Origin: a virus
DNA: 64,000 nt
Direction: 5' to 3' (one strand)
IMG/VR virus record: IMGVR_UViG_3300019487_000019
Coordinates: 35,924 to 99,923 of that record
Shown here: one piece after another, positions 1-64,000 of the stretch
Layout: each line of letters opens with the position of its first letter
How positions within the stretch are numbered: position 1 is the stretch's first letter
Notes under the pieces: generated by a model
The model's database searches: none
What the model saw: the letters and a program-made list of their open reading frames with translations, nothing else
Told to the model about the DNA's origin: nothing
Position numbers and translations under genes: made by a program

Positions 1-2
1 CC

Positions 3-1583
3 CCCCACAAAGAACGGAAGACCACAATTTGCTGGTGTATCAAGGCATGCTTCCGATGGAATGATTGATTCTACATTTACAAACGGTGGTGCTGACGAAG
101 GTGCAGAACTAATTGTAATGTCTGTATAAGGTGGATTGAAAGTTGATGTCAACACTTCATAAACAGTTGTTGGTTGATATGTTGGAAAGAGAATATTTGC
201 TTTGTCAATGCCTGTATTTCCAAATACAGCAAACTTCAATCCAATTGTAAAGACCGACGTAACATCTCCATGACTGCTATTAAGACGCCATGTATTTGTT
301 GTGAGGTCAACAAAAGCAATGTCATAAACAGTTGATGTAAACAGGAATAGCGATGATGAGCCTTGATTAAACCACAACTGACCCTGCATTGGTGCAACGG
401 GTGGTGTGACGTTATTGAAATTTTCCAACATGCGAACAGAATTCTGTACAATCGCTGGACCCCACTCTGGCGTTCCTTGGCCTGGTAGCAGCAGTGAGGT
501 ATTGATGCCCGACGGAGTTGCAGTTGCGGGGACTGTGTATTGAATATGTCCAAGCGGAATATTACCAATCAGGATTGCACCTGTTGCTGTTGATGTGACG
601 GGAACGATGCCTGTTACCGTAATGTTTGTGTTAGGACCTGCATTTACTGCCCCGCCAACGGCAACAGTGTAGGTTCCATCACCGCCACCCGTGTTCCCGG
701 CAACTGTGAATGATGCTCCATCAGGGAAACGATGTGCTTCATTGCCTGTGATTGTCCACGTGCCACCAGCACCTGTGACAACACCAATAATGTCATACGC
801 CTGAACTGACCACAAACCGTCGCCGGTCGCGCCAGCCGGAATAGTTTCCGCAACAACAATATCGGTTGCAAAACTTTGAACGAATCCAGTACCAAGTCCT
901 GGTGCTTCAGTGACGGATACAGAGCCTGGTGTTACAGGAATCGTTGTTCGTCCGAGTGCAAACGACGCGCCTGGGGCAACAACAACATACGAACCGTTAT
1001 TGCCTGCCGAACCGACAACTGTGAATGTTTGACCGACCTGAAAGAATGCTGCATGATTGCCTAATACTTCAAATGTGTCAAGTGTATTATCGGCTGCATC
1101 AATTGCAAGTTGTGGATTTGTTGCGGAAACAACCGTGTATACACCGCTTCCTGTTCCACTATTGTTTGAAACAGCAACGATTGTATCAACACCAAATTCA
1201 CTCGCATGATCTCCACGAACACGCCATGTTTTGGAACCAATCGTTACGCGTGTAATTGTGAAAAAGCCCCGTGGAATAACTTCGGCAACAACGATTTGTG
1301 TTGATGTACCCGCGTAGCTTGAACTGACAACAGTGTATGTGCCTGCATTAATCGTAACAGGCGAAATCAGCGGGTCGATAATGATAACATCAAACTGGAA
1401 TCCAGCAACAAAACGATACGTAAGATCATCCCCAAGTTCGAAATAATTCGAGCCTGCTCCACCGGACAAAACAGCATTTAGCACCTGTCGTGGAACGGAC
1501 AGATTTCCCGGCCCATCACGCTCGAGTGCATACACTCCGAACGACGTCAGGTCAGTTTTTAGAACGTCATATGATGTTGTCAT
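3..1583 (-). CDS. Virion fibre/baseplate-appendage-like protein, 3'-truncated by window edge (>527 aa)
   Basis: Not in the ORF track because it has no stop. Manual translation from ATG 1583 (MTTSYDVLKTDL..., AGGA upstream) stays open to the window edge. Thr/Gly/Val-rich repeated beta modules. Contains the LPGQG..EWG...MLENF...P..GQLWF motif shared with the 1597-3807 and 18073-19338 products. Confidence 0.8.
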   Translation of the reverse strand, partial: MTTSYDVLKTDLTSFGVYALERDGPGNLSVPRQVLNAVLSGGAGSNYFELGDDLTYRFVAGFQFDVIIIDPLISPVTINAGTYTVVSSSYAGTSTQIVVAEVIPRGFFTITRVTIGSKTWRVRGDHASEFGVDTIVAVSNNSGTGSGVYTVVSATNPQLAIDAADNTLDTFEVLGNHAAFFQVGQTFTVVGSAGNNGSYVVVAPGASFALGRTTIPVTPGSVSVTEAPGLGTGFVQSFATDIVVAETIPAGATGDGLWSVQAYDIIGVVTGAGGTWTITGNEAHRFPDGASFTVAGNTGGGDGTYTVAVGGAVNAGPNTNITVTGIVPVTSTATGAILIGNIPLGHIQYTVPATATPSGINTSLLLPGQGTPEWGPAIVQNSVRMLENFNNVTPPVAPMQGQLWFNQGSSSLFLFTSTVYDIAFVDLTTNTWRLNSSHGDVTSVFTIGLKFAVFGNTGIDKANILFPTYQPTTVYEVLTSTFNPPYTDITISSAPSSAPPFVNVESIIPSEACLDTPANCGLPFFVG

Positions 1584-1596
1584 TATTCTCTATTCC

Positions 1597-3807
1597 TTAT
1601 CGCATCAATGAGATCTCGGCAATATCACCAACCATAAGTGGATCTGTTAGTTCGATCGTGGTGCCGAGATCATAGGCCCGTCCTGGTTCGGCATATCCAA
1701 GCTCACGGGAAACGGCTGGATTGTTGTCAAATACAATAGTTGTCGCAATCGGTAGATTTGCATTCATCGTTGTTAGTAGGTCAGTATCCGTCAAAAGAAT
1801 CTGTGATCCCGTTCCTGTTGTATCGCTAAAGAATGCCAACACACTATCGTCAAACCGACAAACAGCATCTGTAACTTGAGAATTGATATCATCAACCAGA
1901 TCTTGGAATGTGTACTGATGTTGTGTTACCAGTGTTGGTGGTTCGAGGCCCGTAAAGTCTAACGAGCCTGATGCATTGGCAGAAGCATCAATTGTTTCAT
2001 TTGGATGAACTTGGATAACAGTATTACCACCACTTAATGTTGCTTCAAAGATTGTATACGTGACAGGAACACCGAGGCCTGTATTACCAAACACAAGCAT
2101 AGTTCGATTCGTAACACTGGTGAACAAGCTAACAAAATTTCCTGTAATGGTCCAAGTGCCGCCGACGCCGGTCGTGACAGCTGTAATCGTGTACGGCAGC
2201 GCTGGAACAACGATACTGATGGGCTGTGCTACTCCTCCATCAACAGCCACTGAGAAATCCCACGTACCTGGAGGAAGGCCTGACCAATCCGCGATATTGA
2301 CGTTTGGTCCGTCTTCCGTATATGGGGCAACCGGTGGAGTGACGATTTCAATAATCGCATCTCCATAACCTCGCTCATTCGCGTAATATTTCACACCGTT
2401 GTTGAACACCATTAGTTTATTCTTTTCAATACGATATTCAAGCTGCAAATCATATGTTAGCAAATAGATGTCGCCTGTTCCTGTGCCTGCACCTTCGTTG
2501 ACAGAAATCGATCCGTCTGTAACATAGATAGTCGTGAATCCCGCCGCAAATGTTGCATTAGCCACGCAAATATATGTGCCATCGTTGCCCGCACTCCCAA
2601 TCACCTCAAAGGCGTAACCCGTAAAGAACAATTCCGTGAAATCGCCGGCAATCGTAAATTCATCAGGGCTTACAGTGTTGTCAGCGCTGTCAATTGCGTA
2701 TGAAACACCATCAATGATGAATCGCTGGTTGCGGTATCGTAACTGGTACAAATCTTCATCGATTGCATTGATGACAGTTTGCAAATCATTTTCAGCAAAC
2801 GTTGAAGTTGGATAGAGAACTTCGCGAATACGACTATCATCAGATACGGGATTTGTGTTGACAAAAACCTGATCAGCCAGATGGGTATGTGAAAAAGAAA
2901 CGAATTCAAGAGCAGCTTCATCAGCTCGAACCCGTACGAATAATCCAGCTTGACCAACATAAGAAGTTGGCACGTCAGTCAAATCTGTAAACGCAAGCGA
3001 TACGGGCGCGGTCGAAAACTCTAGACCCGTTTCACCAGCATTAACTCGAACAGTAAAGCCTCCAAATCCTGCATACGACGCTGGTGTGTCAGTCAGACTC
3101 AAGAACGTGTTTACAGCTGCTGTTGCATTAATCCAGTTTACACCGTTGTAGGAAAGATAATCATTGATAGCTGGTGCAGTAATAATCACATCCGAAAGAT
3201 TGTCTAGCGTTCGGGTGTCAACGTAATTCTTGTTGACACCATGTGTACCAAGCGTTGGTGCGTTCGGGAGTGTAATCTGACCTGCACCTGTTAGGACGAT
3301 ATTGCCACCGCTAATTGTAAGCGCTGTCGTCGTCAGCGCGCCGGTCATTATGTCGCCTGTAATGTTGACATACCGAGTGTCAGCAAAGCCAAGATTTAGA
3401 GCATCGCCGGCTGCTGTTGGATTTCCAAGGTTGATAATCTTGAAACCACCCATGTCAAGATCACCAACGATTGGGAAGCTACCGATCACAATCGGTTGCC
3501 AAGTTGCTCCATCGTAAACAGACAATGCAAATGGCGGTCCATTGTCAAACCATAGTTGGCCTTGAATTGGATATGCCGGTGCGGTTGGACCGGCAAAGTT
3601 TTCCAACATATGAACAAACGATTCAGCAACACGCTCACCATACTGAAACATGCCCTGGCCAAGTAGCACGATGGAAGTATTGGCTGTAACAGCTTGCGAA
3701 TCAAGTGGGACGGCTGCTGCTGGACTTGCAGGTCCATTCGTAGTCATCGGCTTGATGATGAACGAACCGTTCAGAGGGTCCGTTCTATTGATAATATAGT
3801 CCGCCAT
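1597..3807 (-). CDS. Tail fibre-like virion structural protein (736 aa)
   Basis: N-terminal LLGQG..YGE...MLENFA...GQLWFD motif. DMGGFKIINLGNP, GDIMTGAL and NKNYVD fibre-shaft modules. Preceded by a late promoter core. Confidence 0.7.
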   Translation of the reverse strand: MADYIINRTDPLNGSFIIKPMTTNGPASPAAAVPLDSQAVTANTSIVLLGQGMFQYGERVAESFVHMLENFAGPTAPAYPIQGQLWFDNGPPFALSVYDGATWQPIVIGSFPIVGDLDMGGFKIINLGNPTAAGDALNLGFADTRYVNITGDIMTGALTTTALTISGGNIVLTGAGQITLPNAPTLGTHGVNKNYVDTRTLDNLSDVIITAPAINDYLSYNGVNWINATAAVNTFLSLTDTPASYAGFGGFTVRVNAGETGLEFSTAPVSLAFTDLTDVPTSYVGQAGLFVRVRADEAALEFVSFSHTHLADQVFVNTNPVSDDSRIREVLYPTSTFAENDLQTVINAIDEDLYQLRYRNQRFIIDGVSYAIDSADNTVSPDEFTIAGDFTELFFTGYAFEVIGSAGNDGTYICVANATFAAGFTTIYVTDGSISVNEGAGTGTGDIYLLTYDLQLEYRIEKNKLMVFNNGVKYYANERGYGDAIIEIVTPPVAPYTEDGPNVNIADWSGLPPGTWDFSVAVDGGVAQPISIVVPALPYTITAVTTGVGGTWTITGNFVSLFTSVTNRTMLVFGNTGLGVPVTYTIFEATLSGGNTVIQVHPNETIDASANASGSLDFTGLEPPTLVTQHQYTFQDLVDDINSQVTDAVCRFDDSVLAFFSDTTGTGSQILLTDTDLLTTMNANLPIATTIVFDNNPAVSRELGYAEPGRAYDLGTTIELTDPLMVGDIAEISLMR

Positions 3808-3860
3808 CAGGAGGTTCCCATAAAATACATTTTGGTGTATTTATGAGGGTTTACCTCCTG
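3808..3860 (-). promoter_or_regulatory. T4-like late promoter core ATAAATA (3838-3844) within a long hairpin that covers the translation-initiation region
   Basis: Minus strand reads CAGGAGGT-AAA-CCCTCATAAATAC-loop-GTATTTTATGGG-A-ACCTCCTG-ATG. Perfect 8-bp outer inverted repeat at 3808-3815/3853-3860. Confidence 0.6.
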
Positions 3861-3862
3861 TT

Positions 3863-4327
3863 TTAGACCAGCAGAAATTCCTTTTTAAAGTAGGTGACTG
3901 TTGCTTGAACCTGTGAAAGAGGGTTATCCTCAAAATCCCAGAGCTCGTGGGCGGTCAGAGTATCAATAAGCGACTGATAGCACCCGCGGGCTTCGGAAAG
4001 GCGCCGGAAGAAGGGATCGCCCAACAATAGGTTGGGTGTGTCTAGTGTCACGTAAAAATCTTCACCAAAATACTTCTCAAGCAGCTTTGCGTAGACCAAA
4101 GCCACTGCAAACGACTTTTGCGGTTGGTGAATCCACTCATTCCAGCTAACTGTGAAATATGAGATGATTTCAGCTTCAAAGTCAGCGTCATCCAACGCTC
4201 GGCCCACGTTGTCGACCGTAACACTTTGCCCTTCCAGAGCAGCCAGTTTCTCATCTGTGAAAAACAGATCCCCAGGATCAGGATTCTGACTATAGTAATA
4301 CTGTTGTCTTATTTGCCATTCTTTCAT
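3863..4327 (-). CDS. Hypothetical protein, last gene of the radical SAM cluster
   Basis: ORF track 3863-4360. Likely start MKEWQ at 4327, overlapping the end of the upstream radical SAM gene. No recognised motif. Confidence 0.7.
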   Translation of the reverse strand: MKEWQIRQQYYYSQNPDPGDLFFTDEKLAALEGQSVTVDNVGRALDDADFEAEIISYFTVSWNEWIHQPQKSFAVALVYAKLLEKYFGEDFYVTLDTPNLLLGDPFFRRLSEARGCYQSLIDTLTAHELWDFEDNPLSQVQATVTYFKKEFLLV

Positions 4328-5231
4328 CTTTGTACCAGTCCAATAAATGTCGAAAGCCATTGCACGAGTGTTCCAACGTTTTCACTTCACGCAAATGTTC
4401 GCTTAAACAGTGTCCAAGATATGGACACGTTGCGCAAAAACCATTCATGAAGACACGCTTACGTTCCTTCTGTGTCCACGCATAGTAATCAAGCAAAGTA
4501 TCTAGTTGTTCAAAATATTCATTGTCGTTGGCATCGAATTCCAACACAGCAAACTTCCCATGAGGCGTGATATACACATGATCATCACTGAAAGAGTTCG
4601 CCTTTCCAGCAAGGCTATTTTCAATCAATTGTTGATTGATGAACTTAAAGCGCTTTTCGATCGGGCTGACGAGCCACTTCTTGACAAATTCCTCATAATT
4701 CCGGAAGGAAACACCATGAGCGTTATGTTGATTCGTTGAATACGGCTTGATTTCAACCGTTTTGACATTTGCAACTGCATTGAGAACGCGAATCATTTCA
4801 TCAACATCTTTCTCAATTAAGCAACGTCCTGCCAACATTAGCACATGAAGATCACCACCGTATTTCATCATGTTGTCAAACACCTGTTCGTGTTGTTGTC
4901 GACAGTCAAAGTCGTAGCTAACGCTAAGAATTGCACGTCGCCTCAAAAACGTTGGATGAATTCGAGAAAGATTTGTGATGATACTGACTTGGCCTGGGTA
5001 GTATCGCTCTATGACATCGAATAGTTCTTCCAGATAGCGTTCTGGTAGAATCGCGACTTCCCCACCATACAGATCGATGTATTCGATCGGTTCAAATACA
5101 CTAATCTCAGCCAGCATCGCATCAAGACGTTCAAGCATCAACAAACGCCTATTCGACAATTGGTCGACACCAAGGTAGCAAAACTCGCAACGAAAGTTGC
5201 AGAAGTATGATGGATTGATCGAAATCTTCAT
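4290..5231 (-). CDS. Radical SAM protein with SPASM/twitch-like C-terminus (rSAM-8)
   Basis: CNFRCEFC (CxxxCxxC), YGGE motif, C-terminal CATCPYLGHC...C. Start MKISINP at 5231 by ATGA overlap; ORF track extends to 5294. Confidence 0.9.
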   Translation of the reverse strand: MKISINPSYFCNFRCEFCYLGVDQLSNRRLLMLERLDAMLAEISVFEPIEYIDLYGGEVAILPERYLEELFDVIERYYPGQVSIITNLSRIHPTFLRRRAILSVSYDFDCRQQHEQVFDNMMKYGGDLHVLMLAGRCLIEKDVDEMIRVLNAVANVKTVEIKPYSTNQHNAHGVSFRNYEEFVKKWLVSPIEKRFKFINQQLIENSLAGKANSFSDDHVYITPHGKFAVLEFDANDNEYFEQLDTLLDYYAWTQKERKRVFMNGFCATCPYLGHCLSEHLREVKTLEHSCNGFRHLLDWYKDERMANKTTVLL

Positions 5232-5683
5232 AGTCGTATATTCGTAGCAATCGACAAACGCATTCCTGTATACGGAGTTACACGATGATCCCACGATCCG
5301 GGAAACAACAGCAAGCTTCCTTGCTCTGGATGGAATGATGTCATCTCTCCATCGGGATGGTACACGATAATATCTCCTTCGCCGACAGGGTTATCATTTA
5401 TGACGTAGTAATTTGCAACAATATCAGCGTGCTTTGTATGATTGTGTTTTAATAAATGGGTATTTGAATTGATCGTTGTTACACACCAACCATCAAACTT
5501 ACAGGGAGTTCGTCCCGTCATTGTTTCGACTGATTCAATAATGAACATTCGCAGCCCCCTAAGCTCCGGCCACTGCTCACTCCAAATATTTTGCGGATCA
5601 TCATAGTTGTACATCATCGGATAGTTCAAGATGCCTTTGACAATATCATTGAATACCGCATCAGCTTGATAGATTTTAATCAT
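5228..5683 (-). CDS. 2OG-Fe(II) oxygenase (TIGR02466-like small phage type)
   Basis: HNH...ANYYV, GSLLLFPGSWDHRVTP and RLSIATN: the HxH...H facial triad plus terminal RxS. ATGA overlaps on both sides. Confidence 0.8.
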   Translation of the reverse strand: MIKIYQADAVFNDIVKGILNYPMMYNYDDPQNIWSEQWPELRGLRMFIIESVETMTGRTPCKFDGWCVTTINSNTHLLKHNHTKHADIVANYYVINDNPVGEGDIIVYHPDGEMTSFHPEQGSLLLFPGSWDHRVTPYTGMRLSIATNIRL

Positions 5684-6420
5684 CGTAGACGAAGGTGTTG
5701 CAATAATGGATTGCATTCACGATACATTTGATACACCTGACACATCCATGTTGTGTTTACGGCTTGGCGAAACGAAAGCTCTCCATACACACAACCAAAA
5801 TGGCGATCCACGTCACGATAAATTAGTTCAGCAATTCGATTGTGCTCAAGCATCGTCCAAATCTCTGTCATATCATCTTGGATGTTCCAGATTGTGAAGA
5901 ATCGCTCCCACGTCTTAATGATTTCTCGAATGTCGTAGTTCTCCAGCACATATTCGTAGTTGTCTTCTGTAAACATCGAGTCAAACATCCACGAAAGTCT
6001 GGGATCGGTCTTTGCGTATGACAACTGCGCGAGATAATCCGAGCGATCTACTTTCAGATCAGGAAATAAAGTTTCGAGATCTGGCAATGCACGAATAATG
6101 TGTTGCTTTAATGATAGCATCTCTTCGATGAACAATCGATGCGAAGTGTTTTTGACCACTGCCAGTGTCGCTGTTGCGTATCGAGATTCGGGATTAGCCA
6201 AGAAATCCCCTAACAGATGATCAAGTCGTAGAACTGGTATGTATCGTCCCGGCTGAATAACATCATATGCGGAAGTAAAGTTTGCATATGGTGCAGGCAT
6301 ATACTGATTTGTTTTGCCCGTCACATAATCGTGAAACAGAGTTGCTTTGTAAAGGTCATACATGACCTTGCAGTGTGGTTCTGCAAATAGTTGCTTGTGT
6401 GTAGCGATAAACTCGTTCAC
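5680..6420 (-). CDS. Hypothetical protein, paralogue of 14307-15377
   Basis: GTG start in a GTGA overlap. C-terminal RDVDRHFGCVYG matches RDVARGLGCVYG of the 14307-15377 product. Confidence 0.75.
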   Translation of the reverse strand: MNEFIATHKQLFAEPHCKVMYDLYKATLFHDYVTGKTNQYMPAPYANFTSAYDVIQPGRYIPVLRLDHLLGDFLANPESRYATATLAVVKNTSHRLFIEEMLSLKQHIIRALPDLETLFPDLKVDRSDYLAQLSYAKTDPRLSWMFDSMFTEDNYEYVLENYDIREIIKTWERFFTIWNIQDDMTEIWTMLEHNRIAELIYRDVDRHFGCVYGELSFRQAVNTTWMCQVYQMYRECNPLLQHLRLR

Positions 6421-7472
6421 GCTGCCTCCTTGACACCACCAAAATTGATCTCGAGAATTTCTGTTGCAATCGACTTCATAATCTTGCAGTGAGGCTCCAC
6501 AAGATTATGTTCTTTCAGGTCCTTGACAGTCTTACGGCAGCCGTTGCAAATCTTAAACATCGGGCACGTCAAGCATTCTTCTTTCATGCTTATTAAGGAA
6601 GGATCACTTTGCAGTGGGGTAAAGAATTCTTTCCCGTAAATTTCACGGAAGAATGTAATTGGATGCGTTCGATCATCCGCAATTGCACCACACGAATAGT
6701 AATCACCGCTCGGGTTTAACGCTCGAATGTTTTCATCACACTGACGGTGTTGGGGGCACATTGTGTGAAGCCCTTTCAATCGCTGAACCATTTGTTTTGT
6801 ATTGAATTCCCACGGCGTCAATCCTTGCCGATACACTTCAATATATGTTCGATAGATTTTTGACAACAAATAAGGCTTACTTTGAACACCTGATGCGTTT
6901 GCATAATTGAGTTTGCATTCAACGTTCATTCGCTTTGCCAAACGAACGTTATCCAATGCTGTGTCCTCATTTTCATCACTAATCACTGAAATGAAATCTG
7001 GCCGATAACCAATTCGTTCAAGGAACAAATTACTGACCTGCCAGAAGATGTCTTCTGTGAACACTTGCTTCTCTGTAATCCGGCGCGTATCACCGTAATT
7101 GAAAGATGTTGTAATGCCAACACGTGGATGTTTGAATAACTCTTCCCACATCTGTGGCTTTTTGAAGAACGCCCATAAATTTGTCGTCAGACTTACCGTC
7201 GCTTTGTACTTTCGTTGGTCAAGGAATTCTATGATTTGCCAATAATAGTCGGGCTTTACCATTAGCGGATCCCCACCATTGACAATAATTGTCGAAGTGT
7301 TAGGAAAGCGATCAAGAAAGTCGTAGATATATTGATGATCGAGTACGGCTGCTTTGTCATCCGTAATATTGGTCGATGAACAGAACGTGCACTTGAAGTT
7401 GCAAGCCTCTGTTGGCTTGATAATTAACTCCATTGCACGTGGGTCTGTGCTGTCAATCAATTTATGCAACAT
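6417..7472 (-). CDS. Radical SAM/SPASM protein (rSAM-7)
   Basis: IKPTEACNFKCTFC, NGGDP, CPQHRQC...YYSC, CLTCPMFKICNGC...HC. Start at 7472 or 7433 is uncertain. Confidence 0.92.
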   Translation of the reverse strand: MLHKLIDSTDPRAMELIIKPTEACNFKCTFCSSTNITDDKAAVLDHQYIYDFLDRFPNTSTIIVNGGDPLMVKPDYYWQIIEFLDQRKYKATVSLTTNLWAFFKKPQMWEELFKHPRVGITTSFNYGDTRRITEKQVFTEDIFWQVSNLFLERIGYRPDFISVISDENEDTALDNVRLAKRMNVECKLNYANASGVQSKPYLLSKIYRTYIEVYRQGLTPWEFNTKQMVQRLKGLHTMCPQHRQCDENIRALNPSGDYYSCGAIADDRTHPITFFREIYGKEFFTPLQSDPSLISMKEECLTCPMFKICNGCRKTVKDLKEHNLVEPHCKIMKSIATEILEINFGGVKEAA

Positions 7473-8040
7473 CGAAAACTCGTCTTTCGAAAATTGTTGG
7501 AGCGATGGGCTTCCCATAGGCTTCCATTAGAGCGCCGCGACGTGAGGCTATTTTGAGAGCCGCCTGACAATCAAACCGACAAGGAAAGAAGCTGATTGTG
7601 CGATTGTGAAGATCAGGTGTCATATACTTGCTGAATTGTTCGCCAGGAATCGACTCCGATAGAGCCGAACTTAGGTAATTATACTTGTGCATTACATGCT
7701 TCACCGATATGGCAAAAGCTTTGATGCAACATATGGGATAGTCATAATAATATCCAAGATTGCCGTGATCATCTTGATATTCGGCTTGAATTAGCTCCTG
7801 CACGACCATGACGTCGGCCGCAACATATATCTCGTAGTCGTCGTTGTGAAAATATGTGGGGTCGCTTCCACCATACACATCAATATCCTGTCGTTCTGTA
7901 GGAACGATACCAAACTGAAGTCTCCTCGCGTGAATCAAGTCGATAGCATTCGCCAAATGTTCTTTACGAACTGATATGCGGCAAGCAGCGCGGCGCTTTT
8001 CACTGACATCAATCAGATCGAGAAAATCACACGACGACAT
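7462..8040 (-). CDS. DUF483-like Cys-rich protein
   Basis: YDYPICC and FFPCRFDC resemble the GYPxCC / PCxxxC signature of DUF483-type proteins. Start uncertain; ORF track extends to 8172. Confidence 0.55.
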   Translation of the reverse strand: MSSCDFLDLIDVSEKRRAACRISVRKEHLANAIDLIHARRLQFGIVPTERQDIDVYGGSDPTYFHNDDYEIYVAADVMVVQELIQAEYQDDHGNLGYYYDYPICCIKAFAISVKHVMHKYNYLSSALSESIPGEQFSKYMTPDLHNRTISFFPCRFDCQAALKIASRRGALMEAYGKPIAPTIFERRVFDVA

Positions 8041-9088
8041 TGTACTGGGTAGCATTTTTCGGATCCAATATAGTGTTAAAGAATTCTTTGTATAGGCAAG
8101 TTGCCATCTCTTCGCGGTTTGTCCAGTCAGCCTGAACGAAGCAACGGAACGAACATCGATCAAAGTGCTCACAACTTAAGCAACCATATTTGTCGAGGTG
8201 GGCTTGAATGATATTAGCATTGCTCTTATAGTCAATTTCCGTGTTGAAGTCGTCTTGATCATACTTCAGGTAGCGACATTTTACTTCACGACCATCCGGT
8301 AGTAGTGTTAGTTTATTCAACGAGTAGCATGTCATCGTGTTGAATCGATGATGTACCCAATCACTTACAGGAGCGACATTTGGATAATGTTCCGCTAGGA
8401 ACAGAAACACTTCAAGGTGCTCGCGATCACTCGGTATCATGTGTTGTGAAAGTCGTTCTGGCACATAATAGTCAAAGTACAAGGGGTATCGAGTGTAGAG
8501 ATACTCAAATTCCTCGTCTTTTTCGGTCATGATTCGCTTAATTGCTTGCTTTGTTAGCACAAAGCCAATCGTGTAGATTTGACTGCCAAACCGTTCCAAG
8601 TTCTGATGGAACAAGTCCTTTTTGGCAACGTTTAGAGGGCGTCCTGCGAAGTCATAACTGGTCGAAATGTTCGATTTGATGCCAAGCAGGTGCAATGTAT
8701 CGAGCAGTTTTTGGACCCTCGTCCACTTCGTGAACACGAGGTTCGTGACCCAATTGAAAACACACGTTTTTCCAGCCTGATTTGCGTGGGCATCAACATC
8801 GAGGGCAAAGTTGAGGTAATCGATGAATAGATCGTCTGAAACCGCATCATTAAACAGTTCACCACCCATCATGTTGATGATGAATTTGTCCATCCGGCTA
8901 TTGCGAATAAACTCGTTCACACGATCGACCTTATTCATCACCGTATTCATTCCTACTTTCGAGTTGTGATCTTGCCCACAAAAGGCACACGCAAGATTAC
9001 AAAACTCAAAGAAGTGCAGTTCAATTTCTGCTGCTTCATTGACTTTGTTTTTCAGGACCTGATTGAGTAGGTCTTCATGTGTATTCAT
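8027..9088 (-). CDS. Radical SAM protein with SPASM/twitch-like C-terminus (rSAM-6)
   Basis: CNLACAFC, MGGELF, C-terminal C...C...CLSCEHFDRCSFRC...C. Confidence 0.9.
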   Translation of the reverse strand: MNTHEDLLNQVLKNKVNEAAEIELHFFEFCNLACAFCGQDHNSKVGMNTVMNKVDRVNEFIRNSRMDKFIINMMGGELFNDAVSDDLFIDYLNFALDVDAHANQAGKTCVFNWVTNLVFTKWTRVQKLLDTLHLLGIKSNISTSYDFAGRPLNVAKKDLFHQNLERFGSQIYTIGFVLTKQAIKRIMTEKDEEFEYLYTRYPLYFDYYVPERLSQHMIPSDREHLEVFLFLAEHYPNVAPVSDWVHHRFNTMTCYSLNKLTLLPDGREVKCRYLKYDQDDFNTEIDYKSNANIIQAHLDKYGCLSCEHFDRCSFRCFVQADWTNREEMATCLYKEFFNTILDPKNATQYNVVV

Positions 9089-9489
9089 TCGTGCATATCC
9101 GTTCGAAATTCAGGCTCGATTATAAATTTAGGGAGCGCTTGACACCATCTGGGTTTATTGCGTGGGTGATACACCAACGCCTGGATATTTACGTCAAATC
9201 CCTCTTCCTTTTCATATGAACTCAATAGTATTCGGCGAAGCAATCCAAAGGATCCAACATGATACTCTTCGATTAGGAAGAGGATGTTGTTCTCGATATA
9301 TCGAAACTCAAGGGCAAGAGGGTAGTACAAGGCATCCTGATGCCGGAAGAATACGATGTACTCAGACGGCTGTTTGGACTGTCGAAAGTTCTCATTACTT
9401 ACAACAACATCATGGCGATCAACTCCAATGAAGGTTGGTGTTGTGAAAATTGGTTCGGTTCGAATCAGGCTAGGAAATTTTGTTGACAT
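9085..9489 (-). CDS. Hypothetical protein in the radical SAM cluster (134 aa)
   Basis: ORF fills the gap between neighbours with overlaps on both sides. No recognised motif. Confidence 0.65.
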   Translation of the reverse strand: MSTKFPSLIRTEPIFTTPTFIGVDRHDVVVSNENFRQSKQPSEYIVFFRHQDALYYPLALEFRYIENNILFLIEEYHVGSFGLLRRILLSSYEKEEGFDVNIQALVYHPRNKPRWCQALPKFIIEPEFRTDMHE

Positions 9490-10228
9490 TACTCACTCCC
9501 ATCGGCTTTGCGAATCGAATAGGCTGATTTCGAATCTGCCCCGCAAACACTAATGCGGTCAATTCCGTCCAGTCTTCGAATGTACTGGCCTTGCTCAAAA
9601 ATCCATAGCCGGCGCGGTCGAATCGAAGGTGTGCTAGAATCTCACTGCGCTGAAATAAAGCACTGATGTTCTCTGGTTTGAAAATCTTTTCGATATATCG
9701 TTGTGCTGTTGCCCACGGCACGTGTAGGGTAAGTGTCGTATCGTCGAGAACAGCATCATAACCGACAAGAACCGTATCGTCCTCGAAGCGAATGTGTGAT
9801 CCCATCATCATATAGGTCGTGTTGCACGACAGCTCGGTAATCGGCGTCTGCAAATCAACTGTGGCGAGTGCAAAGTGTCGAGGAAGTGTAAATCGATCGT
9901 AAGCATTATTCGCAAGTCGAAGCGCGAGAGTCTTATCTTCTCTCGATTGATTACGGCCCGATAATTGTTCCATTGTGTGTTTGTGAATATCAAATTGTCT
10001 CATCAACCATTGTTCGCGCGTCCATTGTTTCTGATGATACTCTTGTTGAACCCAAGCCTGAACCAATTGCTGATACGTCAAATTATCGTGCGGATATGGA
10101 AGTGTTCCTAACGAATAACGATACAGACCAGGAAAATAATCAGCACTCGACAAAATCGTCTGAAACAACTCTTCGTCGTTTATCGACGCAAGTTCACGTA
10201 AATCAATTTTTGATATTGTTGGCGACAT
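9470..10228 (-). CDS. Hypothetical protein in the radical SAM cluster (252 aa)
   Basis: Long ORF overlapping both neighbours. No recognised motif. Confidence 0.7.
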   Translation of the reverse strand: MSPTISKIDLRELASINDEELFQTILSSADYFPGLYRYSLGTLPYPHDNLTYQQLVQAWVQQEYHQKQWTREQWLMRQFDIHKHTMEQLSGRNQSREDKTLALRLANNAYDRFTLPRHFALATVDLQTPITELSCNTTYMMMGSHIRFEDDTVLVGYDAVLDDTTLTLHVPWATAQRYIEKIFKPENISALFQRSEILAHLRFDRAGYGFLSKASTFEDWTELTALVFAGQIRNQPIRFAKPMGVSNVNKIS

Positions 10229-11279
10229 TCATTGCTCTCTTTGCAAGAATGCAGTCTTTTATTTGATAACGGTCCATCATGTGGAGGATTCCCCGATCAG
10301 CACACGACCCCAGATATTGACACGTTCCACATTCTTTCTCGTTGGATTTCCTGTATTCATTTAACAGGAGATTATCCTCGAATTTCTCGATTTCTTCAAT
10401 TGACCATTGAGCAAGAGGGATTCGATAATGCGGGTCAAACGAGACATATCGCTCGTAAAACATTGGTGAATAGTACAGTTCCCCATTACGAAAATTGTAT
10501 TGTTTTTCAACCAAGCTATCGGTCAAGCGTCCCACACTGAACCGAACGAATTGCACTGTTTCAGGGTCTACATTGTCGTTAAACAGAACCTTAATTTGTT
10601 GTGCTGCTCGTTCAAATTCTTCGCGCGAAAGGTTCGTTTTTCGACCAATACTGAAATTGAAGTCAATGTCTGTGTTGTACATTTGCTCAATCAGGTTATG
10701 AAGGTAGACATAGTCATGGAGCAGTTCGCTAATTCGCGTCTGGGAATAATCAAACACGTTGAACAAGGCATGACTTGTGGGCGGCTGACGAAACCTCTTG
10801 AGAATTTGATGACGGGTTGCCTTCACGTGTTCAAGATAACTAGTGTTGTGTATTTGTCGAAGATCAAAAGTGATATTAATCTCGATCGGTTTGTCCGAAT
10901 AGTGTTCGTTGAAAACATCAATAACATCGGTGGTGCTTGGAGTTTCTGCTAGAAAGGCACTTGCAAAGCTGATTTTTTCAAAGCGTTTTAAGAGATCAAT
11001 TGTTCGCCAATCAGCAAGAACAGAAGCAGTATTGCTCGAGGAAAACAAGTCTGTTGGTCCAACCGTTGCAATGAATGGCTGATAATTTTTCCGGATTGCT
11101 GTTTCTAGCAGAACGGTTAAGTTCTGATAATCTTGTTGAAGAAAGCCTGTTTGCGCTGTCTTATCGACGAAACACCCCTCACACTTCCACTGACAGCCAT
11201 ACAGAACATCAAAATTTAGGTCGAGGTACAGTGTATGTGCTTCGGCGTAGCTGACACCAATTTTGTCTCTATCGCTCAT
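10203..11279 (-). CDS. Divergent radical SAM protein, PTD subtype (rSAM-5)
   Basis: CQWKCEGC. GPTD in place of GGE. C-terminal ECGTCQYLGSC...C. Tandem paralogue of 11269-12387. Confidence 0.8.
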   Translation of the reverse strand: MSDRDKIGVSYAEAHTLYLDLNFDVLYGCQWKCEGCFVDKTAQTGFLQQDYQNLTVLLETAIRKNYQPFIATVGPTDLFSSSNTASVLADWRTIDLLKRFEKISFASAFLAETPSTTDVIDVFNEHYSDKPIEINITFDLRQIHNTSYLEHVKATRHQILKRFRQPPTSHALFNVFDYSQTRISELLHDYVYLHNLIEQMYNTDIDFNFSIGRKTNLSREEFERAAQQIKVLFNDNVDPETVQFVRFSVGRLTDSLVEKQYNFRNGELYYSPMFYERYVSFDPHYRIPLAQWSIEEIEKFEDNLLLNEYRKSNEKECGTCQYLGSCADRGILHMMDRYQIKDCILAKRAMNVANNIKN

Positions 11280-12387
11280 TACTTTCTACCTTGGTCAACT
11301 TAAAGTTGATTGCATCGAGAGCATCTTTGGCGATGACACAGCGCCTGATGCCAAACGCATCCATTAATGTCAGGACGCCTCTATCGATACACGAACCTAG
11401 GTAATGGCAGGAACCACATTCTTCTTTGTTGCCGATGTTCGCATACTGAGTGACTTGTGCAGTATGCTCCCACTGCTCGAACTCTCGAGCTGTCCATTCT
11501 TTGATTGGGATCTCGAATTCAGAACGGAAACTGACAAATCGTTCATACAGCAATGGGCTAGCATAGAACCTTCCGTTGCGATAGTTGTACTGCTTCTCAA
11601 TAAGACTATCGGTTAACTTGCCAAACGAAAAACGTAGAAATTTGACTTTCTCGCCAGAGATTGCATCATCAAACAACTCCGAGATCTGCAACACAGTCTT
11701 CTCAAATTCTTCTCCTGGCAGATCATCCTTTCGTCCAAGGCTAAAGTTGTAGTCGATCGTTGTTTCGAACAAGTGATTAATCTTGTGGTGTAAGAAGTCG
11801 TAATTCTGTAGAGTCTCGGCAATCTTTGTCGCACTATAATCAAACACATTGAAGATGCCAAAGGTGCGGATTTCCGAAAAGGCCGTCAGGCGGGCTTGGA
11901 GACTATCTTTATTGCGTGCTAGCAATTCAAGGTATTTCTGATTGAGAATTTGGGCGGGCTCAATAATGATATTAATCTCCAACTCCATATCTTTATAGAG
12001 TGTGTTTAAAACCTTCACGATGTCATCCACACGAGGCGCATCCACATCGAGGTATGTTGTTTGGAGGCTTAGTCGTCGAAAGCGATTCAAGATTGCAACA
12101 GTGGCAGGATCACGAAGGAAAGCAGCAGTGTTATTTGCAGCAAGGAAGTCGGTTGGAGCAATGAAGGCGATAAACGGCTTGTAGCTACTACGCTCAAAAT
12201 CATCAAGAAGCTTCACAAACTGCGTTGTGTAGCCCCCAATGCCATCTTGGATCTCTTTATTAACATGGCACCCACGACAAGACCACTGGCAGCCGTTTAG
12301 AACCTCAAAATTGATATTGAGGTAAAACGTATTTGCATCTTTAAGGTGTCGTGAAGCGAGATACTGTTGGTCAATGTAGCTGTCCAT
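11269..12387 (-). CDS. Divergent radical SAM protein, PTD subtype (rSAM-4)
   Basis: CQWSCRGC. APTD in place of GGE. ECGSCHYLGSC...C. Shares LTDSLxEKQYNxRNG..Y.SP..YER.VSF with 10203-11279. Confidence 0.8.
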   Translation of the reverse strand: MDSYIDQQYLASRHLKDANTFYLNINFEVLNGCQWSCRGCHVNKEIQDGIGGYTTQFVKLLDDFERSSYKPFIAFIAPTDFLAANNTAAFLRDPATVAILNRFRRLSLQTTYLDVDAPRVDDIVKVLNTLYKDMELEINIIIEPAQILNQKYLELLARNKDSLQARLTAFSEIRTFGIFNVFDYSATKIAETLQNYDFLHHKINHLFETTIDYNFSLGRKDDLPGEEFEKTVLQISELFDDAISGEKVKFLRFSFGKLTDSLIEKQYNYRNGRFYASPLLYERFVSFRSEFEIPIKEWTAREFEQWEHTAQVTQYANIGNKEECGSCHYLGSCIDRGVLTLMDAFGIRRCVIAKDALDAINFKLTKVESNER

Positions 12388-13205
12388 TATGTTCCCTGAA
12401 GTGCCTCAATCATTTTTTCAACAGTTGTCTGCTTAGTACACAAAGCGACCAAGAAACTGAAGAATGAATTCTCAGGAACATCGAAGTAGTGGATCAGACG
12501 CTTTCCTTTGAACATATACTCAGTAAACTGTTGCTTGAAGTATTTACCTGGTGTCGGGGCTGGAATAGAAAAATATAGTTCCAGGAACAGCGGAATGCGG
12601 AAAAGATTGACAACATTACTTCCAATATACAGCGGATCGTCAATCTTTTCATATTTGTCAAAGAATCCCGGAAACGCTGTTTCGAACGCTGGGATAGCTA
12701 CCTGTGATCCATCATCGGTTGTTTCAACAAGCTGCACCGAATACATTGCAAACAACATCATAGAGTCAAGGAACGTATACCAGCGCTCCATCAGAGCTGG
12801 ATTCTTCGCAGCAAAGGCTTTCATTTCGTCAAGCGATAACGGAACAAATGGTACAATGTCTCGTTCAATGTTCACGCCCTTGTTGTGTAGGAGAACAGCA
12901 GCTGTTAGAAGCGTGAGTCCTTTTGTTTCGTTGATGTTTCGCGACTCCATAAAGTCCTTGAGAAGCTCCATCCGTTCTTCAACGGACGTGTCAGCGAAGT
13001 CAACTTCTGCGGGAAGATCAAGGTTCGAAATATAGGTGAGGAACACCTTTCCCTTGACAGAACTCTTGGCGTAATCTATTACGAACAATAGATTCTTATT
13101 GATAAAGAATTCTTTGATTTGGTCCATCGTCAGTGGTGCAACCACTCGGCGAATTTCCCTCTCAACCGGTTCGATTTCTTCAACCTGTTCAATTTCTTCT
13201 GCCAT
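12387..13205 (-). CDS. Hypothetical protein in the radical SAM cluster (272 aa)
   Basis: Long ORF with GGAG RBS and a TAATG overlap with the downstream gene. Confidence 0.75.
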   Translation of the reverse strand: MAEEIEQVEEIEPVEREIRRVVAPLTMDQIKEFFINKNLLFVIDYAKSSVKGKVFLTYISNLDLPAEVDFADTSVEERMELLKDFMESRNINETKGLTLLTAAVLLHNKGVNIERDIVPFVPLSLDEMKAFAAKNPALMERWYTFLDSMMLFAMYSVQLVETTDDGSQVAIPAFETAFPGFFDKYEKIDDPLYIGSNVVNLFRIPLFLELYFSIPAPTPGKYFKQQFTEYMFKGKRLIHYFDVPENSFFSFLVALCTKQTTVEKMIEALQGT

Positions 13206-13214
13206 TATCGTCTC

Positions 13215-14303
13215 CTAACCTTTGTGCAACTCAATCAAGTTGTCCTGAGCAATTCGATACTTACGAGCAAACTGTGGTAAGTTCTCTTGTTGAAAGCGAA
13301 TGACGGCTTTACTCAATGGACATTCGTCTTCATCAGGCCAAAACAAATCTACTTCACAGTTGCCGCCACACACTTCAAAAAATTCACACTTGTAGCACAC
13401 ATCTGCCATCTTCTCATCTTTACGACGGACGATTTCATCCAGAGCTTTTGTTGCGAATGCATCCCAGTTTGAATACATTTCATCAACATCACTGATCGGC
13501 TCATAATAGGTCTTGTCAGGACACAATCCAACAGACCCCCACGGGTTCATCGTGAATGTCCGCTGAGCACAACAATTACACTTACAGTCGAGCGTATGCC
13601 CCTCTTGAAGACTTTTTGTGAACATATCAACCTGAGGCATTGACCACGATACATCATTTTCCACATAATACTCAACGAGTTTTTGCAGCCATGCTGCCCA
13701 AGGTACGTTTCGGACTTTAAAATTACGGGTCTTTTGGTCGAAGGTGGTTAACAGTTCGAAGTCAATCGACTTCACCCCCGCAAACCTTTTTGCTAACTCT
13801 ATGGGGTCCAACTCAAGTAGATGTTTTTGGGTTGTAATGGCAATCGCAATATTGACCTTTTCGTCGAGGAGTATCTGGAGATTCTTCCAGAAAAGAGCCT
13901 CTTGATTAGCGGTTGTAAAGCGAATTTTATAGTCCCAACTCACACCAATCTCGTTATCACAGCGCGTACGAAGGAAGTCAAGAAACTCGTCTGTAATGTT
14001 GTACATCAGATTTGTTTGTGGAACAATGATTCGCGTGGTTTCGTCGAAGATTGTGTCGATTTGATCACACACTTCGTGCATGTATGGAATTGGCGCTAGA
14101 AAGGTTTCCCCACCATGCAAATAGAACGTTGCTTTCTTTGGATTGACGTTCTGACGAATCGCCTTAAAGTATTTCTCAGTCGTGCTAAGTTCAGCAACTT
14201 TAATTGGATCGCGATTTCCTGCCGTAAAGCAGTGCGTACAATTTAGATTGCAGCCTTGAACGATTCGAGTGTAGATGACATTGAAGTCAGTGTTGAAGAA
14301 CAT
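13215..14303 (-). CDS. Radical SAM/SPASM protein (rSAM-3)
   Basis: CNLNCTHC, HGGETFL, CKCNCC...GLCPD, CYKCEFFEVCGGNC...CP. Paralogue of 16889-18019. Confidence 0.93.
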   Translation of the reverse strand: MFFNTDFNVIYTRIVQGCNLNCTHCFTAGNRDPIKVAELSTTEKYFKAIRQNVNPKKATFYLHGGETFLAPIPYMHEVCDQIDTIFDETTRIIVPQTNLMYNITDEFLDFLRTRCDNEIGVSWDYKIRFTTANQEALFWKNLQILLDEKVNIAIAITTQKHLLELDPIELAKRFAGVKSIDFELLTTFDQKTRNFKVRNVPWAAWLQKLVEYYVENDVSWSMPQVDMFTKSLQEGHTLDCKCNCCAQRTFTMNPWGSVGLCPDKTYYEPISDVDEMYSNWDAFATKALDEIVRRKDEKMADVCYKCEFFEVCGGNCEVDLFWPDEDECPLSKAVIRFQQENLPQFARKYRIAQDNLIELHKG

Positions 14304-14306
14304 GGC

Positions 14307-15377
14307 TTATGCCAATTCGTATGTTCCCAAAACACTTGTCGTACCTTCACGCTTCATGCGATAGGCCCAAGTTAGAAACACCTGACACATACGGAGACGA
14401 TAACGGCCAGCACCATACACACAACCTAGGCCACGTGCCACATCGCGTTCGAGTAGTTGTTCGTACTTGTGATCATAGATTAGATCAATCAATTCAGACA
14501 TATCTTCATATGGAGCGCCCCACGCCTCGAGAACTCGTGCATAGAGCTGCTTGAAGATTTTACGATCGTAGGTGGCTTCAACGTATTTTGGATTTTGATA
14601 TGAAACTTTTGAGTCAACCATCCAACGAAGATATTCGTTGGAGCCAAACGAAGTAAACAACAAATGATCGAGGTCAGACAGATTGATTTGTGCATCTGGC
14701 GGAAGCACAGTATTGATGTCGCCAATCCCGTTAATCAGATCAGCTTTCAGAACTTCAAGTTCTTGAACCCAGTTGGCCCAAGTAAACCGTTCCACTTTTT
14801 CTAGGACAACCTGGCGCATGGGACTCTTGACTGGATCACGCAAATAGTCAGCAAGCTGGTACTCAAAACTTACCAGATGCTTTGGCAGTTTTTGTAGGAA
14901 CAATGCAACAGGTGTCTCTTGATAAAGTTTATCAAAGGTTTCGCGCGACATAATTGTCAATTCACGTGCTGCAACACGTCCTTGCTCATTGCTATCTTCA
15001 TCATATAAGAATGACTTGAACCAACGATCTTGTGTAAACATTTTGTGCAATTCGTACACGCTGTCGACCGTTGGATTCTTGAGAATGCTTTTCCAATATT
15101 GTATCTGTAGTGCTTGATACAGGTTGGGCTCTACGTACAAAACGTTTCGTGTATCACCGAGTTTCGTTCCATTGAGATAACTCCAGATTTTTGTCTTGTC
15201 GCCACCAAGAAATTGTTTCGCAAAGTCATCAAATGATGCATGCACTTGAACGAACCGAAGGCCTGGATCAAGAAGATCTATTTTGGACCAACGACTGCTG
15301 ATAGCAAGATTGCTATAGCGAATTGTTGTCAATGCGGCATCAATATCAAGGTAGACATCACCAAATACATGAAACAT
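14307..15377 (-). CDS. Hypothetical protein immediately downstream of the candidate substrate gene
   Basis: Start MFHVFG at 15377 with GGAG RBS; ORF track extends to 15434. C-terminal half is paralogous to 5680-6420. Confidence 0.75.
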   Translation of the reverse strand: MFHVFGDVYLDIDAALTTIRYSNLAISSRWSKIDLLDPGLRFVQVHASFDDFAKQFLGGDKTKIWSYLNGTKLGDTRNVLYVEPNLYQALQIQYWKSILKNPTVDSVYELHKMFTQDRWFKSFLYDEDSNEQGRVAARELTIMSRETFDKLYQETPVALFLQKLPKHLVSFEYQLADYLRDPVKSPMRQVVLEKVERFTWANWVQELEVLKADLINGIGDINTVLPPDAQINLSDLDHLLFTSFGSNEYLRWMVDSKVSYQNPKYVEATYDRKIFKQLYARVLEAWGAPYEDMSELIDLIYDHKYEQLLERDVARGLGCVYGAGRYRLRMCQVFLTWAYRMKREGTTSVLGTYELA

Positions 15378-15382
15378 TTTCT

Positions 15383-15907
15383 TTATCTCCGTCCACGAGC
15401 ACCATGACACGACGAGTGGCATGATGAATGACATGCAAGTAATTGAACAGTCGATGCTTCAGTTGCTGCTCGATTGGTATTCAAAGCTGTAATATACGTT
15501 GAAAGAGCTGTGCCGCTTGCGTCGGTACTGGCAACAGGAGCACCAGGAGGATTAACAAGTGCCTGGTATGCAGAATTCAAAATCGTTTTCCCCGAACCAA
15601 GAAACGTACAGCCGATACAATTAAACCAAAATTGCGTGTCTCGAATGCGAGAAGAAGCCAGAGCAAAGTTATATAAAGCACTCGCCAATCCTGAAGCAAC
15701 AAGATCAGAAGCCGTAATGTCGCCGGCGGTAATATCTTGAGCTGGTGTATTACTCAAATAAGCCGCAGCATAAGCAGGATAGCCCGCATACGTAAAAGGA
15801 TTACCTGACAGATTGTAGACAGTGCCAGCGTTTGCGGCAGCAATAACCGTCGTATTAAATTCGCTGACTACACTTGCTTTCGTTGCATCAGTTCCTGCGG
15901 TCGGCAT
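15383..15907 (-). CDS. Candidate radical-SAM substrate: Ala/Thr/Ser-rich protein with C-terminal CHSSCHSSCHGARGRR tail
   Basis: Strong GAGGAG RBS. 174 aa. C-terminal Cys-x3 / His-x-Ser repeats resemble RiPP core peptides. Embedded among eight radical SAM genes. Confidence 0.75.
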   Translation of the reverse strand: MPTAGTDATKASVVSEFNTTVIAAANAGTVYNLSGNPFTYAGYPAYAAAYLSNTPAQDITAGDITASDLVASGLASALYNFALASSRIRDTQFWFNCIGCTFLGSGKTILNSAYQALVNPPGAPVASTDASGTALSTYITALNTNRAATEASTVQLLACHSSCHSSCHGARGRR

Positions 15908-16889
15908 TCATATTCTCCTCAAGATAGCATGGAAGGCCCATCTCGCGAGCAAGAGCAAAAAACCCTTTCCCGTGGCATGTTGACAGATTCGGACAACTAT
16001 CGCATGCATCAATAATAGGGTGATTATCCGCCTCCATTATCGAATAAGCTGACAAGAAACCGTCAAAAGATGCCTGTTCTAACGCATATTTATGGAGGAA
16101 AACGTATTCATCGAACGGCATAATCGGCGATACGTAAATCTTTCCATCCTTGAACGTAAACGCTGGTTTTCGCAGCATCGTTCTGCTATTGAACCTTGGA
16201 TCACCATCTTTTACGTATAAGTCCGAAAACTCACGCAAAAGCTTATAGCTCTCCAGCATCATTTTTTGCCTCTTTGTCGGGCCAATCAATGAATTGTAGA
16301 GGAAAGTAAAGTTAACCTCAACAATTTTGTCGGCCGAAAGGCGGTCAACGAGTTCATGCAGCCGTACAATCTCTTCAGGTGAAAACTTCACCCCAACGTT
16401 CACGGCAAGATTGATAACGGTTGATGGATATACCTGAACGATCTGCTGGATCTTTTCCCTTAACATTGTTTCGTACGTTGTTTCAAACAGATGATTGAGA
16501 ACAATGTTAACTTGAAGCTCTACTTTAGACCCATTACGTTCGATTAGGTCGAAAACATCTTTGTCCCATTCACCAATCAGCGTTGAAGCAATGCCAACAT
16601 ATCGAAAGCGCCTTGCAAGTTCGGCAAACTCTTCGCTTCGAAACAGATCTTTGTTCGATTCGTTCTCAAAGATATCGGTAGGGAGGAGGTAGCAAGTCTC
16701 GAGACTGTAGCCGTGTTGCTGAAGTTCCTGACTCAATGTAAGAGCTGGTTCATACGTTCCGAAAGTATTTCCGTCTCGTTTGTAGAAACACCCACGACAC
16801 CCCATGTTGCAGAGATTGAGAAGAAACATTCGAAACTCAACAAGTCGATAAGGATCAGTATATTTCCCATACAGGTTTTGTAGTGGCAT
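15888..16889 (-). CDS. Divergent radical SAM protein, PTD subtype (rSAM-2)
   Basis: CNMGCRGC. LPTD in place of GGE. IYVSP. CDSCPNLSTC...C. Confidence 0.8.
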   Translation of the reverse strand: MPLQNLYGKYTDPYRLVEFRMFLLNLCNMGCRGCFYKRDGNTFGTYEPALTLSQELQQHGYSLETCYLLPTDIFENESNKDLFRSEEFAELARRFRYVGIASTLIGEWDKDVFDLIERNGSKVELQVNIVLNHLFETTYETMLREKIQQIVQVYPSTVINLAVNVGVKFSPEEIVRLHELVDRLSADKIVEVNFTFLYNSLIGPTKRQKMMLESYKLLREFSDLYVKDGDPRFNSRTMLRKPAFTFKDGKIYVSPIMPFDEYVFLHKYALEQASFDGFLSAYSIMEADNHPIIDACDSCPNLSTCHGKGFFALAREMGLPCYLEENMNADRRN

Positions 16890-18019
16890 TATTCCTGTCC
16901 CATGAACTCGCCGAGCACCTCACGGTATAGTTGTGTGTTGCGTTCTTGTTTGAAATGTTTCATCAACGATTTCGGTGAGGCGCAAATATCACCTTCCCAA
17001 GCAAGCTGATGACAATCACCATTGCAGACATCAAATACTTCACAAGAGTAGCAGAGAGGATTCCGTGCACTTTCGCATGCAATATTATTCAAACGACCTG
17101 GTGAGGTTAGCAACTCAACAATATTGTCGTCGATCGAACCGAACGTGTTCTCAACGGCAGAATTTGGGCATCCACCAATTTCGCCAGTTGCATTGATAGT
17201 GAAAATCTTTTGCTCACAAGAGCGGCAACGACATCCTGAATGCGTTGTAAAAACAAAGCTTGACAAAATTGAATTGAAGAACAAATTCTCAAAGTGTTTA
17301 TGCATTCCGTGCTGAACTGTTTGCTGCCACATCTTGACAAACCACGCATCAAGTTCTTTATTCGTCGGGAAAATATGTGGATTCAAATTCGCATTTCCGT
17401 TTGGTGTGATCCGTTCGAGGTGCAAGTAGCGAACGCCGAGATCAGCGACAAACTCGAGGAGTTCAATTGGCTCACGTTCAACAACAGACTTACTCAATGA
17501 TACCATTAACGTCACGTCCATCCCCTCTTGTCGAAGGACACGAACATTATCTCGCCACAAGTCTTCTTGTTTCTGATTCGAGAAACGAATCCCTTTGTCC
17601 CACGAAGTAGCAAGACCATTTGTGAATGCTTGTTTCATGAAGTCCAATTTCTCGTTATCGAGTTTGTAGACAAGGTTCGTCGTTGTTGACCACCAAAGAT
17701 TTGGCCAAAGGTCTTTACATTCTGCCCAAACAGTTCGCATATCACTGACAGGTGCAAGGAAGGGTTCTCCGCCGTGGAATGCAACGTGTGCGTTTGTAAG
17801 GATGGGGGCAACTTCTTTCAAGCGGTAGAACCAACTAATCGTTTTCGGAACGTTGAAGTAGATCTTTTTACCATTAATTCCATTTGTAAAGCAATGTGCA
17901 CAATTCAACTGACACGTTTCAGTCGTTTTCAGATAGACCATCAATTCCTTCAGATGGACGTATGGAGCAGGGGCAATTGCCTTTTTGGCTCGATGAAACG
18001 TAATTGTCGACAGGGTCAT
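16889..18019 (-). CDS. Radical SAM/SPASM protein (rSAM-1)
   Basis: YLKTTETCQLNCAHC, FHGGEPFL, CRCRSC...GGCPNS, CYSCEVFDVCNGDC...C. Confidence 0.95.
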   Translation of the reverse strand: MTLSTITFHRAKKAIAPAPYVHLKELMVYLKTTETCQLNCAHCFTNGINGKKIYFNVPKTISWFYRLKEVAPILTNAHVAFHGGEPFLAPVSDMRTVWAECKDLWPNLWWSTTTNLVYKLDNEKLDFMKQAFTNGLATSWDKGIRFSNQKQEDLWRDNVRVLRQEGMDVTLMVSLSKSVVEREPIELLEFVADLGVRYLHLERITPNGNANLNPHIFPTNKELDAWFVKMWQQTVQHGMHKHFENLFFNSILSSFVFTTHSGCRCRSCEQKIFTINATGEIGGCPNSAVENTFGSIDDNIVELLTSPGRLNNIACESARNPLCYSCEVFDVCNGDCHQLAWEGDICASPKSLMKHFKQERNTQLYREVLGEFMGQE

Positions 18020-18040
18020 GTAATTATTCCTTGCTCCACA

Positions 18041-18069
18041 AGTCTACCACCTTTAGCAAGTCCCATCAA
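18041..18069 (-). promoter_or_regulatory. Putative sigma70 promoter for the radical SAM cluster
   Basis: TTGATG - 17 bp - TAGACT with extended -10 TG, about 20 nt upstream of the rSAM-1 start. Confidence 0.5.
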
Positions 18070-18072
18070 CAA

Positions 18073-19338
18073 TTATGCCCACTGTGCTGGGAAGAACTGT
18101 TTCCAATTGACGTCAGAACCACTTGAACCAAAGAAAGTTGGAAAACTTACTGCTGTTGTCATTGCAACCCAAGCATGGCTCGTCGCTGGGTTAACATAAA
18201 TGTCGCCCGGTTTATGAGAGACTGCAGCACCACTAACATAAGCATTTGCGAATCCCGTTGAACCACTTGATGGAGTACCAACCAGAGCGCCAAGACCATT
18301 GACATAAGCAATTGATGCAGCATTGTTTGAAGGAGCAGCAGGATACACTTGAACATCTAGACCCGTAATAGGGTTCGCATCCATTGCAAGACTTCCCGTC
18401 ATATTCGGCGGTGTGTTGAGCGCCGTGCCTGCGAGACGAACATACGTGCTATTCAAAACTGCAGTTGAGGCCAAGCTATCAGTATACGATTTGGTTGCAG
18501 CATCTTGTGCGCCAACTGGGTTTGCCAGGTTGGTGATCCTAAAGCCGCCCATATCAAAGTTATTTGGACCAACCCATCCTTGTGTTCCACTCGACAGAAT
18601 GATACCCACCCAAGATGTGCCGTCCCAAATATTCAGTTGTTCGGAATCTGTTTCCCACCAGAAAGCACCTATTGCTGGATCCGGTGGAGGATTTGTCGAA
18701 AGTGAAACGTACGAGATTGGAAGTGGAGTCCAGTCTTGTTCGAATTCATCGTACATCAACACGTTTCGTTCTGGATAGTCCGTACCGTTGACAGGTGGCG
18801 TTGTGCTCTCCGCATGTGTGCGCTCAACCCATCCTGCTGGAACTTGCTGGAACATACTGTAATAACCATACAGTGTGTTTGCTTTGATTGCTTGACCGAA
18901 AGCGTCGGTTGCTGGTACGAAAGGACCTGCTCCTGTATACCAATATGCACCGATCGAAGCTGCTGGCGCGGTATTTGACGTAGCGGAGCCAGCACCACCG
19001 TTCACAAGAAAGTCAGTTGGAGCTGTTTGCCACACGGCTGGATTGTCTGGATCAAGACGATACCAATAAACAATCGGACCATTCGTATCACGACGATAAA
19101 ACTTTGTTCGAAGCCACAACTGACCACCAACGCCAAACGGTGGTGGCGTTGCACCATTCAGGTTTTCTGCAATGCGCAGCAAGTCTTCATCAACAGCCTC
19201 GCCCCATTCAAGGGCACCCCGACCATACAAACGAAGGTTTGATGCAGATGACGTTCCGCCAGGTCCATTAAATCCACCAGGATTGATAGTGAACCCACCT
19301 CGGAGCGGATCGCTGAAATTGATTGAGTACGAAGACAT
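18073..19338 (-). CDS. Tail fibre-like virion structural protein (421 aa)
   Basis: N-terminal LYGRG..EWGE...AENL...GQLW motif. DMGGFRITNLANP and ATKSYTD fibre-shaft modules. Preceded by TATAAATA. Confidence 0.7.
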   Translation of the reverse strand: MSSYSINFSDPLRGGFTINPGGFNGPGGTSSASNLRLYGRGALEWGEAVDEDLLRIAENLNGATPPPFGVGGQLWLRTKFYRRDTNGPIVYWYRLDPDNPAVWQTAPTDFLVNGGAGSATSNTAPAASIGAYWYTGAGPFVPATDAFGQAIKANTLYGYYSMFQQVPAGWVERTHAESTTPPVNGTDYPERNVLMYDEFEQDWTPLPISYVSLSTNPPPDPAIGAFWWETDSEQLNIWDGTSWVGIILSSGTQGWVGPNNFDMGGFRITNLANPVGAQDAATKSYTDSLASTAVLNSTYVRLAGTALNTPPNMTGSLAMDANPITGLDVQVYPAAPSNNAASIAYVNGLGALVGTPSSGSTGFANAYVSGAAVSHKPGDIYVNPATSHAWVAMTTAVSFPTFFGSSGSDVNWKQFFPAQWA

Positions 19339-19346
19339 GTAAATTT

Positions 19347-19380
19347 CCCCTCAAATAAGGCTTGTTGAGGGGTATTTATA
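19347..19380 (-). promoter_or_regulatory. T4-type late promoter TATAAATA (19373-19380) followed by an RBS-sequestering hairpin
   Basis: Minus strand TATAAATA-CCCCTCAA-loop10-TTGAGGGG-AAATTTAC-ATG. The 3' arm of the 8-bp stem is the Shine-Dalgarno sequence. Confidence 0.75.
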
Positions 19381-20059
19381 CAGATAGCTCCGCTACATAT
19401 TGCTTTATGACTGCCAGTTCATTCGGGTGCTTTTCTAGCTGTTCCACCCAGTAATCCGGTCTGATGATCGTTTCAACGATGATTTTTTGTTCAGGTGTTG
19501 CTCGATCACGCAAAACTTGCTTGAATTTACGGCTGCATAGTAGTAGCCACGGTGAAAGTTGGCGACGGCGCACTAGCTGAACGACATCATTCAAAGGAAT
19601 GTGGTCGAAAATCTCACTAACGTCGACATTTCGCTTATCAGCTAGATCGAGAAGTGTTTGTACAGATAGTTTCGCTTGATCTAACGGTTGAGATGTTCGA
19701 TCTAAATGCTCGATGTACATCGAATATACCTCATCGTTGGTCCAAATCGTTGGTTGTATATCTTTTTCGCGCATTAGCCAGATGAATTTCGCTGGAAATG
19801 GCAGGCCAACAGCCTTGACGTGCTGTGTAAAATTGATAAATGTTCGATAATACTTCGAAGCAAGGAATGACTTTGCTGGTGGTGGCATTCGTCTTTGGAC
19901 CTTCATCCATTCTTGATAGTAATTCCACGCAGCTTGCCCCTCTGGCGTTTGAAATTCTTCAAGTCGCTTCATCTCCTTGCACTTGTGCTGCAAGTATCGG
20001 TGTTCTAGGCTGAACACCTTATGACAATATTTGCACGTATACCGTGCTTCTGCGTTCAT
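19376..20059 (-). CDS. Hypothetical protein with N-terminal C2H2-like zinc finger
   Basis: YTCKYCHKVF...QHKC. Start MNAEAR at 20059 by ATGA overlap with the gp62-like gene. Confidence 0.7.
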   Translation of the reverse strand: MNAEARYTCKYCHKVFSLEHRYLQHKCKEMKRLEEFQTPEGQAAWNYYQEWMKVQRRMPPPAKSFLASKYYRTFINFTQHVKAVGLPFPAKFIWLMREKDIQPTIWTNDEVYSMYIEHLDRTSQPLDQAKLSVQTLLDLADKRNVDVSEIFDHIPLNDVVQLVRRRQLSPWLLLCSRKFKQVLRDRATPEQKIIVETIIRPDYWVEQLEKHPNELAVIKQYVAELSV

Positions 20060-20520
20060 TTGTCTGCCAATTCCTTTTTGAGCTTGGCTATTTCGTCCTT
20101 CTGCCAACCAAGCTCACCAGCATAGGCCATGATTTCATCATTTGTCAATAGCTTAGCCGCATCTACGGCGTGTCGATGCCCGTAATTGAAGTATTTTGCG
20201 ACAACTGTCGTCGCAAGAGTTCCTCGTCCTCTTGATTTGGGGGCTTTAATCCAATGATAGCGTTGTGAATTGCCAGTTGTACAAACTGTTAGCAGATAAT
20301 ACAGCAGTTCCTTGTGTTGTCCTAATGTAAAAATCACGGGATTGGCGATCGCGTTCAAGAAATACAACTGACGCTTCGACGAAGTTCCAGACAGCCATCG
20401 CATAATCACGAATGGTTGAAATTCTTTGACTTCTGTTTCGGACAGCGTTCGAAAGTAATCAGTGTCTTTGACGCTAATTCGATCGAGCAACTTAAAGAGG
20501 TCTAGTTTTCTTTCAACCAT
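20056..20520 (-). CDS. gp62: Clamp loader small subunit (T4 gp62-like)
   Basis: FQPFVIMRWLS...YYLL...WIK...VAKYFNYG...AAKLLT pattern and size typical of gp62-like subunits. Replication context. Confidence 0.7.
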   Translation of the reverse strand: MVERKLDLFKLLDRISVKDTDYFRTLSETEVKEFQPFVIMRWLSGTSSKRQLYFLNAIANPVIFTLGQHKELLYYLLTVCTTGNSQRYHWIKAPKSRGRGTLATTVVAKYFNYGHRHAVDAAKLLTNDEIMAYAGELGWQKDEIAKLKKELADK

Positions 20521-21446
20521 TTGGCGTCATGACTCAAGTTGGTGTCGTAAACACTGAACTCTTTGTGTGGTTTTCCAACATAAAATACCGTTAGGTCGCT
20601 GTGTTCGGATGCAACGGCTCGCGTTAGTATTTCTGTCCACGATTCAAACGCTTCCTGATGAAGCAGTTCAGTGCGATAGGTGATAATCAGTGTTTCTGTT
20701 CCGTCGTCGTGGCGTTTTGAGATGTCCTGAGACAGCTTAGCGCTGTTCTTTTCAACTAATGCACGCAAATGTCGGTACGTTTCTGGAATGTTGCGAAAGC
20801 GAACAGGGATGTGAGCTTCAAAATAACAGTTCTCAGGCATCTTGGTGTCGTATGATTTTGGCGACGCCGGATGCCAGGGGACCGTCTCAATCTTTACACG
20901 TACAATTTGGTAAGATTTTTCAAGTGCCTTTTTCAATCGCATGGCCTCTTCGTATGCAGATCGGTTCGTTCCGTAGTGTTTAGACGCAGTCAGAACGTCC
21001 ATTGCCACACCATCACGGAGATGATTCTCGATGAATACGGGCTTAACACCAAGCTCATAACACAAACCTGCAAACGTTTCATGATCTGATTCAGTCAGCT
21101 TCACGGTAATGTGAATCTCAAACGGAATCGGATATTTCATGTCGCGTTCGCCCGCTTGTAGCCTTGCCCACTTTTCTGCTTTGCGAGCAAACATTTGCTC
21201 AATCTCTTCGTCGGTACAATCGAGATCATATGCAACAGAGATTCCCGTCAAAACAACATCAACGGCTTCTTCAAGAATTGCTTCTCTATCAACGAAGCGA
21301 TGATTTGTAGCAAAGGCATTGTCAAAGGGAAGGACAACCTTTGCCATCTCGCCCACCTCTTCGGCGGTTTTTAACGCCTTTTGCGACAGTGTTTTCGTAT
21401 CTTGCTTAGACAGATGACGTACATAGTTCCAAAAGTGTTGGTTCAC
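20502..21446 (-). CDS. mazG: MazG-like nucleotide pyrophosphohydrolase fused to an uncharacterised C-terminal domain
   Basis: KALKTAEEVGEMAK...EEAVDVV (MazG EExxE...ExxD). C-terminal domain with two (F/Y)E(I/A)HI motifs. GTG start. Confidence 0.75.
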   Translation of the reverse strand: MNQHFWNYVRHLSKQDTKTLSQKALKTAEEVGEMAKVVLPFDNAFATNHRFVDREAILEEAVDVVLTGISVAYDLDCTDEEIEQMFARKAEKWARLQAGERDMKYPIPFEIHITVKLTESDHETFAGLCYELGVKPVFIENHLRDGVAMDVLTASKHYGTNRSAYEEAMRLKKALEKSYQIVRVKIETVPWHPASPKSYDTKMPENCYFEAHIPVRFRNIPETYRHLRALVEKNSAKLSQDISKRHDDGTETLIITYRTELLHQEAFESWTEILTRAVASEHSDLTVFYVGKPHKEFSVYDTNLSHDAKWLKEN

Positions 21447-21613
21447 AAGAGCCCCTCGATTAATCTATTCCCCTTCGAGCTATTCTCTGATTTTGTAATC
21501 AAGTAGCGGGCGTGATGAAGCGCGCGTCCCCTGTCTGCATTGGCTTGATACCACCTCCTAGCGTGTTCACGTTGTTTGAGAAGTCGTTCCTCATCGGTCA
21601 ACTTGCGCCTCAT
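21443..21613 (-). CDS. Small basic hypothetical protein (56 aa), not in ORF track
   Basis: MRRKLTDEERLLKQREHARRWYQANADRGRALHHARYLITKSENSSKGNRLIEGLL. GAGGG RBS. GTGA overlap with the mazG start. Confidence 0.6.
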   Translation of the reverse strand: MRRKLTDEERLLKQREHARRWYQANADRGRALHHARYLITKSENSSKGNRLIEGLL

Positions 21614-21631
21614 CACACACCCTCTAATTGT

Positions 21632-21865
21632 TTATTCACTGGCAGCCTCGGGTCGGACGACAGGTACTTCTCTATTCAATGCGGTTGGAATGTAAAACCA
21701 TTCACCCGCAATGTGAGGAAGAACGGCAACTTCGACACGTTCGTCTTCGTATGAAACCTGTACGCTGTAATCATGTATCATACCATGTTGCATCATCTGT
21801 TCCAACACCTCAGCGATTGAAGCATTAACCAGATTCAAGAGATCGCCTTGATATTTTTGTTCCAT
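21632..21865 (-). CDS. Hypothetical protein (77 aa)
   Basis: GAGGG RBS, fills the operon gap. Confidence 0.6.
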   Translation of the reverse strand: MEQKYQGDLLNLVNASIAEVLEQMMQHGMIHDYSVQVSYEDERVEVAVLPHIAGEWFYIPTALNREVPVVRPEAASE

Positions 21866-21866
21866 G

Positions 21867-22202
21867 TTATCCCTCAGCTACTCGAAACGTATGGTTGCAG
21901 AACTTGCACTGAACCGTGCCATCCGGCTTGAGAACAAGTTGCTCATACGGATGAACACATTCCCGAACCATTCGTTGTCGTAGAGCTTGGACTTCGTCAA
22001 TCAAAGGCATTTTATCGGCCTGAAGTTTAATGATTTTGTCTTCGATCGGTTTCAGTCTGGTAAGTAGTCCCACCATGTTATCCATCATGCGGTTCCACGA
22101 AACTTTCTCGCTTCGCGTTGCATGGTTGGAGATACTTTCAAGCGTTCGTCGAGTCGTTGCTTGATCGGTTGTTTCGCCTTCTGGCTTTTTTCTTCGTGCC
22201 AT
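21867..22202 (-). CDS. Hypothetical coiled-coil protein with C-terminal Zn-ribbon-like motif
   Basis: CVH...CKFC motif. Start MARRKK by TAATG overlap with GGAGG RBS. Confidence 0.65.
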   Translation of the reverse strand: MARRKKPEGETTDQATTRRTLESISNHATRSEKVSWNRMMDNMVGLLTRLKPIEDKIIKLQADKMPLIDEVQALRQRMVRECVHPYEQLVLKPDGTVQCKFCNHTFRVAEG

Positions 22203-22483
22203 TATATCCTCCACTCTTCGTTACCAGGGAAATAAAATCGAACTGCCTGCCAAAATAATTTTGCGGCTTCAGATGGTCGCATTCCCTCAAATTCTACTCT
22301 ACCGTCAAAATAGATCTTAATCGTTTTTTGATTTCCCTCTGCATCAGTTGGACTACAAATTGAAAAATGGTCTGGCCGAGGGGCCGCGGCGATCGTCCAC
22401 TCCGTTGTTTGTTCGTTAAAAGTCAAAATATCACCTGGGTTGCCGCTGGCTGGCAACACGTCAGCAATGACAACATCATCCAT
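22202..22483 (-). CDS. Hypothetical protein (93 aa)
   Basis: AAGGAGG RBS, operon position. Confidence 0.65.
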   Translation of the reverse strand: MDDVVIADVLPASGNPGDILTFNEQTTEWTIAAAPRPDHFSICSPTDAEGNQKTIKIYFDGRVEFEGMRPSEAAKLFWQAVRFYFPGNEEWRI

Positions 22484-22547
22484 ATCTTTCCTCCTTCAAG
22501 TACTCAGGCCCAGCCATAATAGAATTGAACCTGCATTCCCATTCCCA

Positions 22548-23477
22548 TTATAATTGCCCCAGTGAAATGAACATCGCCGCCGCGTTAATTTCCGGCTCAT
22601 CAACAAGTCCATGATCTCGAAGATGTTTGGAAATCGTGACGATTCCCTCTTCCCACTTGTTGTGGTCAGCAAATTTTGGTGAACTTTTCAAGTTGCGGTA
22701 CAAGAAGCGATAGACCTCTACCCATTCTTCACCATCAACATTTCCACAAACTAATTTTCGTGCATCAACCCACTTGTCTCGCTCGATCAAATCAAGCAAA
22801 TCAAACTTCCAGTCGCCAATTGTTCCTTCTGTGTGTGGCTCTTGTAATGAACCATCGATCGCATTTTGCTGGAGCGAATTAACAATCTTCCGAATGTCCG
22901 GATAACCAAACGCAATGTACTTGTCGAGTGTCGTCAAACTGAATTGAATGTGTTCCGCAGCAAGAATATTGATACAATATTCTGCAATGTCGTTCTTATC
23001 GACTGCTTTGAACTTAAATTCCTGACACCGAGACTTGATTGCAGGAATGATCTTATGATCATAGTTGCATGTCAGAATGAATCGAGCATGCTCAGAGTAA
23101 TCTTCCATCAATTTCCGCATAACAGCCTGACCGTTTGGTGTGATAAAGTCTGCCTCTTCCAAACAAACGATTTTGAATGGACCCAGTGCAAATGAGACAA
23201 CGAAACTGTAGATTTGATCTCGCATGTCATCAACGCTATTGTTCAGCGACGCATTGATTACGAGAACATCACTATCATCAAGACCCATTGCACCAATGAG
23301 AATTTGTGCAATCGTCGTCTTGCCTGACCCCTGGACCCCCGCTAAAAGCAAGTGAGGAACCGTTTTGTCATTGATCATACGAACAAACGAGGCACGCTGT
23401 TGGGGGTTGTGAAAAATGTAGTCGTCGATTGAGGTCGGCCGAAATTTTTCCACCCAGAGACGATGTTTATCAGACAT
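22548..23477 (-). CDS. gp44: Clamp loader AAA+ large subunit (T4 gp44 / RFC small-like)
   Basis: WVEKFRP, Walker A GVQGSGKTT, LEEAD, FILTCNY and SRC motifs. Start MSDKH with GGAG RBS. Confidence 0.95.
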   Translation of the reverse strand: MSDKHRLWVEKFRPTSIDDYIFHNPQQRASFVRMINDKTVPHLLLAGVQGSGKTTIAQILIGAMGLDDSDVLVINASLNNSVDDMRDQIYSFVVSFALGPFKIVCLEEADFITPNGQAVMRKLMEDYSEHARFILTCNYDHKIIPAIKSRCQEFKFKAVDKNDIAEYCINILAAEHIQFSLTTLDKYIAFGYPDIRKIVNSLQQNAIDGSLQEPHTEGTIGDWKFDLLDLIERDKWVDARKLVCGNVDGEEWVEVYRFLYRNLKSSPKFADHNKWEEGIVTISKHLRDHGLVDEPEINAAAMFISLGQL

Positions 23478-23500
23478 ATTATTCTCCATGCTGCCTGTCT

Positions 23501-23528
23501 ATTATACCAGGCACAACGGAGAAATCAA
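23501..23528 (-). promoter_or_regulatory. Putative sigma70 promoter upstream of the clamp loader gene
   Basis: TTGATT - 16 bp - TATAAT with extended -10 TG. Confidence 0.6.
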
Positions 23529-23529
23529 C

Positions 23530-24702
23530 CTAGTCGTCGAGGTAAATCAGAAGTCCGCGCTCTCGCAGGACATTTTCAATTGCACGTTTGTCAATGAGTT
23601 CTTGCCCCGTTAACTGAGGCTTTGTTTTTAACAACCGATAGTAGTTAATCAATTCATTGAGGGCATTCTTGCTGTTTGTTTGCCATCTGGTGGTTGCGAG
23701 GATGTGAGATAATTGTTTACTCACGCGATTCGGCACTTGTTCCGTCGGTTGTTCTGCTACGGGTTCGTCGATAAGTTCAAATTTGAGTGGCTTTGCTTCT
23801 TCAACTGGAGGTTCAATCGGTAGTTCAGCAGGAGATTCCATAAAATAATCAGGAACCGTTGACGGAGGATTGTATACTTCCTGTACTTGAGGCACAACAG
23901 GTAATTCCTGCTCAACCACTGGTTTTTCCGGGACTTTTCCGGCTTCTTTTGCTTGCATTCTCTGTAACAATAACATGTTTAGACCAAGCGTAAGAGCAAC
24001 AGCCATTGGGTCGAAGGCAAAGATGATCAATAGCGTTAGCCATTTGGTGGCCGTGTCGGTGCTTTCATTGAATGCTTTTGCAATATAGGTGATTGGACCG
24101 ATATGAGCTTCTGTCTTAATGATCTCTTGACGGAGAACCAACATTTGTTGATCAAGTTCACCAAGACGTTTCGTCACGTCTTGTTGCTCTACTCGATACT
24201 GTCGTAGCAAACTTTCACGATTACGCTGTGCTTGTTGCAGTGCTCGAAGAGCATTAGGATCAACACCCTGCTGCCGCTCGAGATTTTGAACAGTTGGTGC
24301 AGCAGCCATCAAATTGTCGATCTGTTTCTTACGTTCAACAATACGTCCACGCTCTTCTTCAAGAACTTTAATTTGTGCTTCTTTTTGCTTTAGAGGGAGA
24401 ACATCTGCCTGATAACCTGACGATAGATAGCCAAAGATACCAGCAGACGTAAGAAACATCAAAGCAAGGACACCAGCAGCCATGTAGTATTTGAGTAGGC
24501 GCATGCCAATGCTGGTCATGCTTGTCCAACTTCGATACAGGAATGACGCACCAACGAGCTTAGCCGCTTCGAGAGAAGCGCCCATGACGATCACCGACCA
24601 AAACACACCACTATAGGTGTTGGCAAGACCATAGACACTAAAAAATGCCGCAGATCCTGCAACTGCCAGTGTTGTGGCAATCATCAAGAGAATGAACAAC
24701 AT
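23530..24702 (-). CDS. Membrane-anchored coiled-coil protein of unknown function
   Basis: Three N-terminal hydrophobic helices, a long coiled coil, a fourth hydrophobic helix (WLTLLIIFAFDPMAVALTL) and a Pro/Glu-rich tail. Confidence 0.7.
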   Translation of the reverse strand: MLFILLMIATTLAVAGSAAFFSVYGLANTYSGVFWSVIVMGASLEAAKLVGASFLYRSWTSMTSIGMRLLKYYMAAGVLALMFLTSAGIFGYLSSGYQADVLPLKQKEAQIKVLEEERGRIVERKKQIDNLMAAAPTVQNLERQQGVDPNALRALQQAQRNRESLLRQYRVEQQDVTKRLGELDQQMLVLRQEIIKTEAHIGPITYIAKAFNESTDTATKWLTLLIIFAFDPMAVALTLGLNMLLLQRMQAKEAGKVPEKPVVEQELPVVPQVQEVYNPPSTVPDYFMESPAELPIEPPVEEAKPLKFELIDEPVAEQPTEQVPNRVSKQLSHILATTRWQTNSKNALNELINYYRLLKTKPQLTGQELIDKRAIENVLRERGLLIYLDD

Positions 24703-24705
24703 CCC

Positions 24706-25293
24706 TTACTCCTTTGCAACGTATGCGAGAATTTCAAGCTCGTCCAAATAACAGAACTTTTTCGATCTGTACTCGAAATAACCAAAGAAGTTATTTTCTA
24801 GAAAATAGATGGTGGCGCCTTTTGGCACTTCATATACATCTGGCCCAATATCAACGACTTGTCCGAAGGCTGTATCGTCATTTAATCTACCAACGATTTC
24901 GATTCCGCCCACTGAGCTTTTCTGCTTATCCGTACGCAAGAAAACGACACTTTTGTTCATTGCCCGAAAGTTATGGATCTTTTTGTCTTCGTAATCTGAA
25001 ACCGTGTCAACAGCAATTAGTTGGGTTTCATCTGTACGCCACAGTTGCTCACCATCGAAGTTGAAACGGATCGACCACTTCAGAGGCTTGACCAGAACTT
25101 GATCGCCAGGTTTGATGAGTTCGCAATCTGGGCCAACAGCAACTACGGTGACCCACCGGGGAGCCTTCGCACTATCGTCGCCGCTCCCCCGAATTTCTAA
25201 GCCCCAACTTGTTTTCTTCTCGAAAAATCCCTTACTGTCTACTGCTTCATTGAACTTGAATACTATATGTTTTTTTATGGGTTTGAGTTTCAT
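24706..25293 (-). CDS. groES: Tandem two-domain GroES-like co-chaperonin
   Basis: Domain 1: LKPIKKHIV...GLEI...TVVAVGP...IKPGDQVL...DETQLIA. Domain 2: FRAMNKSVV...GGIEI...GQVVDIGP...DELEILA. Confidence 0.75.
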   Translation of the reverse strand: MKLKPIKKHIVFKFNEAVDSKGFFEKKTSWGLEIRGSGDDSAKAPRWVTVVAVGPDCELIKPGDQVLVKPLKWSIRFNFDGEQLWRTDETQLIAVDTVSDYEDKKIHNFRAMNKSVVFLRTDKQKSSVGGIEIVGRLNDDTAFGQVVDIGPDVYEVPKGATIYFLENNFFGYFEYRSKKFCYLDELEILAYVAKE

Positions 25294-25541
25294 GCTGTCT
25301 CCTTAGTTTCCTCCACGGCTTCAACATCTGCTTCTGGAAGATTTGGTTCAACGTTTACACCAGCTACTTTTTGAACAGCAGCTTGTTGAGCACGTTTCAA
25401 ACGACGCTTGAACTTCTGGTCGATGAAATTTTCACGTGCACGAACTTCTGTCGTCTTTGGTGCCGATGCGAGTTGTTGTTTGATCTTGAGCTTGTCAAAA
25501 TCAACCTTTTCACCACGTGCGCTTCGAACAATGTTTGGCAT
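25290..25541 (-). CDS. Hypothetical protein (83 aa)
   Basis: AGGAG RBS and ATGA overlap with the GroES gene. Confidence 0.7.
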   Translation of the reverse strand: MPNIVRSARGEKVDFDKLKIKQQLASAPKTTEVRARENFIDQKFKRRLKRAQQAAVQKVAGVNVEPNLPEADVEAVEETKETA

Positions 25542-25551
25542 AACTCATCTC

Positions 25552-26142
25552 CTAATCGTGTAGAAAGTCGACGATATCCAACTCATACGCAAAGCTGTCA
25601 ACATCATGCACACCTATTGCGTAGAGAACATACGACGACACACTACTGCCTCGTCCAACACCCCATACGGTGTTAGTCTCTGCCAAGGTATTTATGATAT
25701 AGACAATTGTGCGGAGCACATCGAAAAGGCCACGGTTTTCGTATTCGCGAAGCTCATTCGCTAGCCGATATTCCCGTGCTAAAAGCTCATTAGAACGCTT
25801 ATCACGCATTAAAACAGTATGTCGATCAGCAATGTATGCAACAACATCCAGACTTTTGTACGGTTCTGGAACTGTTGATTCGATTAGAAGCGACTGATTT
25901 GCTATTTTGACCTTTATTTCTTCTGCTTTCGAAACCTGCTGATTGTATTGTTCAACGAGAGGAGACAATTGCTCGACGTAATCGTACTTGATAAGCGACT
26001 CAATATCGTTCGAACGAGCTGCCGAACAACCATCAGCCCACAGAGTCCGGTCTTTCAGGACCGTTTTAAGTGAAGGAACTGTTATACTTTTTGCCACCGG
26101 AGGTATCGATGTTCGGTGTTTTGGCTGGTCTGTTATCGTCAT
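25552..26142 (-). CDS. dnaE: Stand-alone fragment of DNA polymerase III alpha subunit
   Basis: WGVGRGSSVSSYVLYAIGVHDVD matches the DnaE GxGRGSxxxSLVxYxLGITxVD motif. Ends before the PDxD catalytic motif. Start uncertain. Confidence 0.85.
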   Translation of the reverse strand: MTITDQPKHRTSIPPVAKSITVPSLKTVLKDRTLWADGCSAARSNDIESLIKYDYVEQLSPLVEQYNQQVSKAEEIKVKIANQSLLIESTVPEPYKSLDVVAYIADRHTVLMRDKRSNELLAREYRLANELREYENRGLFDVLRTIVYIINTLAETNTVWGVGRGSSVSSYVLYAIGVHDVDSFAYELDIVDFLHD

Positions 26143-26467
26143 TCAAGAATGGTCTTCCTGGCGGTGGTGTTGGTGGTGTTGGAAAGTCAGCTGGGTTAAT
26201 GTTCATCGCTTCGAGTGGATTTCCTGATGGTGCTATCGGAATAGCCATCATACCAGGACCGGCGGTCATAGGTCTACCGCCCGGAATCGGAATTTCCGTA
26301 AACATTGCAGCTGTCGGTGCGACAGCGTCTTCATCCAACATGCGAATTTTCTCTCGAATTCGCTTCCATTGAACCTCATTAGGACACCAGTCAGCGTCTT
26401 GCATCTCCTCGACGCCCTCGAGCCACATCTTAAATTCTTTAACAGTGAGCTTTTTCTTGTCAGCCAT
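26066..26467 (-). CDS. Hypothetical protein with Pro-rich C-terminus
   Basis: EFKMWLEGVEEM...WCPNEVQWKRIREKI. Operon position. Confidence 0.7.
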   Translation of the reverse strand: MADKKKLTVKEFKMWLEGVEEMQDADWCPNEVQWKRIREKIRMLDEDAVAPTAAMFTEIPIPGGRPMTAGPGMMAIPIAPSGNPLEAMNINPADFPTPPTPPPGRPFLNDDNRPAKTPNIDTSGGKKYNSSFT

Positions 26468-26468
26468 T

Positions 26469-26960
26469 TCAATATCCCATTAAATCTCCAACCAATCGAT
26501 CTTTCAAGTATTTATTGTACGAATCACTGGGGGATACGTTAACCCACTCATCGGGTCCAATTGGATGACACAACATTTGATGCTTGTTTAGAGAGGGGGC
26601 AACGTGTCGAAGTTCTGGGTAATAGTTTACGACCGTGATTATTGCCGGTTCAAAACGCATTTTCTTTGGGCCATAGACAAATGAGCTGAATTGCCGTCCG
26701 GCCGTTTCCGCTAGCTCCACCACATCAAGCTGCATGGTTTCTTTGTCGTACACCAAAATGTTCCATCCCGAGGGAAGTGGAAACGTAAAGCCTTTTATTT
26801 GCACAATATGCGCAGCGCAAACGAATTCTTCAAAAACCAACAATGGCGTGAGGGTGAAGTCCAACATTGTTAGGTCAAGAACCCACATATGATCGGTCGG
26901 GGTTGGGGTGTGAACGCTATCGATTAGTACAGGTTTATTGTCAGCGTCAAAGATTAGCAT
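26469..26960 (-). CDS. Hypothetical protein adjacent to UvsW
   Basis: Start MLIFDAD with GGAAGGAG RBS; ORF track extends to 27011. Confidence 0.7.
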   Translation of the reverse strand: MLIFDADNKPVLIDSVHTPTPTDHMWVLDLTMLDFTLTPLLVFEEFVCAAHIVQIKGFTFPLPSGWNILVYDKETMQLDVVELAETAGRQFSSFVYGPKKMRFEPAIITVVNYYPELRHVAPSLNKHQMLCHPIGPDEWVNVSPSDSYNKYLKDRLVGDLMGY

Positions 26961-26991
26961 GCAGGCTCCTTCCAGCTCGACTATAGTAATA

Positions 26992-28548
26992 CTACTCGGT
27001 GACTTTGTCAAGCTCTTTATACTTGATTTTATGGAGCTTGTGTGGATATTTGGCTTCGTTGTAATACTTTATACGTTCTCTAACATGTTTTCGTCCCCAA
27101 TGAAAATCGCAGCCGATATCAGTAATGTGAACCTTATCTTTGTCATTAGACCTGCGGAGCCCTCGGCCGATGGCTTGAATAACCCGAATAAATGATTTCC
27201 CCAAGTCAACCATCATTAGGTTGAAAATTCGGTGAATGTTTAGACCTGTTCCTGCAACGTGCACGGTTGCAATTACAACAAGGTCGTCATGTGTCGCAAA
27301 CAGATCGTAGATTTTCTTTCGATCAGCAGGATTGCGAATATCACGACCATTAACAAAATGTGATCCTTTTACTTTCGCCGCGAGTTTTCGTCCAAACGGA
27401 ATACTATCAACATAACATAGAACGTTGCCCTTCTTTGCGTCGCGCTTTGCCTCAATATAACTTGCAATCCACTCGATGCGTTCTCGGTCATGTTGCAAAT
27501 ATGATTTCTCGGCATTAAAGTCTGGGAAATATTCGTCCTTGAAATCTTCATAAGATGGTCTCGCTCCAGGAATATTGATTGCTTCCATCCCACGAATAAA
27601 GTCATCATATTCTTGGTGTAGATTTTCCTGAAGTTGGAGTACATCAATGTGAAGATTGGCAAGAATGCCAGCATCAATTAGATTCTTTGCATCCACTTGA
27701 TATCGAACAAGGCCAACAGCAACATGAACTGCCCAAGCATCGCTTTTATCTTTTGGCAACGTTCCCGTCACGCCAAATCTATACGGCATTTTCCCTGCAT
27801 GATCCGTCACAATTTTTGATAGAACGTTTCCTTTGAGGCCATGACACTCATCAACAATTACCAAATCGAACATAGCAACAATCTTTGGATTATTCTTCAG
27901 TGCCTGCCACGTCGAAACAACGTGTTGGTGTGTAGGAGTCTTTACTAAACCACTGTATTCGCCCGTATCGAGCTTGTAGTGAATGTATGTTTGCTTCGTT
28001 TGGCTGATAAGATCGCGGTTTGGTACAATCGTAAGCGTCTTAATTCCATGCTGCCCATACTGATGAGCGATCGCAGCACACAAAATTGTTTTCCCAGCAC
28101 CTGTTGCCGCAAGAACAATTCCATTTCCGTGCTCGATTAGAGCATTTACACCGTCAACTTGGTGCGGACGAAGCACGGTTGGCTGTCCATTATCCGGATG
28201 TGGGATATGTTTAAAGATATTTTCATCAATTTTGTCGGGCTTTACGAGAACTGACTCACGCAAGTCATCTAACTCAACTTTGTAGCCAAGACGAACAAGA
28301 CGAGGAAGCAGATCCTCTATCAAATACAAGAACGTTTTGCCCGTCTTGTGAAAGAAACGAATCTTTCCATCCCAATGACCGAGCTTGTACTTCGGATTGA
28401 AGAAGTAATTAGGGGCGTTTACAGCGTATTTGTCGTAGAAGTAATCAAGATGCTCGGCTGTGAGTCCCAGCACCACCACGTTTGCTTCGTCGAGAATTCG
28501 GATTTTTAGTATTTTGTTTTCCATTATAGCATGTCTGGTGAAATTCAT
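26992..28548 (-). CDS. uvsW: Superfamily 2 DNA helicase, UvsW-like
   Basis: LRPHQ, ATGAGKT, VDECH, GVTGT and QAIGRGLR motifs. Next to UvsY/UvsX. Confidence 0.92.
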   Translation of the reverse strand: MNFTRHAIMENKILKIRILDEANVVVLGLTAEHLDYFYDKYAVNAPNYFFNPKYKLGHWDGKIRFFHKTGKTFLYLIEDLLPRLVRLGYKVELDDLRESVLVKPDKIDENIFKHIPHPDNGQPTVLRPHQVDGVNALIEHGNGIVLAATGAGKTILCAAIAHQYGQHGIKTLTIVPNRDLISQTKQTYIHYKLDTGEYSGLVKTPTHQHVVSTWQALKNNPKIVAMFDLVIVDECHGLKGNVLSKIVTDHAGKMPYRFGVTGTLPKDKSDAWAVHVAVGLVRYQVDAKNLIDAGILANLHIDVLQLQENLHQEYDDFIRGMEAINIPGARPSYEDFKDEYFPDFNAEKSYLQHDRERIEWIASYIEAKRDAKKGNVLCYVDSIPFGRKLAAKVKGSHFVNGRDIRNPADRKKIYDLFATHDDLVVIATVHVAGTGLNIHRIFNLMMVDLGKSFIRVIQAIGRGLRRSNDKDKVHITDIGCDFHWGRKHVRERIKYYNEAKYPHKLHKIKYKELDKVTE

Positions 28549-29018
28549 TACATTAAATTATCCCGAATTTGGTGAACAAGCATATCGACTTTGTTTCGCA
28601 AAGCATAACCTCGTGTCTTCCATGCCTCTGATAGTGCCTGATATTTCTCACGAAGTTCATCAAACATCAAAAAGTATTCATTGATTGTCAGGAACTTGTC
28701 ATCACGATCAACGAACTTGCCGATTTCCCGCCCGACATCAAGTCCTGTTCCGCTTTTTAGTTCACGAACAATGTCGCCCCGAACCATTTCAACCGTTGTC
28801 TCAAGACGACGGCACATATTTTTCAATTCACCCAGACGTTCATCAACGTAAACTGGCCATTCCGCTTGCTCATTATTCGCTTCGTTTAGCGTCTTGCCTT
28901 TGAAAGAAAGAGCATCGCGAGGTTGATTGAATTCCTCTTCCAACATCATAAAGCGTTGCAGAAGCAATTTGAATTCAGCACTATTTTTATCTTGTAATTT
29001 ACGAAACAGATTGCTCAT
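28548..29018 (-). CDS. uvsY: Recombination mediator UvsY-like protein
   Basis: Helical protein of about 156 aa. SFKGKTLNEA...P...YQALSEAWKTRGYAL pattern. Adjacent to UvsW. Confidence 0.7.
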   Translation of the reverse strand: MSNLFRKLQDKNSAEFKLLLQRFMMLEEEFNQPRDALSFKGKTLNEANNEQAEWPVYVDERLGELKNMCRRLETTVEMVRGDIVRELKSGTGLDVGREIGKFVDRDDKFLTINEYFLMFDELREKYQALSEAWKTRGYALRNKVDMLVHQIRDNLM

Positions 29019-29578
29019 TATTGTTTAAGACCTCTCGTTTGCTGCTGAAAAAACAATATTTGCTGGACTTGTTCCGGCGAAAGTTCTGATTCATCAAAAC
29101 CTGGAGTTGCGTCAACAACAACTTCAGGCTCATCTGACTGAATCTGTTCAACAATGATATCCGTCTTTGGGACTACTGGCGGTTGCTTATCTGCCTGGGC
29201 TCTGAGATAGACAAGAACTTCGTCCTTTGTCTTAAAGATACAGTCGGCAGGAATTCCAATTCGCATCATTCGCTGAATTTCTGTAATCTCTTCCGTCGGT
29301 GGCATATTGTCGGCCATCGGTGCCAACTTCTTGACAAGTTCAGGAATTGCGTCACTACCTTTATACGAAACCACAGCAACAATCAACAAGACATCCTCGA
29401 CCATTTGTAGGTCAATCCAGCTAATCGATTCGTATGGTACTTCAAAAAACTCGTAAAGGGCCGACAAAACAGTCGGCCCAATACGTTCAAGTACCTCTTT
29501 TGTGATCCGACTATAGGCTTGCTCGCGAAGTCTGAACAAACTTTGCAGGTCCTTGAGCGAATCGCTGTTTTGTTCCAT
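29018..29578 (-). CDS. Hypothetical protein
   Basis: TAATG overlaps on both sides. Confidence 0.7.
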   Translation of the reverse strand: MEQNSDSLKDLQSLFRLREQAYSRITKEVLERIGPTVLSALYEFFEVPYESISWIDLQMVEDVLLIVAVVSYKGSDAIPELVKKLAPMADNMPPTEEITEIQRMMRIGIPADCIFKTKDEVLVYLRAQADKQPPVVPKTDIIVEQIQSDEPEVVVDATPGFDESELSPEQVQQILFFQQQTRGLKQ

Positions 29579-31686
29579 TATTTCCCCCATACAGCATCCT
29601 GTACTTTTAAGATCAGCTCTGCGGCAAGATGAATGTCAGGACGTTTTGGAAGTTTCGTATTTGGATACAATTCTTCCAACACTAATTTGTCCATCTTTTC
29701 AGCATATTCTACCACCTGTTCGTATGTCCAGGCACCATTGCGAATTGCCAAAAGCTCTTCTGCGTCCGGACGTCGAACTCGCAACACTCCTTCTTGAAGG
29801 GCCTCTGCCCCCATTCGAAGCAAACGAACAAGGTGCATTGCGTGCTTTGTGTTTCCGTGAAACCCAACATGACCGTTACGACGCGTAATCAGCGTATGGT
29901 TGTCGACCATAAAGCAAACAATACGTTGATTTGTTACAAAACCTTTCTTCACAGAAGATGATCTTACATGTCGTCTTGTTTTTCGTGGGCGCATATTGAT
30001 ATGAATATGATACATTTTATTGTTCGTTTCAAACGTTGAAATGTTTTCATAAGGACCATATTTTGAAGTTTCGAAGCCACAAAGTAGAGCAAGCCGTTGA
30101 ACGTCGTCAGCAAGTAAAGAGTTGGTTGTGTAGTAAACATACGTATGAGTTTGGTGGTTCTTCTTTGTACCGTCGCCTTGAAGAAGGGCAACAAGCAACG
30201 TTGTCATTTCCCGTTTTGTGAGAAAGAAACACCATTTGGGCAGACGTTTGTTACTACTTCTATGACCACAATCATCGTAGATTAGTTGTGAAAGTTCTCG
30301 TTCAAATACCCAACGACGCTCAGGATCTTTCGCCAATCCCTGTGCCTCAAATATATATTGCTTACATACAATCTTTCCATAGTTGATTTGTTTTGTAAGA
30401 GTTTGTGTGAGTTTGGATTGTGGCTTGCTTTGTGAAATCATCATGTTTTTTACTTTATCAGTTTCATAAAAGTTCATAGTACCGTCTGAGACATACCAAC
30501 CCACAAGTCTCAGATAATCCAACATGGTCACATGTTGAAAGATCTGTTCGTTGACATCTTTTGGTAGTAGCTGTCTATTGATCTTTGGTGTGATCACATT
30601 CAAAGTATCAAATGTTTCGGGAAGCTCTGCCGCCCGACTAAACTGCCAACATTCCTTCGTTTGCTTTGTTGTTCTTGAATGCTCACGAACATACATATTG
30701 TGATTAGCACTTACCAATGTGTCTACGTGGTAGCCAGTCAAGTGATAGAGGTTGCCTGTGTACAAACTTTCGATCCGTTCTCTCGGCGTTTGATATTCAA
30801 CCTTATGAGATAATGGATTGAAAGTAGCGACAGTGTCCGTTTCTGATACCTCATCAAACTTTTTCCAACCATCGTTCGTAAGAAACTCTGTATCGTCAGT
30901 ATAACAATCATATCCATGTTGTTCTTCGAGAGCACTTCGTGTTTCGTTTCGATTTTTCTTCCACGTCCAATACTGGTGCCACTTTTCTTTTGTTGAGTTG
31001 TAAATTTCCTTATTGAATTTCACAACAAACAACGGCACACCGAGCTCATGCGTATTCTCTACATATGCAGTATTTAGCGTAAAATCCTCCGAGTAAGTTT
31101 GTGCGTGCACCCACTTATACAGTCCGTACACTTCGCCGCCCATTGGCACGAGACGATACCCATCTCGATAGTCTTCAAGATTGATCTTGAATACTTTCTC
31201 CGATGTAAAGTTGTGCACCAACGATACGAAGTCGATTTGTCGAGGTGGCATTTCTGGTTGAGGATTTGTAATCCACTTATTATGGCCCTTGATTCGCTTC
31301 AGTTGAGCCAAAGCATAACCACTTGTCGTGAAAGCAATCTTTGACGACAAGAGTTTGGGCGCCGCTTCACGAAGGAGCTGATATCCAGGCGATGTAAACA
31401 CAACATCCTTCTCGTCGACCCACAACGTTTCAACAATGTTTGGATTACAGTCGCAGGCAAGTCTCACAAAATGCGACAATTCATGAAATTTTGTGTCTTC
31501 TTCGCTGCTATCTTCCTTTTCCTTGATTGGGAAGAATGGTGTACGCAGGTTGATGGGGTCGGCAACGAAAATGCCACGGAAATCGACATCACTAGTTGCG
31601 ATGTTCGTTCCATAGGCGTGCGAACCTGCATAGTGCTTCACCAGCAGGTTCGCGTCCAAAAGTTCTTGTGCTGTTCTGATTTTCAT
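29578..31686 (-). CDS. Pol-beta superfamily nucleotidyltransferase (PF10127/RlaP-like) containing an intein
   Basis: GSHAYGTNIATSDVDFRG, NPNIVETLW, GYALAQLKR and GYD|TKHAMHLVRLL, interrupted by 352 aa. Confidence 0.88.
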   Translation of the reverse strand: MKIRTAQELLDANLLVKHYAGSHAYGTNIATSDVDFRGIFVADPINLRTPFFPIKEKEDSSEEDTKFHELSHFVRLACDCNPNIVETLWVDEKDVVFTSPGYQLLREAAPKLLSSKIAFTTSGYALAQLKRIKGHNKWITNPQPEMPPRQIDFVSLVHNFTSEKVFKINLEDYRDGYRLVPMGGEVYGLYKWVHAQTYSEDFTLNTAYVENTHELGVPLFVVKFNKEIYNSTKEKWHQYWTWKKNRNETRSALEEQHGYDCYTDDTEFLTNDGWKKFDEVSETDTVATFNPLSHKVEYQTPRERIESLYTGNLYHLTGYHVDTLVSANHNMYVREHSRTTKQTKECWQFSRAAELPETFDTLNVITPKINRQLLPKDVNEQIFQHVTMLDYLRLVGWYVSDGTMNFYETDKVKNMMISQSKPQSKLTQTLTKQINYGKIVCKQYIFEAQGLAKDPERRWVFERELSQLIYDDCGHRSSNKRLPKWCFFLTKREMTTLLVALLQGDGTKKNHQTHTYVYYTTNSLLADDVQRLALLCGFETSKYGPYENISTFETNNKMYHIHINMRPRKTRRHVRSSSVKKGFVTNQRIVCFMVDNHTLITRRNGHVGFHGNTKHAMHLVRLLRMGAEALQEGVLRVRRPDAEELLAIRNGAWTYEQVVEYAEKMDKLVLEELYPNTKLPKRPDIHLAAELILKVQDAVWGK
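29851..30906 (-). mobile_element. Intein (Cys1...Gly-Asn/Thr+1) with LAGLIDADG homing endonuclease, 352 aa
   Basis: Begins CYTDDTEFLT, block B SANHNMY, LAGLIDADG-like LVGWYVSDG and LVALLQGDG, ends GFHGN|T. Confidence 0.9.
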
Positions 31687-31711
31687 GTATGTGGCTCCAT
31701 AGGGCAGAATG

Positions 31712-31740
31712 AACCTACCCTATTTTGCTCTATTTGTCAA
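31712..31740 (-). promoter_or_regulatory. Putative sigma70 promoter for the nucleotidyltransferase operon
   Basis: TTGACA - 17 bp - TAGGTT. The -10 overlaps a 9-bp hairpin (31699-31723) abutting the GGAG RBS. Confidence 0.5.
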
Positions 31741-32853
31741 CTACTTACGTTTGGCTTTATATTTGGCTTTACGACGTATTGCTGTTTCCTCTTTCGTTTC
31801 ACCTTCATCTCCATCGTCTTCAAGTTCTTCGGCTGTACGAGATCTCAAGAAAGCATCAGTTTTTGCTTCTGCTGCAATCAAGAGTTTCTCCACATGGTTT
31901 TTGTACTCTTTGTCCCAGTACCACTTTTCAGTTTCCCCTGTGACAGCATACCATGACCCATGCTTTTCAAGCACTCCAAGCTCAAGTGTTGCCTCTTTCA
32001 GGCCCGAATACGGGTCCATTCCCACATCATACGGAACTTCAATGTATACGTGTTGGAATGGCTTCGTAAAGCGTGTTTTCACACCCTCACAACGCATGTT
32101 GATACCCGTGACAACGTCCTTAACGCCTTCCTTTTCCTTGAGCTTCGTCTTGGTAAGTAGGACGATTTGTGAGGCAGAATACTTCACTGCATCACTAATA
32201 ATCCATAGGCCCTCACCATTTCGTAGGTCTTGGTTGCGGTACACTTGAGACGTCACGATCATAGCAACATTAAGCGGCTTGACGTCTTGAATGAACGTCT
32301 TCAACATTGCCTTCAGTTGCTTATTCTTCTGGCCTTGATCGCCCTTCTGAATACCTTCGTCGTAGTGCTCGAGTTCAGTATCCGTCATAAGCATATCCAT
32401 GCTGTCAAGAATGATCAGGATTTGTGGAGCACCTGCAAGATCACCTTTGTATGCTTGTTTGTATTTCTTCAAGAATGTCGAAATCGCACCAATTGCTTGG
32501 TTGATTGTCGTCACGCCTGCGTAGCGATAGTTCTCTTTATCAGTATTCACACCAATCTTGCGCATGAATTCATCATCGAGAGCATTTTCCGTATCAACAA
32601 CATACACAAACGCTCCTGCATGTTGTGCTTCGCGGGCAATATTTGCGGCCACAAAACTCTTACCAGCTCCTGCTGGTCCAGCAAGATTTGTTACACGGCC
32701 TTGGGGAATCCCCTTGTAGAAACTTCCGGAAATGATACGATTCAACGCATAGTTGCTCGTTGTATACCAATATCGTGGAGGTGCAGAAGATGTACCAACA
32801 CCTTCCATTTCCTCGAGTTCCTTGTCAAAATCGTCAAGAAAATCCATTGACAT
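31741..32853 (-). CDS. uvsX: RecA-like recombinase UvsX
   Basis: GIPQGRVTNLAGPAGAGKSF, VDTENAL, LDSMDM, KTRFTKPF and GSWY motifs. Confidence 0.93.
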   Translation of the reverse strand: MSMDFLDDFDKELEEMEGVGTSSAPPRYWYTTSNYALNRIISGSFYKGIPQGRVTNLAGPAGAGKSFVAANIAREAQHAGAFVYVVDTENALDDEFMRKIGVNTDKENYRYAGVTTINQAIGAISTFLKKYKQAYKGDLAGAPQILIILDSMDMLMTDTELEHYDEGIQKGDQGQKNKQLKAMLKTFIQDVKPLNVAMIVTSQVYRNQDLRNGEGLWIISDAVKYSASQIVLLTKTKLKEKEGVKDVVTGINMRCEGVKTRFTKPFQHVYIEVPYDVGMDPYSGLKEATLELGVLEKHGSWYAVTGETEKWYWDKEYKNHVEKLLIAAEAKTDAFLRSRTAEELEDDGDEGETKEETAIRRKAKYKAKRK

Positions 32854-32876
32854 AGTCTTTCTCCTTGTGTTAGAAA

Positions 32877-32945
32877 GAAGAGAGAAGGCAACAAAATTCC
32901 GAAGAACTTCTATGAGAACTCTAAGGGAGTTGCCTTCTCATCTTC
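32877..32945 (-). other. Structured intergenic RNA element (long stem with inner cUUCGg hairpin)
   Basis: 11-bp perfect inverted repeat at 32882-32892/32929-32939, extendable to 16 bp with one bulge. Encloses AAGTTC-TTCG-GAATTT. Confidence 0.55.
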
Positions 32946-32947
32946 AA

Positions 32948-33913
32948 TTACTTCGCTGGTGTACGGCGGCGAGCTTGAATCGTTGCGAGCATTTCATCAA
33001 CGTCGCTAGAAACAACCGCTTCAACCGGATCAGCTTTAGGAGTTGGACGTGGTGTTGCCTTGACAACTTCGAACGGCGCTTCGTCATTCACAACAACCTT
33101 TGGTGCAACGCGTTTCGTTGTCGTTGGTACGATCATGTCAGGATCGATATCGTCATCAGGATTTGCACTTGCAACTACTCCGTCCAATGTACCACCCGTA
33201 AGAGCAGCGTGAAGCATTTGCTCAACCTTTTCCTTACCAGGATGTTTTGGAAGTAGTGTTGCGAGATCGATCATATTCTCGGCTGCAATCGACAGCTCCT
33301 CTTCGTTGAGAGGACGTGGATCTTTTGTGAACTTAGAATTCAACTGATATGTCGAGAACTTCGGTCCTTTATCCTTTGCGATGACAAAGTCATATCCGTC
33401 ATCAAGATTGTAAGGAATACTGTCAAGTACATCGTCAGCCTTGAATGCATTCTGGATGATCTGATACAACTGGAAACCCAGAGCGATATAGCGAAGTTTA
33501 CCGACGTGTGTTTCACCAGTTGTAGGATCTGCTGGTAGTGGATCCTTCAGAACAAGTGCTTGTGCGATGTGTTGCTTTTTCTTCCAATACTTCCGTCCAT
33601 TTGGAGAGTCCTTACCCTCGGCTTTGTAATACTCTTGTGAGACCTTACAAATTGGGCAGTCTTCTCCATACATCGACAGACATGGAACCGATTTCTTCTC
33701 TCCATTGATTTCAAGAACGTGCATAACCTTTTGGGCTAGAAAGCCAAATTGATTATCGGTATTTCGGTCTGGCAGGAAGCGGATAATCGCTTTCTCACCT
33801 TCCTTCATGTTCCAAAATGGGTAGTAGTTGTTTGGGAGATTTACGCGCTCTTTCTTCTGTTCTTCTTGAGCAAATCGCGCGCGGATTTCTTCGAGTGTTT
33901 GAGGTTTAGTCAT
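32948..33913 (-). CDS. gp32: Single-stranded DNA-binding protein, T4 gp32-like
   Basis: YYPFW...AIIRFLPD, CLSMYGEDCPIC, GYDFVIAK and YQLNSKF. Acidic linker. Confidence 0.9.
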   Translation of the reverse strand: MTKPQTLEEIRARFAQEEQKKERVNLPNNYYPFWNMKEGEKAIIRFLPDRNTDNQFGFLAQKVMHVLEINGEKKSVPCLSMYGEDCPICKVSQEYYKAEGKDSPNGRKYWKKKQHIAQALVLKDPLPADPTTGETHVGKLRYIALGFQLYQIIQNAFKADDVLDSIPYNLDDGYDFVIAKDKGPKFSTYQLNSKFTKDPRPLNEEELSIAAENMIDLATLLPKHPGKEKVEQMLHAALTGGTLDGVVASANPDDDIDPDMIVPTTTKRVAPKVVVNDEAPFEVVKATPRPTPKADPVEAVVSSDVDEMLATIQARRRTPAK

Positions 33914-34044
33914 TTTTGTTTTCCCTTCTAATTGTTATAATAATGTTGAAATGAACTATTCACTTCTTCATATCTGCTTCACTTTCAATTGACCTCTTTA
34001 TAAGATCAACTAGCAGTATATATGCTTCCTTTTTCAAAAACTAC

Positions 34045-34076
34045 CAAAACAAAAGGCTCCCGAGAGAGCCTTTGTT
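34045..34076 (-). terminator. Intrinsic terminator ending the tail-fibre operon
   Basis: AAAGGCTC-loop-GAGCCTTT stem followed by TGTTTT on the minus strand. Confidence 0.8.
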
Positions 34077-34093
34077 CAAGATTTTCAAACCTA

Positions 34094-34786
34094 TTACCAC
34101 ATCAAAATTACAAAACCTGCACCGCCAGCACCGCCATCGCGAGCTGTTCCACCTGTTGTAACGCCACCACCTGCACCGCCACCACCACGAACACCCGAAT
34201 GTCCAGGATCGTTTTCGAAATTGTTGACGCCGCCGCCTGTACCACCACCGATGTTGTTGCCGCCAAAGCCTGATAGTCGGCTTGATGCTCCGATACGAAC
34301 AGCAAGATAACCCGCCTGACCTGCAACACCACTACCACCACTACCACCAACACCACCAACCGCTGATGTGGCATCAGCGACTACGGGTGAGCCTCCACCT
34401 CCACCGAGTCCACCATTTAGAGTCAAGAGAGTGCCTGAAGTCGAACCTGAAATTGTTGTATTGCCACCTGTACCACCGTTGGTTCCTGGATTTCCAGCTG
34501 TTCCAGCTGTTCCAGCAGTACCACGAGTAATTGTCAAAGTTTCACCAGATACAACTGTTAGGGGTAGAGACGAGACTGCTTCACCAGCTCCACCACCGCC
34601 GCCACCACCATGGTTTGCACCATCAGTTCCACCACCGCCACCACCACCACCAGCGGCAGATCCCGTGACATACATTGTTGTTACGTTTGTAGGCACAACT
34701 AAAGTGTCGTTTACCGTAAACAGCCTTACATTAACTAACGCTGCGTTTGCAACTGCAAGGCCTTTTGTAGCATCAAAAAATGTCAT
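34094..34786 (-). CDS. Glycine-rich fibre-tip-like protein (230 aa)
   Basis: FTVNDTLVVPTNVTTMYVTGSAAGGGGGGG...GGGGGGGAG...GGAGGAGFVILMW, the Gly-rich domain typical of phage fibre ends. Confidence 0.8.
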   Translation of the reverse strand: MTFFDATKGLAVANAALVNVRLFTVNDTLVVPTNVTTMYVTGSAAGGGGGGGGTDGANHGGGGGGGAGEAVSSLPLTVVSGETLTITRGTAGTAGTAGNPGTNGGTGGNTTISGSTSGTLLTLNGGLGGGGGSPVVADATSAVGGVGGSGGSGVAGQAGYLAVRIGASSRLSGFGGNNIGGGTGGGVNNFENDPGHSGVRGGGGAGGGVTTGGTARDGGAGGAGFVILMW

Positions 34787-34799
34787 TTACATTCTCCTA

Positions 34800-37700
34800 T
34801 TAAACAATCCACCAATCGCTACCATCAGCAACTACTGTTACGGTATCGTATTGGTTGTTCAATACAAATGTGGTTGCGCCGTCGATTGTGTCAGCATTTG
34901 CATCAACTGTAACTGTGTTTGCCGATGCATCTGTCTTCTTGACGATAACACGACGACCCGATACCGGACTTGGAAGATCAACTACAATTGCACCAGCTGT
35001 TGCATTTGCCAAGATCACTTCATCCGTTGCTGCAACTGCATATGGTGATGCAGCAAAGACAATTGAAGCAACAGGTGTCAACCACGCCTGAACATCAACG
35101 TTGTATGCTACACCAAGGTTTGTGCGAGCTGCTGATGCTGTTGAAGCACCCGTTCCACCGTCCGCCACTGCAACATCTGTACCACCAGCTCGGTAAACAA
35201 CATTGCCTTCGACTGCAATGTCGCCCGCCGCAAACCGTGAAACAGTTGTATCGGTTGCATGACCAATGTTTACTGCCAAGAACTCTGGCGAATCACCTGT
35301 ACCAACACCCAAGTTTGTACGAGCTGTTGTTGCTGATGAAGCACCAGTACCCCCGTCCACTACTGCAACATCTGTACCACCGGCTCGGTAAACAACGTTA
35401 CCTTCGACTGCAATATCACCTGCTGCAAAACGAGAAACAGTTGTATCGGTTGCATGACCAACATTGACTTCCAAAAATTCTGGACTATCACCAGTACCAA
35501 CGCCGAAGTTTGTGCGAGCCGCTGATGCTGTTGAAGCACCCGTTCCACCATTTGTTATAGCGAGATCAATTGCTAGTGTTAGACCACCTGGGCCAAACGT
35601 TGCAGCTGGAGCGCCGCCCGAAGTAACTTCGACGAGGCCAGGACCGGAGAAACCCACACCCGTTGTTGGATCGGCCAAATTGACAAAAACAGGTACTGGA
35701 GCAAACGGAAGTGCAGTTGCAAAACCGGCTGGTGCAGTTGTAAGAACTGTAGGTGCATCAAATGCTGAGTTGGATGAAACTGTTCCTGCACTATCATCAA
35801 CAGTCAGCATCGTGCTACCAGCTGCTTGAACAACCACAACATCAGAAGCTGTTAGGTTGATACCCGTCGTCACATCATCTGCACGACGTAGGGCTAGACC
35901 TGAGTACGGTGCCCCTTGTGTGAAGCCACTGAATGTTGTAACACCAGATGCATCAATCAATACTTTTTGGGCACCAGCGATTGCAACACTTACTTCATTG
36001 GCGCCACTATTGTAGAGACCTTTGTCTGTATGACCTACGCCACCCGAGAATGCAAGTGAAGGAGCTGCTGCCGTTCCAGCAGCAAGCAACAACGCACCAG
36101 TCATTGTATCACCAGCTGTGTCAACATATGTTGCACTAATCAATGCTGTAACATCTGCAGCAAGAACTGCTGTTGTGCCAGAAACACGACCCCACATATC
36201 GCGTGTGAATTTCAAGAATGTGCCTGTGCCACTGTCAGCAAGAACAGCCAGATCAACCGTTGGATTGCCGAGAACACCATCACCATTAGCGACTGTGATA
36301 CGAGCTATGGATGCGGTTGCTAGCTGACGCTCAACCCATGTGTCAACACCTGAGTGAACTGCCAAACCAACTGTCGCCAAACCTTCAAGAGCTGCCAAAT
36401 CATTTGCAAGAGCAAACGTTGGATTACCAGCAACACCAGTAGCGTTCGCAATCGTCAAACCAGCTGCTGGCTGAACCAATGAACGTGTAACAGTTGTTGC
36501 TGCTGCACTCTTGACAACGATACCGTTGCCCGCTGCTTCCAGCGTGTCCAACATACCATCTTGGTTTGGAGTTACATGAAGCGTGAAATCTGCTGCGTGA
36601 GTTGCTAGAACACCATCAACATAAGTCTTGTTTGCTGCATGTGTGCCAGCCGTTGGAGCGTTGGCTAGATTAACCTGTACGCCTGCTCCCGACATGAACA
36701 ACGAACCCGTCATTGTGTCGCCCGTTACATTGACATAAGTTTGATCGAAAATGTCGGTTGGCTCAATGATATCGCAAGCAACAATATAAATCATCAGTTC
36801 TGTTGTTGTGATATCAACAACAGCCGCAACTGGATCTGGTGCGTTGCTTGGACGTGTGCGTGTTAGTGTACCTGTACCATCAACATACAACGGATTGTTT
36901 ACCGACGCTGCGCCGCTACCAATGACTTGTGTCTTTGGAACAACGACAATACCAGACGTAACCACCGTAACGGGATTACCAACAACACCAGCTTCGACTG
37001 CCAGACCATAAACTTTGGTATTGACGTCAAAGTTTGTCATCATTCCAAGGACGCCTGGTGCCGTGAATGTTACCATTCTGTATGCGGCAAAACCAACGCC
37101 CGCTGTACCTGTCAATTCGTTTGTAATGAATGTGACTGGAGCAGTTTCTTGCACACCTTCCGCGACAAGCATGTCAGCGGTTGTGATAAATGTGCCGTCA
37201 GCGCGCTGCAATGCATTACCATCAGCTGTCGAAAGTAGGAAACCAGCATTGTTTGACTGCGAAAGACCGACTTGTGTATCAAGGTAGTAGTTGATATTGC
37301 TGTTGCTAAGACCTGCATTGATCGACATCGACATCAATGGAAGAGCACCTTGATTCAACTTACCTGCGAATACACGTACTTTGCGAATCCATTGTACAGA
37401 CGTTGCGTCCCAAACTTTCATCTGGGTGTTCAGCGTGTCGAACCAATGTTGACCTGTTTGCAGAGTCGTTTGGCCACGCAAAATACCAGTTGTTGATGCG
37501 TTGCCAGTTACAGCCTCAACCGATGTAATTTCTGTACGGTTCAGACCAATGTTGAAAACGAGTGATGCAATTGTGTAGGAACCGTCATTACCACCGTTTG
37601 TGCCTTCAACTGTGATCGCGACACCTGGTGCAAGGTATGTTGTGTAGTTACCACTTACGTCAAAACGCTTTGATGCAGGTGTTGTGCTTACGATGACGGC

Positions 37701-38024
37701 ACTTACACGACCTGTGTTTGGAGCGACTCTCGAAGTAATTGGATCGTAGTCTGTACTTCCAAAGCTGATTGCACCAGTTGTTGTGCTGATATCGACGAAC
37801 AAATATTTGTCAATACCAGGCAGAAATGGGCCCCAAGCATCAGGACGAGCCTGACGAAATGCATTCAAATAGTTGTGGTCGCCATCCGCAAAATGGAAGG
37901 TTGGCGGAAAATTAGGGTTCGGTACGTTTACGTTGACGAAAAAGCCCGGAAGACCGGACGAACCAACGTTGAACGTTGCAGATACTGCGTTGCTTACGAT
38001 ACCCTGACGGAAGGTAACTCTCAT
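34800..38024 (-). CDS. Large tail fibre/appendage protein (1074 aa)
   Basis: N-terminus paralogous to 38092-42015. GDTMTG/NKTYVD shaft modules, GGTGA...ARTNLGV repeats, C-terminal beta-sandwich-like domain. Confidence 0.8.
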   Translation of the reverse strand: MRVTFRQGIVSNAVSATFNVGSSGLPGFFVNVNVPNPNFPPTFHFADGDHNYLNAFRQARPDAWGPFLPGIDKYLFVDISTTTGAISFGSTDYDPITSRVAPNTGRVSAVIVSTTPASKRFDVSGNYTTYLAPGVAITVEGTNGGNDGSYTIASLVFNIGLNRTEITSVEAVTGNASTTGILRGQTTLQTGQHWFDTLNTQMKVWDATSVQWIRKVRVFAGKLNQGALPLMSMSINAGLSNSNINYYLDTQVGLSQSNNAGFLLSTADGNALQRADGTFITTADMLVAEGVQETAPVTFITNELTGTAGVGFAAYRMVTFTAPGVLGMMTNFDVNTKVYGLAVEAGVVGNPVTVVTSGIVVVPKTQVIGSGAASVNNPLYVDGTGTLTRTRPSNAPDPVAAVVDITTTELMIYIVACDIIEPTDIFDQTYVNVTGDTMTGSLFMSGAGVQVNLANAPTAGTHAANKTYVDGVLATHAADFTLHVTPNQDGMLDTLEAAGNGIVVKSAAATTVTRSLVQPAAGLTIANATGVAGNPTFALANDLAALEGLATVGLAVHSGVDTWVERQLATASIARITVANGDGVLGNPTVDLAVLADSGTGTFLKFTRDMWGRVSGTTAVLAADVTALISATYVDTAGDTMTGALLLAAGTAAAPSLAFSGGVGHTDKGLYNSGANEVSVAIAGAQKVLIDASGVTTFSGFTQGAPYSGLALRRADDVTTGINLTASDVVVVQAAGSTMLTVDDSAGTVSSNSAFDAPTVLTTAPAGFATALPFAPVPVFVNLADPTTGVGFSGPGLVEVTSGGAPAATFGPGGLTLAIDLAITNGGTGASTASAARTNFGVGTGDSPEFLEVNVGHATDTTVSRFAAGDIAVEGNVVYRAGGTDVAVVDGGTGASSATTARTNLGVGTGDSPEFLAVNIGHATDTTVSRFAAGDIAVEGNVVYRAGGTDVAVADGGTGASTASAARTNLGVAYNVDVQAWLTPVASIVFAASPYAVAATDEVILANATAGAIVVDLPSPVSGRRVIVKKTDASANTVTVDANADTIDGATTFVLNNQYDTVTVVADGSDWWIV
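35109..35549 (-). repeat. In-frame 195-bp (65-aa) tandem repeat, 2 full copies plus a partial third
   Basis: GGTGAS...ARTNxGVGTGDSPEFL...GHATDTTVSRFAAGDIAVEGNVVYRAGGTDVAV units start at 35549, 35354 and 35159. Confidence 0.9.
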
Positions 38025-38029
38025 TGGGA

Positions 38030-38088
38030 TTCTCCTGTAAAACAGTGTTATCCCTATTTATCGTTCAGGGACGAAAACCTGAGGAGAA
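38030..38088 (-). promoter_or_regulatory. Late promoter core ATAAATA (38055-38061) with upstream anti-SD hairpin
   Basis: Minus strand TTCTCCT (38082-38088) ... TCCCT-GAACG-ATAAAT-AGGGA ... AGGAGAA (38030-38036, the SD) - TCCCA - ATG. Confidence 0.65.
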
Positions 38089-38091
38089 AGT

Positions 38092-41000
38092 TTAGGTAAG
38101 TGGTGGGTTGTATTTGTGGGTGCCGCCGTTCACATTGGAAACAGCAGACAATTCAACACCAACCCACTGTGCTAGTGTTGGATTCCATATCCACAGCATA
38201 CCCTGACCGTTGAAGCCACCAGTTGGTTGGAATTCAAAAGCGGCATAACCAACGCCAGTAAACGTCGGTGTTGCAGTTGGTATTCCGCTGACGACTGGCA
38301 TGTGTGGAAAGCCCGTAACACTCGTTGGAAGACGTGTGCCGACACCAAGAAGAACACCACCGTCAGGATCTGCAAGAGTCTGCACAACGGCACCACCATC
38401 TCCACCAACGATTCCCACTACGCCACCAGAACCAGACGAGGCAGAAATGCCGACACCGCCAATTCCGCCAGAAATTTCCACTTGATTATTAGCTTCGAGA
38501 AGTATTGAACCGCCCGTTGAACCGCCGGAGCTTGTACTCAACTCAATATTACCGCCGAAGACTCCACCGAAGCCCGTATTGACAAAAAAGCCACCACCGT
38601 TAGAGGCTGCACCTGAACCCAAGTTGAAAAGAACATCACCACCATTAAATCCGCCGCCGCCTGTGACAAACGTGATACCGCCACCATTTTCGGTCGCGTT
38701 GGAGGCCGACCCCGAAAAGATTTGGACTTGACCGGCGCTTCCGGAAGAGATACCACCGTCGCCTGCATCAAGTGTAATGTATCCGCCGTTGCCATTCGCA
38801 TTACCATTCCCCGCAAACACTTCGAATGATCCACCAGTGTTGCCGCCATCACCATAACCCAACGCAACCGAAAAATTACCACCCGTTCCAACGGGTCCTG
38901 AACCTCCAAAGCCACCGTTGTCAAAGCTAAAATCAGGAAGTGAAGAGAATATATCTTCACCAAAATGGAATACCAAAGAACTAGCACCAGTCGTTGCACT
39001 TGTAATACGGATTGACGTGCTTGGTCCTGTCGGATAAAAATCAACAGTCGCAACAGCGCTTCCATATGATGTCGCGATTGCTAAATTTAGATCAAAGAAT
39101 AAGTCGGCAAACGTTGGTCCTGAAAACACCGGACCAACAGTAACAAAATTTGGTCCAACACCGTCAACAAAAAGACTGATAAAATGAAAACCAACAAGAC
39201 CATGTAGATCAGTATAGTTGCGTGCCACAGTAAGAATGAATTCATTATAACCAGCAGTTGCCGTAATAAATCCGGTGCTGCCAGTCGTAATGTTAATGTT
39301 ACCTGAAGGCAATCCGGCAATACCATCACCCGTTGTTAATGTATACCCACCACCAACACCAAAAGCGTTGCTTCCACCTATGTCATCAAATGTATCAAAA
39401 TCCGTCACATTCTCAAAGACGCCAAACGGTGTGTGTGTGCTTTCGTCAAATGTCAGTGTCGATGAGCTTCCAAACGTTGGACTGTATGCTCGTGCAATCG
39501 TGTCGCTAAAAAAGAAAATGAATGAACCAACAGTTCCTAGGTTGTTAGGCGTTGCAAGAAAATTCAATTGATTAAACAAATCCGTAAACGTCTGTGCGTC
39601 TTGTCCTGCGAACGATATTGTTATTGGTGCAGCTCCATCGACAGAAACATCAATTGAGTATACGGTTAGGTCGTTTGCAAGTCCTGTTGGATCTGTACCA
39701 ACCTTGGCTACTGTAAATTCAACCGAGCCAAAGCCTTGTGTCGACGGAGCGAAGCTTCCCAAGGTAACCTCAAAACTACCACCATTAGTCCCACTGCCCG
39801 TTTCGATAATAAAGTCACCAGCATCGCCAGATGGTGTGCTACCTGTGCTCATAGAGATCGAACCACCAGTACGCGAGCTGCCAGCGGGGGCCGCATTTCC
39901 GGCTTCGATTGATACATTACCACCATTTTCACCACTACCATCGTCTAGTGAACTTGCAGCTACAATAAAGATATCACCAGGAGTGTCAACCTCGCCTGGA
40001 TTGACGTTAAACGCACCTGATATCACATCGTACGTAAAGGTCGGTGAACTATCGACCGTTGTTCCACCACCCGCTCCATAAACTACTTGTGTGTCTGGTT
40101 CTGCACCGCCACCTGGCGATGGTGCCCACGTTGGTGGTGTGCCTGGGCCACCCGACATAATCACTTGACCAAGAGGACCAACAGCTCCTCCAACTTGCCA
40201 TGCTCCTGTGCTTTCAATTTCCAAACGCTCGACGCCGCTTGTTGACATGCGAATACTTGCACCAACTTGGAGTAAATCTCCATTGCCTCCTGTCAGGGAA
40301 ACAATACCATTTACACCCGTTCCTGTTTTTGTTCCAGCGCTGATATTGACATCCCCACCATCATTATTGCCGCTCAATGCATCAGCTGCATTAATATTGA
40401 CGTCACCAACAGTATTGTTTGCCGCCGGCGAAAGGCTAAATGCGCCGTTGACCACATTGTATGTCAACGTTGGTGAGCTATCCATGCTGATGCCTGTTCC
40501 ATACACGATTTGTGTGTTCGGTTCTGCTGGCCCTGCAACAGTACTATTAACCCAGTCTGTTCCATTGTATGACAAAACTTGGGCAGATGTTGGGCCAACG
40601 ATTGCTACGTCATCAAGATCAGTCAACGAAACACTATCGACATACGTTTTGTTTACACCATCAGTACCCGCTACAGGTGCATTTGGAATTGTAATCTTTG
40701 AGGTGCCGCCAGACAAAATAACATTTGCTCCAGAAACGGTCAAGTTTCCAGTCATTGTACCACCAGCTTTTGCTAGCTTTTGATCTTGGATCTGCTGCAG
40801 TTGGAGATCGAGGGTTGCGCCGGTCAATGTTTGATATGGTGCTGTCGTAATTGCTGACGCAGGATGTCCGTGCGCGTTCGGCGTGCGAGAATTGCTCATT
40901 CGAGGATCATTGTCGCCCACAGCAATTGGATTGCTTGGAACAGCAGGTGCTACTGATAGTTTTGTTGTTCCGAATTGAGTTGTTGACGCTAGAGGAATCG

Positions 41001-42015
41001 TTGGCAGTGCTGTCGATGGTGGAATGCCAAGTCCCTGATCGAAGAAGATTGTATCAGCTGCCATTACACGTGCAACAGGTTGCTTTGCTACTGGATATGT
41101 GACGGGATCGCTTACGTGTGGATCAGTCTCTGTCAGTTCACCATTTTCGAGAACCCACAACGATGCGCCTGGTGTTGTCCAGGCCCAACTTGAATTTGTG
41201 ATTGTTCCTTGAGAAGCCATTGTAAGAGTTTCACCTACAAGCGCGCTCTCCATTGCCATCGCGATGAACGTTGTGCCGAGATCATTGTAGCCAGCATAGT
41301 CAACAGTTCCAAACGTAGCAATCTTGACAACATGGAATGCTGCAATTCCTTCATCAGCAAGTGCTGTCAATACGTTTGCTTCAAACTTCAGCGTATTAAC
41401 GGGTGATCCGTTGATGTAGAATTGACTTTCTGTTGTAAAGAACGTTCCATTTGAACGACGAATTGGAAGGCCGTTCTCATCATAGATAACACGCCCAACA
41501 AGCGTCGCTCCCGAAAGTCCTGCTTGTGTCCCAGCGAATGGTTGTCCAGCAACACCAGCACCTAGTGCTGTGAATGTACCATTATTAACCTTCGCTGCAA
41601 ATACTCGAATGCGTTCACTCCACGCCGCGCCCGTCCAGACATACATTGTCCGTACGCTTGGGTTTGTATTGAACCAATGTTGATCTAATGCTGGAGAACT
41701 TGGTGGAAGCGAGCCATAAACAGGCGCCAACAAAGTAAAGCCAAACGTACGAACAGCCGTCGTTGTATTCAAGTCCCAGAACAGCCACACATCAACGCCA
41801 CTTGGTACTCCGGTCGGAGTACCCCAAGCAATCGGAACAGTTGCCACTTCTGTCAACAGATAATTCGAGTCCTTATGCGCGAAGGCCACTTCACAAATAT
41901 CAGACGAAGTGCTAAGTGCAACCGTGGTCGAAGTACTTGGTACCCGAGTTAGGAATGTCTGTAAACCACTTAGTTGGCCGTAACGGATAATACCCTGGGA
42001 GAAATTAATCTGCAT
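38092..42015 (-). CDS. Large tail fibre/appendage protein (1307 aa)
   Basis: Shared N-terminal domain (F.QGI...GQ/DQHWF...W..R(I/V)RVFA.K). GGTMTG/NKTYVD modules. Long Gly/Ser/Thr-rich GGxIxLxxG repeats. Confidence 0.8.
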   Translation of the reverse strand: MQINFSQGIIRYGQLSGLQTFLTRVPSTSTTVALSTSSDICEVAFAHKDSNYLLTEVATVPIAWGTPTGVPSGVDVWLFWDLNTTTAVRTFGFTLLAPVYGSLPPSSPALDQHWFNTNPSVRTMYVWTGAAWSERIRVFAAKVNNGTFTALGAGVAGQPFAGTQAGLSGATLVGRVIYDENGLPIRRSNGTFFTTESQFYINGSPVNTLKFEANVLTALADEGIAAFHVVKIATFGTVDYAGYNDLGTTFIAMAMESALVGETLTMASQGTITNSSWAWTTPGASLWVLENGELTETDPHVSDPVTYPVAKQPVARVMAADTIFFDQGLGIPPSTALPTIPLASTTQFGTTKLSVAPAVPSNPIAVGDNDPRMSNSRTPNAHGHPASAITTAPYQTLTGATLDLQLQQIQDQKLAKAGGTMTGNLTVSGANVILSGGTSKITIPNAPVAGTDGVNKTYVDSVSLTDLDDVAIVGPTSAQVLSYNGTDWVNSTVAGPAEPNTQIVYGTGISMDSSPTLTYNVVNGAFSLSPAANNTVGDVNINAADALSGNNDGGDVNISAGTKTGTGVNGIVSLTGGNGDLLQVGASIRMSTSGVERLEIESTGAWQVGGAVGPLGQVIMSGGPGTPPTWAPSPGGGAEPDTQVVYGAGGGTTVDSSPTFTYDVISGAFNVNPGEVDTPGDIFIVAASSLDDGSGENGGNVSIEAGNAAPAGSSRTGGSISMSTGSTPSGDAGDFIIETGSGTNGGSFEVTLGSFAPSTQGFGSVEFTVAKVGTDPTGLANDLTVYSIDVSVDGAAPITISFAGQDAQTFTDLFNQLNFLATPNNLGTVGSFIFFFSDTIARAYSPTFGSSSTLTFDESTHTPFGVFENVTDFDTFDDIGGSNAFGVGGGYTLTTGDGIAGLPSGNINITTGSTGFITATAGYNEFILTVARNYTDLHGLVGFHFISLFVDGVGPNFVTVGPVFSGPTFADLFFDLNLAIATSYGSAVATVDFYPTGPSTSIRITSATTGASSLVFHFGEDIFSSLPDFSFDNGGFGGSGPVGTGGNFSVALGYGDGGNTGGSFEVFAGNGNANGNGGYITLDAGDGGISSGSAGQVQIFSGSASNATENGGGITFVTGGGGFNGGDVLFNLGSGAASNGGGFFVNTGFGGVFGGNIELSTSSGGSTGGSILLEANNQVEISGGIGGVGISASSGSGGVVGIVGGDGGAVVQTLADPDGGVLLGVGTRLPTSVTGFPHMPVVSGIPTATPTFTGVGYAAFEFQPTGGFNGQGMLWIWNPTLAQWVGVELSAVSNVNGGTHKYNPPLT

Positions 42016-42024
42016 TGCCTATCC

Positions 42025-42378
42025 TTATAAATTCGTCGATCCAGCAAATCGTGCATCTTTTGCTTTAATCGTATTCAGTGCCCAGTCTCGAATACCAACA
42101 AGAGGAACAACAAAATTCGCGTCAGCTAGCGCAGTAGCCCAATTAGGAAATACTCCATCCCACGTTTCTCCTGAACCGACCTTACTGCGATACATGAGGT
42201 CCGCAACTGGAGCTTTTCCTGCTGCTTCAGCGGCAGCGCTGGCATACACCTTGACGTGAAAAGAGTAGATTTGTGTTGACACCTCGATTGTAAATCCATA
42301 CACCACCGCATAGAGGTTTGTAAAATTATCAACATCAAGTGGGTCTGGCCATGTAGGGACTTGTAGTGCGTTTGGCAT
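42025..42378 (-). CDS. Hypothetical protein, possible fibre assembly/accessory factor (117 aa)
   Basis: GGAGG RBS. Directly upstream of the 1307-aa fibre gene and downstream of a late promoter core. Confidence 0.65.
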   Translation of the reverse strand: MPNALQVPTWPDPLDVDNFTNLYAVVYGFTIEVSTQIYSFHVKVYASAAAEAAGKAPVADLMYRSKVGSGETWDGVFPNWATALADANFVVPLVGIRDWALNTIKAKDARFAGSTNL

Positions 42379-42389
42379 AGTTATCCTCC

Positions 42390-42414
42390 AAATAAGCCGC
42401 TTTTGCTTATTTAT
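42390..42414 (-). promoter_or_regulatory. Late promoter core ATAAATA (42408-42414) in the 5' arm of an 8-bp hairpin abutting the RBS
   Basis: AAATAAGC-AAAAGCG-GCTTATTT-GGAGG on the minus strand. Confidence 0.55.
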
Positions 42415-42443
42415 CGGTTATGCCGTTGTTTTTGGCGTGTTCT

Positions 42444-45320
42444 TTACTTGCGAATGTCGTACAGATAGATGTCCCTGACGCCTTGGCCATCAAATGGCTC
42501 AACGCCATGAAAGGAGTTGTCCGTTTTTGCAAATATGAACGCTGCGTTTGGCATGTATTTCATCGTAACAACCTTGCGAAACCCGTCAAACCCGAAGTGT
42601 TTACCCTCGGGATTTACGAAACCTTCTTCTTTCGGAACAAAAATTGAGGTTCCATATCTTCGCCGGACGTCATTTTTTGGCAGATAAATCAGTGCGCTAA
42701 TCACTTTTGCTGGTGTATCTGTATGTGGGCCGATCTTATAACCAGGATGATCACGAATCAACAAAACCTCGTCTTTCGGACCGAAAACACCAAACTTTTT
42801 GCACAACGCTTCACGAATTCTACCACCCCGCATTGTTTTCTCGAGGTCCTTCCAAATTTTCGCCTGTGAAGCACAAACAAAACGCTGTGGATAACCATCT
42901 GTGCCACGTGCAACTCGCAAAGACATATACTCCGTATCATCCGGAAGTGCATTCAGTAGTTGTTGATACAGCTCGTCAGGAAAGAAGTTCTTGATGTAAA
43001 GATATCCATACGGGTCTGTGTGTAGTGTTGTTTGTTCGATTTGATGCAAGATGTGTTTTTCGACAGGACTTGCCGCAATGATTAATTTGAACTCACTTTC
43101 TGGTTCAGCTCGCGTAAAAACGATCTCGCCACAACCCTCAAAAGAACCATTCTTTCTCCTCGACTGCTCCGCCTGTTTCACGTCGTACTTCCAACCTAGT
43201 TCTTCGAGTTGTGTCAGCATTGCAACGTGCTGTGGTAGGTTCATATTAACTTCGATCAGCAAACTTTTCAGTTCTGGTTTTTTGAGTGTTTCGAGCATCC
43301 CTGCTATAACTTTGTGTTCGAATCCATCAACGTCAATCTTGACATGGTTCGGTGTTGGAAAGTTGTGTTCCGCAATCATCAAATCAATCGGAACGCCCTG
43401 ACACGGCTGTGATAATGCTTCACGCGGCTTCAACATAAAGTCTACTGCCTCTCCAAACGAATGGCACGAGCCGCCTAGGTCGTCATTCGAGAGATACAGC
43501 TGATCTTGCAACACCCGGTCTGTAGCGGCAACCCTTAGGGCAGCAACCGCCTCACAATTATTAAGATTGATATTGTACGTTAGCAGTTCGAAGTTTTTGT
43601 GTTCGGGTTCGAACGCCATAATCCGAACTCCACGATGCTTGCTTGCCCAAACCGTATAGCCGCCAACATTTGCTCCAACATCGAAGAAGACTTCTCCAGG
43701 CTGAAAGGTATTAATCCAATCAATTGTGATAGGTTCTTTTGTGAATAGCGTTTTTGCCCGCCAAAGCGTTGTTTCATTTGGCGTCATAAATTGAATAGTT
43801 GTTCCCTTGTGCTCAACTGTAGTGACGCGCTGAAGCGTGTTTGCAAATATTCCTGTTCCGCCTTCAATTTGAACTTGCGAGTCAGGAAGACCCGGACTTT
43901 TTGCGATTACAGAACGCATTGTAGGCAAGATTTTGTCAGGCAGTGGCTCGCAACACAAATGCACTTCAAGGGGAGTTGAATTTGAAACGTCTTGCTCAAC
44001 TTTGAACGCTTCCGATAGCGTAGCAATCCACCATTCTGCGGGCTGTTGAATCAAGTGTGCATTGCGGCCGTCAGCCAGTTTCTTTTGAGCTGGGCCAGTA
44101 TGGACAACTACATACAACAGTTTCTTTGAGACACGACGCAGATCACCAATAACAGCTCTCAACAATTCGGGTTCGATGTGTTCAAGTACATCAGAGCAAA
44201 CAACTAAATCAGCAGGGCGGGGCGCAGTGTCTTTCCCAGCAATTGCTGGATCATATTCCCAAATTGGAAATGGAAGGTTTTTTGCGAGTAGGCCTTTACC
44301 ACAACCATAATCCAACACAGTGTCGAACTTGAGAGCAGTACGTAATTTGATAACTGCTTCGACTCGCTTCGCACCCGAGGCTCCATAATCAGGACGATCG
44401 CTGTGAAGTTTTTTGTTTAGCTCAAGATACTCGTCGCTTATTGTTGTTTTTGATGACATAGCAATGATCGCTTCCATGTTGGCCGGTAGTGTTGGTAAGG
44501 CGGTGGGATTTTTGGCTTTCTCGAGAGCCATATGTTGTAACATTCCTCGTCCATGCAGGATAACTTTACAGTCCGGTAATTTTGCAACCTCATCAAAAAA
44601 TTGACGAGAATATTGAAGAAACACTGCGGAGGTAATGTAATCTGTCTCACCGACTGTTACTTTGGTACGAAACTTTGTTGAATTGGGATGGAAGGACGCA
44701 TGTGTGTTGCCCCCAGCGCTTTCAAACGAACAGTCCATTCCAAACACATGCAATTGCCGATGTCCAAAAAATCGAGCAAGTACCATTGCTCTCAATCCTA
44801 CATTCGATCCACCTGTTAAGACCCAGTGATTGTGGGGGTAGATGAATGGCATGTTATCCATCTCTTCATTGCCATATAAATGCCAGATCTTTACTTTGTG
44901 GTCGAGCACGGCATTAAAAACATCAGCATGGCAACATGATGAAATCAGGTACTCGGTGTCCTTATGGGGGTGCTGCAAAAATCCGGCTTTATGAGGTCGA
45001 GGGTCACACTCAAGGTGCCAGGTAGGAACGATTCCATTTTTCAATAAAACGTCATGCGACCCTGACATCGACATAATCTTGGGGAATTTTCGAAGTTCGT
45101 CAAGAGTACTATTAAGACTTGGACCGAAGCACGCAATTGCCACTGGTTCGTCAGTAATTTCTCCAGGTGAAATTGTTGGAAGACCACGAGCGATCGCTGC
45201 ATAAATCTGCTGCATACGAAGTTCAGCCGAAATACAATATTGGGTTTCGACTTTGATTTCGTCAACAGGAGTTGCCGTGTTGTCTATAACACGGATTTTC
45301 TTTTTCTTCGGTTCGGCCAT
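42444..45320 (-). CDS. Four-domain modification enzyme: Maf/DUF115(MptE)-like + class I methyltransferase + FkbM methyltransferase + 2OG-Fe(II) oxygenase
   Basis: ACFGPSL...GGSNVGLRAMVLA..FG...FGMDCSF. VLDYGCGKG...CSDVLEHI. FFDVGANVG...AFEPE...VKIDVDGFE. IGPHTD...ALIYLP...NSFHGV...R. Confidence 0.85.
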   Translation of the reverse strand: MAEPKKKKIRVIDNTATPVDEIKVETQYCISAELRMQQIYAAIARGLPTISPGEITDEPVAIACFGPSLNSTLDELRKFPKIMSMSGSHDVLLKNGIVPTWHLECDPRPHKAGFLQHPHKDTEYLISSCCHADVFNAVLDHKVKIWHLYGNEEMDNMPFIYPHNHWVLTGGSNVGLRAMVLARFFGHRQLHVFGMDCSFESAGGNTHASFHPNSTKFRTKVTVGETDYITSAVFLQYSRQFFDEVAKLPDCKVILHGRGMLQHMALEKAKNPTALPTLPANMEAIIAMSSKTTISDEYLELNKKLHSDRPDYGASGAKRVEAVIKLRTALKFDTVLDYGCGKGLLAKNLPFPIWEYDPAIAGKDTAPRPADLVVCSDVLEHIEPELLRAVIGDLRRVSKKLLYVVVHTGPAQKKLADGRNAHLIQQPAEWWIATLSEAFKVEQDVSNSTPLEVHLCCEPLPDKILPTMRSVIAKSPGLPDSQVQIEGGTGIFANTLQRVTTVEHKGTTIQFMTPNETTLWRAKTLFTKEPITIDWINTFQPGEVFFDVGANVGGYTVWASKHRGVRIMAFEPEHKNFELLTYNINLNNCEAVAALRVAATDRVLQDQLYLSNDDLGGSCHSFGEAVDFMLKPREALSQPCQGVPIDLMIAEHNFPTPNHVKIDVDGFEHKVIAGMLETLKKPELKSLLIEVNMNLPQHVAMLTQLEELGWKYDVKQAEQSRRKNGSFEGCGEIVFTRAEPESEFKLIIAASPVEKHILHQIEQTTLHTDPYGYLYIKNFFPDELYQQLLNALPDDTEYMSLRVARGTDGYPQRFVCASQAKIWKDLEKTMRGGRIREALCKKFGVFGPKDEVLLIRDHPGYKIGPHTDTPAKVISALIYLPKNDVRRRYGTSIFVPKEEGFVNPEGKHFGFDGFRKVVTMKYMPNAAFIFAKTDNSFHGVEPFDGQGVRDIYLYDIRK

Positions 45321-45326
45321 CGGTTT

Positions 45327-45355
45327 AGTATAATATGATTTTCAAACGAATGCAA
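45327..45355 (-). promoter_or_regulatory. Putative sigma70 promoter giving a leaderless transcript of the 958-aa enzyme
   Basis: TTGCAT - 17 bp - TATACT, then 6 nt and the ATG. No SD upstream of the ATG. Confidence 0.65.
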
Positions 45356-45359
45356 TAGT

Positions 45360-47417
45360 TTAAACGACACGTGTTACCTGTCCCCAAGAACCTGCTTTGA
45401 TAATGAGAATAGAAGTCGAAGATCCAGACACAGCATTACCAACGTTTAGCACCAAGTTTCCGCTCGATGCTGATGTAGCGATCTGACCCTCAATCTTGGT
45501 GACTCGCAACAAACCAACTGCGGAGGTCGTTGTGAAGCCTGTCATCTTCGTACCTTGTGTGTTTACTACAACGGAATACTGAGTTGCAGCAGTATTGCCA
45601 GTCTGGTCGTATGAGATGCCCATATTGACGAAGGCTGGTGCCGACAACGCCCACTGTGGGCATACGACGCTCGCGGCCGCGCTGTAATACATGTGGAATC
45701 GGAAATTGTATGTTGCATTGCTGAGCAACGAGAACGCCATACCGGAAACCGAAACGACCGCAGTAGCGGAAACCGTTTGATCACCACCGAGTGTAAATGC
45801 AGAGTTGAAGGCAACCTTACCTGCGGTAGCGGATACTATCGATGCTTTGTTCGACACTACTGATGCGTAATTTGAAACCACAGATGCGTAAGCTGAGACT
45901 ACAGATGCATAATTCGACACCACGTTAACAATAGAATTGAGGTTCGAAATGTTGGCCGCCGACACGATCGAAAATAGGTCGCTAACACGATTCTTGACTG
46001 AGGTTAACTCCGCAGAAGTGACAGCTTGAGCAGCAGATACAACCGACACGGCTTGGCTAACGATTGACACAGCATTGCTGATTGCATTATCAGCAGACGT
46101 CATTTGTGCGCTATTTGCAAGAATTGCACTGCTTAAGTTTGAAACCGATCCTTGTTGGACTGATAGGTTATTTGAGACTGCGTTAATGTTTGATTGCAGA
46201 TTAGACCTAACACTTACCAACTCAGCAGATACAATTGAAATCAAGTTACGAATTGAGGCGTGATCAACTGAGTTCTGGTTGCTCAATACGGATACAGCAT
46301 TTGACACAGCGTTAATTGCGCTGGTCAGTGTGGAAATATCAATGTCGGTATTAGCAAATGTGTGCCATGCTCCATTCGCGAAGTATTCAGGTGCAGATGT
46401 AGTTGTGTTATGACGAACGTAACCCTCGACACCAGTCGGTCTCTGTGCTGTTGTTCCAGCAGGAACGAGAACAGCATCAGTTCCGTTAATTTCAAGACTA
46501 ACAGCTGGATTTGTTTCAGCAACGTTTGTGCCTATGCGAACACCAGTATTACCAGCAAACAGCTTGAGGGTTGTAACACCGCCTGTACGACGAGCAATAC
46601 GAACGCCAGCATTAGGACTTTCGTTAAGTGTAACATCCCACCAGTCGTTTGCAGAGTTTGCGGCGTCGTCGTTGGTGCCATACACAAACTCTAGGCCAGG
46701 ATTGGAGCCAGTGCCTGTAAAGCGCCAGACGCGCATCACAGCATTCGAGTCAATCATTGTGAAGACGCGAGGGCCGAAGGCGGTTCCAGACCTAGCGCTG
46801 GTATAACTATCACCAAATGAAAATCCACCGATGAATTTTAGTGCTCCGTTAAAGACCACTGATGTTGTGCCGAAGGTTCCTCCTGTGCCATTAGCATTGA
46901 CAAATTTGAAGTTTTCGTACTGGGTACCTTCCGATATGTGGAGGATACGGCCGGCCACCTCATGGTTCCAGTCCGAGTCCATATCGAGAGCTCTTGTGGC
47001 TGATGTACCCGAGCCATTAAAGACGTAAATGCCGTTGTCAACCGCTGAAGTCTGTTGCCAAACTAGAATACGGTCGCCAGAAACTAGAGACACTCCGTCG
47101 ACCGAGGTTCCTGGTGCTGAGAGATTGACGCTCCCAGTGGCGGCTACCCTGGCCGCGTTGATCAAATTAGCGCCACTAATTAAATTCCTAATCGACGCGT
47201 GATCAACTGAGTTCTGGTTTGACAAGGCTGACACGGCATTGCTGACAGCGTTAATATTGGATGTCAAATCTGAACGAACACTTGCCAAATCCGCCGAAAC
47301 TACAGATACTGCCTGGCTAACTATCGAAATCAAGTTACGAATTGAGGCATGATCAGCTGAGTTCTGCTGGGATAGAACAGAAACAGCATTGCTGATTGCA
47401 TTGTCCGCACTTGTCAT
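45360..47417 (-). CDS. Distal part of Ser/Ala/Asn-rich coiled-coil fibre protein with globular inserts
   Basis: TSADNAISNAVS repeats. RVAAT..NLS...DGV.L..GDRILV..QT...DNGIY insert. TTAQRP module. The apparent start Met lies inside a repeat and lacks an RBS. Confidence 0.7.
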   Translation of the reverse strand: MTSADNAISNAVSVLSQQNSADHASIRNLISIVSQAVSVVSADLASVRSDLTSNINAVSNAVSALSNQNSVDHASIRNLISGANLINAARVAATGSVNLSAPGTSVDGVSLVSGDRILVWQQTSAVDNGIYVFNGSGTSATRALDMDSDWNHEVAGRILHISEGTQYENFKFVNANGTGGTFGTTSVVFNGALKFIGGFSFGDSYTSARSGTAFGPRVFTMIDSNAVMRVWRFTGTGSNPGLEFVYGTNDDAANSANDWWDVTLNESPNAGVRIARRTGGVTTLKLFAGNTGVRIGTNVAETNPAVSLEINGTDAVLVPAGTTAQRPTGVEGYVRHNTTTSAPEYFANGAWHTFANTDIDISTLTSAINAVSNAVSVLSNQNSVDHASIRNLISIVSAELVSVRSNLQSNINAVSNNLSVQQGSVSNLSSAILANSAQMTSADNAISNAVSIVSQAVSVVSAAQAVTSAELTSVKNRVSDLFSIVSAANISNLNSIVNVVSNYASVVSAYASVVSNYASVVSNKASIVSATAGKVAFNSAFTLGGDQTVSATAVVSVSGMAFSLLSNATYNFRFHMYYSAAASVVCPQWALSAPAFVNMGISYDQTGNTAATQYSVVVNTQGTKMTGFTTTSAVGLLRVTKIEGQIATSASSGNLVLNVGNAVSGSSTSILIIKAGSWGQVTRVV

Positions 47418-47675
47418 TTGTGCTGAATTAGTTGCGACTTGTGCACTGACAACAGAAACTGCCTGGCTAACTATCGAAATTAGGTTTCTAATGGATGCGT
47501 GGTCGGCTGAATTTGCATTTGAAAGAACAGAAACAGCATTGCTTGCCGCATTGGCGACAGATAGTGCATTGGACGCAGCATTACTTACGGTATCAATACG
47601 TGTCGATAGGACGTTATCGGCACTGATACGGTTGCTAATTTCATTTGAAACAGCATTGCTGACAACGTTGACGGC

Positions 47676-48428
47676 TCACTGTCTGTTGCTAATTTCGTTT
47701 GATACGGCGCTTGAAACAGCGTTAATATTGGATTGCAAATTGGACCGAACGCTTGCCACCTCCGCCGAAACAATTGAAATGTTGTTGCTGTTAAAGTTGT
47801 CGGCGCTTGTCATCTGCGCGGAGTTGGCGACGACAGCCGAACTCAAGTTGCTTACAATGACCGATAATGCCTGAACAGCAGCTGATACAATCGAAATATT
47901 ATTCGAATTGAAGTTGTCTGCACTTGTCATCTGCGCCGAATTTGCGACAATTGCTGAATTCAAATTCGACGTGAACGACGAAACGATTGAGACTCTGTTG
48001 TTAATCGACGCGTGATCGGCCGAATTCTGATTGCTCAACACAGACACTGCTTGGCTAACGGCATTAATATTCGATGTTAGGTTAGACCTAACACTTGCTA
48101 CTTCAGCGGAGACAATCGAAATATTATTTGAATTGAAATTGTCCGCCGATGTCATTTGTGCTGAATTGGCAACAACGGCAGAATTGACATTGCTTACGTA
48201 CGCAGATAGTGCCTGGACCTCAGACCCTTCAGCAACACTTGTCCAAGAGCCATTGATGTACATCTCCATACATGATAGATCGGTATTGTAGCGCTGTGTG
48301 CCTTCAACAGGAGACGGAGGACGATCGGCCGTGGTTCCAGGAGGAAAAGCGACTCCCGCAGTTCCACCAACAGTTAGAACTGACACCGTTTGCGGCGTTA
48401 TCGTTTCTGTACCAAAATCAAAATCCAT
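47676..48428 (-). CDS. Proximal part (250 aa to the TGA) of the same fibre protein
   Basis: AAGGG RBS. GTTADRP...RYNTD..MEMY..GSW module followed by ANSAQMTSADN repeats. Confidence 0.75.
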   Translation of the reverse strand: MDFDFGTETITPQTVSVLTVGGTAGVAFPPGTTADRPPSPVEGTQRYNTDLSCMEMYINGSWTSVAEGSEVQALSAYVSNVNSAVVANSAQMTSADNFNSNNISIVSAEVASVRSNLTSNINAVSQAVSVLSNQNSADHASINNRVSIVSSFTSNLNSAIVANSAQMTSADNFNSNNISIVSAAVQALSVIVSNLSSAVVANSAQMTSADNFNSNNISIVSAEVASVRSNLQSNINAVSSAVSNEISNRQ

Positions 48429-48440
48429 TTTTCGCCCTTG

Positions 48441-50642
48441 TTAATTCGTTACGCGGGTCGCTGTTACTACGGCAACCCATCTAATAGTCTTAGCAGCTTG
48501 GCCTGTTGCCGAAAGCTTCAGTGCGCCATTCACCGTATCAGCTGCAATTGTTACGTCCCATGGTGAATCCGTTTCACCAACAATTGTCTTAGATGGTGTT
48601 CCACCAACGAAGACTGTTGAAGCTGCTGTTGTGTCCTTTTTAATCATGCCAACAAGTCGATAGCCAGCTGCACCACCCGTTGCGTCTGTGCGGCGGGCGG
48701 CAACAAGGATGTCAAATGTAAACGAACTATTGTTTGGAAGCACGATTCGCTGTGTACCGCCTGTACCATCTAAAAACATCTCCGTAATTGTTGCGTTTGT
48801 CGTTTGCGTGCGAAGCACAAACACCTGTTGTTGTGCATCACCATCTGTGGCAAAGCGACCATTTGCGATGGCCTTACTACCCCATATGTCAGCTGCGGAT
48901 CCATCGCCATTACCAAAACCGTTTGTTGCCGATGCAGTTGATCCACTACCAATCGCAACTGCATTCGTACCACTCGCCACCGGTGTTGTTTCCGCCGATG
49001 GATTCTCTTTATACAATCGCAAACCACTTGATACTGTTTGCCACGTGGGTGGGGTGCCTGCACCATTAGATGTAAGAACATAAGTCGCTGTTCCAGGCGT
49101 ACCTGCAAGATCCCACTCACCGTTTCCTGCAATTCTAAATCGTTCAATCGCATTTGTTGTAACAGCAAAGTATCCTGCTGTGCCACCTGCTGTTACAGTT
49201 ACATTTCCATCTGTGCCAGTGCCTGTTTTCGAACCCGCCGTGAGGCTAACCGAACCTCCACTACGATTTGTTCCAACACCGTTACTACCAGTCAATGTAA
49301 CGTTTCCGCCATTGCCGTCAACAGGTACTCCACCCGCAATTGCAACTGCTCCTGCGTTGCCAGATACCGTTCCACCGGCCCCACCAGTTATATTTACGGT
49401 TCCGCCCGTTCCTGTTGTACCACCGATGCCACCGAATACAGAAACACCGCCACCCGTACCAGAAGTGCCGGCTGTTCCACCATTTAATGTTGCTGCTCCG
49501 CCCGCGGTTGCGGCCGTAGAGGAGTTTCCGCCACGAAGCGTTATTGCTGATCCCGTCCCTGTGTCGGCACCTTGCAGTGTTGTGACACCGACATTAGTGA
49601 CGGTTAGAATATTATTGCCTTGAGCACGAATACGAATTGGATTTGCTGTTGATGCTGCAATTGTGCCTACATCCAACAGATACTGTGCACCTGCACCACC
49701 TGTTGATGCCGCATTTTCGCTAAACGTGAAGGCCGACTTAGCAGCAGTTGTTAATGCCCAATTCCACACCTGCTCAAAGTCACCATTGTTGATGCTGTTC
49801 GAGCCCGTTGCGGCGGTGATCGAGTTCAGAGGAACTGTTGTTGAAGATGCCGCCCATTTCAAACCAGACGCTTGTGTGCTGTCAGCCATCAAAACGAATC
49901 CGTCTGTACCAACAGGAAGACGAATATTATTGACGCCGTTGTGAGTTAGTAAGTCACCTTTGGTTGTTAGAGGCGACAAGTTGTTAAATGCTGTTAGTGC
50001 AGTAGTTGCACCCGTTCCACCGTTGGCAATTGCGATTGTTGTACCATTCCAAACGCCAGTTGTGATTGTTCCAAGAGTAGTGATTGATGTCTGACCAACA
50101 TATGTTGCATCAATGTCGATTGTTGGATCACCGGCAACACCAGAACCATTACTTACCGAAATGCGCGCTGCTGTGCCAACAATCGAACGTTGTGTCCACG
50201 TATCAGCAGCAGTTCGAACGGCAAAGCCTGTTCCTGCCAGACCTTCTAAAGCAGCAAGATCGTTTGCAAGTACGAAAGTTGGATTACCAGCAACACCGTC
50301 TGGATTGGTGATCGTGATACCTGCTGCTGGTGCTACTAATGTTCTTGTTGTCGAGGTTCCAGCACCGGTTATAACGTAGATACCAGTTGTAGCAGTTCCC
50401 GCGAGCGCAGTTAGATCTGCATCGAGTGGTTGAAATGGACCACCAAAGGCGGGTGCAGACCAATCGAAGTTTCCAGGCCCTGTTTTAAGCCAAAGAGCAC
50501 CCGTTGCACCAGCATCTTGTAAAAACAAGGAACCTTCGGCCGCCGCATATCCTGTAACAGACGGATCGTATGAATCTGTTACAATTACGGTGTTTTCGTC
50601 GAGTTGTAAACCCTTCAGAATACGAAAATAATCAAGCGCCAT
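48441..50642 (-). CDS. Tail fibre/appendage structural protein (733 aa)
   Basis: Shares the PAAG..I.N..GVAGNPTF.LANDLAALEGLA module with the 1074-aa fibre. Gly-rich GGxVxIxGG repeats. Preceded by TATAAATA. Confidence 0.8.
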   Translation of the reverse strand: MALDYFRILKGLQLDENTVIVTDSYDPSVTGYAAAEGSLFLQDAGATGALWLKTGPGNFDWSAPAFGGPFQPLDADLTALAGTATTGIYVITGAGTSTTRTLVAPAAGITITNPDGVAGNPTFVLANDLAALEGLAGTGFAVRTAADTWTQRSIVGTAARISVSNGSGVAGDPTIDIDATYVGQTSITTLGTITTGVWNGTTIAIANGGTGATTALTAFNNLSPLTTKGDLLTHNGVNNIRLPVGTDGFVLMADSTQASGLKWAASSTTVPLNSITAATGSNSINNGDFEQVWNWALTTAAKSAFTFSENAASTGGAGAQYLLDVGTIAASTANPIRIRAQGNNILTVTNVGVTTLQGADTGTGSAITLRGGNSSTAATAGGAATLNGGTAGTSGTGGGVSVFGGIGGTTGTGGTVNITGGAGGTVSGNAGAVAIAGGVPVDGNGGNVTLTGSNGVGTNRSGGSVSLTAGSKTGTGTDGNVTVTAGGTAGYFAVTTNAIERFRIAGNGEWDLAGTPGTATYVLTSNGAGTPPTWQTVSSGLRLYKENPSAETTPVASGTNAVAIGSGSTASATNGFGNGDGSAADIWGSKAIANGRFATDGDAQQQVFVLRTQTTNATITEMFLDGTGGTQRIVLPNNSSFTFDILVAARRTDATGGAAGYRLVGMIKKDTTAASTVFVGGTPSKTIVGETDSPWDVTIAADTVNGALKLSATGQAAKTIRWVAVVTATRVTN

Positions 50643-50665
50643 CGTGTTTCCTTAGAATATTCGCA

Positions 50666-50673
50666 TATTTATA
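50666..50673 (-). promoter_or_regulatory. T4-type late promoter TATAAATA
   Basis: Exact match 23 nt upstream of the 733-aa fibre start, overlapping the upstream stop codon. Confidence 0.7.
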
Positions 50674-51751
50674 GCCTTATCGGCAGTCTGACAGCGTCGA
50701 CTTGAACCGTGTTGGCGCCGGTGTTCGTTACTTGAAAACGGAAGTCTAGTCCCGAAACATCGAAAATAAGGGTATGGCTCAGAACCGTCCCGAGCAAACT
50801 ATATTGCGTATAAGTCGTTGCACCATTATTATGAACGGCAAAGACCTGATATTGTTCAGTCACGTTCGTTGTCAGATCCGTAACAGCAACTAACCACTTG
50901 ACGGCCCGATGTCCAAGCTGTGAAACATCGTCGATCACTTTCGTTACGGCTGGCATTACTGTTTCATTGATTGACTTAATCGACACCTCTGTACAATCAC
51001 AGTTTGTTTCATAGCAAGCCGTGACGGGCTTTCTTGTTATGTCGAGTGAAACGGGACTTGTTTCATTATTCAGAATGTTTAGTTCCATCATTTCGCCGTT
51101 TAGCGATACGCTTGGAATAATGTCAAGATAGTCGCCGGCTAGCGCATATGCATTGTTTGCCGACACAACACCATCACGGTGTGTAGCGTAGACTTCGATG
51201 ACCTTTCGAAGAGTATTTGTAACATCGTTAATTGAGATCAGCCATTTCACAGAACGGAATTGCGCTGTTACAGTATCAACGACCGCGGACGTACTCGCAC
51301 CCACAGCCGCATGAATGTCATCAATTGGAACAACGCCAAGTACGGGCATCGTAAGAACCGATTGTGAGATTGGTATTGGGATCGGTGTCATAAACACAGC
51401 AAGATCGACAAGCTCGTTGTTTGTGATTTCGAGCTGAAGTGCACCGGCTGCGATTGTCACATCTGCTAAAAAGTTGATCGTATCACCAAGATGGCTGTAT
51501 TCGACATGTGAAGGTGACGCACCGTTTTGATGTGTTCCAAAAACCTCAAATGCGCGGACGGCAGACAGGTCAAGCAACACAAGGGTAACTAACCATTTCA
51601 CGCCTCGAAAGTTCGCAGTTGCGGCCGTGTTAACAACTTTTGTCGTCGTGGCAGGAACTGTATCGCATGATTGTGCGGGGAGAATGGTATCAATTGCTTG
51701 TGAGGTGCTCGAGCACGGAGTAGCAACAGGATGGCCAACGATTACACTCAT
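50669..51751 (-). CDS. Probable virion protein made of three homologous ~115-aa beta domains
   Basis: Three copies of VKWL(V/I)...(E/Q)V(F/Y)..H...Y...G...l.l.itN. Late promoter core upstream. Confidence 0.7.
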   Translation of the reverse strand: MSVIVGHPVATPCSSTSQAIDTILPAQSCDTVPATTTKVVNTAATANFRGVKWLVTLVLLDLSAVRAFEVFGTHQNGASPSHVEYSHLGDTINFLADVTIAAGALQLEITNNELVDLAVFMTPIPIPISQSVLTMPVLGVVPIDDIHAAVGASTSAVVDTVTAQFRSVKWLISINDVTNTLRKVIEVYATHRDGVVSANNAYALAGDYLDIIPSVSLNGEMMELNILNNETSPVSLDITRKPVTACYETNCDCTEVSIKSINETVMPAVTKVIDDVSQLGHRAVKWLVAVTDLTTNVTEQYQVFAVHNNGATTYTQYSLLGTVLSHTLIFDVSGLDFRFQVTNTGANTVQVDAVRLPIRL

Positions 51752-51778
51752 GTTTGTCCTTATTTTCGGCGGGTTTAG

Positions 51779-51811
51779 TATTTATCACAGAAGTTTTCCA
51801 CCAAATAAATA
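51779..51811. promoter_or_regulatory. Back-to-back divergent late promoter cores (ATAAATA minus 51779-51785; plus 51805-51811)
   Basis: One core faces each of the two divergent operons. Confidence 0.65.
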
Positions 51812-51828
51812 CAAGATCAGGAGCAAAT

Positions 51829-52344
51829 ATGGCCACCAAAATCATCACTGTCTTTTTTACAGTTAATGGAGTTCCACAAACCGGTCTGACCCCCACGATT
51901 GATATATGGGAAGTTAGTCCAGACAGCCTTGTGATCAATGACGATCCACTTGTTGAGATTGGACAAGGATGGTATCGGTACAACTACACGTCCTACGACT
52001 ACGTTAAAAGCTATGTATTCACCGTCGACGGTGGGGTTGCGCTTACTGCTTGTGAAAGATACAAAGTTGGAGGTAATGAGAGTTTTGTCGAAGATATCTC
52101 TTACGAAGTATGGGAAGAACCCGCACTAGACCACACAACACTCGGCGCCAATCCAACAATGGGCGGTTATATGAATCTCATCAAGGCCGTTCTTGTTAAT
52201 CGAACACGAATAGATGTTGGTACGGCCACACTTACCGTATACGACAACGATTGTATCACGCCTTTGCTGGTTTTTGATTTGAAAGACAGCGCCGGTAATC
52301 CGAGTGTTGTAGAGGTGTGTGAGAGGACGCCCGACTTTTGTTAA
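51829..52344 (+). CDS. Probable virion protein, hypothetical
   Basis: Start MATKII with AGGAG RBS downstream of the late core; ORF track starts at 51754. Confidence 0.7.
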   Translation: MATKIITVFFTVNGVPQTGLTPTIDIWEVSPDSLVINDDPLVEIGQGWYRYNYTSYDYVKSYVFTVDGGVALTACERYKVGGNESFVEDISYEVWEEPALDHTTLGANPTMGGYMNLIKAVLVNRTRIDVGTATLTVYDNDCITPLLVFDLKDSAGNPSVVEVCERTPDFC

Positions 52345-52346
52345 TT

Positions 52347-53027
52347 ATGAACTACAGTAATCATTATAATTTACTCATTGCTTCCCGTCAGGCTTTTTAT
52401 CAGCAACGTTCTGCCGATAAGCGTGATAGAATTTATTACGAGCGACATCACATACTGCCTCGCTGCCATGGTGGCTCGAACAAAAAAGATAATCTTGTTC
52501 TATTAACAGCGCGCGAACATTACATTGCTCATTGGTTGTTGTGGAAGATTCATAAAGATAAACAAATGGCCTATTCTTTTTATTGTCTTTCCTATTCACA
52601 ACACGCTCGTAAGTTAACAAGCCGACAATGTGACAGATTACGGCGAATGCGTGCTGCTGCTTTTTCTGGTGAAAATAGCCCTCGCGGCTTCCTCGGCAAA
52701 AGACACACAGAACAGGCAAAAGAAGAAATGCGAAGAACAAAACTAGGAAAAAACAACCCCATGTATGGTCTTGGTGAACAACATCCTAACTGTAAGCGAA
52801 TTGGTGATAGGAACCCCAATTATGGCAAAGATCCTTGGCTCTGTCCACGTATTCTTAATCAACCTCAACTTGTAGCTTTGTGGAACCACCGTGAACAACT
52901 ATACATACAATGGAAGGATCTAGGCAAACCACATTGGTATAGGTTTGGTAAGACGGTGGTGAAAACCTTGCCTAACTTCACACCCCATAGTTTTCGTAAC
53001 ATGGTTCGTTGGTTTGAGAAGCGCTAA
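52347..53027 (+). mobile_element. Free-standing HNH homing endonuclease with NUMOD3-like motifs
   Basis: ERHHILPRCHGGSNKKDNLVLLTAREHYIAHWLL. GKRHTEQAKEEMRRTKLG. Confidence 0.88.
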
Positions 53028-53440
53028 TGGCTATCATTAATAATGCCAAGGGCTTGATCATTACAAATGGACTTGGCGGTCCAGCTTGTTGTGCTCTTTT
53101 GACTGCGGGCTTTGGAACTGGCCTTGTCTGTGGTTGTAAGTTTCAAGTCGAAATTGTTACAGGTGGTGGTCCTTACATTGCTGCCCCATACTTCTCACCG
53201 ATTGGTCAGAAACTTGATCAAGAGACCCGCCTTGTTCTTATTCGAGTTGTTTACGACAATGAAATTCGTTGGCGTAAACAGTATATCATCGATAAACCGA
53301 AAGCCGACATCCTTGTTGAGATCATTGGTTTCATCAACGCGATTAAAGACAAGACATCAATTCTCGTGCAGAACTTGAAACAAACTACCGCGAAAGTCAT
53401 TGCAACCTTTGTCGATAAATATCCGGATAAAAAGGACTAA
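53027..53440 (+). CDS. Hypothetical protein (137 aa)
   Basis: TAATG overlap with the HNH gene. Gly/Cys-rich N-terminus. Confidence 0.7.
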   Translation: MAIINNAKGLIITNGLGGPACCALLTAGFGTGLVCGCKFQVEIVTGGGPYIAAPYFSPIGQKLDQETRLVLIRVVYDNEIRWRKQYIIDKPKADILVEIIGFINAIKDKTSILVQNLKQTTAKVIATFVDKYPDKKD

Positions 53441-53443
53441 TCG

Positions 53444-53980
53444 ATGGACGCTCTTATTCGCGTAAACAATACAAAGGAATGTGAACTTGAATTTGATGTG
53501 ACGATTCAGGGTATCTCCGTTGATAGCCCAGAAAACGCAGCACAGGTTCGCCTCGTTATTACAAACGTTCATGGTGGCGACCTAGCGTTCAAATGTGAAC
53601 GCCGGGCAGACAGCACAACCAAGTGGTTTGTGAAACTTCCTCCACTTCCAATGTTGAGCAGCACCACAAACGCTCATGCGTTTCACATGGAAGTAATCAT
53701 CGACGGCTATTACTTTGAACCGGCTGCTGGGAATCTAATCCTTCTCAAAGATCCAGAAGTCAGTGTTTCAAATACTTCGAAACCCAAAGTGACGGCAAAT
53801 ATTCGCCAATCATCGCAAGAAGATCAAACAAGCGAGAAAGAAAAGAAGCAGGAAGATCCAGTAGACACCAAGGATGCTAAAGAGGACAAGAAAGATGAGA
53901 AGGTAGAGGAGCGTGCTGCCCAAGCCGCTGGCAATCTTGATGGCCAGTCTGCTCCAACGACGGCGCTTCTCACGCCATAA
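53444..53980 (+). CDS. Hypothetical protein, N-terminal part; frame continues past the TAA
   Basis: AAGGA RBS. Beta-rich N-domain then a charged linker. Same frame as 54014-54313. Confidence 0.7.
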   Translation: MDALIRVNNTKECELEFDVTIQGISVDSPENAAQVRLVITNVHGGDLAFKCERRADSTTKWFVKLPPLPMLSSTTNAHAFHMEVIIDGYYFEPAAGNLILLKDPEVSVSNTSKPKVTANIRQSSQEDQTSEKEKKQEDPVDTKDAKEDKKDEKVEERAAQAAGNLDGQSAPTTALLTP

Positions 53981-54013
53981 TTCCCTCCGGAAGATCCAGC
54001 TGGTGACGAGCGA

Positions 54014-54313
54014 ATGAAAAGTAAACATCGTCGTATGCCTGAGGATGAGCAAGTAAATCAATTTAAACTATTTAAGCGTACACCCCCAGAACAAGAAGAA
54101 CAACCGGAAGATCCAGAGGATATAGCGGAACGAGTTATCAAAGAAACACTTGGGAAAAATAAGAAGCCTGCAAAACCTGGCTTCTTATTCAAACACGTTG
54201 ACGGGAAACCCCTAATCGAAGGGCTTGAACCTGATCTTGAAACTAAACAAAAGCTGAATGAGAAGGCTCAGAAGGTGAAAGATCTGCTGAAACAGGATCG
54301 GAAGAAGCGTTAA
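54014..54313 (+). CDS. Hypothetical protein, probably the C-terminal part of the 53444 gene
   Basis: In frame with 53444-53980. Only TAA 53978-53980 separates them (LLTP*FPPEDPAGDERMKSK). Confidence 0.55.
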   Translation: MKSKHRRMPEDEQVNQFKLFKRTPPEQEEQPEDPEDIAERVIKETLGKNKKPAKPGFLFKHVDGKPLIEGLEPDLETKQKLNEKAQKVKDLLKQDRKKR

Positions 54314-54353
54314 CCTTTGCCCCTATAGAGCGTAAAAATTCGGAAGGAACCAA

Positions 54354-54782
54354 TCACGATTTCTTCAAGAAACGGCCGTACGCGCGAAGGGTTCGCTCGA
54401 GATCTTCTTTTGCAACTTTATACCGGTGGCTGACGCGTACAAATGATTCGTGTCCTGGAAATGTTGTCATCGAGATATGACCAATTTCATAAAGTTTAGT
54501 CAACGCCTCAATGATATCCATGTCCAGATTACGCCGGGCCAGCTGCCAAGCGGCATTTTCGATGTTTGGAAACGGCACTCCAACGACTGTACCGCCAGCT
54601 ACAAAGGGAGCGCCCGAAAGTGTTCCTGCTCGCCAGTTTCGATATTCGTTCGCCTTATGCACACCCACGTCTCGTAGATGAGTCATCTCGTCAATAAGAT
54701 CAAAGATACGGCCACGCAACCACTCTTTGTCTTGTGGCAATTTATTGCGCTCAACATATCGAACAACTTCGTTAATGTTCAT
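54354..54782 (-). CDS. Hypothetical protein (142 aa) with N-terminal I-x-E motif
   Basis: MNINEVV. ATGA overlap with the upstream gene. Confidence 0.65.
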   Translation of the reverse strand: MNINEVVRYVERNKLPQDKEWLRGRIFDLIDEMTHLRDVGVHKANEYRNWRAGTLSGAPFVAGGTVVGVPFPNIENAAWQLARRNLDMDIIEALTKLYEIGHISMTTFPGHESFVRVSHRYKVAKEDLERTLRAYGRFLKKS

Positions 54783-55330
54783 TTGACCATTCCATATCGT
54801 CGAAGTAGTTCAACAACTTTAATAAGATGGCGACAAACGCCTGGTACGTGTTGCGGATTGGCTGAATCTCGTGTTGATCCTGGTACGCGTTTGTACAGCG
54901 GCGGCTTCTTACCAAGTAAAGCATCGTCGTCGTAGTTGGTTTGAGCAAATCGATAGAAGAAGTCAAGACAATTGCACTTGACTTTACACGTGCTCATTGT
55001 CAAGTCGATAGGTTGCATATGTCGAACCTTACCATCAGATCCCGTAAACGAGGTACCACCTGCTGTTTCGTCGGGATCGTAAGCAACATCTAGAAACAGA
55101 ATTGATGGTGCATAGTCGTGAGTATTGCTACGGGCTTGTGCATTGACTTGCAGTCCACGAGCAACCGGAACATACTGCATTTTCGACACAGCAACTTCGT
55201 GGGTTGCATGCTCACGACGTTTGGTTGTTGGGAATCCTCGCTGAATTTCGCGATACAAGCCAGGATATGTTACGTCTTCGTTGAGGACTTTGAGGAGTCG
55301 TGCTCCTCTTATTGTTATTGACTTTGTCAT
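54779..55330 (-). CDS. SWIM-type zinc finger protein
   Basis: VKCNCLDF...GVCRHL fits the CxCx(n)CxH SWIM signature. Confidence 0.7.
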   Translation of the reverse strand: MTKSITIRGARLLKVLNEDVTYPGLYREIQRGFPTTKRREHATHEVAVSKMQYVPVARGLQVNAQARSNTHDYAPSILFLDVAYDPDETAGGTSFTGSDGKVRHMQPIDLTMSTCKVKCNCLDFFYRFAQTNYDDDALLGKKPPLYKRVPGSTRDSANPQHVPGVCRHLIKVVELLRRYGMVK

Positions 55331-55819
55331 TTACGCAGTGATTACCTCATCAAATTCGTCTTCTTCAGGACCTTTCAGCGAGAAGAATTGCTGGCGGACT
55401 GCACCAGCAGGAACATTCTTATCGCCACGTGTTTCTTGACGACGGATCAAAGTATCTAGGTCAACATTTGGAAAAGTGAGAGCGACCGTTTTGTAGCCGT
55501 TTGCTTTTGCTTGTTCGAGATACCAACGGCGCGTTTTTGGCGTTAGATTCGTGTTATCAACGTACAGGTCCCTCCCAGATTGAAGGGCCTTCACATACTC
55601 CTGACGCGCTTTGTTAGCAAATTCTTTATCGTCTTGGGAAGCTTGCCATGCTTTCGCATAGTCATTAGGGTCATACCATGCATGGCGAAGTGCATCCAAC
55701 GAAAACACTTGAAGATCAGGATGTTTTGTTAGGAGTTTCCTGTACATTGTCGATTTGCCTGCCCCCGAAGGTGCAATAGGCATGTATAATGTACGTTCCG
55801 CTATCTCGTTGAGCAACAT
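55331..55819 (-). CDS. P-loop kinase (AAA_33 / polynucleotide-kinase-like)
   Basis: IAPSGAGKST, SLDALR, YVDNTNL...RR and RQETR...VP motifs. N-terminal MLLNEIAE. Confidence 0.85.
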   Translation of the reverse strand: MLLNEIAERTLYMPIAPSGAGKSTMYRKLLTKHPDLQVFSLDALRHAWYDPNDYAKAWQASQDDKEFANKARQEYVKALQSGRDLYVDNTNLTPKTRRWYLEQAKANGYKTVALTFPNVDLDTLIRRQETRGDKNVPAGAVRQQFFSLKGPEEDEFDEVITA

Positions 55820-55821
55820 GG

Positions 55822-55867
55822 TAGCCCCAAATTGAATATTTAGCAGATTTTACGCGATTTAGGGCTA
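55822..55867 (-). promoter_or_regulatory. Late promoter core TAAATA (55837-55842) in the loop of an 11-bp RBS-sequestering hairpin
   Basis: TAGCCCTAAAT ... CTAAATA ... ATTTGGGGCTA-CC-ATG on the minus strand. Confidence 0.65.
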
Positions 55868-58477
55868 TATTACAATGGGGTCGGGTTCGTAGCTCTCATC
55901 AAAATCTTCCACCTCGCCAGTCTCAAAATATTCTGGACGAAAGATCTTGTCGTAAGCATCTTGATCGAATGATGAGATTTCTTCGAGCAGCCGAAGAACA
56001 ATCAATGCACTTGAAATCAAGTCATCAGTAGCGCCCTGCTTTGCCTTGTACGTTCCTTCACGGCGAACAAAGTGCTTAATTTCTGTAATCATTGCTGGCG
56101 AAAGTATTTCCATTGTTCGGCGCTGAATCATTTCCTTGAATGCTAAACATACGCGAATTTTTGTCTTGCCTGTTGTCGTCATTCCCCGGCGCTTTTTGCC
56201 TTGTTCATTGACAAATTCCGCACTTTCGCAAGGCGACTCATCGGCTTCCTGAAGGGCAATCATTCCCTCTCCGACACCATTGTTCTCGATTGAGAAGTAT
56301 ACACTCGCTTCGCTTTTCTCAAAGATTCGTATCATCTTCTTCAAGGATTGGTATGCCGTCACGGACGATGAAGTATTTGATCTATATTCCGCAATCTGCT
56401 TCATGCTTGGAAACTCCCAAGCAGTAAATGCTGTAAAGTCTTCGCCAGTGCCCGTTGCTGGATCAACTCCTATTAAGTATACATGCCCTGGTTGTGGTTT
56501 CGAAAACAAAACGATGTCTTGGATGACGGCAAACGGTTTAAGTCCCTGAACGGATCGCGTCAACTGGGCTGCAACAACTGGATCAACAAGTACCGGATCA
56601 CCCGACAAGAACTCGCATTCATATTCTTGGCGCCATTTCAACTCACCAATTTTCCGAATTTCTCCCTCGCGAAATTTCTCATCCCGGCCCGGGGGCTCAT
56701 CCCACTTTACTTCAACAGGAATGAAGTCACTTCCTGTTACCGCTTCGATGGGGTCCTCGAGTTTTGTTCGGTGCAACAGCGATTGAGAAATCTGTGCTCC
56801 GCGCCACAACTGTGCAAAACGGTTTGTGTCGCCATTGGGTGTTGAGCAGATAATACAAGAACCACCTGTTGCAAACGTTGGTGCGGCCGATGTCCAGAAT
56901 TCTTCCTGAATATTGTCGCGGACGTGCGCAAACTCATCGAGGAACAGCAACGACGCTGTTCCACCACGAGCTGTTCTGTCGCTGGTTGCTTCTGAAATGA
57001 TACGTGATCCATTTTCAAACGAAAAACTGTGTTTGTTGTATCCATCATCAAGCACACCTGCTTTCAACCAGTGTGGAAGACGCTCATACATATAACGAAT
57101 ACGGAAGATCATCTCCAACGCATTTTTCTCACGGTTCGAAGCAATGATACACGTTTTGTCTTTGTTGAACATGGCATACCAAAGCATGTAAGCACCGGCT
57201 GTCCAGCTATTGTGCGTTGGAATCATCGAGCGACCAACCAAATACAAATGATCTGCGTTATCGACTGTAATACAACGAACCGGCACGGACGCTACTTTCT
57301 CAATTTTTGTAATCGTTCGGCGGCGAGTGCTTGTTGCACGTCGGTAATGGGGGGCATTTTTCTGATAATTCGACTTTCGTTGTAGTCGAAAAACCACACA
57401 CTGTGATTTATACGGAGTATAATTAATTGTCCATCGTGTATGAGGCATCTTACCGTGAATGTGTCGTTCATGTATTACTGGTTTAAGTCCCAGCGTACAA
57501 ATTAGTTCATGCACATCGTTGCAAAGGTGTTGATTCGTAAATGTGATTTCACAGACACCTGTTTTTTTATTGGCGTAGCCATCCGTATCCATTAATCCCT
57601 GTAAAAGTGCAAGTCGCTGCTCGTATGATCCTCGAAGATATTCGATTGGAATGTGCTTATTCTTGAATACTCCAATTTGTTTTAGGATTGGTTGTAAATC
57701 CCTAAAATAATATGTCTTTGTTCCCACGGACGTTGTTTCTCGCACATGACCAAGTTTATAATGTTGCTGTACTTGTTCAATAATCATGTGATCATTAATG
57801 TGGTTTGTTATTTCTGGTGCTGCTGCCGTTCCATCTCCGAGCCAAGCTCCGAGCACATATGGATCAATTTTAAGCTGTTGGTTAGGAAGCGTTAGTGGTT
57901 CCGTTGTCTGAATGGAAAAACGACCTTCTGTATAACCTCGCTTGTTAGAAATCAAATAGCCTACAGCAACAAGCTGTTGTGTTGAAAGCGTGCGAGTCTT
58001 TCCACGTGGCGTCGCATAATTATCTTGCACGTCCCACAAGTGCTCCGCATCACAAACGATTTTTTCTCCTGTCGAGAAATATATTTCATAACAATCTTTG
58101 TTGGAATGAGTCGGCGAGGTTGCGATAACCCTTGTTGGTTTCCCTTGTGCACTCAATACATAATCGCCAACTTCTAGATCCTTCATTTTTCTGTAGCCGG
58201 TTGGTGTCGGAATCTCCTCTTCAATCCACAGGGGTTTACCAACTTGTCTTGCCGCAAGGACGATCACCAATCGGTTCTCCTGAAACCCGTGAATCATTCG
58301 TTCTTGATATGGAAACAGCTTGAACTCTTGTTCGCCTTTTACGCCGTGCTGGAGTTTGCAATGGTTGGTGATAAAATACACAGGATCGTTGAGACATTTA
58401 TCAAACTCAACGATCGCGTCTTCACTGTATTCTTCAACCTGGTGCGCAGGTTTGATGTAAATGTTTTTTCTAGTCAT
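55865..58477 (-). CDS. terL: Terminase large subunit (T4 gp17-like) with intein
   Basis: DPVYFITNHC, LFPYQ, ARQVGK|S Walker A split by the intein, LFLDEFAH, STPNG, QEYECEF, GVDPA, IENNGVG and TDDL motifs. Confidence 0.95.
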   Translation of the reverse strand: MTRKNIYIKPAHQVEEYSEDAIVEFDKCLNDPVYFITNHCKLQHGVKGEQEFKLFPYQERMIHGFQENRLVIVLAARQVGKPLWIEEEIPTPTGYRKMKDLEVGDYVLSAQGKPTRVIATSPTHSNKDCYEIYFSTGEKIVCDAEHLWDVQDNYATPRGKTRTLSTQQLVAVGYLISNKRGYTEGRFSIQTTEPLTLPNQQLKIDPYVLGAWLGDGTAAAPEITNHINDHMIIEQVQQHYKLGHVRETTSVGTKTYYFRDLQPILKQIGVFKNKHIPIEYLRGSYEQRLALLQGLMDTDGYANKKTGVCEITFTNQHLCNDVHELICTLGLKPVIHERHIHGKMPHTRWTINYTPYKSQCVVFRLQRKSNYQKNAPHYRRATSTRRRTITKIEKVASVPVRCITVDNADHLYLVGRSMIPTHNSWTAGAYMLWYAMFNKDKTCIIASNREKNALEMIFRIRYMYERLPHWLKAGVLDDGYNKHSFSFENGSRIISEATSDRTARGGTASLLFLDEFAHVRDNIQEEFWTSAAPTFATGGSCIICSTPNGDTNRFAQLWRGAQISQSLLHRTKLEDPIEAVTGSDFIPVEVKWDEPPGRDEKFREGEIRKIGELKWRQEYECEFLSGDPVLVDPVVAAQLTRSVQGLKPFAVIQDIVLFSKPQPGHVYLIGVDPATGTGEDFTAFTAWEFPSMKQIAEYRSNTSSSVTAYQSLKKMIRIFEKSEASVYFSIENNGVGEGMIALQEADESPCESAEFVNEQGKKRRGMTTTGKTKIRVCLAFKEMIQRRTMEILSPAMITEIKHFVRREGTYKAKQGATDDLISSALIVLRLLEEISSFDQDAYDKIFRPEYFETGEVEDFDESYEPDPIVI
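57209..58234 (-). mobile_element. Class-3-type intein (Pro1; Trp-Cys-Thr signature) with LAGLIDADG endonuclease, 342 aa
   Basis: Begins PLWIEEEIPTPTG. Block B DAEHLW, block F VRCITV, block G PTHN|S. LGAWLGDG and LQGLMDTDG endonuclease motifs. Confidence 0.9.
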
Positions 58478-58498
58478 ACCCCGTATTTACAGAGGAAA

Positions 58499-59164
58499 TT
58501 ACAGAGAAATCCTTACGACAACACGCATTGCACACTCGCTCGGTGCACCGTACGTATCAAAATAGATCTTACGGAAGTGAGGTAGTTTCGGGGCATCAAG
58601 TTGATTTTCCCCTGAAATATGATAGTAGGAGGTGCTTTGTGTTGTTCGATTGTAGATGGCGAGATATGTGATCCCTTTGTTCTCGAGGTCGTCAAGCAGA
58701 CGAGCGCGAACAAACGTGAGGACGTGAGAGTCAGTAATCTTTTTCAGAATTGCTGGTACCCGTCCAAATTTCGGTACATCAGGCTTGTTGTCACACGGAA
58801 AGCCACCTCGCGGCTCGTTCTCAACAGCATCAGTGAACATCTTGTACTTGCCGCTTGTGACGCGGGCAGTGAGTTCATCAAGCGTTGGACTGTGTGAGCC
58901 TTTGTGCACATACGTGTCGAAAAAAGCAAAATACGGCTTGCTTGCCGTGAGTGCCTTGACTTCAACCTTCTGGAGAACGTTTTTAATTCGAGCGGAGATG
59001 TCAAACCATTTACTACCAACTCGAGCAACATGAATCTTTTTGATGTCTCGGCCAAAACGTAGTTTCAGTTCGTCTCTAACGCGTCTCTGAGCCTCGGCCC
59101 CCTTCGCAATTCGTTGTTCTTTGGTTGACTCATCAATTTGCTCGGCAATTTCGAGTAAAATCAT
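58499..59164 (-). CDS. Hypothetical protein, possible PD-(D/E)xK nuclease fold
   Basis: FDISA...VEVK motif. N-terminal MILLEIAE. Confidence 0.55.
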   Translation of the reverse strand: MILLEIAEQIDESTKEQRIAKGAEAQRRVRDELKLRFGRDIKKIHVARVGSKWFDISARIKNVLQKVEVKALTASKPYFAFFDTYVHKGSHSPTLDELTARVTSGKYKMFTDAVENEPRGGFPCDNKPDVPKFGRVPAILKKITDSHVLTFVRARLLDDLENKGITYLAIYNRTTQSTSYYHISGENQLDAPKLPHFRKIYFDTYGAPSECAMRVVVRISL

Positions 59165-59601
59165 CCTTCGCGTTTTTTACGAAGCATGTCAAGCAACTCA
59201 TTACGCGAAACAACAAGGTTGTTTTGTGTTATTTTTCGTGGAGTTGTCGCTTCAACCGTGTGTAATGAATGTGTGTCCTTATGCTTCTTATGTTCACGCT
59301 TCTCTCGAACAGCACCAAGCGCGACTTGAAGCATTGTAGCAGTGACTTCTCCTAAACGAGCCTTGTACTTTCCTTCAACCAGGTCAATTTGATCTGCAAC
59401 TGCTCCCACCTTTGCCATCGCAAAGGCGTAAATCTCCTCAAGCTTCCCCTCAATTTCTTCATCTTTTGCATCGTACTCAGGAGCAGGAATAGGAATGGAC
59501 GGAACAATCTCCTCGAATTCAGCAACTGTCGTGCCTTCTTCGATACCGAGCACTTCTTCCATTGGATGGACGATTGGTTTTTCTTTTTTAATGATGTCCA
59601 T
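59161..59601 (-). CDS. terS: Probable terminase small subunit
   Basis: About 146 aa helical protein with ARLGEV and C-terminal TQNNLVVSRNELLDML, like T4-family gp16 tails. Close to terL. Confidence 0.55.
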   Translation of the reverse strand: MDIIKKEKPIVHPMEEVLGIEEGTTVAEFEEIVPSIPIPAPEYDAKDEEIEGKLEEIYAFAMAKVGAVADQIDLVEGKYKARLGEVTATMLQVALGAVREKREHKKHKDTHSLHTVEATTPRKITQNNLVVSRNELLDMLRKKREG

Positions 59602-61709
59602 TATTTTTTCTTGGCTTTTTTGCCACCTTTCTCAGTTTCGTACTGATCTTTCGTTAGGACTTTCTTGTCGGCATAGCGCCACGCATCCGGAGATTGTTCA
59701 ACAGCTGTCCGAATCATTTCTGGTGTTTGCTTCTCAACATAGGTCAAGCCTTGTCCATCTTTTGACAAGGCATAGACAATCACTTGCTCGAGGTCAATAT
59801 TTGGTGGGAGATGCTTCGCTGTATCGAATCCGCCAAGTTCATGTAGCAGACCCTTTGGTGCAATATCAGCAACACGCTTCAACAAGGCAGTTGTTACTTT
59901 GTTGCGTCCTTTTGCGTCTTTTCGGCCAAATCGATCCTTCAACATGAATGGACCTTCAGCAAGTGCTTTCACGATCACATCTTCGCTTGGATTAAGAATA
60001 TGAGAGAACGCTCCAAGATCATTGTCTAGTGCTGCTGTGATTGCCTGAGTTGATTGGCGTTCTTCTGGAACACTCTTCAGAGCAAAACGAGTGCGGCCGG
60101 CCATCTTGGTGATTTGTGGATCCGTAACTTTATCCGGCATGTTTTCCATTGCATATGCAAAGGCCGCACATGCTTTTTCTGTATTTGTGTCTTCAAATGC
60201 CGCAGCCACCATTCCTTTGGTTGCTTTCTTGCCAATGGTTGTCAGTACAGAACCATCTTTACGAAGTACATCTTCTCGAACATCGTCCGTAACGAGGTCG
60301 GCCCGTTTTTCTTCCAACCAGCGGAATGCATCAACGACAGCTGCTGGGTCCTTACCAGCAACAGCAGCCTTGACTTCCTCTTGCTTCAATTCTTTTGGAT
60401 TGATACTCTTGATCGAAGCGGGATCTGCTTTGATAGCAAGCAATTTGATTTCCGGCGTCACCAAATCGGGACGGAATTTATTGATGTATCCAAACACATC
60501 TTTCAAGTGGTACTTCTCGACGTTGTCCATAGCGGCACGAACGATCTTCGGTGTCAGAATCCCTGGACGTAGTTCCTTGATGCGATCGGCCCGTTTTGTG
60601 ACGGCCGCCATCATTGCATCTTCTCCTGGGTTGCGGATCAGTCCAAGAACACCATGCTTCGTTGCAAGGTCTTTAAACACGTCTCCAATTTGTGGATAGC
60701 GCTCAATCAATGCCCCGAGTTCAGCAGGACGGTCCTGTGAATTCATGAATTGTTGGTGCTCAAAGTGGAATTGGTACTTACCATCAGGCGTGTGTACGAT
60801 GTACAACTTCCCAGCACGACTGTATGAATGAAACTGTCCGGCTTGGTCCCAAGCTGTACACCAGTTGGCGGCTGGAGCATGGGGCGACGGTGAATGACCA
60901 GCAAGATAGCGTGATGCTTTGTGCGTTTCTGGTGTAAAGATTCGCACTTGGTCGTCTGCATAGACAAGACGAAACTCTCCCTTGTCCATCATTGCTTTTT
61001 CTTCACTGGTTGGCGTCCACGTGCCAAGTTTCTTTTGTGGCCCCGACTTTGTCAAAAGATCATATAGCTGACGTGGCGTTAACTTTGCGACGTCCGTTCC
61101 TTTCAGGGCATCGCTTGCCATCAAATCTGTGAGGTCATCTTTGACTTTTTTGAGGTTGCCAATACTGATATTCCCACTTGTGTATTGGTCCATCATCCAC
61201 ATAATGAACTGTTTATCCGGTGTGGGGTCAGCCCGCAGCAATTCTTTCATGACTTCCTGTGCTGATCCAAATCCCTTCACGCTTGGTGCCATACGAGCAC
61301 CACCTTGTACTTCCTGTTGATAGCGCGCAAGAATAGCTGGTAGCTTTTGTGCTAACGGAGCGATCTCCTTATCAAGGCGGTTGAAGTCATACTGGAGTAG
61401 ACTTTTGTCCTTGACATATGGACGAACGGCGTGAAAGTTCTGTATCTCGTGCTTTACGCGCAAGATATCTTCAAGTGAGAAATCATTCTTGATATAACGA
61501 TTTGCAAGCCATTGCAAATTTTCGTGTTGAGCGCTTGGATCGGCCTTTGCCAACCACTTTAGAATGTCTTCTGTATTTCCTAGGTTCTTTGGCTTCCCTG
61601 GACCCGTATCCTGTTTATAGGCCTGCTGAATTGCCTCGCCTTGCTTCGATGCGATGTATTCAACACGGTTTTCACCAAGAAATTGAAGCGCTTCACGAAG
61701 AGAAAACAT
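59601..61709 (-). CDS. Multi-domain protein: duplicated N-terminal helical unit, WCT-motif domain, C-terminal DUF4116-like helical repeats
   Basis: ADPS...WLANRY / ADPT...WMMDQY duplication. NWCTA...LYIV...KYQFHFE. Repeats such as EMIRTAVEQSPDAWRY. Confidence 0.65.
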   Translation of the reverse strand: MFSLREALQFLGENRVEYIASKQGEAIQQAYKQDTGPGKPKNLGNTEDILKWLAKADPSAQHENLQWLANRYIKNDFSLEDILRVKHEIQNFHAVRPYVKDKSLLQYDFNRLDKEIAPLAQKLPAILARYQQEVQGGARMAPSVKGFGSAQEVMKELLRADPTPDKQFIMWMMDQYTSGNISIGNLKKVKDDLTDLMASDALKGTDVAKLTPRQLYDLLTKSGPQKKLGTWTPTSEEKAMMDKGEFRLVYADDQVRIFTPETHKASRYLAGHSPSPHAPAANWCTAWDQAGQFHSYSRAGKLYIVHTPDGKYQFHFEHQQFMNSQDRPAELGALIERYPQIGDVFKDLATKHGVLGLIRNPGEDAMMAAVTKRADRIKELRPGILTPKIVRAAMDNVEKYHLKDVFGYINKFRPDLVTPEIKLLAIKADPASIKSINPKELKQEEVKAAVAGKDPAAVVDAFRWLEEKRADLVTDDVREDVLRKDGSVLTTIGKKATKGMVAAAFEDTNTEKACAAFAYAMENMPDKVTDPQITKMAGRTRFALKSVPEERQSTQAITAALDNDLGAFSHILNPSEDVIVKALAEGPFMLKDRFGRKDAKGRNKVTTALLKRVADIAPKGLLHELGGFDTAKHLPPNIDLEQVIVYALSKDGQGLTYVEKQTPEMIRTAVEQSPDAWRYADKKVLTKDQYETEKGGKKAKKK

Positions 61710-61716
61710 AGTGCCC

Positions 61717-62169
61717 TCATTTGAAAATCGATAATTCCGTAACTACACGAAAGGTCATGCCATTTTGCTTGGCATAAGCTTGCGCACTCTTCCACTTTGC
61801 AATATTTATCGCAAACTCAACGCTTTCTACCACTTTTTGCTTAGAGCTTGCTCGAGGCATCTTCGTCTGCTTATGAGGCTTGACCTCAATCAACTCTTGT
61901 ACTATTTTACCTTGTTTGTTACGAAATTCAACCCAGTAGTCTGGATAGTAGCGATGAATCTTCCCATCCGTTGGTTTAACGTAAGGAACAACAATTTCTT
62001 CGCTAGACCAACGTAAAACATGGGCGTTATTGTCAAAAAATTGATGTAAATGGAGCTCCCATGAGGAACGATACACGATCTTAGATGAATCCCCAACATA
62101 CTTAGTTGGATTCTTTAGTGTGTATAGGCCTTGTTTGAAATGTCCAAAAGAGACTTTTCGTAGAACCAT
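61717..62169 (-). CDS. gp4: Head completion nuclease (T4 gp4-like, TnsA-like endonuclease)
   Basis: KNPTKYVGD...YRSSWE...WSSEEIVVPY...HRYYPDY...IEVKP...N.AKW..A. Confidence 0.92.
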   Translation of the reverse strand: MVLRKVSFGHFKQGLYTLKNPTKYVGDSSKIVYRSSWELHLHQFFDNNAHVLRWSSEEIVVPYVKPTDGKIHRYYPDYWVEFRNKQGKIVQELIEVKPHKQTKMPRASSKQKVVESVEFAINIAKWKSAQAYAKQNGMTFRVVTELSIFK

Positions 62170-62170
62170 A

Positions 62171-63628
62171 TTACACAACCGCGCCTAATGGACTTGGAAC
62201 AGTACTGTTCGTTACTGCTCCACCAGCTCCAACAGGTCCGGTTGGTGGTATCGAGGTATTTTGTACGCCTGGAGCATTACATGCTCCAGGTGCTCGCGGT
62301 GCTTGCTCTTTAGTTATACCAATGTTTTGTGGACCACTCGAAGCTCCATCCTTAACATTCTTCAAGACATAGAATGCAGCACGCTGCTGGCTTTCGATGC
62401 TGTATTCTTTATTATCGATTGGAATGTCCGTATCAACGTACACGCTGTCATAGTTAAATGTGATTTGTAGATCGTTAACTTCATTTCCTGCAGCCATATC
62501 AACATCATCAAGATTCAGTTGCGTGATACGCGGATTAAAGAACTTGAACACATTCATCTTCTGTCCCCAGTCGAAGAAGTGGAACAAACGAATCTCTCGA
62601 ATCACTTGCTTATTATCATCTACGAGAGGACCACGTGTTCCTGTGTAGAAGTTTCCTGGAATACCAATCGGATCAATTTGTGCCAGCTCTGGATTGAGAA
62701 TTGTATTCGTGGACTCGGTGCCAAAATTCATACCGTCATTTTCCGCATCAGAAAACATTGCTGAATCACGAAGGTTAGCAATAGGTGCGGTTGCCTTTAA
62801 ATATGCTGCGTAGAAACGAGTTGCGAAGTTCAAACCATCATCGTGGAATGACATCGTCATATCATCAAACCGTGTTTTTGTAATTACTTTTGACCGGAAG
62901 TTGTAGTAGTTGACGTCTTCCATTTCAACATTAACGTGCGGACGAGATGATTTCTTGACCATGAACGTAAAATCCAATCCATCCAGACCAGAATAACCGG
63001 AGCTGTAGATGAACTGAACCAAGAACAAAAATTTATACTTTGGAGCACGAAACACAAAGTCAACAGCATATGGAGATGCTTCACAAATGTCTTTAAACTT
63101 CGACTGAACAGACTTTGGCGGTGTGTAAATGTTTCGAACAAGACGCTCAAGGTTTTGAAAGTCTTGCAACACGCTCGGAATGCTGTTGAAATTAAAGTTT
63201 CCCTGCTTAACTCGCTGATAAATTTGTTGTGCTTGACCGTACGCCTGATTTGCAATACCTGGGTTGAAGTATCGCGCTTGATCAACGGCTGTTTTACTAA
63301 AACCAACGTTTTCAAGAACCCAATTTGCCCCCGTGTCAAGTGCCGTTCCCACAGCGCCGCCAATTACGGTTGGAAGAGCACCACAACCAGTACGGACGCT
63401 ATTCGAAATACTTGCAAGAGTTCGAAGTCCCTGACCAACACGCGAACCAGTCGATCCAAACAGCGTTTTGTTGTTTAGAATCTCTAGATCACCAACCTTT
63501 CCCAAAGCATTGAATGCTTTTTGTCGTTGGCTTTGCGAATCGGCAATAATTGCCCCTGCTTTGCCCAGATAAGAAGGGGGACAAGGCTTGAATAATTGCG
63601 TGTTTGCACGAGGATCGTTTGCCACCAA
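62171..63628 (-). CDS. Tail-tube-fold baseplate/tube-initiator-like protein
   Basis: PKYKFLFLVQF...VKKSSRP...EDVNYYN...FDDMTMSFHDD...FFNPRITQLNLDDVDM...ITFNYDSV (gp19/gp48/gp54-like). TTG or GTG start with AGGA RBS. Confidence 0.65.
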   Translation of the reverse strand: MVANDPRANTQLFKPCPPSYLGKAGAIIADSQSQRQKAFNALGKVGDLEILNNKTLFGSTGSRVGQGLRTLASISNSVRTGCGALPTVIGGAVGTALDTGANWVLENVGFSKTAVDQARYFNPGIANQAYGQAQQIYQRVKQGNFNFNSIPSVLQDFQNLERLVRNIYTPPKSVQSKFKDICEASPYAVDFVFRAPKYKFLFLVQFIYSSGYSGLDGLDFTFMVKKSSRPHVNVEMEDVNYYNFRSKVITKTRFDDMTMSFHDDGLNFATRFYAAYLKATAPIANLRDSAMFSDAENDGMNFGTESTNTILNPELAQIDPIGIPGNFYTGTRGPLVDDNKQVIREIRLFHFFDWGQKMNVFKFFNPRITQLNLDDVDMAAGNEVNDLQITFNYDSVYVDTDIPIDNKEYSIESQQRAAFYVLKNVKDGASSGPQNIGITKEQAPRAPGACNAPGVQNTSIPPTGPVGAGGAVTNSTVPSPLGAVV

Positions 63629-63643
63629 AGTTTCCTTTTGTTG

Positions 63644-63650
63644 TATTTAT
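63644..63650 (-). promoter_or_regulatory. Late promoter core ATAAATA heading the tube/gp4/terminase operon
   Basis: 15 nt upstream of the 485-aa gene start. Confidence 0.6.
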
Positions 63651-63677
63651 GCGCTATTACCCGCTCTAAATAACGTG

Positions 63678-64000
63678 ATGCAAATCATCTCTCGCCACGA
63701 AGCGAAACAACAAGGACTTAGGTTCTTCTATACAGGCAAGTCCTGTAAACACGGACACATACCTGCACCGATCGCCGTTTCCGATGGTATTTGTCACGAA
63801 TGTCGTGTGGCACAACGTCAGCGTTGGCGGAAAGATCCGACAAATCGGTCGAAAGCAATGGCCTACTACGCTGATTGGACCGAAGCGAATCCTGAACGCA
63901 CGAAAGAGTGGAAGAAGGAAAATCGTTTGAAAGTGCGTTTGAGTGTTCGAAAGTATTGCGCACGTCGCCGTGAAGCTCAGCCTGTTTGGGCCGATGTTTC
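63678..64000 (+). CDS. Probable HNH homing endonuclease, 3'-truncated by window edge
   Basis: Manual translation MQIISRHEAKQQGLRFFYTGKSCKHGH...CHEC...QPVWAD matches the N-terminus of phage HNH endonucleases. The HNH core lies outside the window. Confidence 0.7.
   Translation, partial: MQIISRHEAKQQGLRFFYTGKSCKHGHIPAPIAVSDGICHECRVAQRQRWRKDPTNRSKAMAYYADWTEANPERTKEWKKENRLKVRLSVRKYCARRREAQPVWADV

Follow-up and report, generated by a model that had tools for sequence, protein, structure and literature searches.

A phage gene cassette rich in radical-SAM enzymes, with a probable role in maturing a host-contact protein

Organization of the cassette

The giant-phage DNA analyzed here, a 64,000-nucleotide stretch referred to as the window (positions 35,924 to 99,923 of IMG/VR record IMGVR_UViG_3300019487_000019), contains at positions 3863–18019 a tightly packed array of 17 co-oriented ORFs that occupies ~14 kb of the minus strand, on which all genes described below lie. 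Each of the 16 junctions is a gap of at most 9 nt or an overlap (ATGA, TAATG, GTGA, or longer). An earlier note on this DNA had described 16 packed, co-oriented genes, five of them unknowns; the co-orientation and the packing are as described, and the counts rise to 17 ORFs and six unknowns. The remainder comprises five clear radical-SAM (rSAM) enzymes, three divergent rSAM-like paralogues, a 2OG oxygenase, a DUF483 protein, and a protein with a distinctive C-terminal tail.

The array is flanked by two tail-fiber-like genes. The upstream neighbor (18073–19338, 421 aa) lies 53 nt from the first cassette gene, g01, and matches PHROG tail and tail-fiber families and, weakly, Phage_T7_tail; the downstream neighbor (1597–3807, 736 aa) matches phrog_11660 (tail protein) and other tail-fiber PHROGs. 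The two are homologous, as proposed: they align over the N-terminal ~90 residues (36% identity, E 1e-13) and have a second motif in common. The sigma-70 promoter of its own that had been assigned to the block (18041–18069, TTGATG-17-TAGACT) finds no support: it scores 8/12, too low for the threshold of the scan, and the region has promoter-like sites at no more than chance frequency (30 found versus 29.6 expected).

Enzymes and accessory proteins

Eight cassette proteins combine an N-terminal CxxxCxxC motif with a C-terminal CxxCx5C cluster. All eight had been taken for rSAM enzymes; the Cys motifs are present throughout, and clear rSAM status is limited to five. The Pfam Radical_SAM cut-off (PF04055) is passed by g05 (13215–14303, 362 aa; 30.7 bits), g13 (6417–7517, 366 aa; 34.9 bits), and g16 (4290–5231; 34.2 bits) only. 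The g01 (16889–18019, 376 aa) and g11 (8027–9088, 353 aa) proteins stay below the Pfam threshold, yet match the rSAM family phrog_1802 strongly (E 1e-60 and 2e-37, respectively). A SPASM-like C-terminal Cys pattern is found in g01, g05, g11, and g13, with CQLNCAHC at residue 36 and ten C-terminal Cys in g01, and g16, whose ORF is open to 5294, has a single C-terminal four-Cys cluster. The most conserved enzyme is g13, 56–59% identical to its counterparts in four phages and ~60% to Bdellovibrionota copies. Across phages RSL2, DT01, Atu_ph07, and Phosso, g01 orthologues share 35–58% identity and g16 orthologues 43–55%; g11, a core member of what we call type A cassettes, is present in 45 loci and has orthologues in all four of these reference phages.

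The other three proteins, g02 (15888–16889, 333 aa), g07 (11269–12387, 372 aa), and g08 (10203–11279, 358 aa), have no match in Pfam or NCBIfam and cluster together as a divergent family with GPTD in place of the GGE motif; because this motif is missing, they may not cleave SAM. Their sole link to the g01 family is an hhalign probability of 62% (E 7e-5). Four C-terminal Cys accompany CNMGCRGC in g02 and CQWSCRGC in g07, and g07 and g08 are paralogues (43% identity) that both match phrog_31457 (E 2e-81 and 2e-65).

No curated rSAM system is matched by the cassette proteins. The enzyme families nearest to them mature peptides or proteins (DynA, anSME, DarE, PapB, CteB, and cyclophane synthases), and the nearest solved structures are 8vpo, 4k36–39, and 5wgg. 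The best NCBIfam matches of g01 are DynA and anSME, all far under their cut-offs, and g05 matches DynA, anSME, and cyclophane-maturase families below threshold. None of the best sequence relatives is a nucleotide- or cofactor-modifying enzyme, in agreement with the peptide-maturase kinship proposed earlier.

Both remaining family assignments of the earlier note are confirmed. The 2OG-Fe(II) oxygenase g15 (5228–5716, 162 aa) matches PF13759 (27.4 bits versus a cut-off of 27) and phrog_81, and oxygenase, cupin, or JmjC genes occur in most related cassettes. The DUF483 protein g12 (7462–8055; ORF open to 8172, with an internal Met as the likely start) matches PF04467 (29.1 bits versus a cut-off of 25) and, structurally, DUF483 clusters in the Atlas (TM 0.75). 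Among the accessory proteins, g04 (14307–15377; phrog_36207), with no assigned role and a start placed at an internal Met in line with the Atlas record, has a C-terminal part paralogous to that of g14 (5680–6420, 246 aa), which itself matches phrog_36207 (E 7e-5) and, by BLAST, the RSL2 orthologue of g04. No family match was obtained for g09 (9470–10228, 252 aa), which has no counterpart in the related loci examined and no BLAST match in RSL2, DT01, Atu_ph07, or Phosso, nor for g10 (9085–9489, 134 aa) in Pfam, PHROG, and NCBIfam searches. The acidic g17 (3863–4360, 165 aa; phrog_20737) usually closes type A cassettes. Family searches of the window proteins detected no RRE/PqqD-like recognition domain, protease, or exporter.

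The tailed protein, its partners, and the virion

The 174-aa g03 (15383–15907) ends in the Cys/His/Ser tail CHSSCHSSCHGARGRR (codons 15386–15433), as the earlier note had recognized in calling it RiPP-like. Its ATG is preceded at 7 nt by the Shine–Dalgarno sequence GAGGAG. The AF2 model (pLDDT 79.8, pTM 0.75) contains a folded N-terminal domain, without a structural match in the PDB, and a low-confidence tail. The g03 family numbers 857 representatives at 50% identity and shares a near-invariant tail consensus, (Cys-His-x-Ser)x3-R-x-R-R; the strict tail terminates 136 of the 149 best profile matches. At tail positions not, or not fully, fixed by our search pattern, Ser reaches 99%, 99%, and 90%, and Gly 88%. 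In family members, Cys is typically confined to the tail, and the remaining sequence diverges down to 17–34% identity.

The linkage between tail and enzymes holds in both directions. A DNA pattern for the tail retrieved 108 viral loci, 105 of which gave a tail-ending ORF; rSAM ORFs accompany it in 95 of these, and the ten loci without them are short or edge-truncated. The recurrent gene order is g01-g03-g06-...-g11-...-g13-g16-g17, with g01 directly upstream of the tailed protein in type A loci. Conversely, among 80 loci picked by g06, the strict tail is found in 77 and a variant tail in two more (79/80), with the tail ORF ending at most 50 nt from the g06 start in 71 of the 77. The earlier claim that the enzymes are constantly accompanied by the tailed gene withstands this test, in which clusters routinely lacking that gene were not found. 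The g06 protein (12387–13205, 272 aa, acidic; phrog_20767) is the constant gene downstream of the tailed one. It is not rSAM-like, its alignment shows no column of conserved Cys, His, Asp, or Glu, and structure searches found no match to its fold (AF2 pLDDT 87.7); we consider it a candidate chaperone or docking protein. Many of the cassette loci are of marine or freshwater metagenomic origin.

The same cassette adjoins fiber genes in more than 100 phages, and Bdellovibrio-like predatory bacteria have it beside such genes too. Tail, fiber, or virion structural genes lie directly upstream of it in the window, RSL2, DT01, Atu_ph07, Phosso, and metagenomic loci, so that it stands behind tail-fiber genes in unrelated jumbo phages. 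The chromosomal cassette of Bdellovibrionota, in which g04 homologues adjoin the tailed gene, is next to rare pilin-like fiber proteins and Peptidase_S74 fiber-like proteins; each of those genomes has just 1–4 of the latter. Because the cassette recurs beside fiber genes in both phages and predators, it probably matures a host-contact protein chemically, in a way not described before. The N-terminal domains of g03 and g06 matched no known fold, and therefore nothing structural ties them to fibers.

In Atu_ph07, the g03 orthologue is gp170 (exact mass match, 31.89 kDa). The part of the published virion proteome considered here reports gp170 with eight unique peptides and 35% coverage, peaking in abundance in the top gel slice (slice 1), where proteins >85 kDa run. 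Within that same part, the cassette enzymes gp164, gp165, gp168, and gp171 and the g06 orthologue gp169 are not among the virion proteins listed, nor is the giant neighboring structural protein gp180. This virion evidence comes from one phage, whose particles were PEG-purified only, and carry-over is possible since RecA-like, SSB, and RNR proteins are listed with 1–3 peptides.

The earlier note favored a full-length virion protein, not a released peptide, as carrier of the putative modification, and these data fit that choice. In a classical RiPP arrangement, the N-terminal ~155 residues would form a long leader, and the 16-residue tail would be modified, cut, and released as a bioactive or metal-binding peptide for antagonism, signaling, or metal capture, outside the particle. 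Mycofactocin- and PQQ-type precursors likewise carry their core at the extreme C-terminus. The freely diverging N-terminal part beside a fixed tail would suit a leader, as would the many tailoring enzymes, which in related loci include B12-rSAM proteins and oxygenases, as is typical of RiPP clusters. We nevertheless regard this as unlikely: no protease or transporter was found in the window or the conserved core, a confidently predicted N-terminal domain is unlike a leader peptide, the position is always within fiber modules, and the gp170 peptides reported for Atu_ph07 particles amount to 35% of the protein.

Also rather improbable is a helper role for g03, in which its Cys/His tail would coordinate a metal or Fe-S cluster and the protein would serve as electron donor, scaffold, or carrier for enzymes acting on fiber proteins, envelope lipid or sugar, or a small molecule. 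Three Cys-His pairs would be good metal ligands, an obligate cofactor protein explains strict co-occurrence as well as a substrate does, and fiber genes are the other constant neighbors. Those neighbors, however, are non-homologous between lineages whereas the tail is invariant, and invariance at Ser and Arg is not required for metal binding. In type B loci, the tailed genes number two and the rSAM paralogues up to six; a strong Shine–Dalgarno sequence together with the reported virion presence suits a product better than a catalytic helper.

Proposed maturation and related systems

We favor, with moderate confidence, a protein-maturation system for the g03 tail, whose matured full-length product would serve the host-contact apparatus, the fibers. 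Made in excess from its strong ribosome-binding site, g03 would have its unstructured C-H-x-S-C-H-x-S-C-H-x-S-R-x-R-R end modified in the cytoplasm by the rSAM battery (four SPASM-like, four with one auxiliary cluster) and the Fe/2OG oxygenase, while the acidic, non-enzymatic g06 probably keeps the substrate in place or presents it. The most likely chemistry would be intramolecular cross-links in each CHxS unit, as Cys thioethers and/or His-to-Ser carbon–carbon "cyclophane" links, plus hydroxylation. The matured protein may then be built into, or attached to, fibers, its rigid Cys/His knot and basic end providing a covalent, metal-mediated, or electrostatic attachment module.

The closest analogue of the cassette appears to be the HXS antiphage system (HxsA/B/C/D; TIGR03976–03979), a precedent for full-length protein maturation at an HxS motif, in which two rSAM enzymes modify His-Xaa-Ser, with +8 Da on SHRSS (Nat Commun 2026, PMC13128918). 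HXS repeats are basic and tandem, and the g03 tail consists of three H-x-S units followed by R-x-R-R. The two systems differ in that homology is undetectable (no HxsA match for g03, no HxsD, and 33.6 bits for g13 versus an HxsC cut-off of 267.9), an invariant Cys precedes each HxS in g03, and the motifs sit at the extreme C-terminus. The phage cassette also has 5–8 or more rSAM genes plus oxygenases, its owners are phages and predators instead of defending hosts, and its product appears in the virion in the part of the Atu_ph07 proteome considered. Membership in the HXS or CXXX-repeat systems, which the earlier note had raised, is thus not borne out, with scores far under the cut-offs and no HxsA or HxsD match.

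Another conceivable role is that of an entry or counter-defense factor in the host periplasm, whose basic HxS-type tail would bind DNA or peptidoglycan and escort the incoming genome or neutralize HXS-like gatekeepers, mirroring the bacterial effector. HxsA carries HxS repeats, is matured by rSAM enzymes, and binds periplasmic DNA (PMC13128918); the g03 tail ends in R-x-R-R, and jumbo phages and Bdellovibrio-like predators must both cross or inhabit the prey periplasm. We consider such a role very unlikely: no sequence kinship to HxsA–D was detected, Bdellovibrionota copies have no signal peptide, and HXS is almost confined to Pseudomonadota (PMC13128918), in contrast to the cassette, many loci of which come from marine or freshwater metagenomes.

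Other comparisons bear on the chemistry expected under the favored maturation of g03. The SPASM rSAM enzyme anSME acts on Cys/Ser of a folded full-length protein, and g01, g05, and g13 have it among their best sequence matches. The sulfatase motif is C/S-x-P/A-x-R, and the third Cys of the g03 tail similarly has Arg at +4. The matches reach 39–49 bits against a cut-off of 349 (TIGR03942; PDB 4K36–4K39), the cassette has no sulfatase, and at +2 the tail has Gly, Ser, or Thr instead of Pro or Ala; the many enzymes and the three repeated units point to more than a single formylglycine. CXXX-repeat (TIGR04114/TIGR04115) and ranthipeptide/sactipeptide systems, whose maturases PapB and CteB are among the weak matches of cassette enzymes, likewise place Cys at every fourth residue alongside a SPASM rSAM enzyme. 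They differ in that g01 scores 16.4 bits versus a TIGR04115 cut-off of 350 and that g03 has just three tail Cys, each followed by an invariant His; the other window proteins scanned gave no NCBIfam match pointing to a CXXX-repeat target family.

Triceptide synthases form a cross-link between an aromatic residue and the one at +2, as in the Fxs motif F-x-S, and H-x-S fits this aromatic-x-x motif. Such three-residue cyclophane synthases (FxsB, GrrM/OscB, YhhB, XyeB, and AmcB) are matched weakly by g05, g13, and g01 (18–38 bits versus cut-offs of 310–450), but the cassette has no short, many-repeat precursor. In the maturation of quinohemoprotein amine dehydrogenase (QhpD/QhpC), an rSAM/SPASM enzyme introduces several Cys thioethers into a subunit retained in a larger assembly, and g01 and g05 match it weakly (20–22 bits versus a cut-off of 453); the acceptors there, however, are Asp or Glu, and the cassette has no quinone cofactor context.

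Published phage rSAM clusters (332-Vera; RSL2/RSF1/FLC6/S13; pPa_SNUABM_DT01) are blocks of the same kind. The papers on the 332-Vera, FLC6, S13, and DT01 clusters make no mention of a tailed protein, a substrate, or a function, apart from the DT01 paper guessing at DNA repair or metabolism; those on FLC6, S13, and DT01 list rSAM genes. In Aeromonas phage 332-Vera, eight rSAM genes lie inside the structural cluster, an arrangement its authors termed "highly unusual" (PMC12390700).

Block architecture and the radical SAM-type enzymes

The window comes from a 183-kb IMG/VR viral contig with an estimated completeness of 58%, and genes for a large terminase, a helicase, fibre proteins, and a tail tube protein are also present in it. 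The block (3863–18019, minus strand) consists of 17 ORFs, g01 to g17 in transcription order, whose 16 junctions are overlaps or gaps of at most 9 nt. The earlier note had described 16 co-oriented genes, five of them unknowns; the shared orientation stands, and the counts become 17 ORFs and six without an informative family (g04, g06, g09, g10, g14, and g17). Family searches identify the 2OG-Fe(II) oxygenase that had been noticed as g15 and the DUF483-like protein as g12. The fibre-like proteins on either side have common N-termini, as expected of the homologous pair proposed to flank the block, and the upstream fibre gene is spaced only 53 nt from g01. The sigma-70 promoter assigned to the block (18041–18069) scores 8/12, at chance level for the region, and is not retained. 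A T4-type late motif (TATAAATA) occurs twice in 64 kb versus 1.3 matches expected, which is not significant. The DUF483 fold of g12 (7462–8172) matches a viral Atlas cluster with DUF483-methyltransferase fusions, which hints that g12 works alongside SAM-dependent enzymes.

Eight proteins (g01, g02, g05, g07, g08, g11, g13, and g16) carry an N-terminal CxxxCxxC motif and a C-terminal Cys cluster, CxxCx5C, as first read from the DNA. Radical SAM (rSAM) membership was defined by an N-terminal CxxxCxxC in a partial TIM barrel and the PF04055 gathering cut-off of 29.5 bits. This value is exceeded by g05 (30.7 bits), g13 (34.9), and g16 (34.2); g01 (20.2 bits) and g11 (16.7 bits) lie below it and match the phage rSAM family phrog_1802 (E = 1e-60 and 2e-37, respectively). 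The other three, g02, g07, and g08, have no Pfam or NCBIfam match, and g07 reaches 16.6 bits for radical SAM in a scan of its own genome. They form the GPTD family, with invariant residues C33, C37, G39, C40, P78, and D80. The Cys triad is thus fully conserved, and, with P78 and D80 invariant, G-P-T-D occupies the position of the SAM-binding GGE-type motif of rSAM enzymes. The link between this family and that of g01 reaches only an hhalign probability of 62% (E = 7e-5, 140 columns).

The SPASM domain (TIGR04085, at least 27 bits) is a seven-Cys C-terminal domain with two auxiliary 4Fe-4S clusters, and g01 (25.5 bits), g13 (25.2), and g05 (22.5) score just under its cut-off. By inspection, g01, g05, g11, and g13 contain the SPASM-like pattern CxxCx5Cx2–3C with at least seven C-terminal Cys, and g02, g07, g08, and g16 have a single four-Cys cluster. 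The closest relatives of the enzymes are peptide or protein maturases, namely DynA, anSME, DarE, PapB, and the cyclophane synthases (closest PDB entries 8vpo, 4K36-39, and 5WGG), in keeping with the maturase role first proposed, with all scores far below the family cut-offs. Phage genome papers list such rSAM genes without explanation, and several flagged the blocks as puzzling; the authors describing phage 332-Vera called eight rSAM genes in a structural cluster ‘highly unusual’ (PMC12390700). Mention of the tailed protein was not found in published papers.

The CHxS-tailed protein and its enzyme partners

The C-terminus of the proposed substrate, g03 (15383–15907, minus strand; 174 aa), reads CHSSCHSSCHGARGRR, and a GAGGAG Shine-Dalgarno sequence precedes the g03 start by 7 nt. 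The gene is flanked by g02 and g04 and lies two genes from g01. We define the CHxS-tailed family (phrog_35144 and relatives) as proteins ending in (C-H-x-S)x3-R-x-R-R-stop whose genes adjoin g01-type or g07-type rSAM genes. g03 matches phrog_35144 at residues 149–174 and can be aligned with 112 family members. The tailed proteins typically lack Cys elsewhere in their sequence. AlphaFold2, run on the family alignment, predicts a confident α/β domain in g03 followed by a low-confidence tail (pLDDT 79.8, pTM 0.75), and searches of this fold (Foldseek PDB, AFDB clusters, VIA wide) return the family itself only, with a best PDB Z-score of 4.4. A protein identical to g03 (P0001) is also recorded on another contig, 355,604 bp long; public data therefore probably include a near-complete genome of this phage, ~355 kb in size.

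Protein searches identify relatives in four cultured phages: Ralstonia RSL2, Pseudomonas pPa_SNUABM_DT01, Agrobacterium Atu_ph07, and Sinorhizobium Phosso. All four encode a g01 orthologue followed directly by a 178–306-aa protein ending in CH[ST]SCH[STA]SCHxxRxRR, and outside the tail these proteins hardly align. Neither whole-block megablast nor g03 tblastn gives a match in 50,697 phage records; this collection may lack the genome that the window comes from, and the homology of g03 is too short. A degenerate DNA pattern of the tail plus stop codon recovers 108 loci with 132 tailed ORFs of 99–319 aa in IMG/VR, and a further 19 loci among the species-representative genomes; by our own arithmetic the per-site probability of the pattern is ~2e-15, so chance matches are not expected. 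At positions that the pattern leaves free or partly free, Ser is found in 99%, 99%, and 90% of cases and Gly in 88%; conservation of the tail is more than a by-product of the search pattern. A profile search of 1.84 billion representatives yields 857 family members at E ≤ 1e-3 and 625 at 1e-10, and the strict tail ends 136 of the 149 best profile matches, the remainder being mostly variants or truncated. The number of CHxS units varies from two to five, and a few members have a Gly/Pro/Asp-rich end (…CHGDGPGNGGGV) in place of R-x-R-R (L130, L133; P0123, P0145; L178, L198).

The tail-selected IMG/VR loci gave an analysable tail-ending ORF in 105 of 108 cases, and rSAM-type ORFs are present in 95 of these 105; in the other ten, either the locus is short or the tail falls at the margin of the sequence that was fetched. 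Two gene orders recur. Type A reads g01-TAIL-g06-x-g11-x-g13-x-g16-x-g17, where TAIL is the tailed gene and g06 encodes an acidic protein adjoining it, and type B has TAIL-TAIL ahead of as many as six g07/g08-type paralogues. The window block is the two types merged, with g04, g05, g09, g10, g12, and g14 as additions. Type B examples (L015, L020, L034, L044, L070, L082, L089, and L113, all IMG/VR) have tandem tailed proteins of 124–140 aa, two unknown ORFs, and then GPTD-type arrays; g01 and g06 are missing from type B loci.

The association also holds when loci are chosen without reference to the tail. Among 80 independent viral loci selected by g06 (profile A2), 77 contain a strict tail ORF, which in 71 of the 77 ends within 50 nt of the g06 start, and two of the other three carry variant tails. 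Clusters routinely without the tailed gene, which the earlier note had named as evidence against its proposal, were not found among these loci; with 77 of 80 carrying it, the tailed gene is a constant partner of the cassette. We consider it quite likely that the tail is the substrate of the cassette enzymes. A predicted complex of g01 and g03 with SAM and three 4Fe-4S clusters scored 0.01 and weighs neither for nor against. The Cys and His residues of the tail would also suit a metal-binding helper, with the enzymes acting on something else; this reading appears unlikely.

Related cassettes contain further genes. In 46 loci a cupin/JmjC-like protein is encoded upstream of g01, 2OG oxygenases of several families are present, and a B12-binding rSAM enzyme is sometimes added. 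This last type (class B, usually methyltransferases; L141:6572-8311, L224:6153-7880, and L110:6574-8277) occurs in some predator and phage loci and is absent from the window. A fold search with the g06 model gives nothing significant (best Z-score 5.1 across 57 residues), a decayed rSAM domain is ruled out for g06 (hhalign probability 0.1%), and Atlas searches with g06 and g04 return nothing informative.

Comparison with known maturation systems

Secreted peptides, a handful of enzymes, and most recently one defence effector are known to undergo maturation by rSAM enzymes; we know of no virus-particle component matured in this way. The anSME system (TIGR03942) is defined by at least 349 bits and a sulfatase substrate with C/S-x-P/A-x-R. 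In the window, g05, g01, and g13 score 48.9, 44.0, and 38.8 bits, and the scanned proteins included no recognisable sulfatase. Two other systems had been put forward for comparison, and neither matches. The CXXX-repeat system (TIGR04114/TIGR04115) pairs an rSAM_Cxxx_rpt maturase of at least 350 bits with a target that repeats Cys at every fourth residue; g01 reaches 16.4 bits and the remaining enzymes have no match, and g03 shares the Cys spacing but has just three Cys. The His-Xaa-Ser system (TIGR03976-03979) consists of the repeat protein HxsA, the rSAM enzymes HxsB and HxsC, and the small HxsD, each with an equivalog cut-off. g13 scores 33.6 bits versus 267.9 for HxsC, and g03 and the other small block proteins have no NCBIfam match.

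The HXS antiphage system is the closest functional precedent for the cassette. HxsB and HxsC mature full-length HxsA, changing an SHRSS unit by +8 Da, and periplasmic DNA binding is reported for the basic HxS repeats (PMC13128918). The window tail similarly holds three H-x-S units followed by an R-x-R-R end, but differs by an invariant Cys ahead of every H-x-S. By analogy, the tailed protein could be a periplasmic entry or counter-defence factor; signal peptides were not found in the tailed proteins of predators, and we judge this role very improbable. Another reading is the release of a small RiPP. Strictly defined, a RiPP pathway combines a short leader-plus-core precursor with an element that recognises the leader, such as an RRE, and with a leader protease, an exporter, or both. 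The precursor candidates here are 99–319 aa long with a folded domain, and family searches found no PqqD/RRE, peptidase, or transporter families in the block, bearing out the initial remark that it has no obvious protease or exporter; a released RiPP is thus improbable.

Virion proteome and genomic neighbourhood

Evidence that the tailed protein is a virion structural protein, as one detected in purified particles would be, is indirect and comes from its Atu_ph07 orthologue, which is listed in a virion proteome. Supplementary Table S5 (PMC6102473) gives gp170 as a hypothetical protein with a mass of 31.89 kDa, identified by 8 unique peptides that cover 35.16% of it, and the computed mass of the g03 orthologue is exactly 31.89 kDa. 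Gene numbers were assigned by counting from gp141 (lysin), and the masses of gp142, gp143, gp176, and gp177 agree. gp170 is found in gel slices 1–9 and is most abundant in slice 1; in the same table, proteins of ~30 kDa peak in slices 7–8 and those above 85 kDa in slices 1–2 (PMC6102473). Slice number drops as mass rises, so gp170 runs far above its own size after SDS boiling, and a covalent or very stable assembly would fit. Neither the g06 orthologue nor any cassette enzyme appears in the covered part of the virion list, which describes particles purified by PEG only and also includes a few replication proteins, with 1–3 peptides each (PMC6102473). The least secure points are the virion assignment, drawn from one PEG-purified proteome, the high-mass reading of slice 1, and the absence of publication. 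Two further proteins of the virion proteome, gp176 (66 kDa) and gp177 (21.7 kDa), have their genes in the interval that separates the cassette from the giant structural gene (MF403008.1, 124633-127105; L009:9602-11425 and 8953-9549); the giant gp180 is absent from the portion of the table covered.

Virion-structural, tail, and tail-fibre PHROG genes lie just upstream of the cassette in RSL2, DT01, and metagenomic loci, and in Atu_ph07 and Phosso the cassette comes after a 13-kb structural gene. The carriers include unrelated jumbo lineages (phiKZ-like RSL2 and DT01, Rak2-like Atu_ph07) and hundreds of uncultured phages. The best-supported explanation, which we hold to be moderately probable, is that the cassette enzymes mature the C-terminal CHxS units of the full-length tailed protein, which would then become part of the host-contact apparatus of the virion. 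With family resemblance as the sole basis, the chemistry may comprise thioethers from the tail Cys, His-to-Ser carbon-carbon links like those of three-residue cyclophanes, formylglycine at the third Cys (Arg at +4), or hydroxylation via the oxygenase. If the tail is modified and displayed, a simple motif of 16 residues would be the target of new enzyme chemistry, contact between phage and host and between predator and prey would follow a new principle, and gene blocks that have puzzled the authors of several phage genome papers would gain a function. The motif is short and portable, and it is carried by cultured phages.

The 19 bacterial-record matches are mostly labelled Bdellovibrionota (Bdellovibrio, Bacteriovoracaceae, Halobacteriovoraceae, and Pseudobdellovibrionaceae). 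The predator contigs that carry the locus measure 1.29, 2.45, and 2.84 Mb, and the genes around it are cellular (serine dehydratase and helicase, for example), so the locus is chromosomal there; the g06 profile matches 11 of 301 sampled Bdellovibrionota genomes. Five genomes were examined, and in four of them a ~350-aa protein with a Peptidase_S74 domain, an intramolecular (endosialidase) chaperone, is encoded ~3 kb or less from the cassette. These genomes hold only one to four Peptidase_S74 proteins, and one genome has no copy besides that next to the cassette. The four S74 proteins that were read (L138:11765-13006, L140:15655-16692, L224:16597-17643, and L225:14993-16063) all combine a hydrophobic, type-IV-pilin-like N-terminus, in one case with a Pfam N_methyl match, and a C-terminal Peptidase_S74 domain; a pilin-anchored fibre would be unusual in its own right. 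BLAST reveals no similarity between them and any window ORF. The gene that comes immediately after TAIL-g06 on the 2.84-Mb contig encodes a surface-type RCC1-repeat/Big_2 protein of 2355 aa (L223:2866-9933).

Jumbo phages of unrelated lineages have conserved this investment of 14 kb and eight enzymes; it also occurs in predatory bacteria, regularly with fibre genes beside it. More speculatively, and in our estimate rather doubtful, jumbo phages and Bdellovibrio-like predators could share a prey-contact chemistry, a CHxS-tail ‘warhead’ on fibres for envelope attachment. The rSAM/oxygenase battery would make the (Cys-His-x-Ser)x3-RGRR end cross-linked, metal-binding, or reactive, and phages would carry the warhead on their tail fibres, predators on pilin-like fibres, so that attachment to the Gram-negative envelope would be covalent, bridged by metal, or based on receptor mimicry. 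If true, this would be a post-translational virion modification of a kind undescribed for any virus.

A different rSAM cluster is found in Ralstonia phages RP12 and RP31 behind YomR-like genes (PMC5468394, supplementary table 2). It encodes a 537-aa rSAM protein, a 360-aa ‘arylsulfatase regulator’, a 419-aa MoaA-like protein, and MgoB (PMC5468394). This cluster is composed differently and its genes are not among the tblastn matches, so they were left out of the comparison; the cluster may be another virion-linked rSAM module.

Follow-up and report, generated by a model that had tools for sequence, protein, structure and literature searches.

The window analysed here, a 64,000-nucleotide stretch of viral DNA, encodes a 174-aa protein that is, at a probability of about 0.6, the substrate of a conserved radical SAM (rSAM) maturation cassette; it would be modified on a C-terminal tail of Cys and His residues and is probably associated with tail fibres. 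This tail is near-invariant in hundreds of phages and predatory bacteria and lies nearly always beside dedicated rSAM enzymes; the 174-aa protein is therefore a probable substrate of a protein-modification system that has yet to be described. The gene, its tail and its ribosome-binding site are as follows:

15383–15907, minus strand: gene for the Cys-His-tailed protein, 174 aa, with an orphan alpha/beta body and a C-terminal tail (ORF and translation, homologues, AF2)
15383–15433, minus strand: tail C159–R174 (CHSS-CHSS-CHGA-RGRR) and TAA, candidate modification site ((near-)invariant columns, logo of 229 tails)
15915–15920, minus strand: Shine-Dalgarno sequence GAGGAG, 7 nt 5' of the ATG, within the terminal part of the preceding rSAM-like gene (sequence, RBS scan)

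The ORF starts with ATG and ends in LLACHSSCHSSCHGARGRR, followed by TAA. Translation confirms the CHSS-CHSS-CHGA-RGRR cassette described in an earlier, sequence-only reading of this DNA, and corrects its strand, which is minus. Cysteines lie at positions 159, 163 and 167 of the tail and histidines at 160, 164 and 168; these three are the only His residues in the protein. The internal CIGC that had also been pointed out is present (C97, C100) but is not conserved in homologues, which rules it out as a component of the system. The same reading had credited the gene with the strongest ribosome-binding site of the cluster. GAGGAG indeed has the best Shine-Dalgarno score among the 13 genes between 7462 and 19338, a score tied with that of the AGGAG of a 272-aa gene.

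The tail occurs far beyond chance. By our own calculation, about 0.1 matches of a relaxed pattern were expected in a 596-Gb genome collection, where 47 were found. A degenerate DNA scan gave about 38 true cases, with the motif at the protein C-terminus, among 47 matches in bacterial genome contigs, 27 of them from Bdellovibrionota; L088 (Actinokineospora) and about eight other genome matches are false positives of the relaxed pattern. Among viral contigs, the same scan placed the tail directly before the stop codon in 47 of 47, behind bodies of 124–319 aa. A profile search with the family of the 174-aa protein recovered 271 clusters, and a CHxxCHxxCH end is found in 147 of 154 proteins, comprising the best 150 profile matches and the homologues found earlier.

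The tailed family is found in marine T4-like phages and Bdellovibrionota as well as in jumbo phages infecting plant pathogens, RSL2, RSF1, FLC6 and Atu_ph07 among them. Phages and Bdellovibrionota both attack bacterial cells from outside. Members include RSL2 ORF068, Atu_ph07 gp170 and phrog_35144 (PHROGs v4, 186 positions, no annotation), the C-terminal end of which matches residues 149–174 only (E 1.5e-6). Four close homologues share 42–48% identity with the 174-aa protein. Neither tblastn with this protein nor megablast with the 12-kb block found a match in GenBank phages, among which near relatives of the window's genome may be missing, and no published description of the tailed protein or its cassette was found in the literature. 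The locus in the window belongs to an unnamed (CHxS)x3-RxRR family, with a (C-H-x-x)x3 end, a SPASM enzyme of the type described below and neighbours of the phrog_20767 and phrog_36207 types.

Across 89 aligned family members, C159, H160, C163 and H164 are the only invariant columns, while C167, H168, R171, R173 and R174 are at least 90% conserved and mean column identity is 20%. The C-terminal cassette is thus the conserved element, in support of the earlier reading. That conservation is confined to it was too strong a claim: the tail is the only strongly conserved part, but most profile matches align across the whole body, and the Atu_ph07 homologue weakly shares the body fold (E 3.7e-3, TM 0.54 by query and 0.34 by target). 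The earlier interpretation of the tail as His-x-Ser triplets is also weakened. H-S-S occurs twice in this copy, but its third triplet is H-G-A, and across the family the residue two after His is Ser in 80–91% of tails and otherwise Asn or Ala (logo of 229 non-redundant tails). RGRR is absent altogether from one large clade, and the clade ending in CHGS[IL] has no Arg. Synonymous codons in the tail vary freely, with both Ser codon families in use, indicating selection on the protein and ruling out a DNA-level repeat or recombination site.

The genes around the tailed protein form a cassette between two fibre-like genes:

18073–19338, minus strand: tail-fibre-like structural gene, 421 aa, heading the operon (PHROG tail/tail-fibre families, E 1e-8 to 1e-9)
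19373–19380, minus strand: TATAAATA, resembling a T4-type late promoter, in front of the 421-aa fibre-like gene (motif scan)
16889–18019, minus strand: radical SAM/SPASM enzyme, 376 aa (rSAM376), conserved partner (motifs, synteny)
15888–16889, minus strand: 333-aa rSAM-like paralogue with CxxxCxxC, separating the tail gene from the SPASM enzyme (ORF)
14307–15377, minus strand: conserved protein, about 356 aa, phrog_36207 type (E 9e-19), directly downstream of the tail gene
13215–14303, minus strand: second radical SAM/SPASM enzyme, 362 aa (Pfam Radical_SAM above cut-off; NCBIfam SPASM-type maturase similarities)
12387–13205, minus strand: conserved protein, 272 aa, phrog_20767 type (E 5e-62)
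10203–12387, minus strand: two paralogous rSAM-like genes, 372 and 358 aa, phrog_31457 (homologues in Ralstonia phages RSL2/RSF1 and Burkholderia phage FLC6)
8027–9088, minus strand: radical SAM/SPASM-like enzyme, 353 aa (phrog_1802, E 2e-37)
3863–8172, minus strand: distal part of the cassette as a whole, six genes
7462–8172, minus strand: DUF483 protein, distal part
6417–7517, minus strand: rSAM, distal part
5680–6420, minus strand: 246-aa protein, C-terminal part shared with phrog_36207, distal part
5228–5716, minus strand: 2OG-Fe(II) oxygenase, distal part
4290–5294, minus strand: rSAM, distal part
3863–4360, minus strand: protein with no assigned function, distal part
1597–3807, minus strand: tail-fibre-like structural gene, 736 aa, closing the block (phrog_11660 tail protein, E 2e-24)

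Within this set, rSAM376 is the most likely candidate for modifying the tail. Enzymes of its type, 40–61% identical, occur in most tail-bearing viral and bacterial loci, usually directly upstream of the tail gene. The pairing also holds in reverse: a gene ending in (CHxx)2-3 lies directly downstream of the rSAM376 homologue in 44 of 48 loci. Likewise, of the viral loci picked by the tail alone that have at least 3.5 kb on both sides, each of the 12 non-redundant ones carries an rSAM-like ORF within 4 kb and a gene of the 272-aa or 356-aa type within 3 kb. The tail gene is tightly coupled to rSAM/SPASM genes in phages as well as in bacteria, in support of the sequence-only reading. Counting against the pairing, a short-bodied subgroup (L017, L022, L040, L053 and L055) has other rSAM-like paralogues in place of a nearby rSAM376. 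CxxxCxxC, GGE and the full SPASM Cys set of rSAM376 are invariant in 22 homologues, the last of these being the set for two auxiliary clusters (C264, C267, G278-x4-C283, C322-x2-C325-x5-C331-x3-C335 and C345). The TIGR04085 SPASM model scores 25.5 bits on rSAM376 against a cut-off of 27, and the best matches of the enzyme, weak and far below cut-offs, are the peptide and protein maturases DynA, anSME, DarE, PapB, YhhB and ChlB.

This coupling bears on an alternative that we regard as unlikely, in which the tail stays unmodified and holds Zn, Fe or Ni through its three Cys and three His, perhaps between oligomer subunits, and the rSAM enzymes act elsewhere, for instance on the fibres. His motifs of T4 fibre tips bind iron, and the tail packs six classic ligands into 10 residues, including every His of the protein. 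AF2 models it as a low-confidence helix (pLDDT ~60), fibre genes flank the cassette, and a complex prediction for rSAM376 with the 174-aa protein gave no support for binding (score 0.01, formally evidence neither way). Metal-binding tails, however, usually tolerate changes in spacing and composition, whereas here neither spacing nor C-H order varies, although the bodies, hundreds of them, are otherwise unrelated. The coupling to one SPASM enzyme also holds in both directions and extends to bacteria with no fibre genes nearby, and a metal site would not account for the RxRR end or for the Ser conserved behind each His.

The body of the protein gives a separate line of evidence. Residues 1–155 consist of Ala, Thr, Ser and Asn to 49% and of charged residues to 8%. 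The same four residues make up 33–35% of the flanking fibre-like proteins and 20–25% of neighbouring enzymes, so the composition is nearer to fibre proteins than to enzymes, in keeping with the likeness to structural neighbours noted earlier. AF2 folds the 174-aa protein with confidence (pLDDT 90, pTM 0.83). Searches of the body against the PDB returned at best E 2.7 with Foldseek and Z 4.4 with VIA-align over 48,161 chains, indicating no known fold; structural matches in BFVD and AFDB were limited to its own family. The protein had no match in Pfam or NCBIfam, and ESM Atlas look-ups gave no usable match, the Atlas's own models being poor. Because the body is confidently modelled, without a PDB match, the N-terminal part is predicted to be a real folded domain and not a removable leader, as the sequence-only reading had suspected.

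This prediction weighs against a very unlikely scheme in which the body would be an exceptionally large leader, comparable to nitrile-hydratase-like leader peptides, and the modified tail of 16–20 residues would be cleaved from it, to be set free at lysis as a small RiPP. The tail alone is strongly conserved while bodies vary, its Cys-x3 spacing resembles that of SCIFF and ranthipeptide cores, and a strong ribosome-binding site is typical of precursors. Yet the cassette holds no protease, exporter or immunity gene, and the tail is preceded by no Gly-Gly-type cleavage motif; in the logo, a beta-strand-like T-V-T-V pattern continues directly into the first Cys. The body is itself conserved and confidently folded, reaches up to 500 aa in some members and is composed like a structural protein, which counts against a leader.

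The other cassette genes differ in how constantly they accompany the tail. The 272-aa type is the most constant non-enzyme partner, and in most loci it is the gene that immediately follows the tail gene. Its AF2 model is confident (pLDDT 90.4), with a best Foldseek E of 0.05 and a VIA-align Z of 5.0 over only 56 residues, the N-terminal beta-alpha-beta unit of a sialyltransferase, which is too weak for a glycosyltransferase assignment. PDB profile searches found no match for its family or for that of the 356-aa partner. Genes of the 356-aa type adjoin tail genes in phages and Bdellovibrionota; homologues begin MFH[LV]F..., and the start of the gene in the window is probably the ATG at 15377, not 15434. 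The 353-aa enzyme type is the second widely co-occurring rSAM; in most loci, some 2 kb separate it from the tail gene. The 333-aa paralogue belongs to part of the family only, with homologues of 68–71% identity in syntenic loci L002–L007, of 43–44% in L010 and L026, and elsewhere of 21–26% or absent. PADLOC reported generic viperin-like rSAM similarity only.

With so many rSAM enzymes present, the tailed protein could also be an accessory to them, serving as Fe-S or sulfur donor, scaffold or electron carrier while another protein, such as a fibre, is the true substrate. Cys/His ligand sets can hold Fe-S clusters. In the genome, rSAM genes are numerous and genes for Fe-S supply are probably present as well (PMC5332604). 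We consider such a role highly improbable: the uncharged, fibre-like composition is unlike known carriers, and the strong ribosome-binding site implies stoichiometric, not catalytic, amounts. Moreover, bodies vary in size and sequence while the enzymes are conserved, a pattern to be expected of a substrate or structural protein more than of a cofactor carrier.

The genomic setting bears on where the mature protein may reside. Fibre-like genes flank the cassette, the body has a fibre-like composition and a late-type promoter motif heads the operon, TATAAATA being the sole T4-type late-promoter-like motif upstream of the operon (scan from 3000 to 20500). All three support the proposed reading of a probably fibre-associated substrate. 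Virion presence is hinted at by Atu_ph07, in which the tailed homologue is gp170 and the virion-protein cluster comprises CDS 170–215 (PMC6102473); proteomics for the tail gene is found in neither the S13 nor the FLC6 paper. In pelagimyophage genomes, rSAM cassettes lie within the host-recognition cluster (PMC7029224). The cassette of Bdellovibrionota is chromosomal, amid housekeeping genes and with no phage structural genes nearby, which indicates that a virion-specific role is not required.

Taken as the substrate of the cassette, the 174-aa protein would mature as follows. rSAM376 would bind the exposed tail and act on its Cys/His repeats by 5'-deoxyadenosyl radical chemistry, probably with assistance from the 272-aa and 356-aa partners; the 2OG oxygenase and the other rSAM paralogues would come after it. 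Thioether links from Cys, or C-C cross-links centred on His, would be the most likely products, similar in kind to those of sacti/ranthipeptide, triceptide or HXS maturation, and would give a rigid, possibly metal-binding C-terminal knob. As a weaker proposal, the mature protein may be made late with the tail fibres and form a fibre- or virion-associated part of the host-recognition apparatus. A bolder extension, which we hold to be doubtful, is that phages and predatory Bdellovibrionota share a dedicated rSAM system that cross-links a (Cys-His-x-Ser)x3 tail on a fibre-associated protein, creating a new covalent and possibly metal-binding structure on which recognition or breaching of the prey envelope depends.

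Maturation by rSAM enzymes is known for short peptides (RiPPs) and a handful of proteins, such as sulfatases, QhpC and, since 2026, HxsA. If the tail is modified, this large, widespread and unannotated family of hundreds of clusters would represent a new class of rSAM-matured proteins. A radical cross-link, if the protein is part of the virus particle, would be the first that an enzyme is seen to install in a virion protein. Modification would also explain the 6–15 rSAM genes inside the host-recognition gene clusters of many large phages, which have been noted and left unexplained (PMC5332604, PMC7029224). The body and two partners have confident models and no known fold, making new chemistry or recognition modes plausible, and cultured phages with the cassette allow direct testing.

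Several known systems share features with the cassette. The CXXX-repeat peptide maturase model TIGR04115 reaches 16.4 bits on rSAM376, in the N-terminal part only, against a cut-off of 350. Like anSME (TIGR03942, PDB 4K36), rSAM376 would be a minimal rSAM/SPASM enzyme acting on a Cys in a full-size protein; the C-x-P/A-x-R motif that anSME targets is similar to the final repeat here, C-H-G-A-R, and anSME is among the best matches of rSAM376. Its model nevertheless scores 44–49 bits where the cut-off is 349, the motif here has Gly in place of Pro/Ala, the clade ending in CHGS[IL] has no Arg, and the candidate substrate is not a sulfatase and has no Pfam family.

Triceptide maturases (XyeB, GrrM/OscB, FxsB, YhhB and ChlB) offer another comparison, as the aromatic/His-x-x triplets of the tail fit their three-residue pattern and rSAM376 is weakly similar to YhhB, FxsB, GrrM and ChlB, at 27–38 bits. 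However, the models NF041707, TIGR04269 and TIGR04261 score 23–38 bits against cut-offs of 310–445, the invariant Cys fall outside the pattern, and Ser after His is incompletely conserved, with Ala in the third repeat here. The sacti/ranthipeptide systems (CteB/SCIFF, PapB/freyrasin) and QhpD/QhpC share an rSAM/SPASM enzyme with the full auxiliary-cluster Cys set and a candidate substrate with Cys at fixed four-residue spacing near the C-terminus, and QhpC illustrates that a protein subunit can be the substrate of an rSAM enzyme. The PapB model NF047865, by contrast, gives 33 bits against a cut-off of 340. Instead of a short precursor with a leader, the candidate here is a folded protein without leader, protease or exporter, in which the Cys spacing alone is core-like, and the tailed family has an invariant His beside each Cys, for which those systems have no need.

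Among published systems, the HXS antiphage system comes nearest, although the cassette does not belong to it. The HxsA model TIGR03979 has no match at E <= 10 in the 183-kb genome, and the best score of the HxsC model TIGR03977 (cut-off 267.9) is 33.9 bits, obtained with the rSAM gene at 6417–7517, a generic match of a kind that control genomes give too. Unlike in HXS, an invariant Cys precedes every His in the tailed family and the repeats sit at the extreme C-terminus; the tailed protein has neither a peptidoglycan-binding domain nor a signal-like N-terminus, and its gene lies in a phage fibre operon rather than a bacterial defence island. What the two have in common is a full-size folded protein with tandem motifs that resemble His-x-Ser at least in part, encoded with at least two rSAM enzymes and small partners. 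HxsA is matured by the rSAM enzymes HxsB and HxsC with HxsD, and a covalent change of +8 Da was mapped to its S-H-R-S-S motif (Nat Commun 2026, PMC13128918), which lines up with C-H-S-S-C of the 174-aa protein. HXS is thereby an earlier case of a full-size protein matured by rSAM enzymes at H-x-S motifs (PMC13128918).

The 174-aa protein encoded at 15383-15907 ends in a Cys-His tail and is probably a substrate of the radical-SAM (rSAM) cassette around its gene, a reading to which we give a probability of about 0.6. Translation confirmed both the ORF and the tail proposed in the sequence-only reading, with three corrections: the gene lies on the minus strand, the third His triplet is H-G-A, and the internal CIGC is not a conserved feature. 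Its 174 codons run from ATG to a C-terminus of ...LLACHSSCHSSCHGARGRR, followed by TAA. Tail Cys are at 159, 163 and 167 and tail His at 160, 164 and 168, and no other His occurs in the protein. The gene context is late and fibre-linked, and all genes between 19338 and 1597 share the minus strand.

Features of the operon around the tailed gene (window positions)
19373-19380: T4-type TATAAATA motif, the sole such motif upstream of the operon
18073-19338, minus: fibre-like gene, 421 aa
16889-18019, minus: rSAM/SPASM enzyme, 376 aa
15888-16889, minus: rSAM-like gene, 333 aa
15383-15907, minus: tailed gene, 174 aa
14307-15377, minus: unknown, about 356 aa, phrog_36207 type
13215-14303, minus: rSAM/SPASM enzyme, 362 aa
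12387-13205, minus: unknown, 272 aa, phrog_20767 type
10203-12387, minus: two rSAM-like paralogues, phrog_31457 type
between the preceding pair and the following gene in gene order, minus: two unknowns, 252 and 134 aa
8027-9088, minus: rSAM, 353 aa
7462-8172, minus: DUF483 protein, 236 aa (Pfam DUF483, 29.1 bits against a cut-off of 25)
6417-7517, minus: rSAM
5680-6420, minus: 246-aa protein, C-terminal part common to phrog_36207
5228-5716, minus: 2OG-Fe(II) oxygenase
4290-5294, minus: rSAM
3863-4360, minus: unknown
1597-3807, minus: fibre-like gene, 736 aa

This gene order is repeated in close relatives (L002-L007). Read as its longest ORF (14307-15434), the 356-aa partner overlaps the tailed gene by 52 nt; its start is probably ATG 15377, since homologues begin MFH[LV]F, and this codon lies 5 nt past the tailed-gene stop and is preceded by GGAG. 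The ribosome-binding site of the tailed gene, described as the strongest in the cluster, is GAGGAG at 15915-15920, 7 nt 5' of the ATG and within the 3' end of the upstream gene. It has the top Shine-Dalgarno score among 13 genes (7462-19338), a rank it shares with the AGGAG of the 272-aa gene. Residues 1-155 are 49% Ala+Thr+Ser+Asn and 8% charged. The claimed resemblance to neighbouring proteins holds in that this composition is nearer that of the fibre-like proteins on either side (33-35% and 12-14%) than that of the adjacent enzymes (20-25% and 21-26%). The internal CIGC is present as C97 and C100, and is not kept in four close homologues.

The tail itself, LLACHSSCH[SV]SCHGARGRR, is intact in four homologues of 42-48% identity. 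A degenerate DNA pattern for it matched 47 viral contigs, and in all 47 the motif was protein-terminal, directly 5' of the stop, on bodies of 124-319 aa that are highly dissimilar among themselves; some of these loci carry a tandem pair of tail genes. A profile search against 1.84 billion representative proteins gave 271 clusters at E <= 0.001, and CHxxCHxxCH with a short end terminates 147 of 154 proteins drawn from the best 150 of the profile matches plus close homologues. In an 89-member alignment with a mean column identity of 20%, only C159, H160, C163 and H164 are invariant, while conservation of at least 90% is seen at C167, H168, R171, R173, R174, S162 and R89. The expectation that the tail alone would be conserved was too strong, as most profile matches align along the full length; the invariance or near-invariance of the tail stood. 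Selection acts on the peptide rather than the DNA, because synonymous codons are freely used: in 108 distinct tail DNAs the Cys and His codons each split almost evenly (TGT/TGC, CAT/CAC), Ser is encoded by both AGY and TCN families and Arg by all six codons.

In a 596-Gb genome collection, where about 0.1 chance matches to a relaxed tail pattern were expected by our own calculation, 47 were observed, of which about 38 are true C-terminal tails. One match, on an Actinokineospora chromosome (L088), was rejected as an out-of-frame, low-complexity RH/CH repeat without rSAM neighbours. Among viral contigs retrieved with the 376-aa enzyme (L108-L144), a large clade has tails ending CHSNCHGSCHGS[IL], without RGRR, and a few tails have three His and only two Cys (e.g. 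...CHSACHSSHSSRNRR), indicating that the Cys-His repeats are the core and that the basic end is dispensable. Four CHxS repeats occur in some bacterial copies (Bacteriovoracia) and five CH units with an insertion on one Dysosmobacter contig (L086, L094, L085 set), which shows that the number of repeats varies and need not be three. The tail could also be read as an unmodified metal site with its Cys and His as ligands; given the coupling to the SPASM enzyme described next, this is unlikely.

The tail gene and the SPASM enzyme are strictly coupled in both directions. In loci found by the tail alone, a homologue of the 376-aa enzyme (40-61% identity) usually lies directly 5' of the tail gene and is far better conserved than the tailed protein it accompanies; phrog_20767- and phrog_36207-type genes follow 3', with a 353-aa-type rSAM about 2 kb beyond. 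In the 12 non-redundant viral loci that extend at least 3.5 kb to each side, an rSAM-like ORF is always present within 4 kb and a partner gene always within 3 kb. Conversely, when viral loci were collected through the 376-aa enzyme, 44 of the 48 with at least 700 nt downstream carry a (CHxx)2-3-ended gene immediately 3' of it, and the remaining four have the most divergent enzyme homologues. In a subgroup with short bodies (L017, L022, L040 and others) the tail gene occurs as a tandem pair, and four to six phrog_31457-type rSAM-like genes replace the 376-aa type. Two of its loci (L022:11196-11953 and L040:5458-6215) place tandem genes of 124-127 aa, ending CH[ST]SCHYSCHGSRGRR, directly 3' of a fibre gene; 350-aa and 236-aa partners come next, then the four to six paralogues, with no 376-aa type nearby.

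The 376-aa enzyme has CxxxCxxC (C35, C39, C42) and GGE (82-84) invariant in 22 homologues, as is a complete SPASM Cys pattern (C264, C267, G278-x4-C283, C322-x2-C325-x5-C331-x3-C335, C345). Its best NCBIfam matches are the peptide and protein maturases DynA, anSME, DarE, DarW, PapB and YhhB, at 27-50 bits against cut-offs of 340-650, and its nearest solved structures, with E from 7e-7 to 3e-5, are 8VPO, ChlB (9GM3) and anSME (4K36). The enzyme is a genuine SPASM maturase type that falls outside every curated family. The earlier suggestion that the tailed protein is a substrate gains support from comparative genomics, through the two-way coupling. The SPASM enzyme, probably with its paralogues and the oxygenase, would modify the tail. 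An auxiliary cluster may be ligated by the tail Cys, like those of sacti- and ranthipeptide synthases, and the most likely products would be thioether links or C-C cross-links centred on His. The 272-aa and 356-aa partners may act as HxsD or RiPP recognition proteins do and bring the tail to the enzymes. That the tailed protein is instead an accessory Fe-S or sulfur carrier working alongside these enzymes is very unlikely.

The exposed, invariant tail is borne by a folded, structural-looking protein. An AlphaFold2 model from the 89-sequence alignment gives an alpha/beta domain (mean pLDDT 90, pTM 0.83), in which the tail forms a helix of low confidence (pLDDT about 60). The body resembles no solved structure (Foldseek best E 2.7; VIA-align best Z 4.4 over 48,161 chains), and its matches in BFVD and AlphaFold DB are uncharacterised members of its own family only. 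Among the weaker structural matches is a 296-aa protein of Agrobacterium phage Atu_ph07 (E 3.7e-3; TM 0.54 by query, 0.34 by target; rmsd 10). Further body types on tail-bearing proteins are those of RSL2 ORF068, a 257-aa marine type and the 124-127-aa type. According to the model, the N-terminal part is a genuine domain without a known fold and, as the sequence-only reading had suggested, not a leader peptide. A body acting as a giant leader from which the tail peptide is released is very unlikely, and neither a protease nor an exporter nor an immunity-like gene is encoded in the cassette. The 272-aa partner (12387-13205) is also modelled confidently (pLDDT 90.4), with structural matches confined to its own family and a best PDB Z of 5.0 over 56 residues only; it and the body of the tailed protein (15383-15907) are candidate new folds. 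The 356-aa partner family has no PDB sequence match.

The cassette is also present in cultured phages. These include Ralstonia phages RSL2 (ORF068, 186 aa, ending ...CHSSCHTSCHGSRGRR) and RSF1, Burkholderia phages FLC6, FLC8 and SURPRISE13, Sinorhizobium phage Phosso and Pseudomonas phage pPa_SNUABM_DT01. In Atu_ph07, gp170 (296 aa, ending ...CHSSCHASCHNSRSRR) is flanked by rSAM gp171 and phrog_20767-type gp169. The Atu_ph07 paper places most virion proteins in clusters that include 'CDS 170-215' (PMC6102473), a hint that gp170 may belong to the virion. Association of the tailed protein with the virion or fibre is suggested more weakly than its modification, and the virion-docking role proposed for its body is a candidate function. 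The T4-like Tara genome TARA_ERS488813_N000010 is reported to carry 12 radical SAM genes with cas4, grx and paaD, with no function proposed for the rSAM genes (PMC5332604), and pelagimyophage genomes are reported to differ by rSAM cassettes within the host-recognition cluster (PMC7029224).

Bdellovibrionota account for 27 of the roughly 38 true tails in the genome collection, some on contigs of 1.3-2.8 Mb, with housekeeping-gene surroundings and no phage structural genes nearby, indicating that the system is not restricted to virions. In two of them (L176:5765-7006 and L178:12449-13576), the cassette adjoins a divergent 375-413-aa gene whose product begins like a prepilin and ends in a coiled coil. 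Also present are a conserved protein of about 200 aa and one of 112-116 aa whose start is twin-arginine-like; housekeeping genes flank this block, so it is not a prophage.

A literature search found no published description of the tail or cassette. The nearest analogue in print is the HXS defence system, whose 214-aa protein carries five H-x-S repeats, is matured by HxsD together with two rSAM enzymes, and shows a +8 Da change on S-H-R-S-S (PMC13128918). Assignment to HXS fails, as the HxsA model has no match in the window's genome and the best HxsC match reaches 33.9 bits against a cut-off of 267.9. PapB, YhhB, FxsB, GrrM, anSME and CXXX-repeat models likewise all fall far under their own cut-offs, which places the cassette outside described families. 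It would thus work like an rSAM protein-maturation system, and the tailed protein family and its cassette are real, strongly conserved and unannotated.
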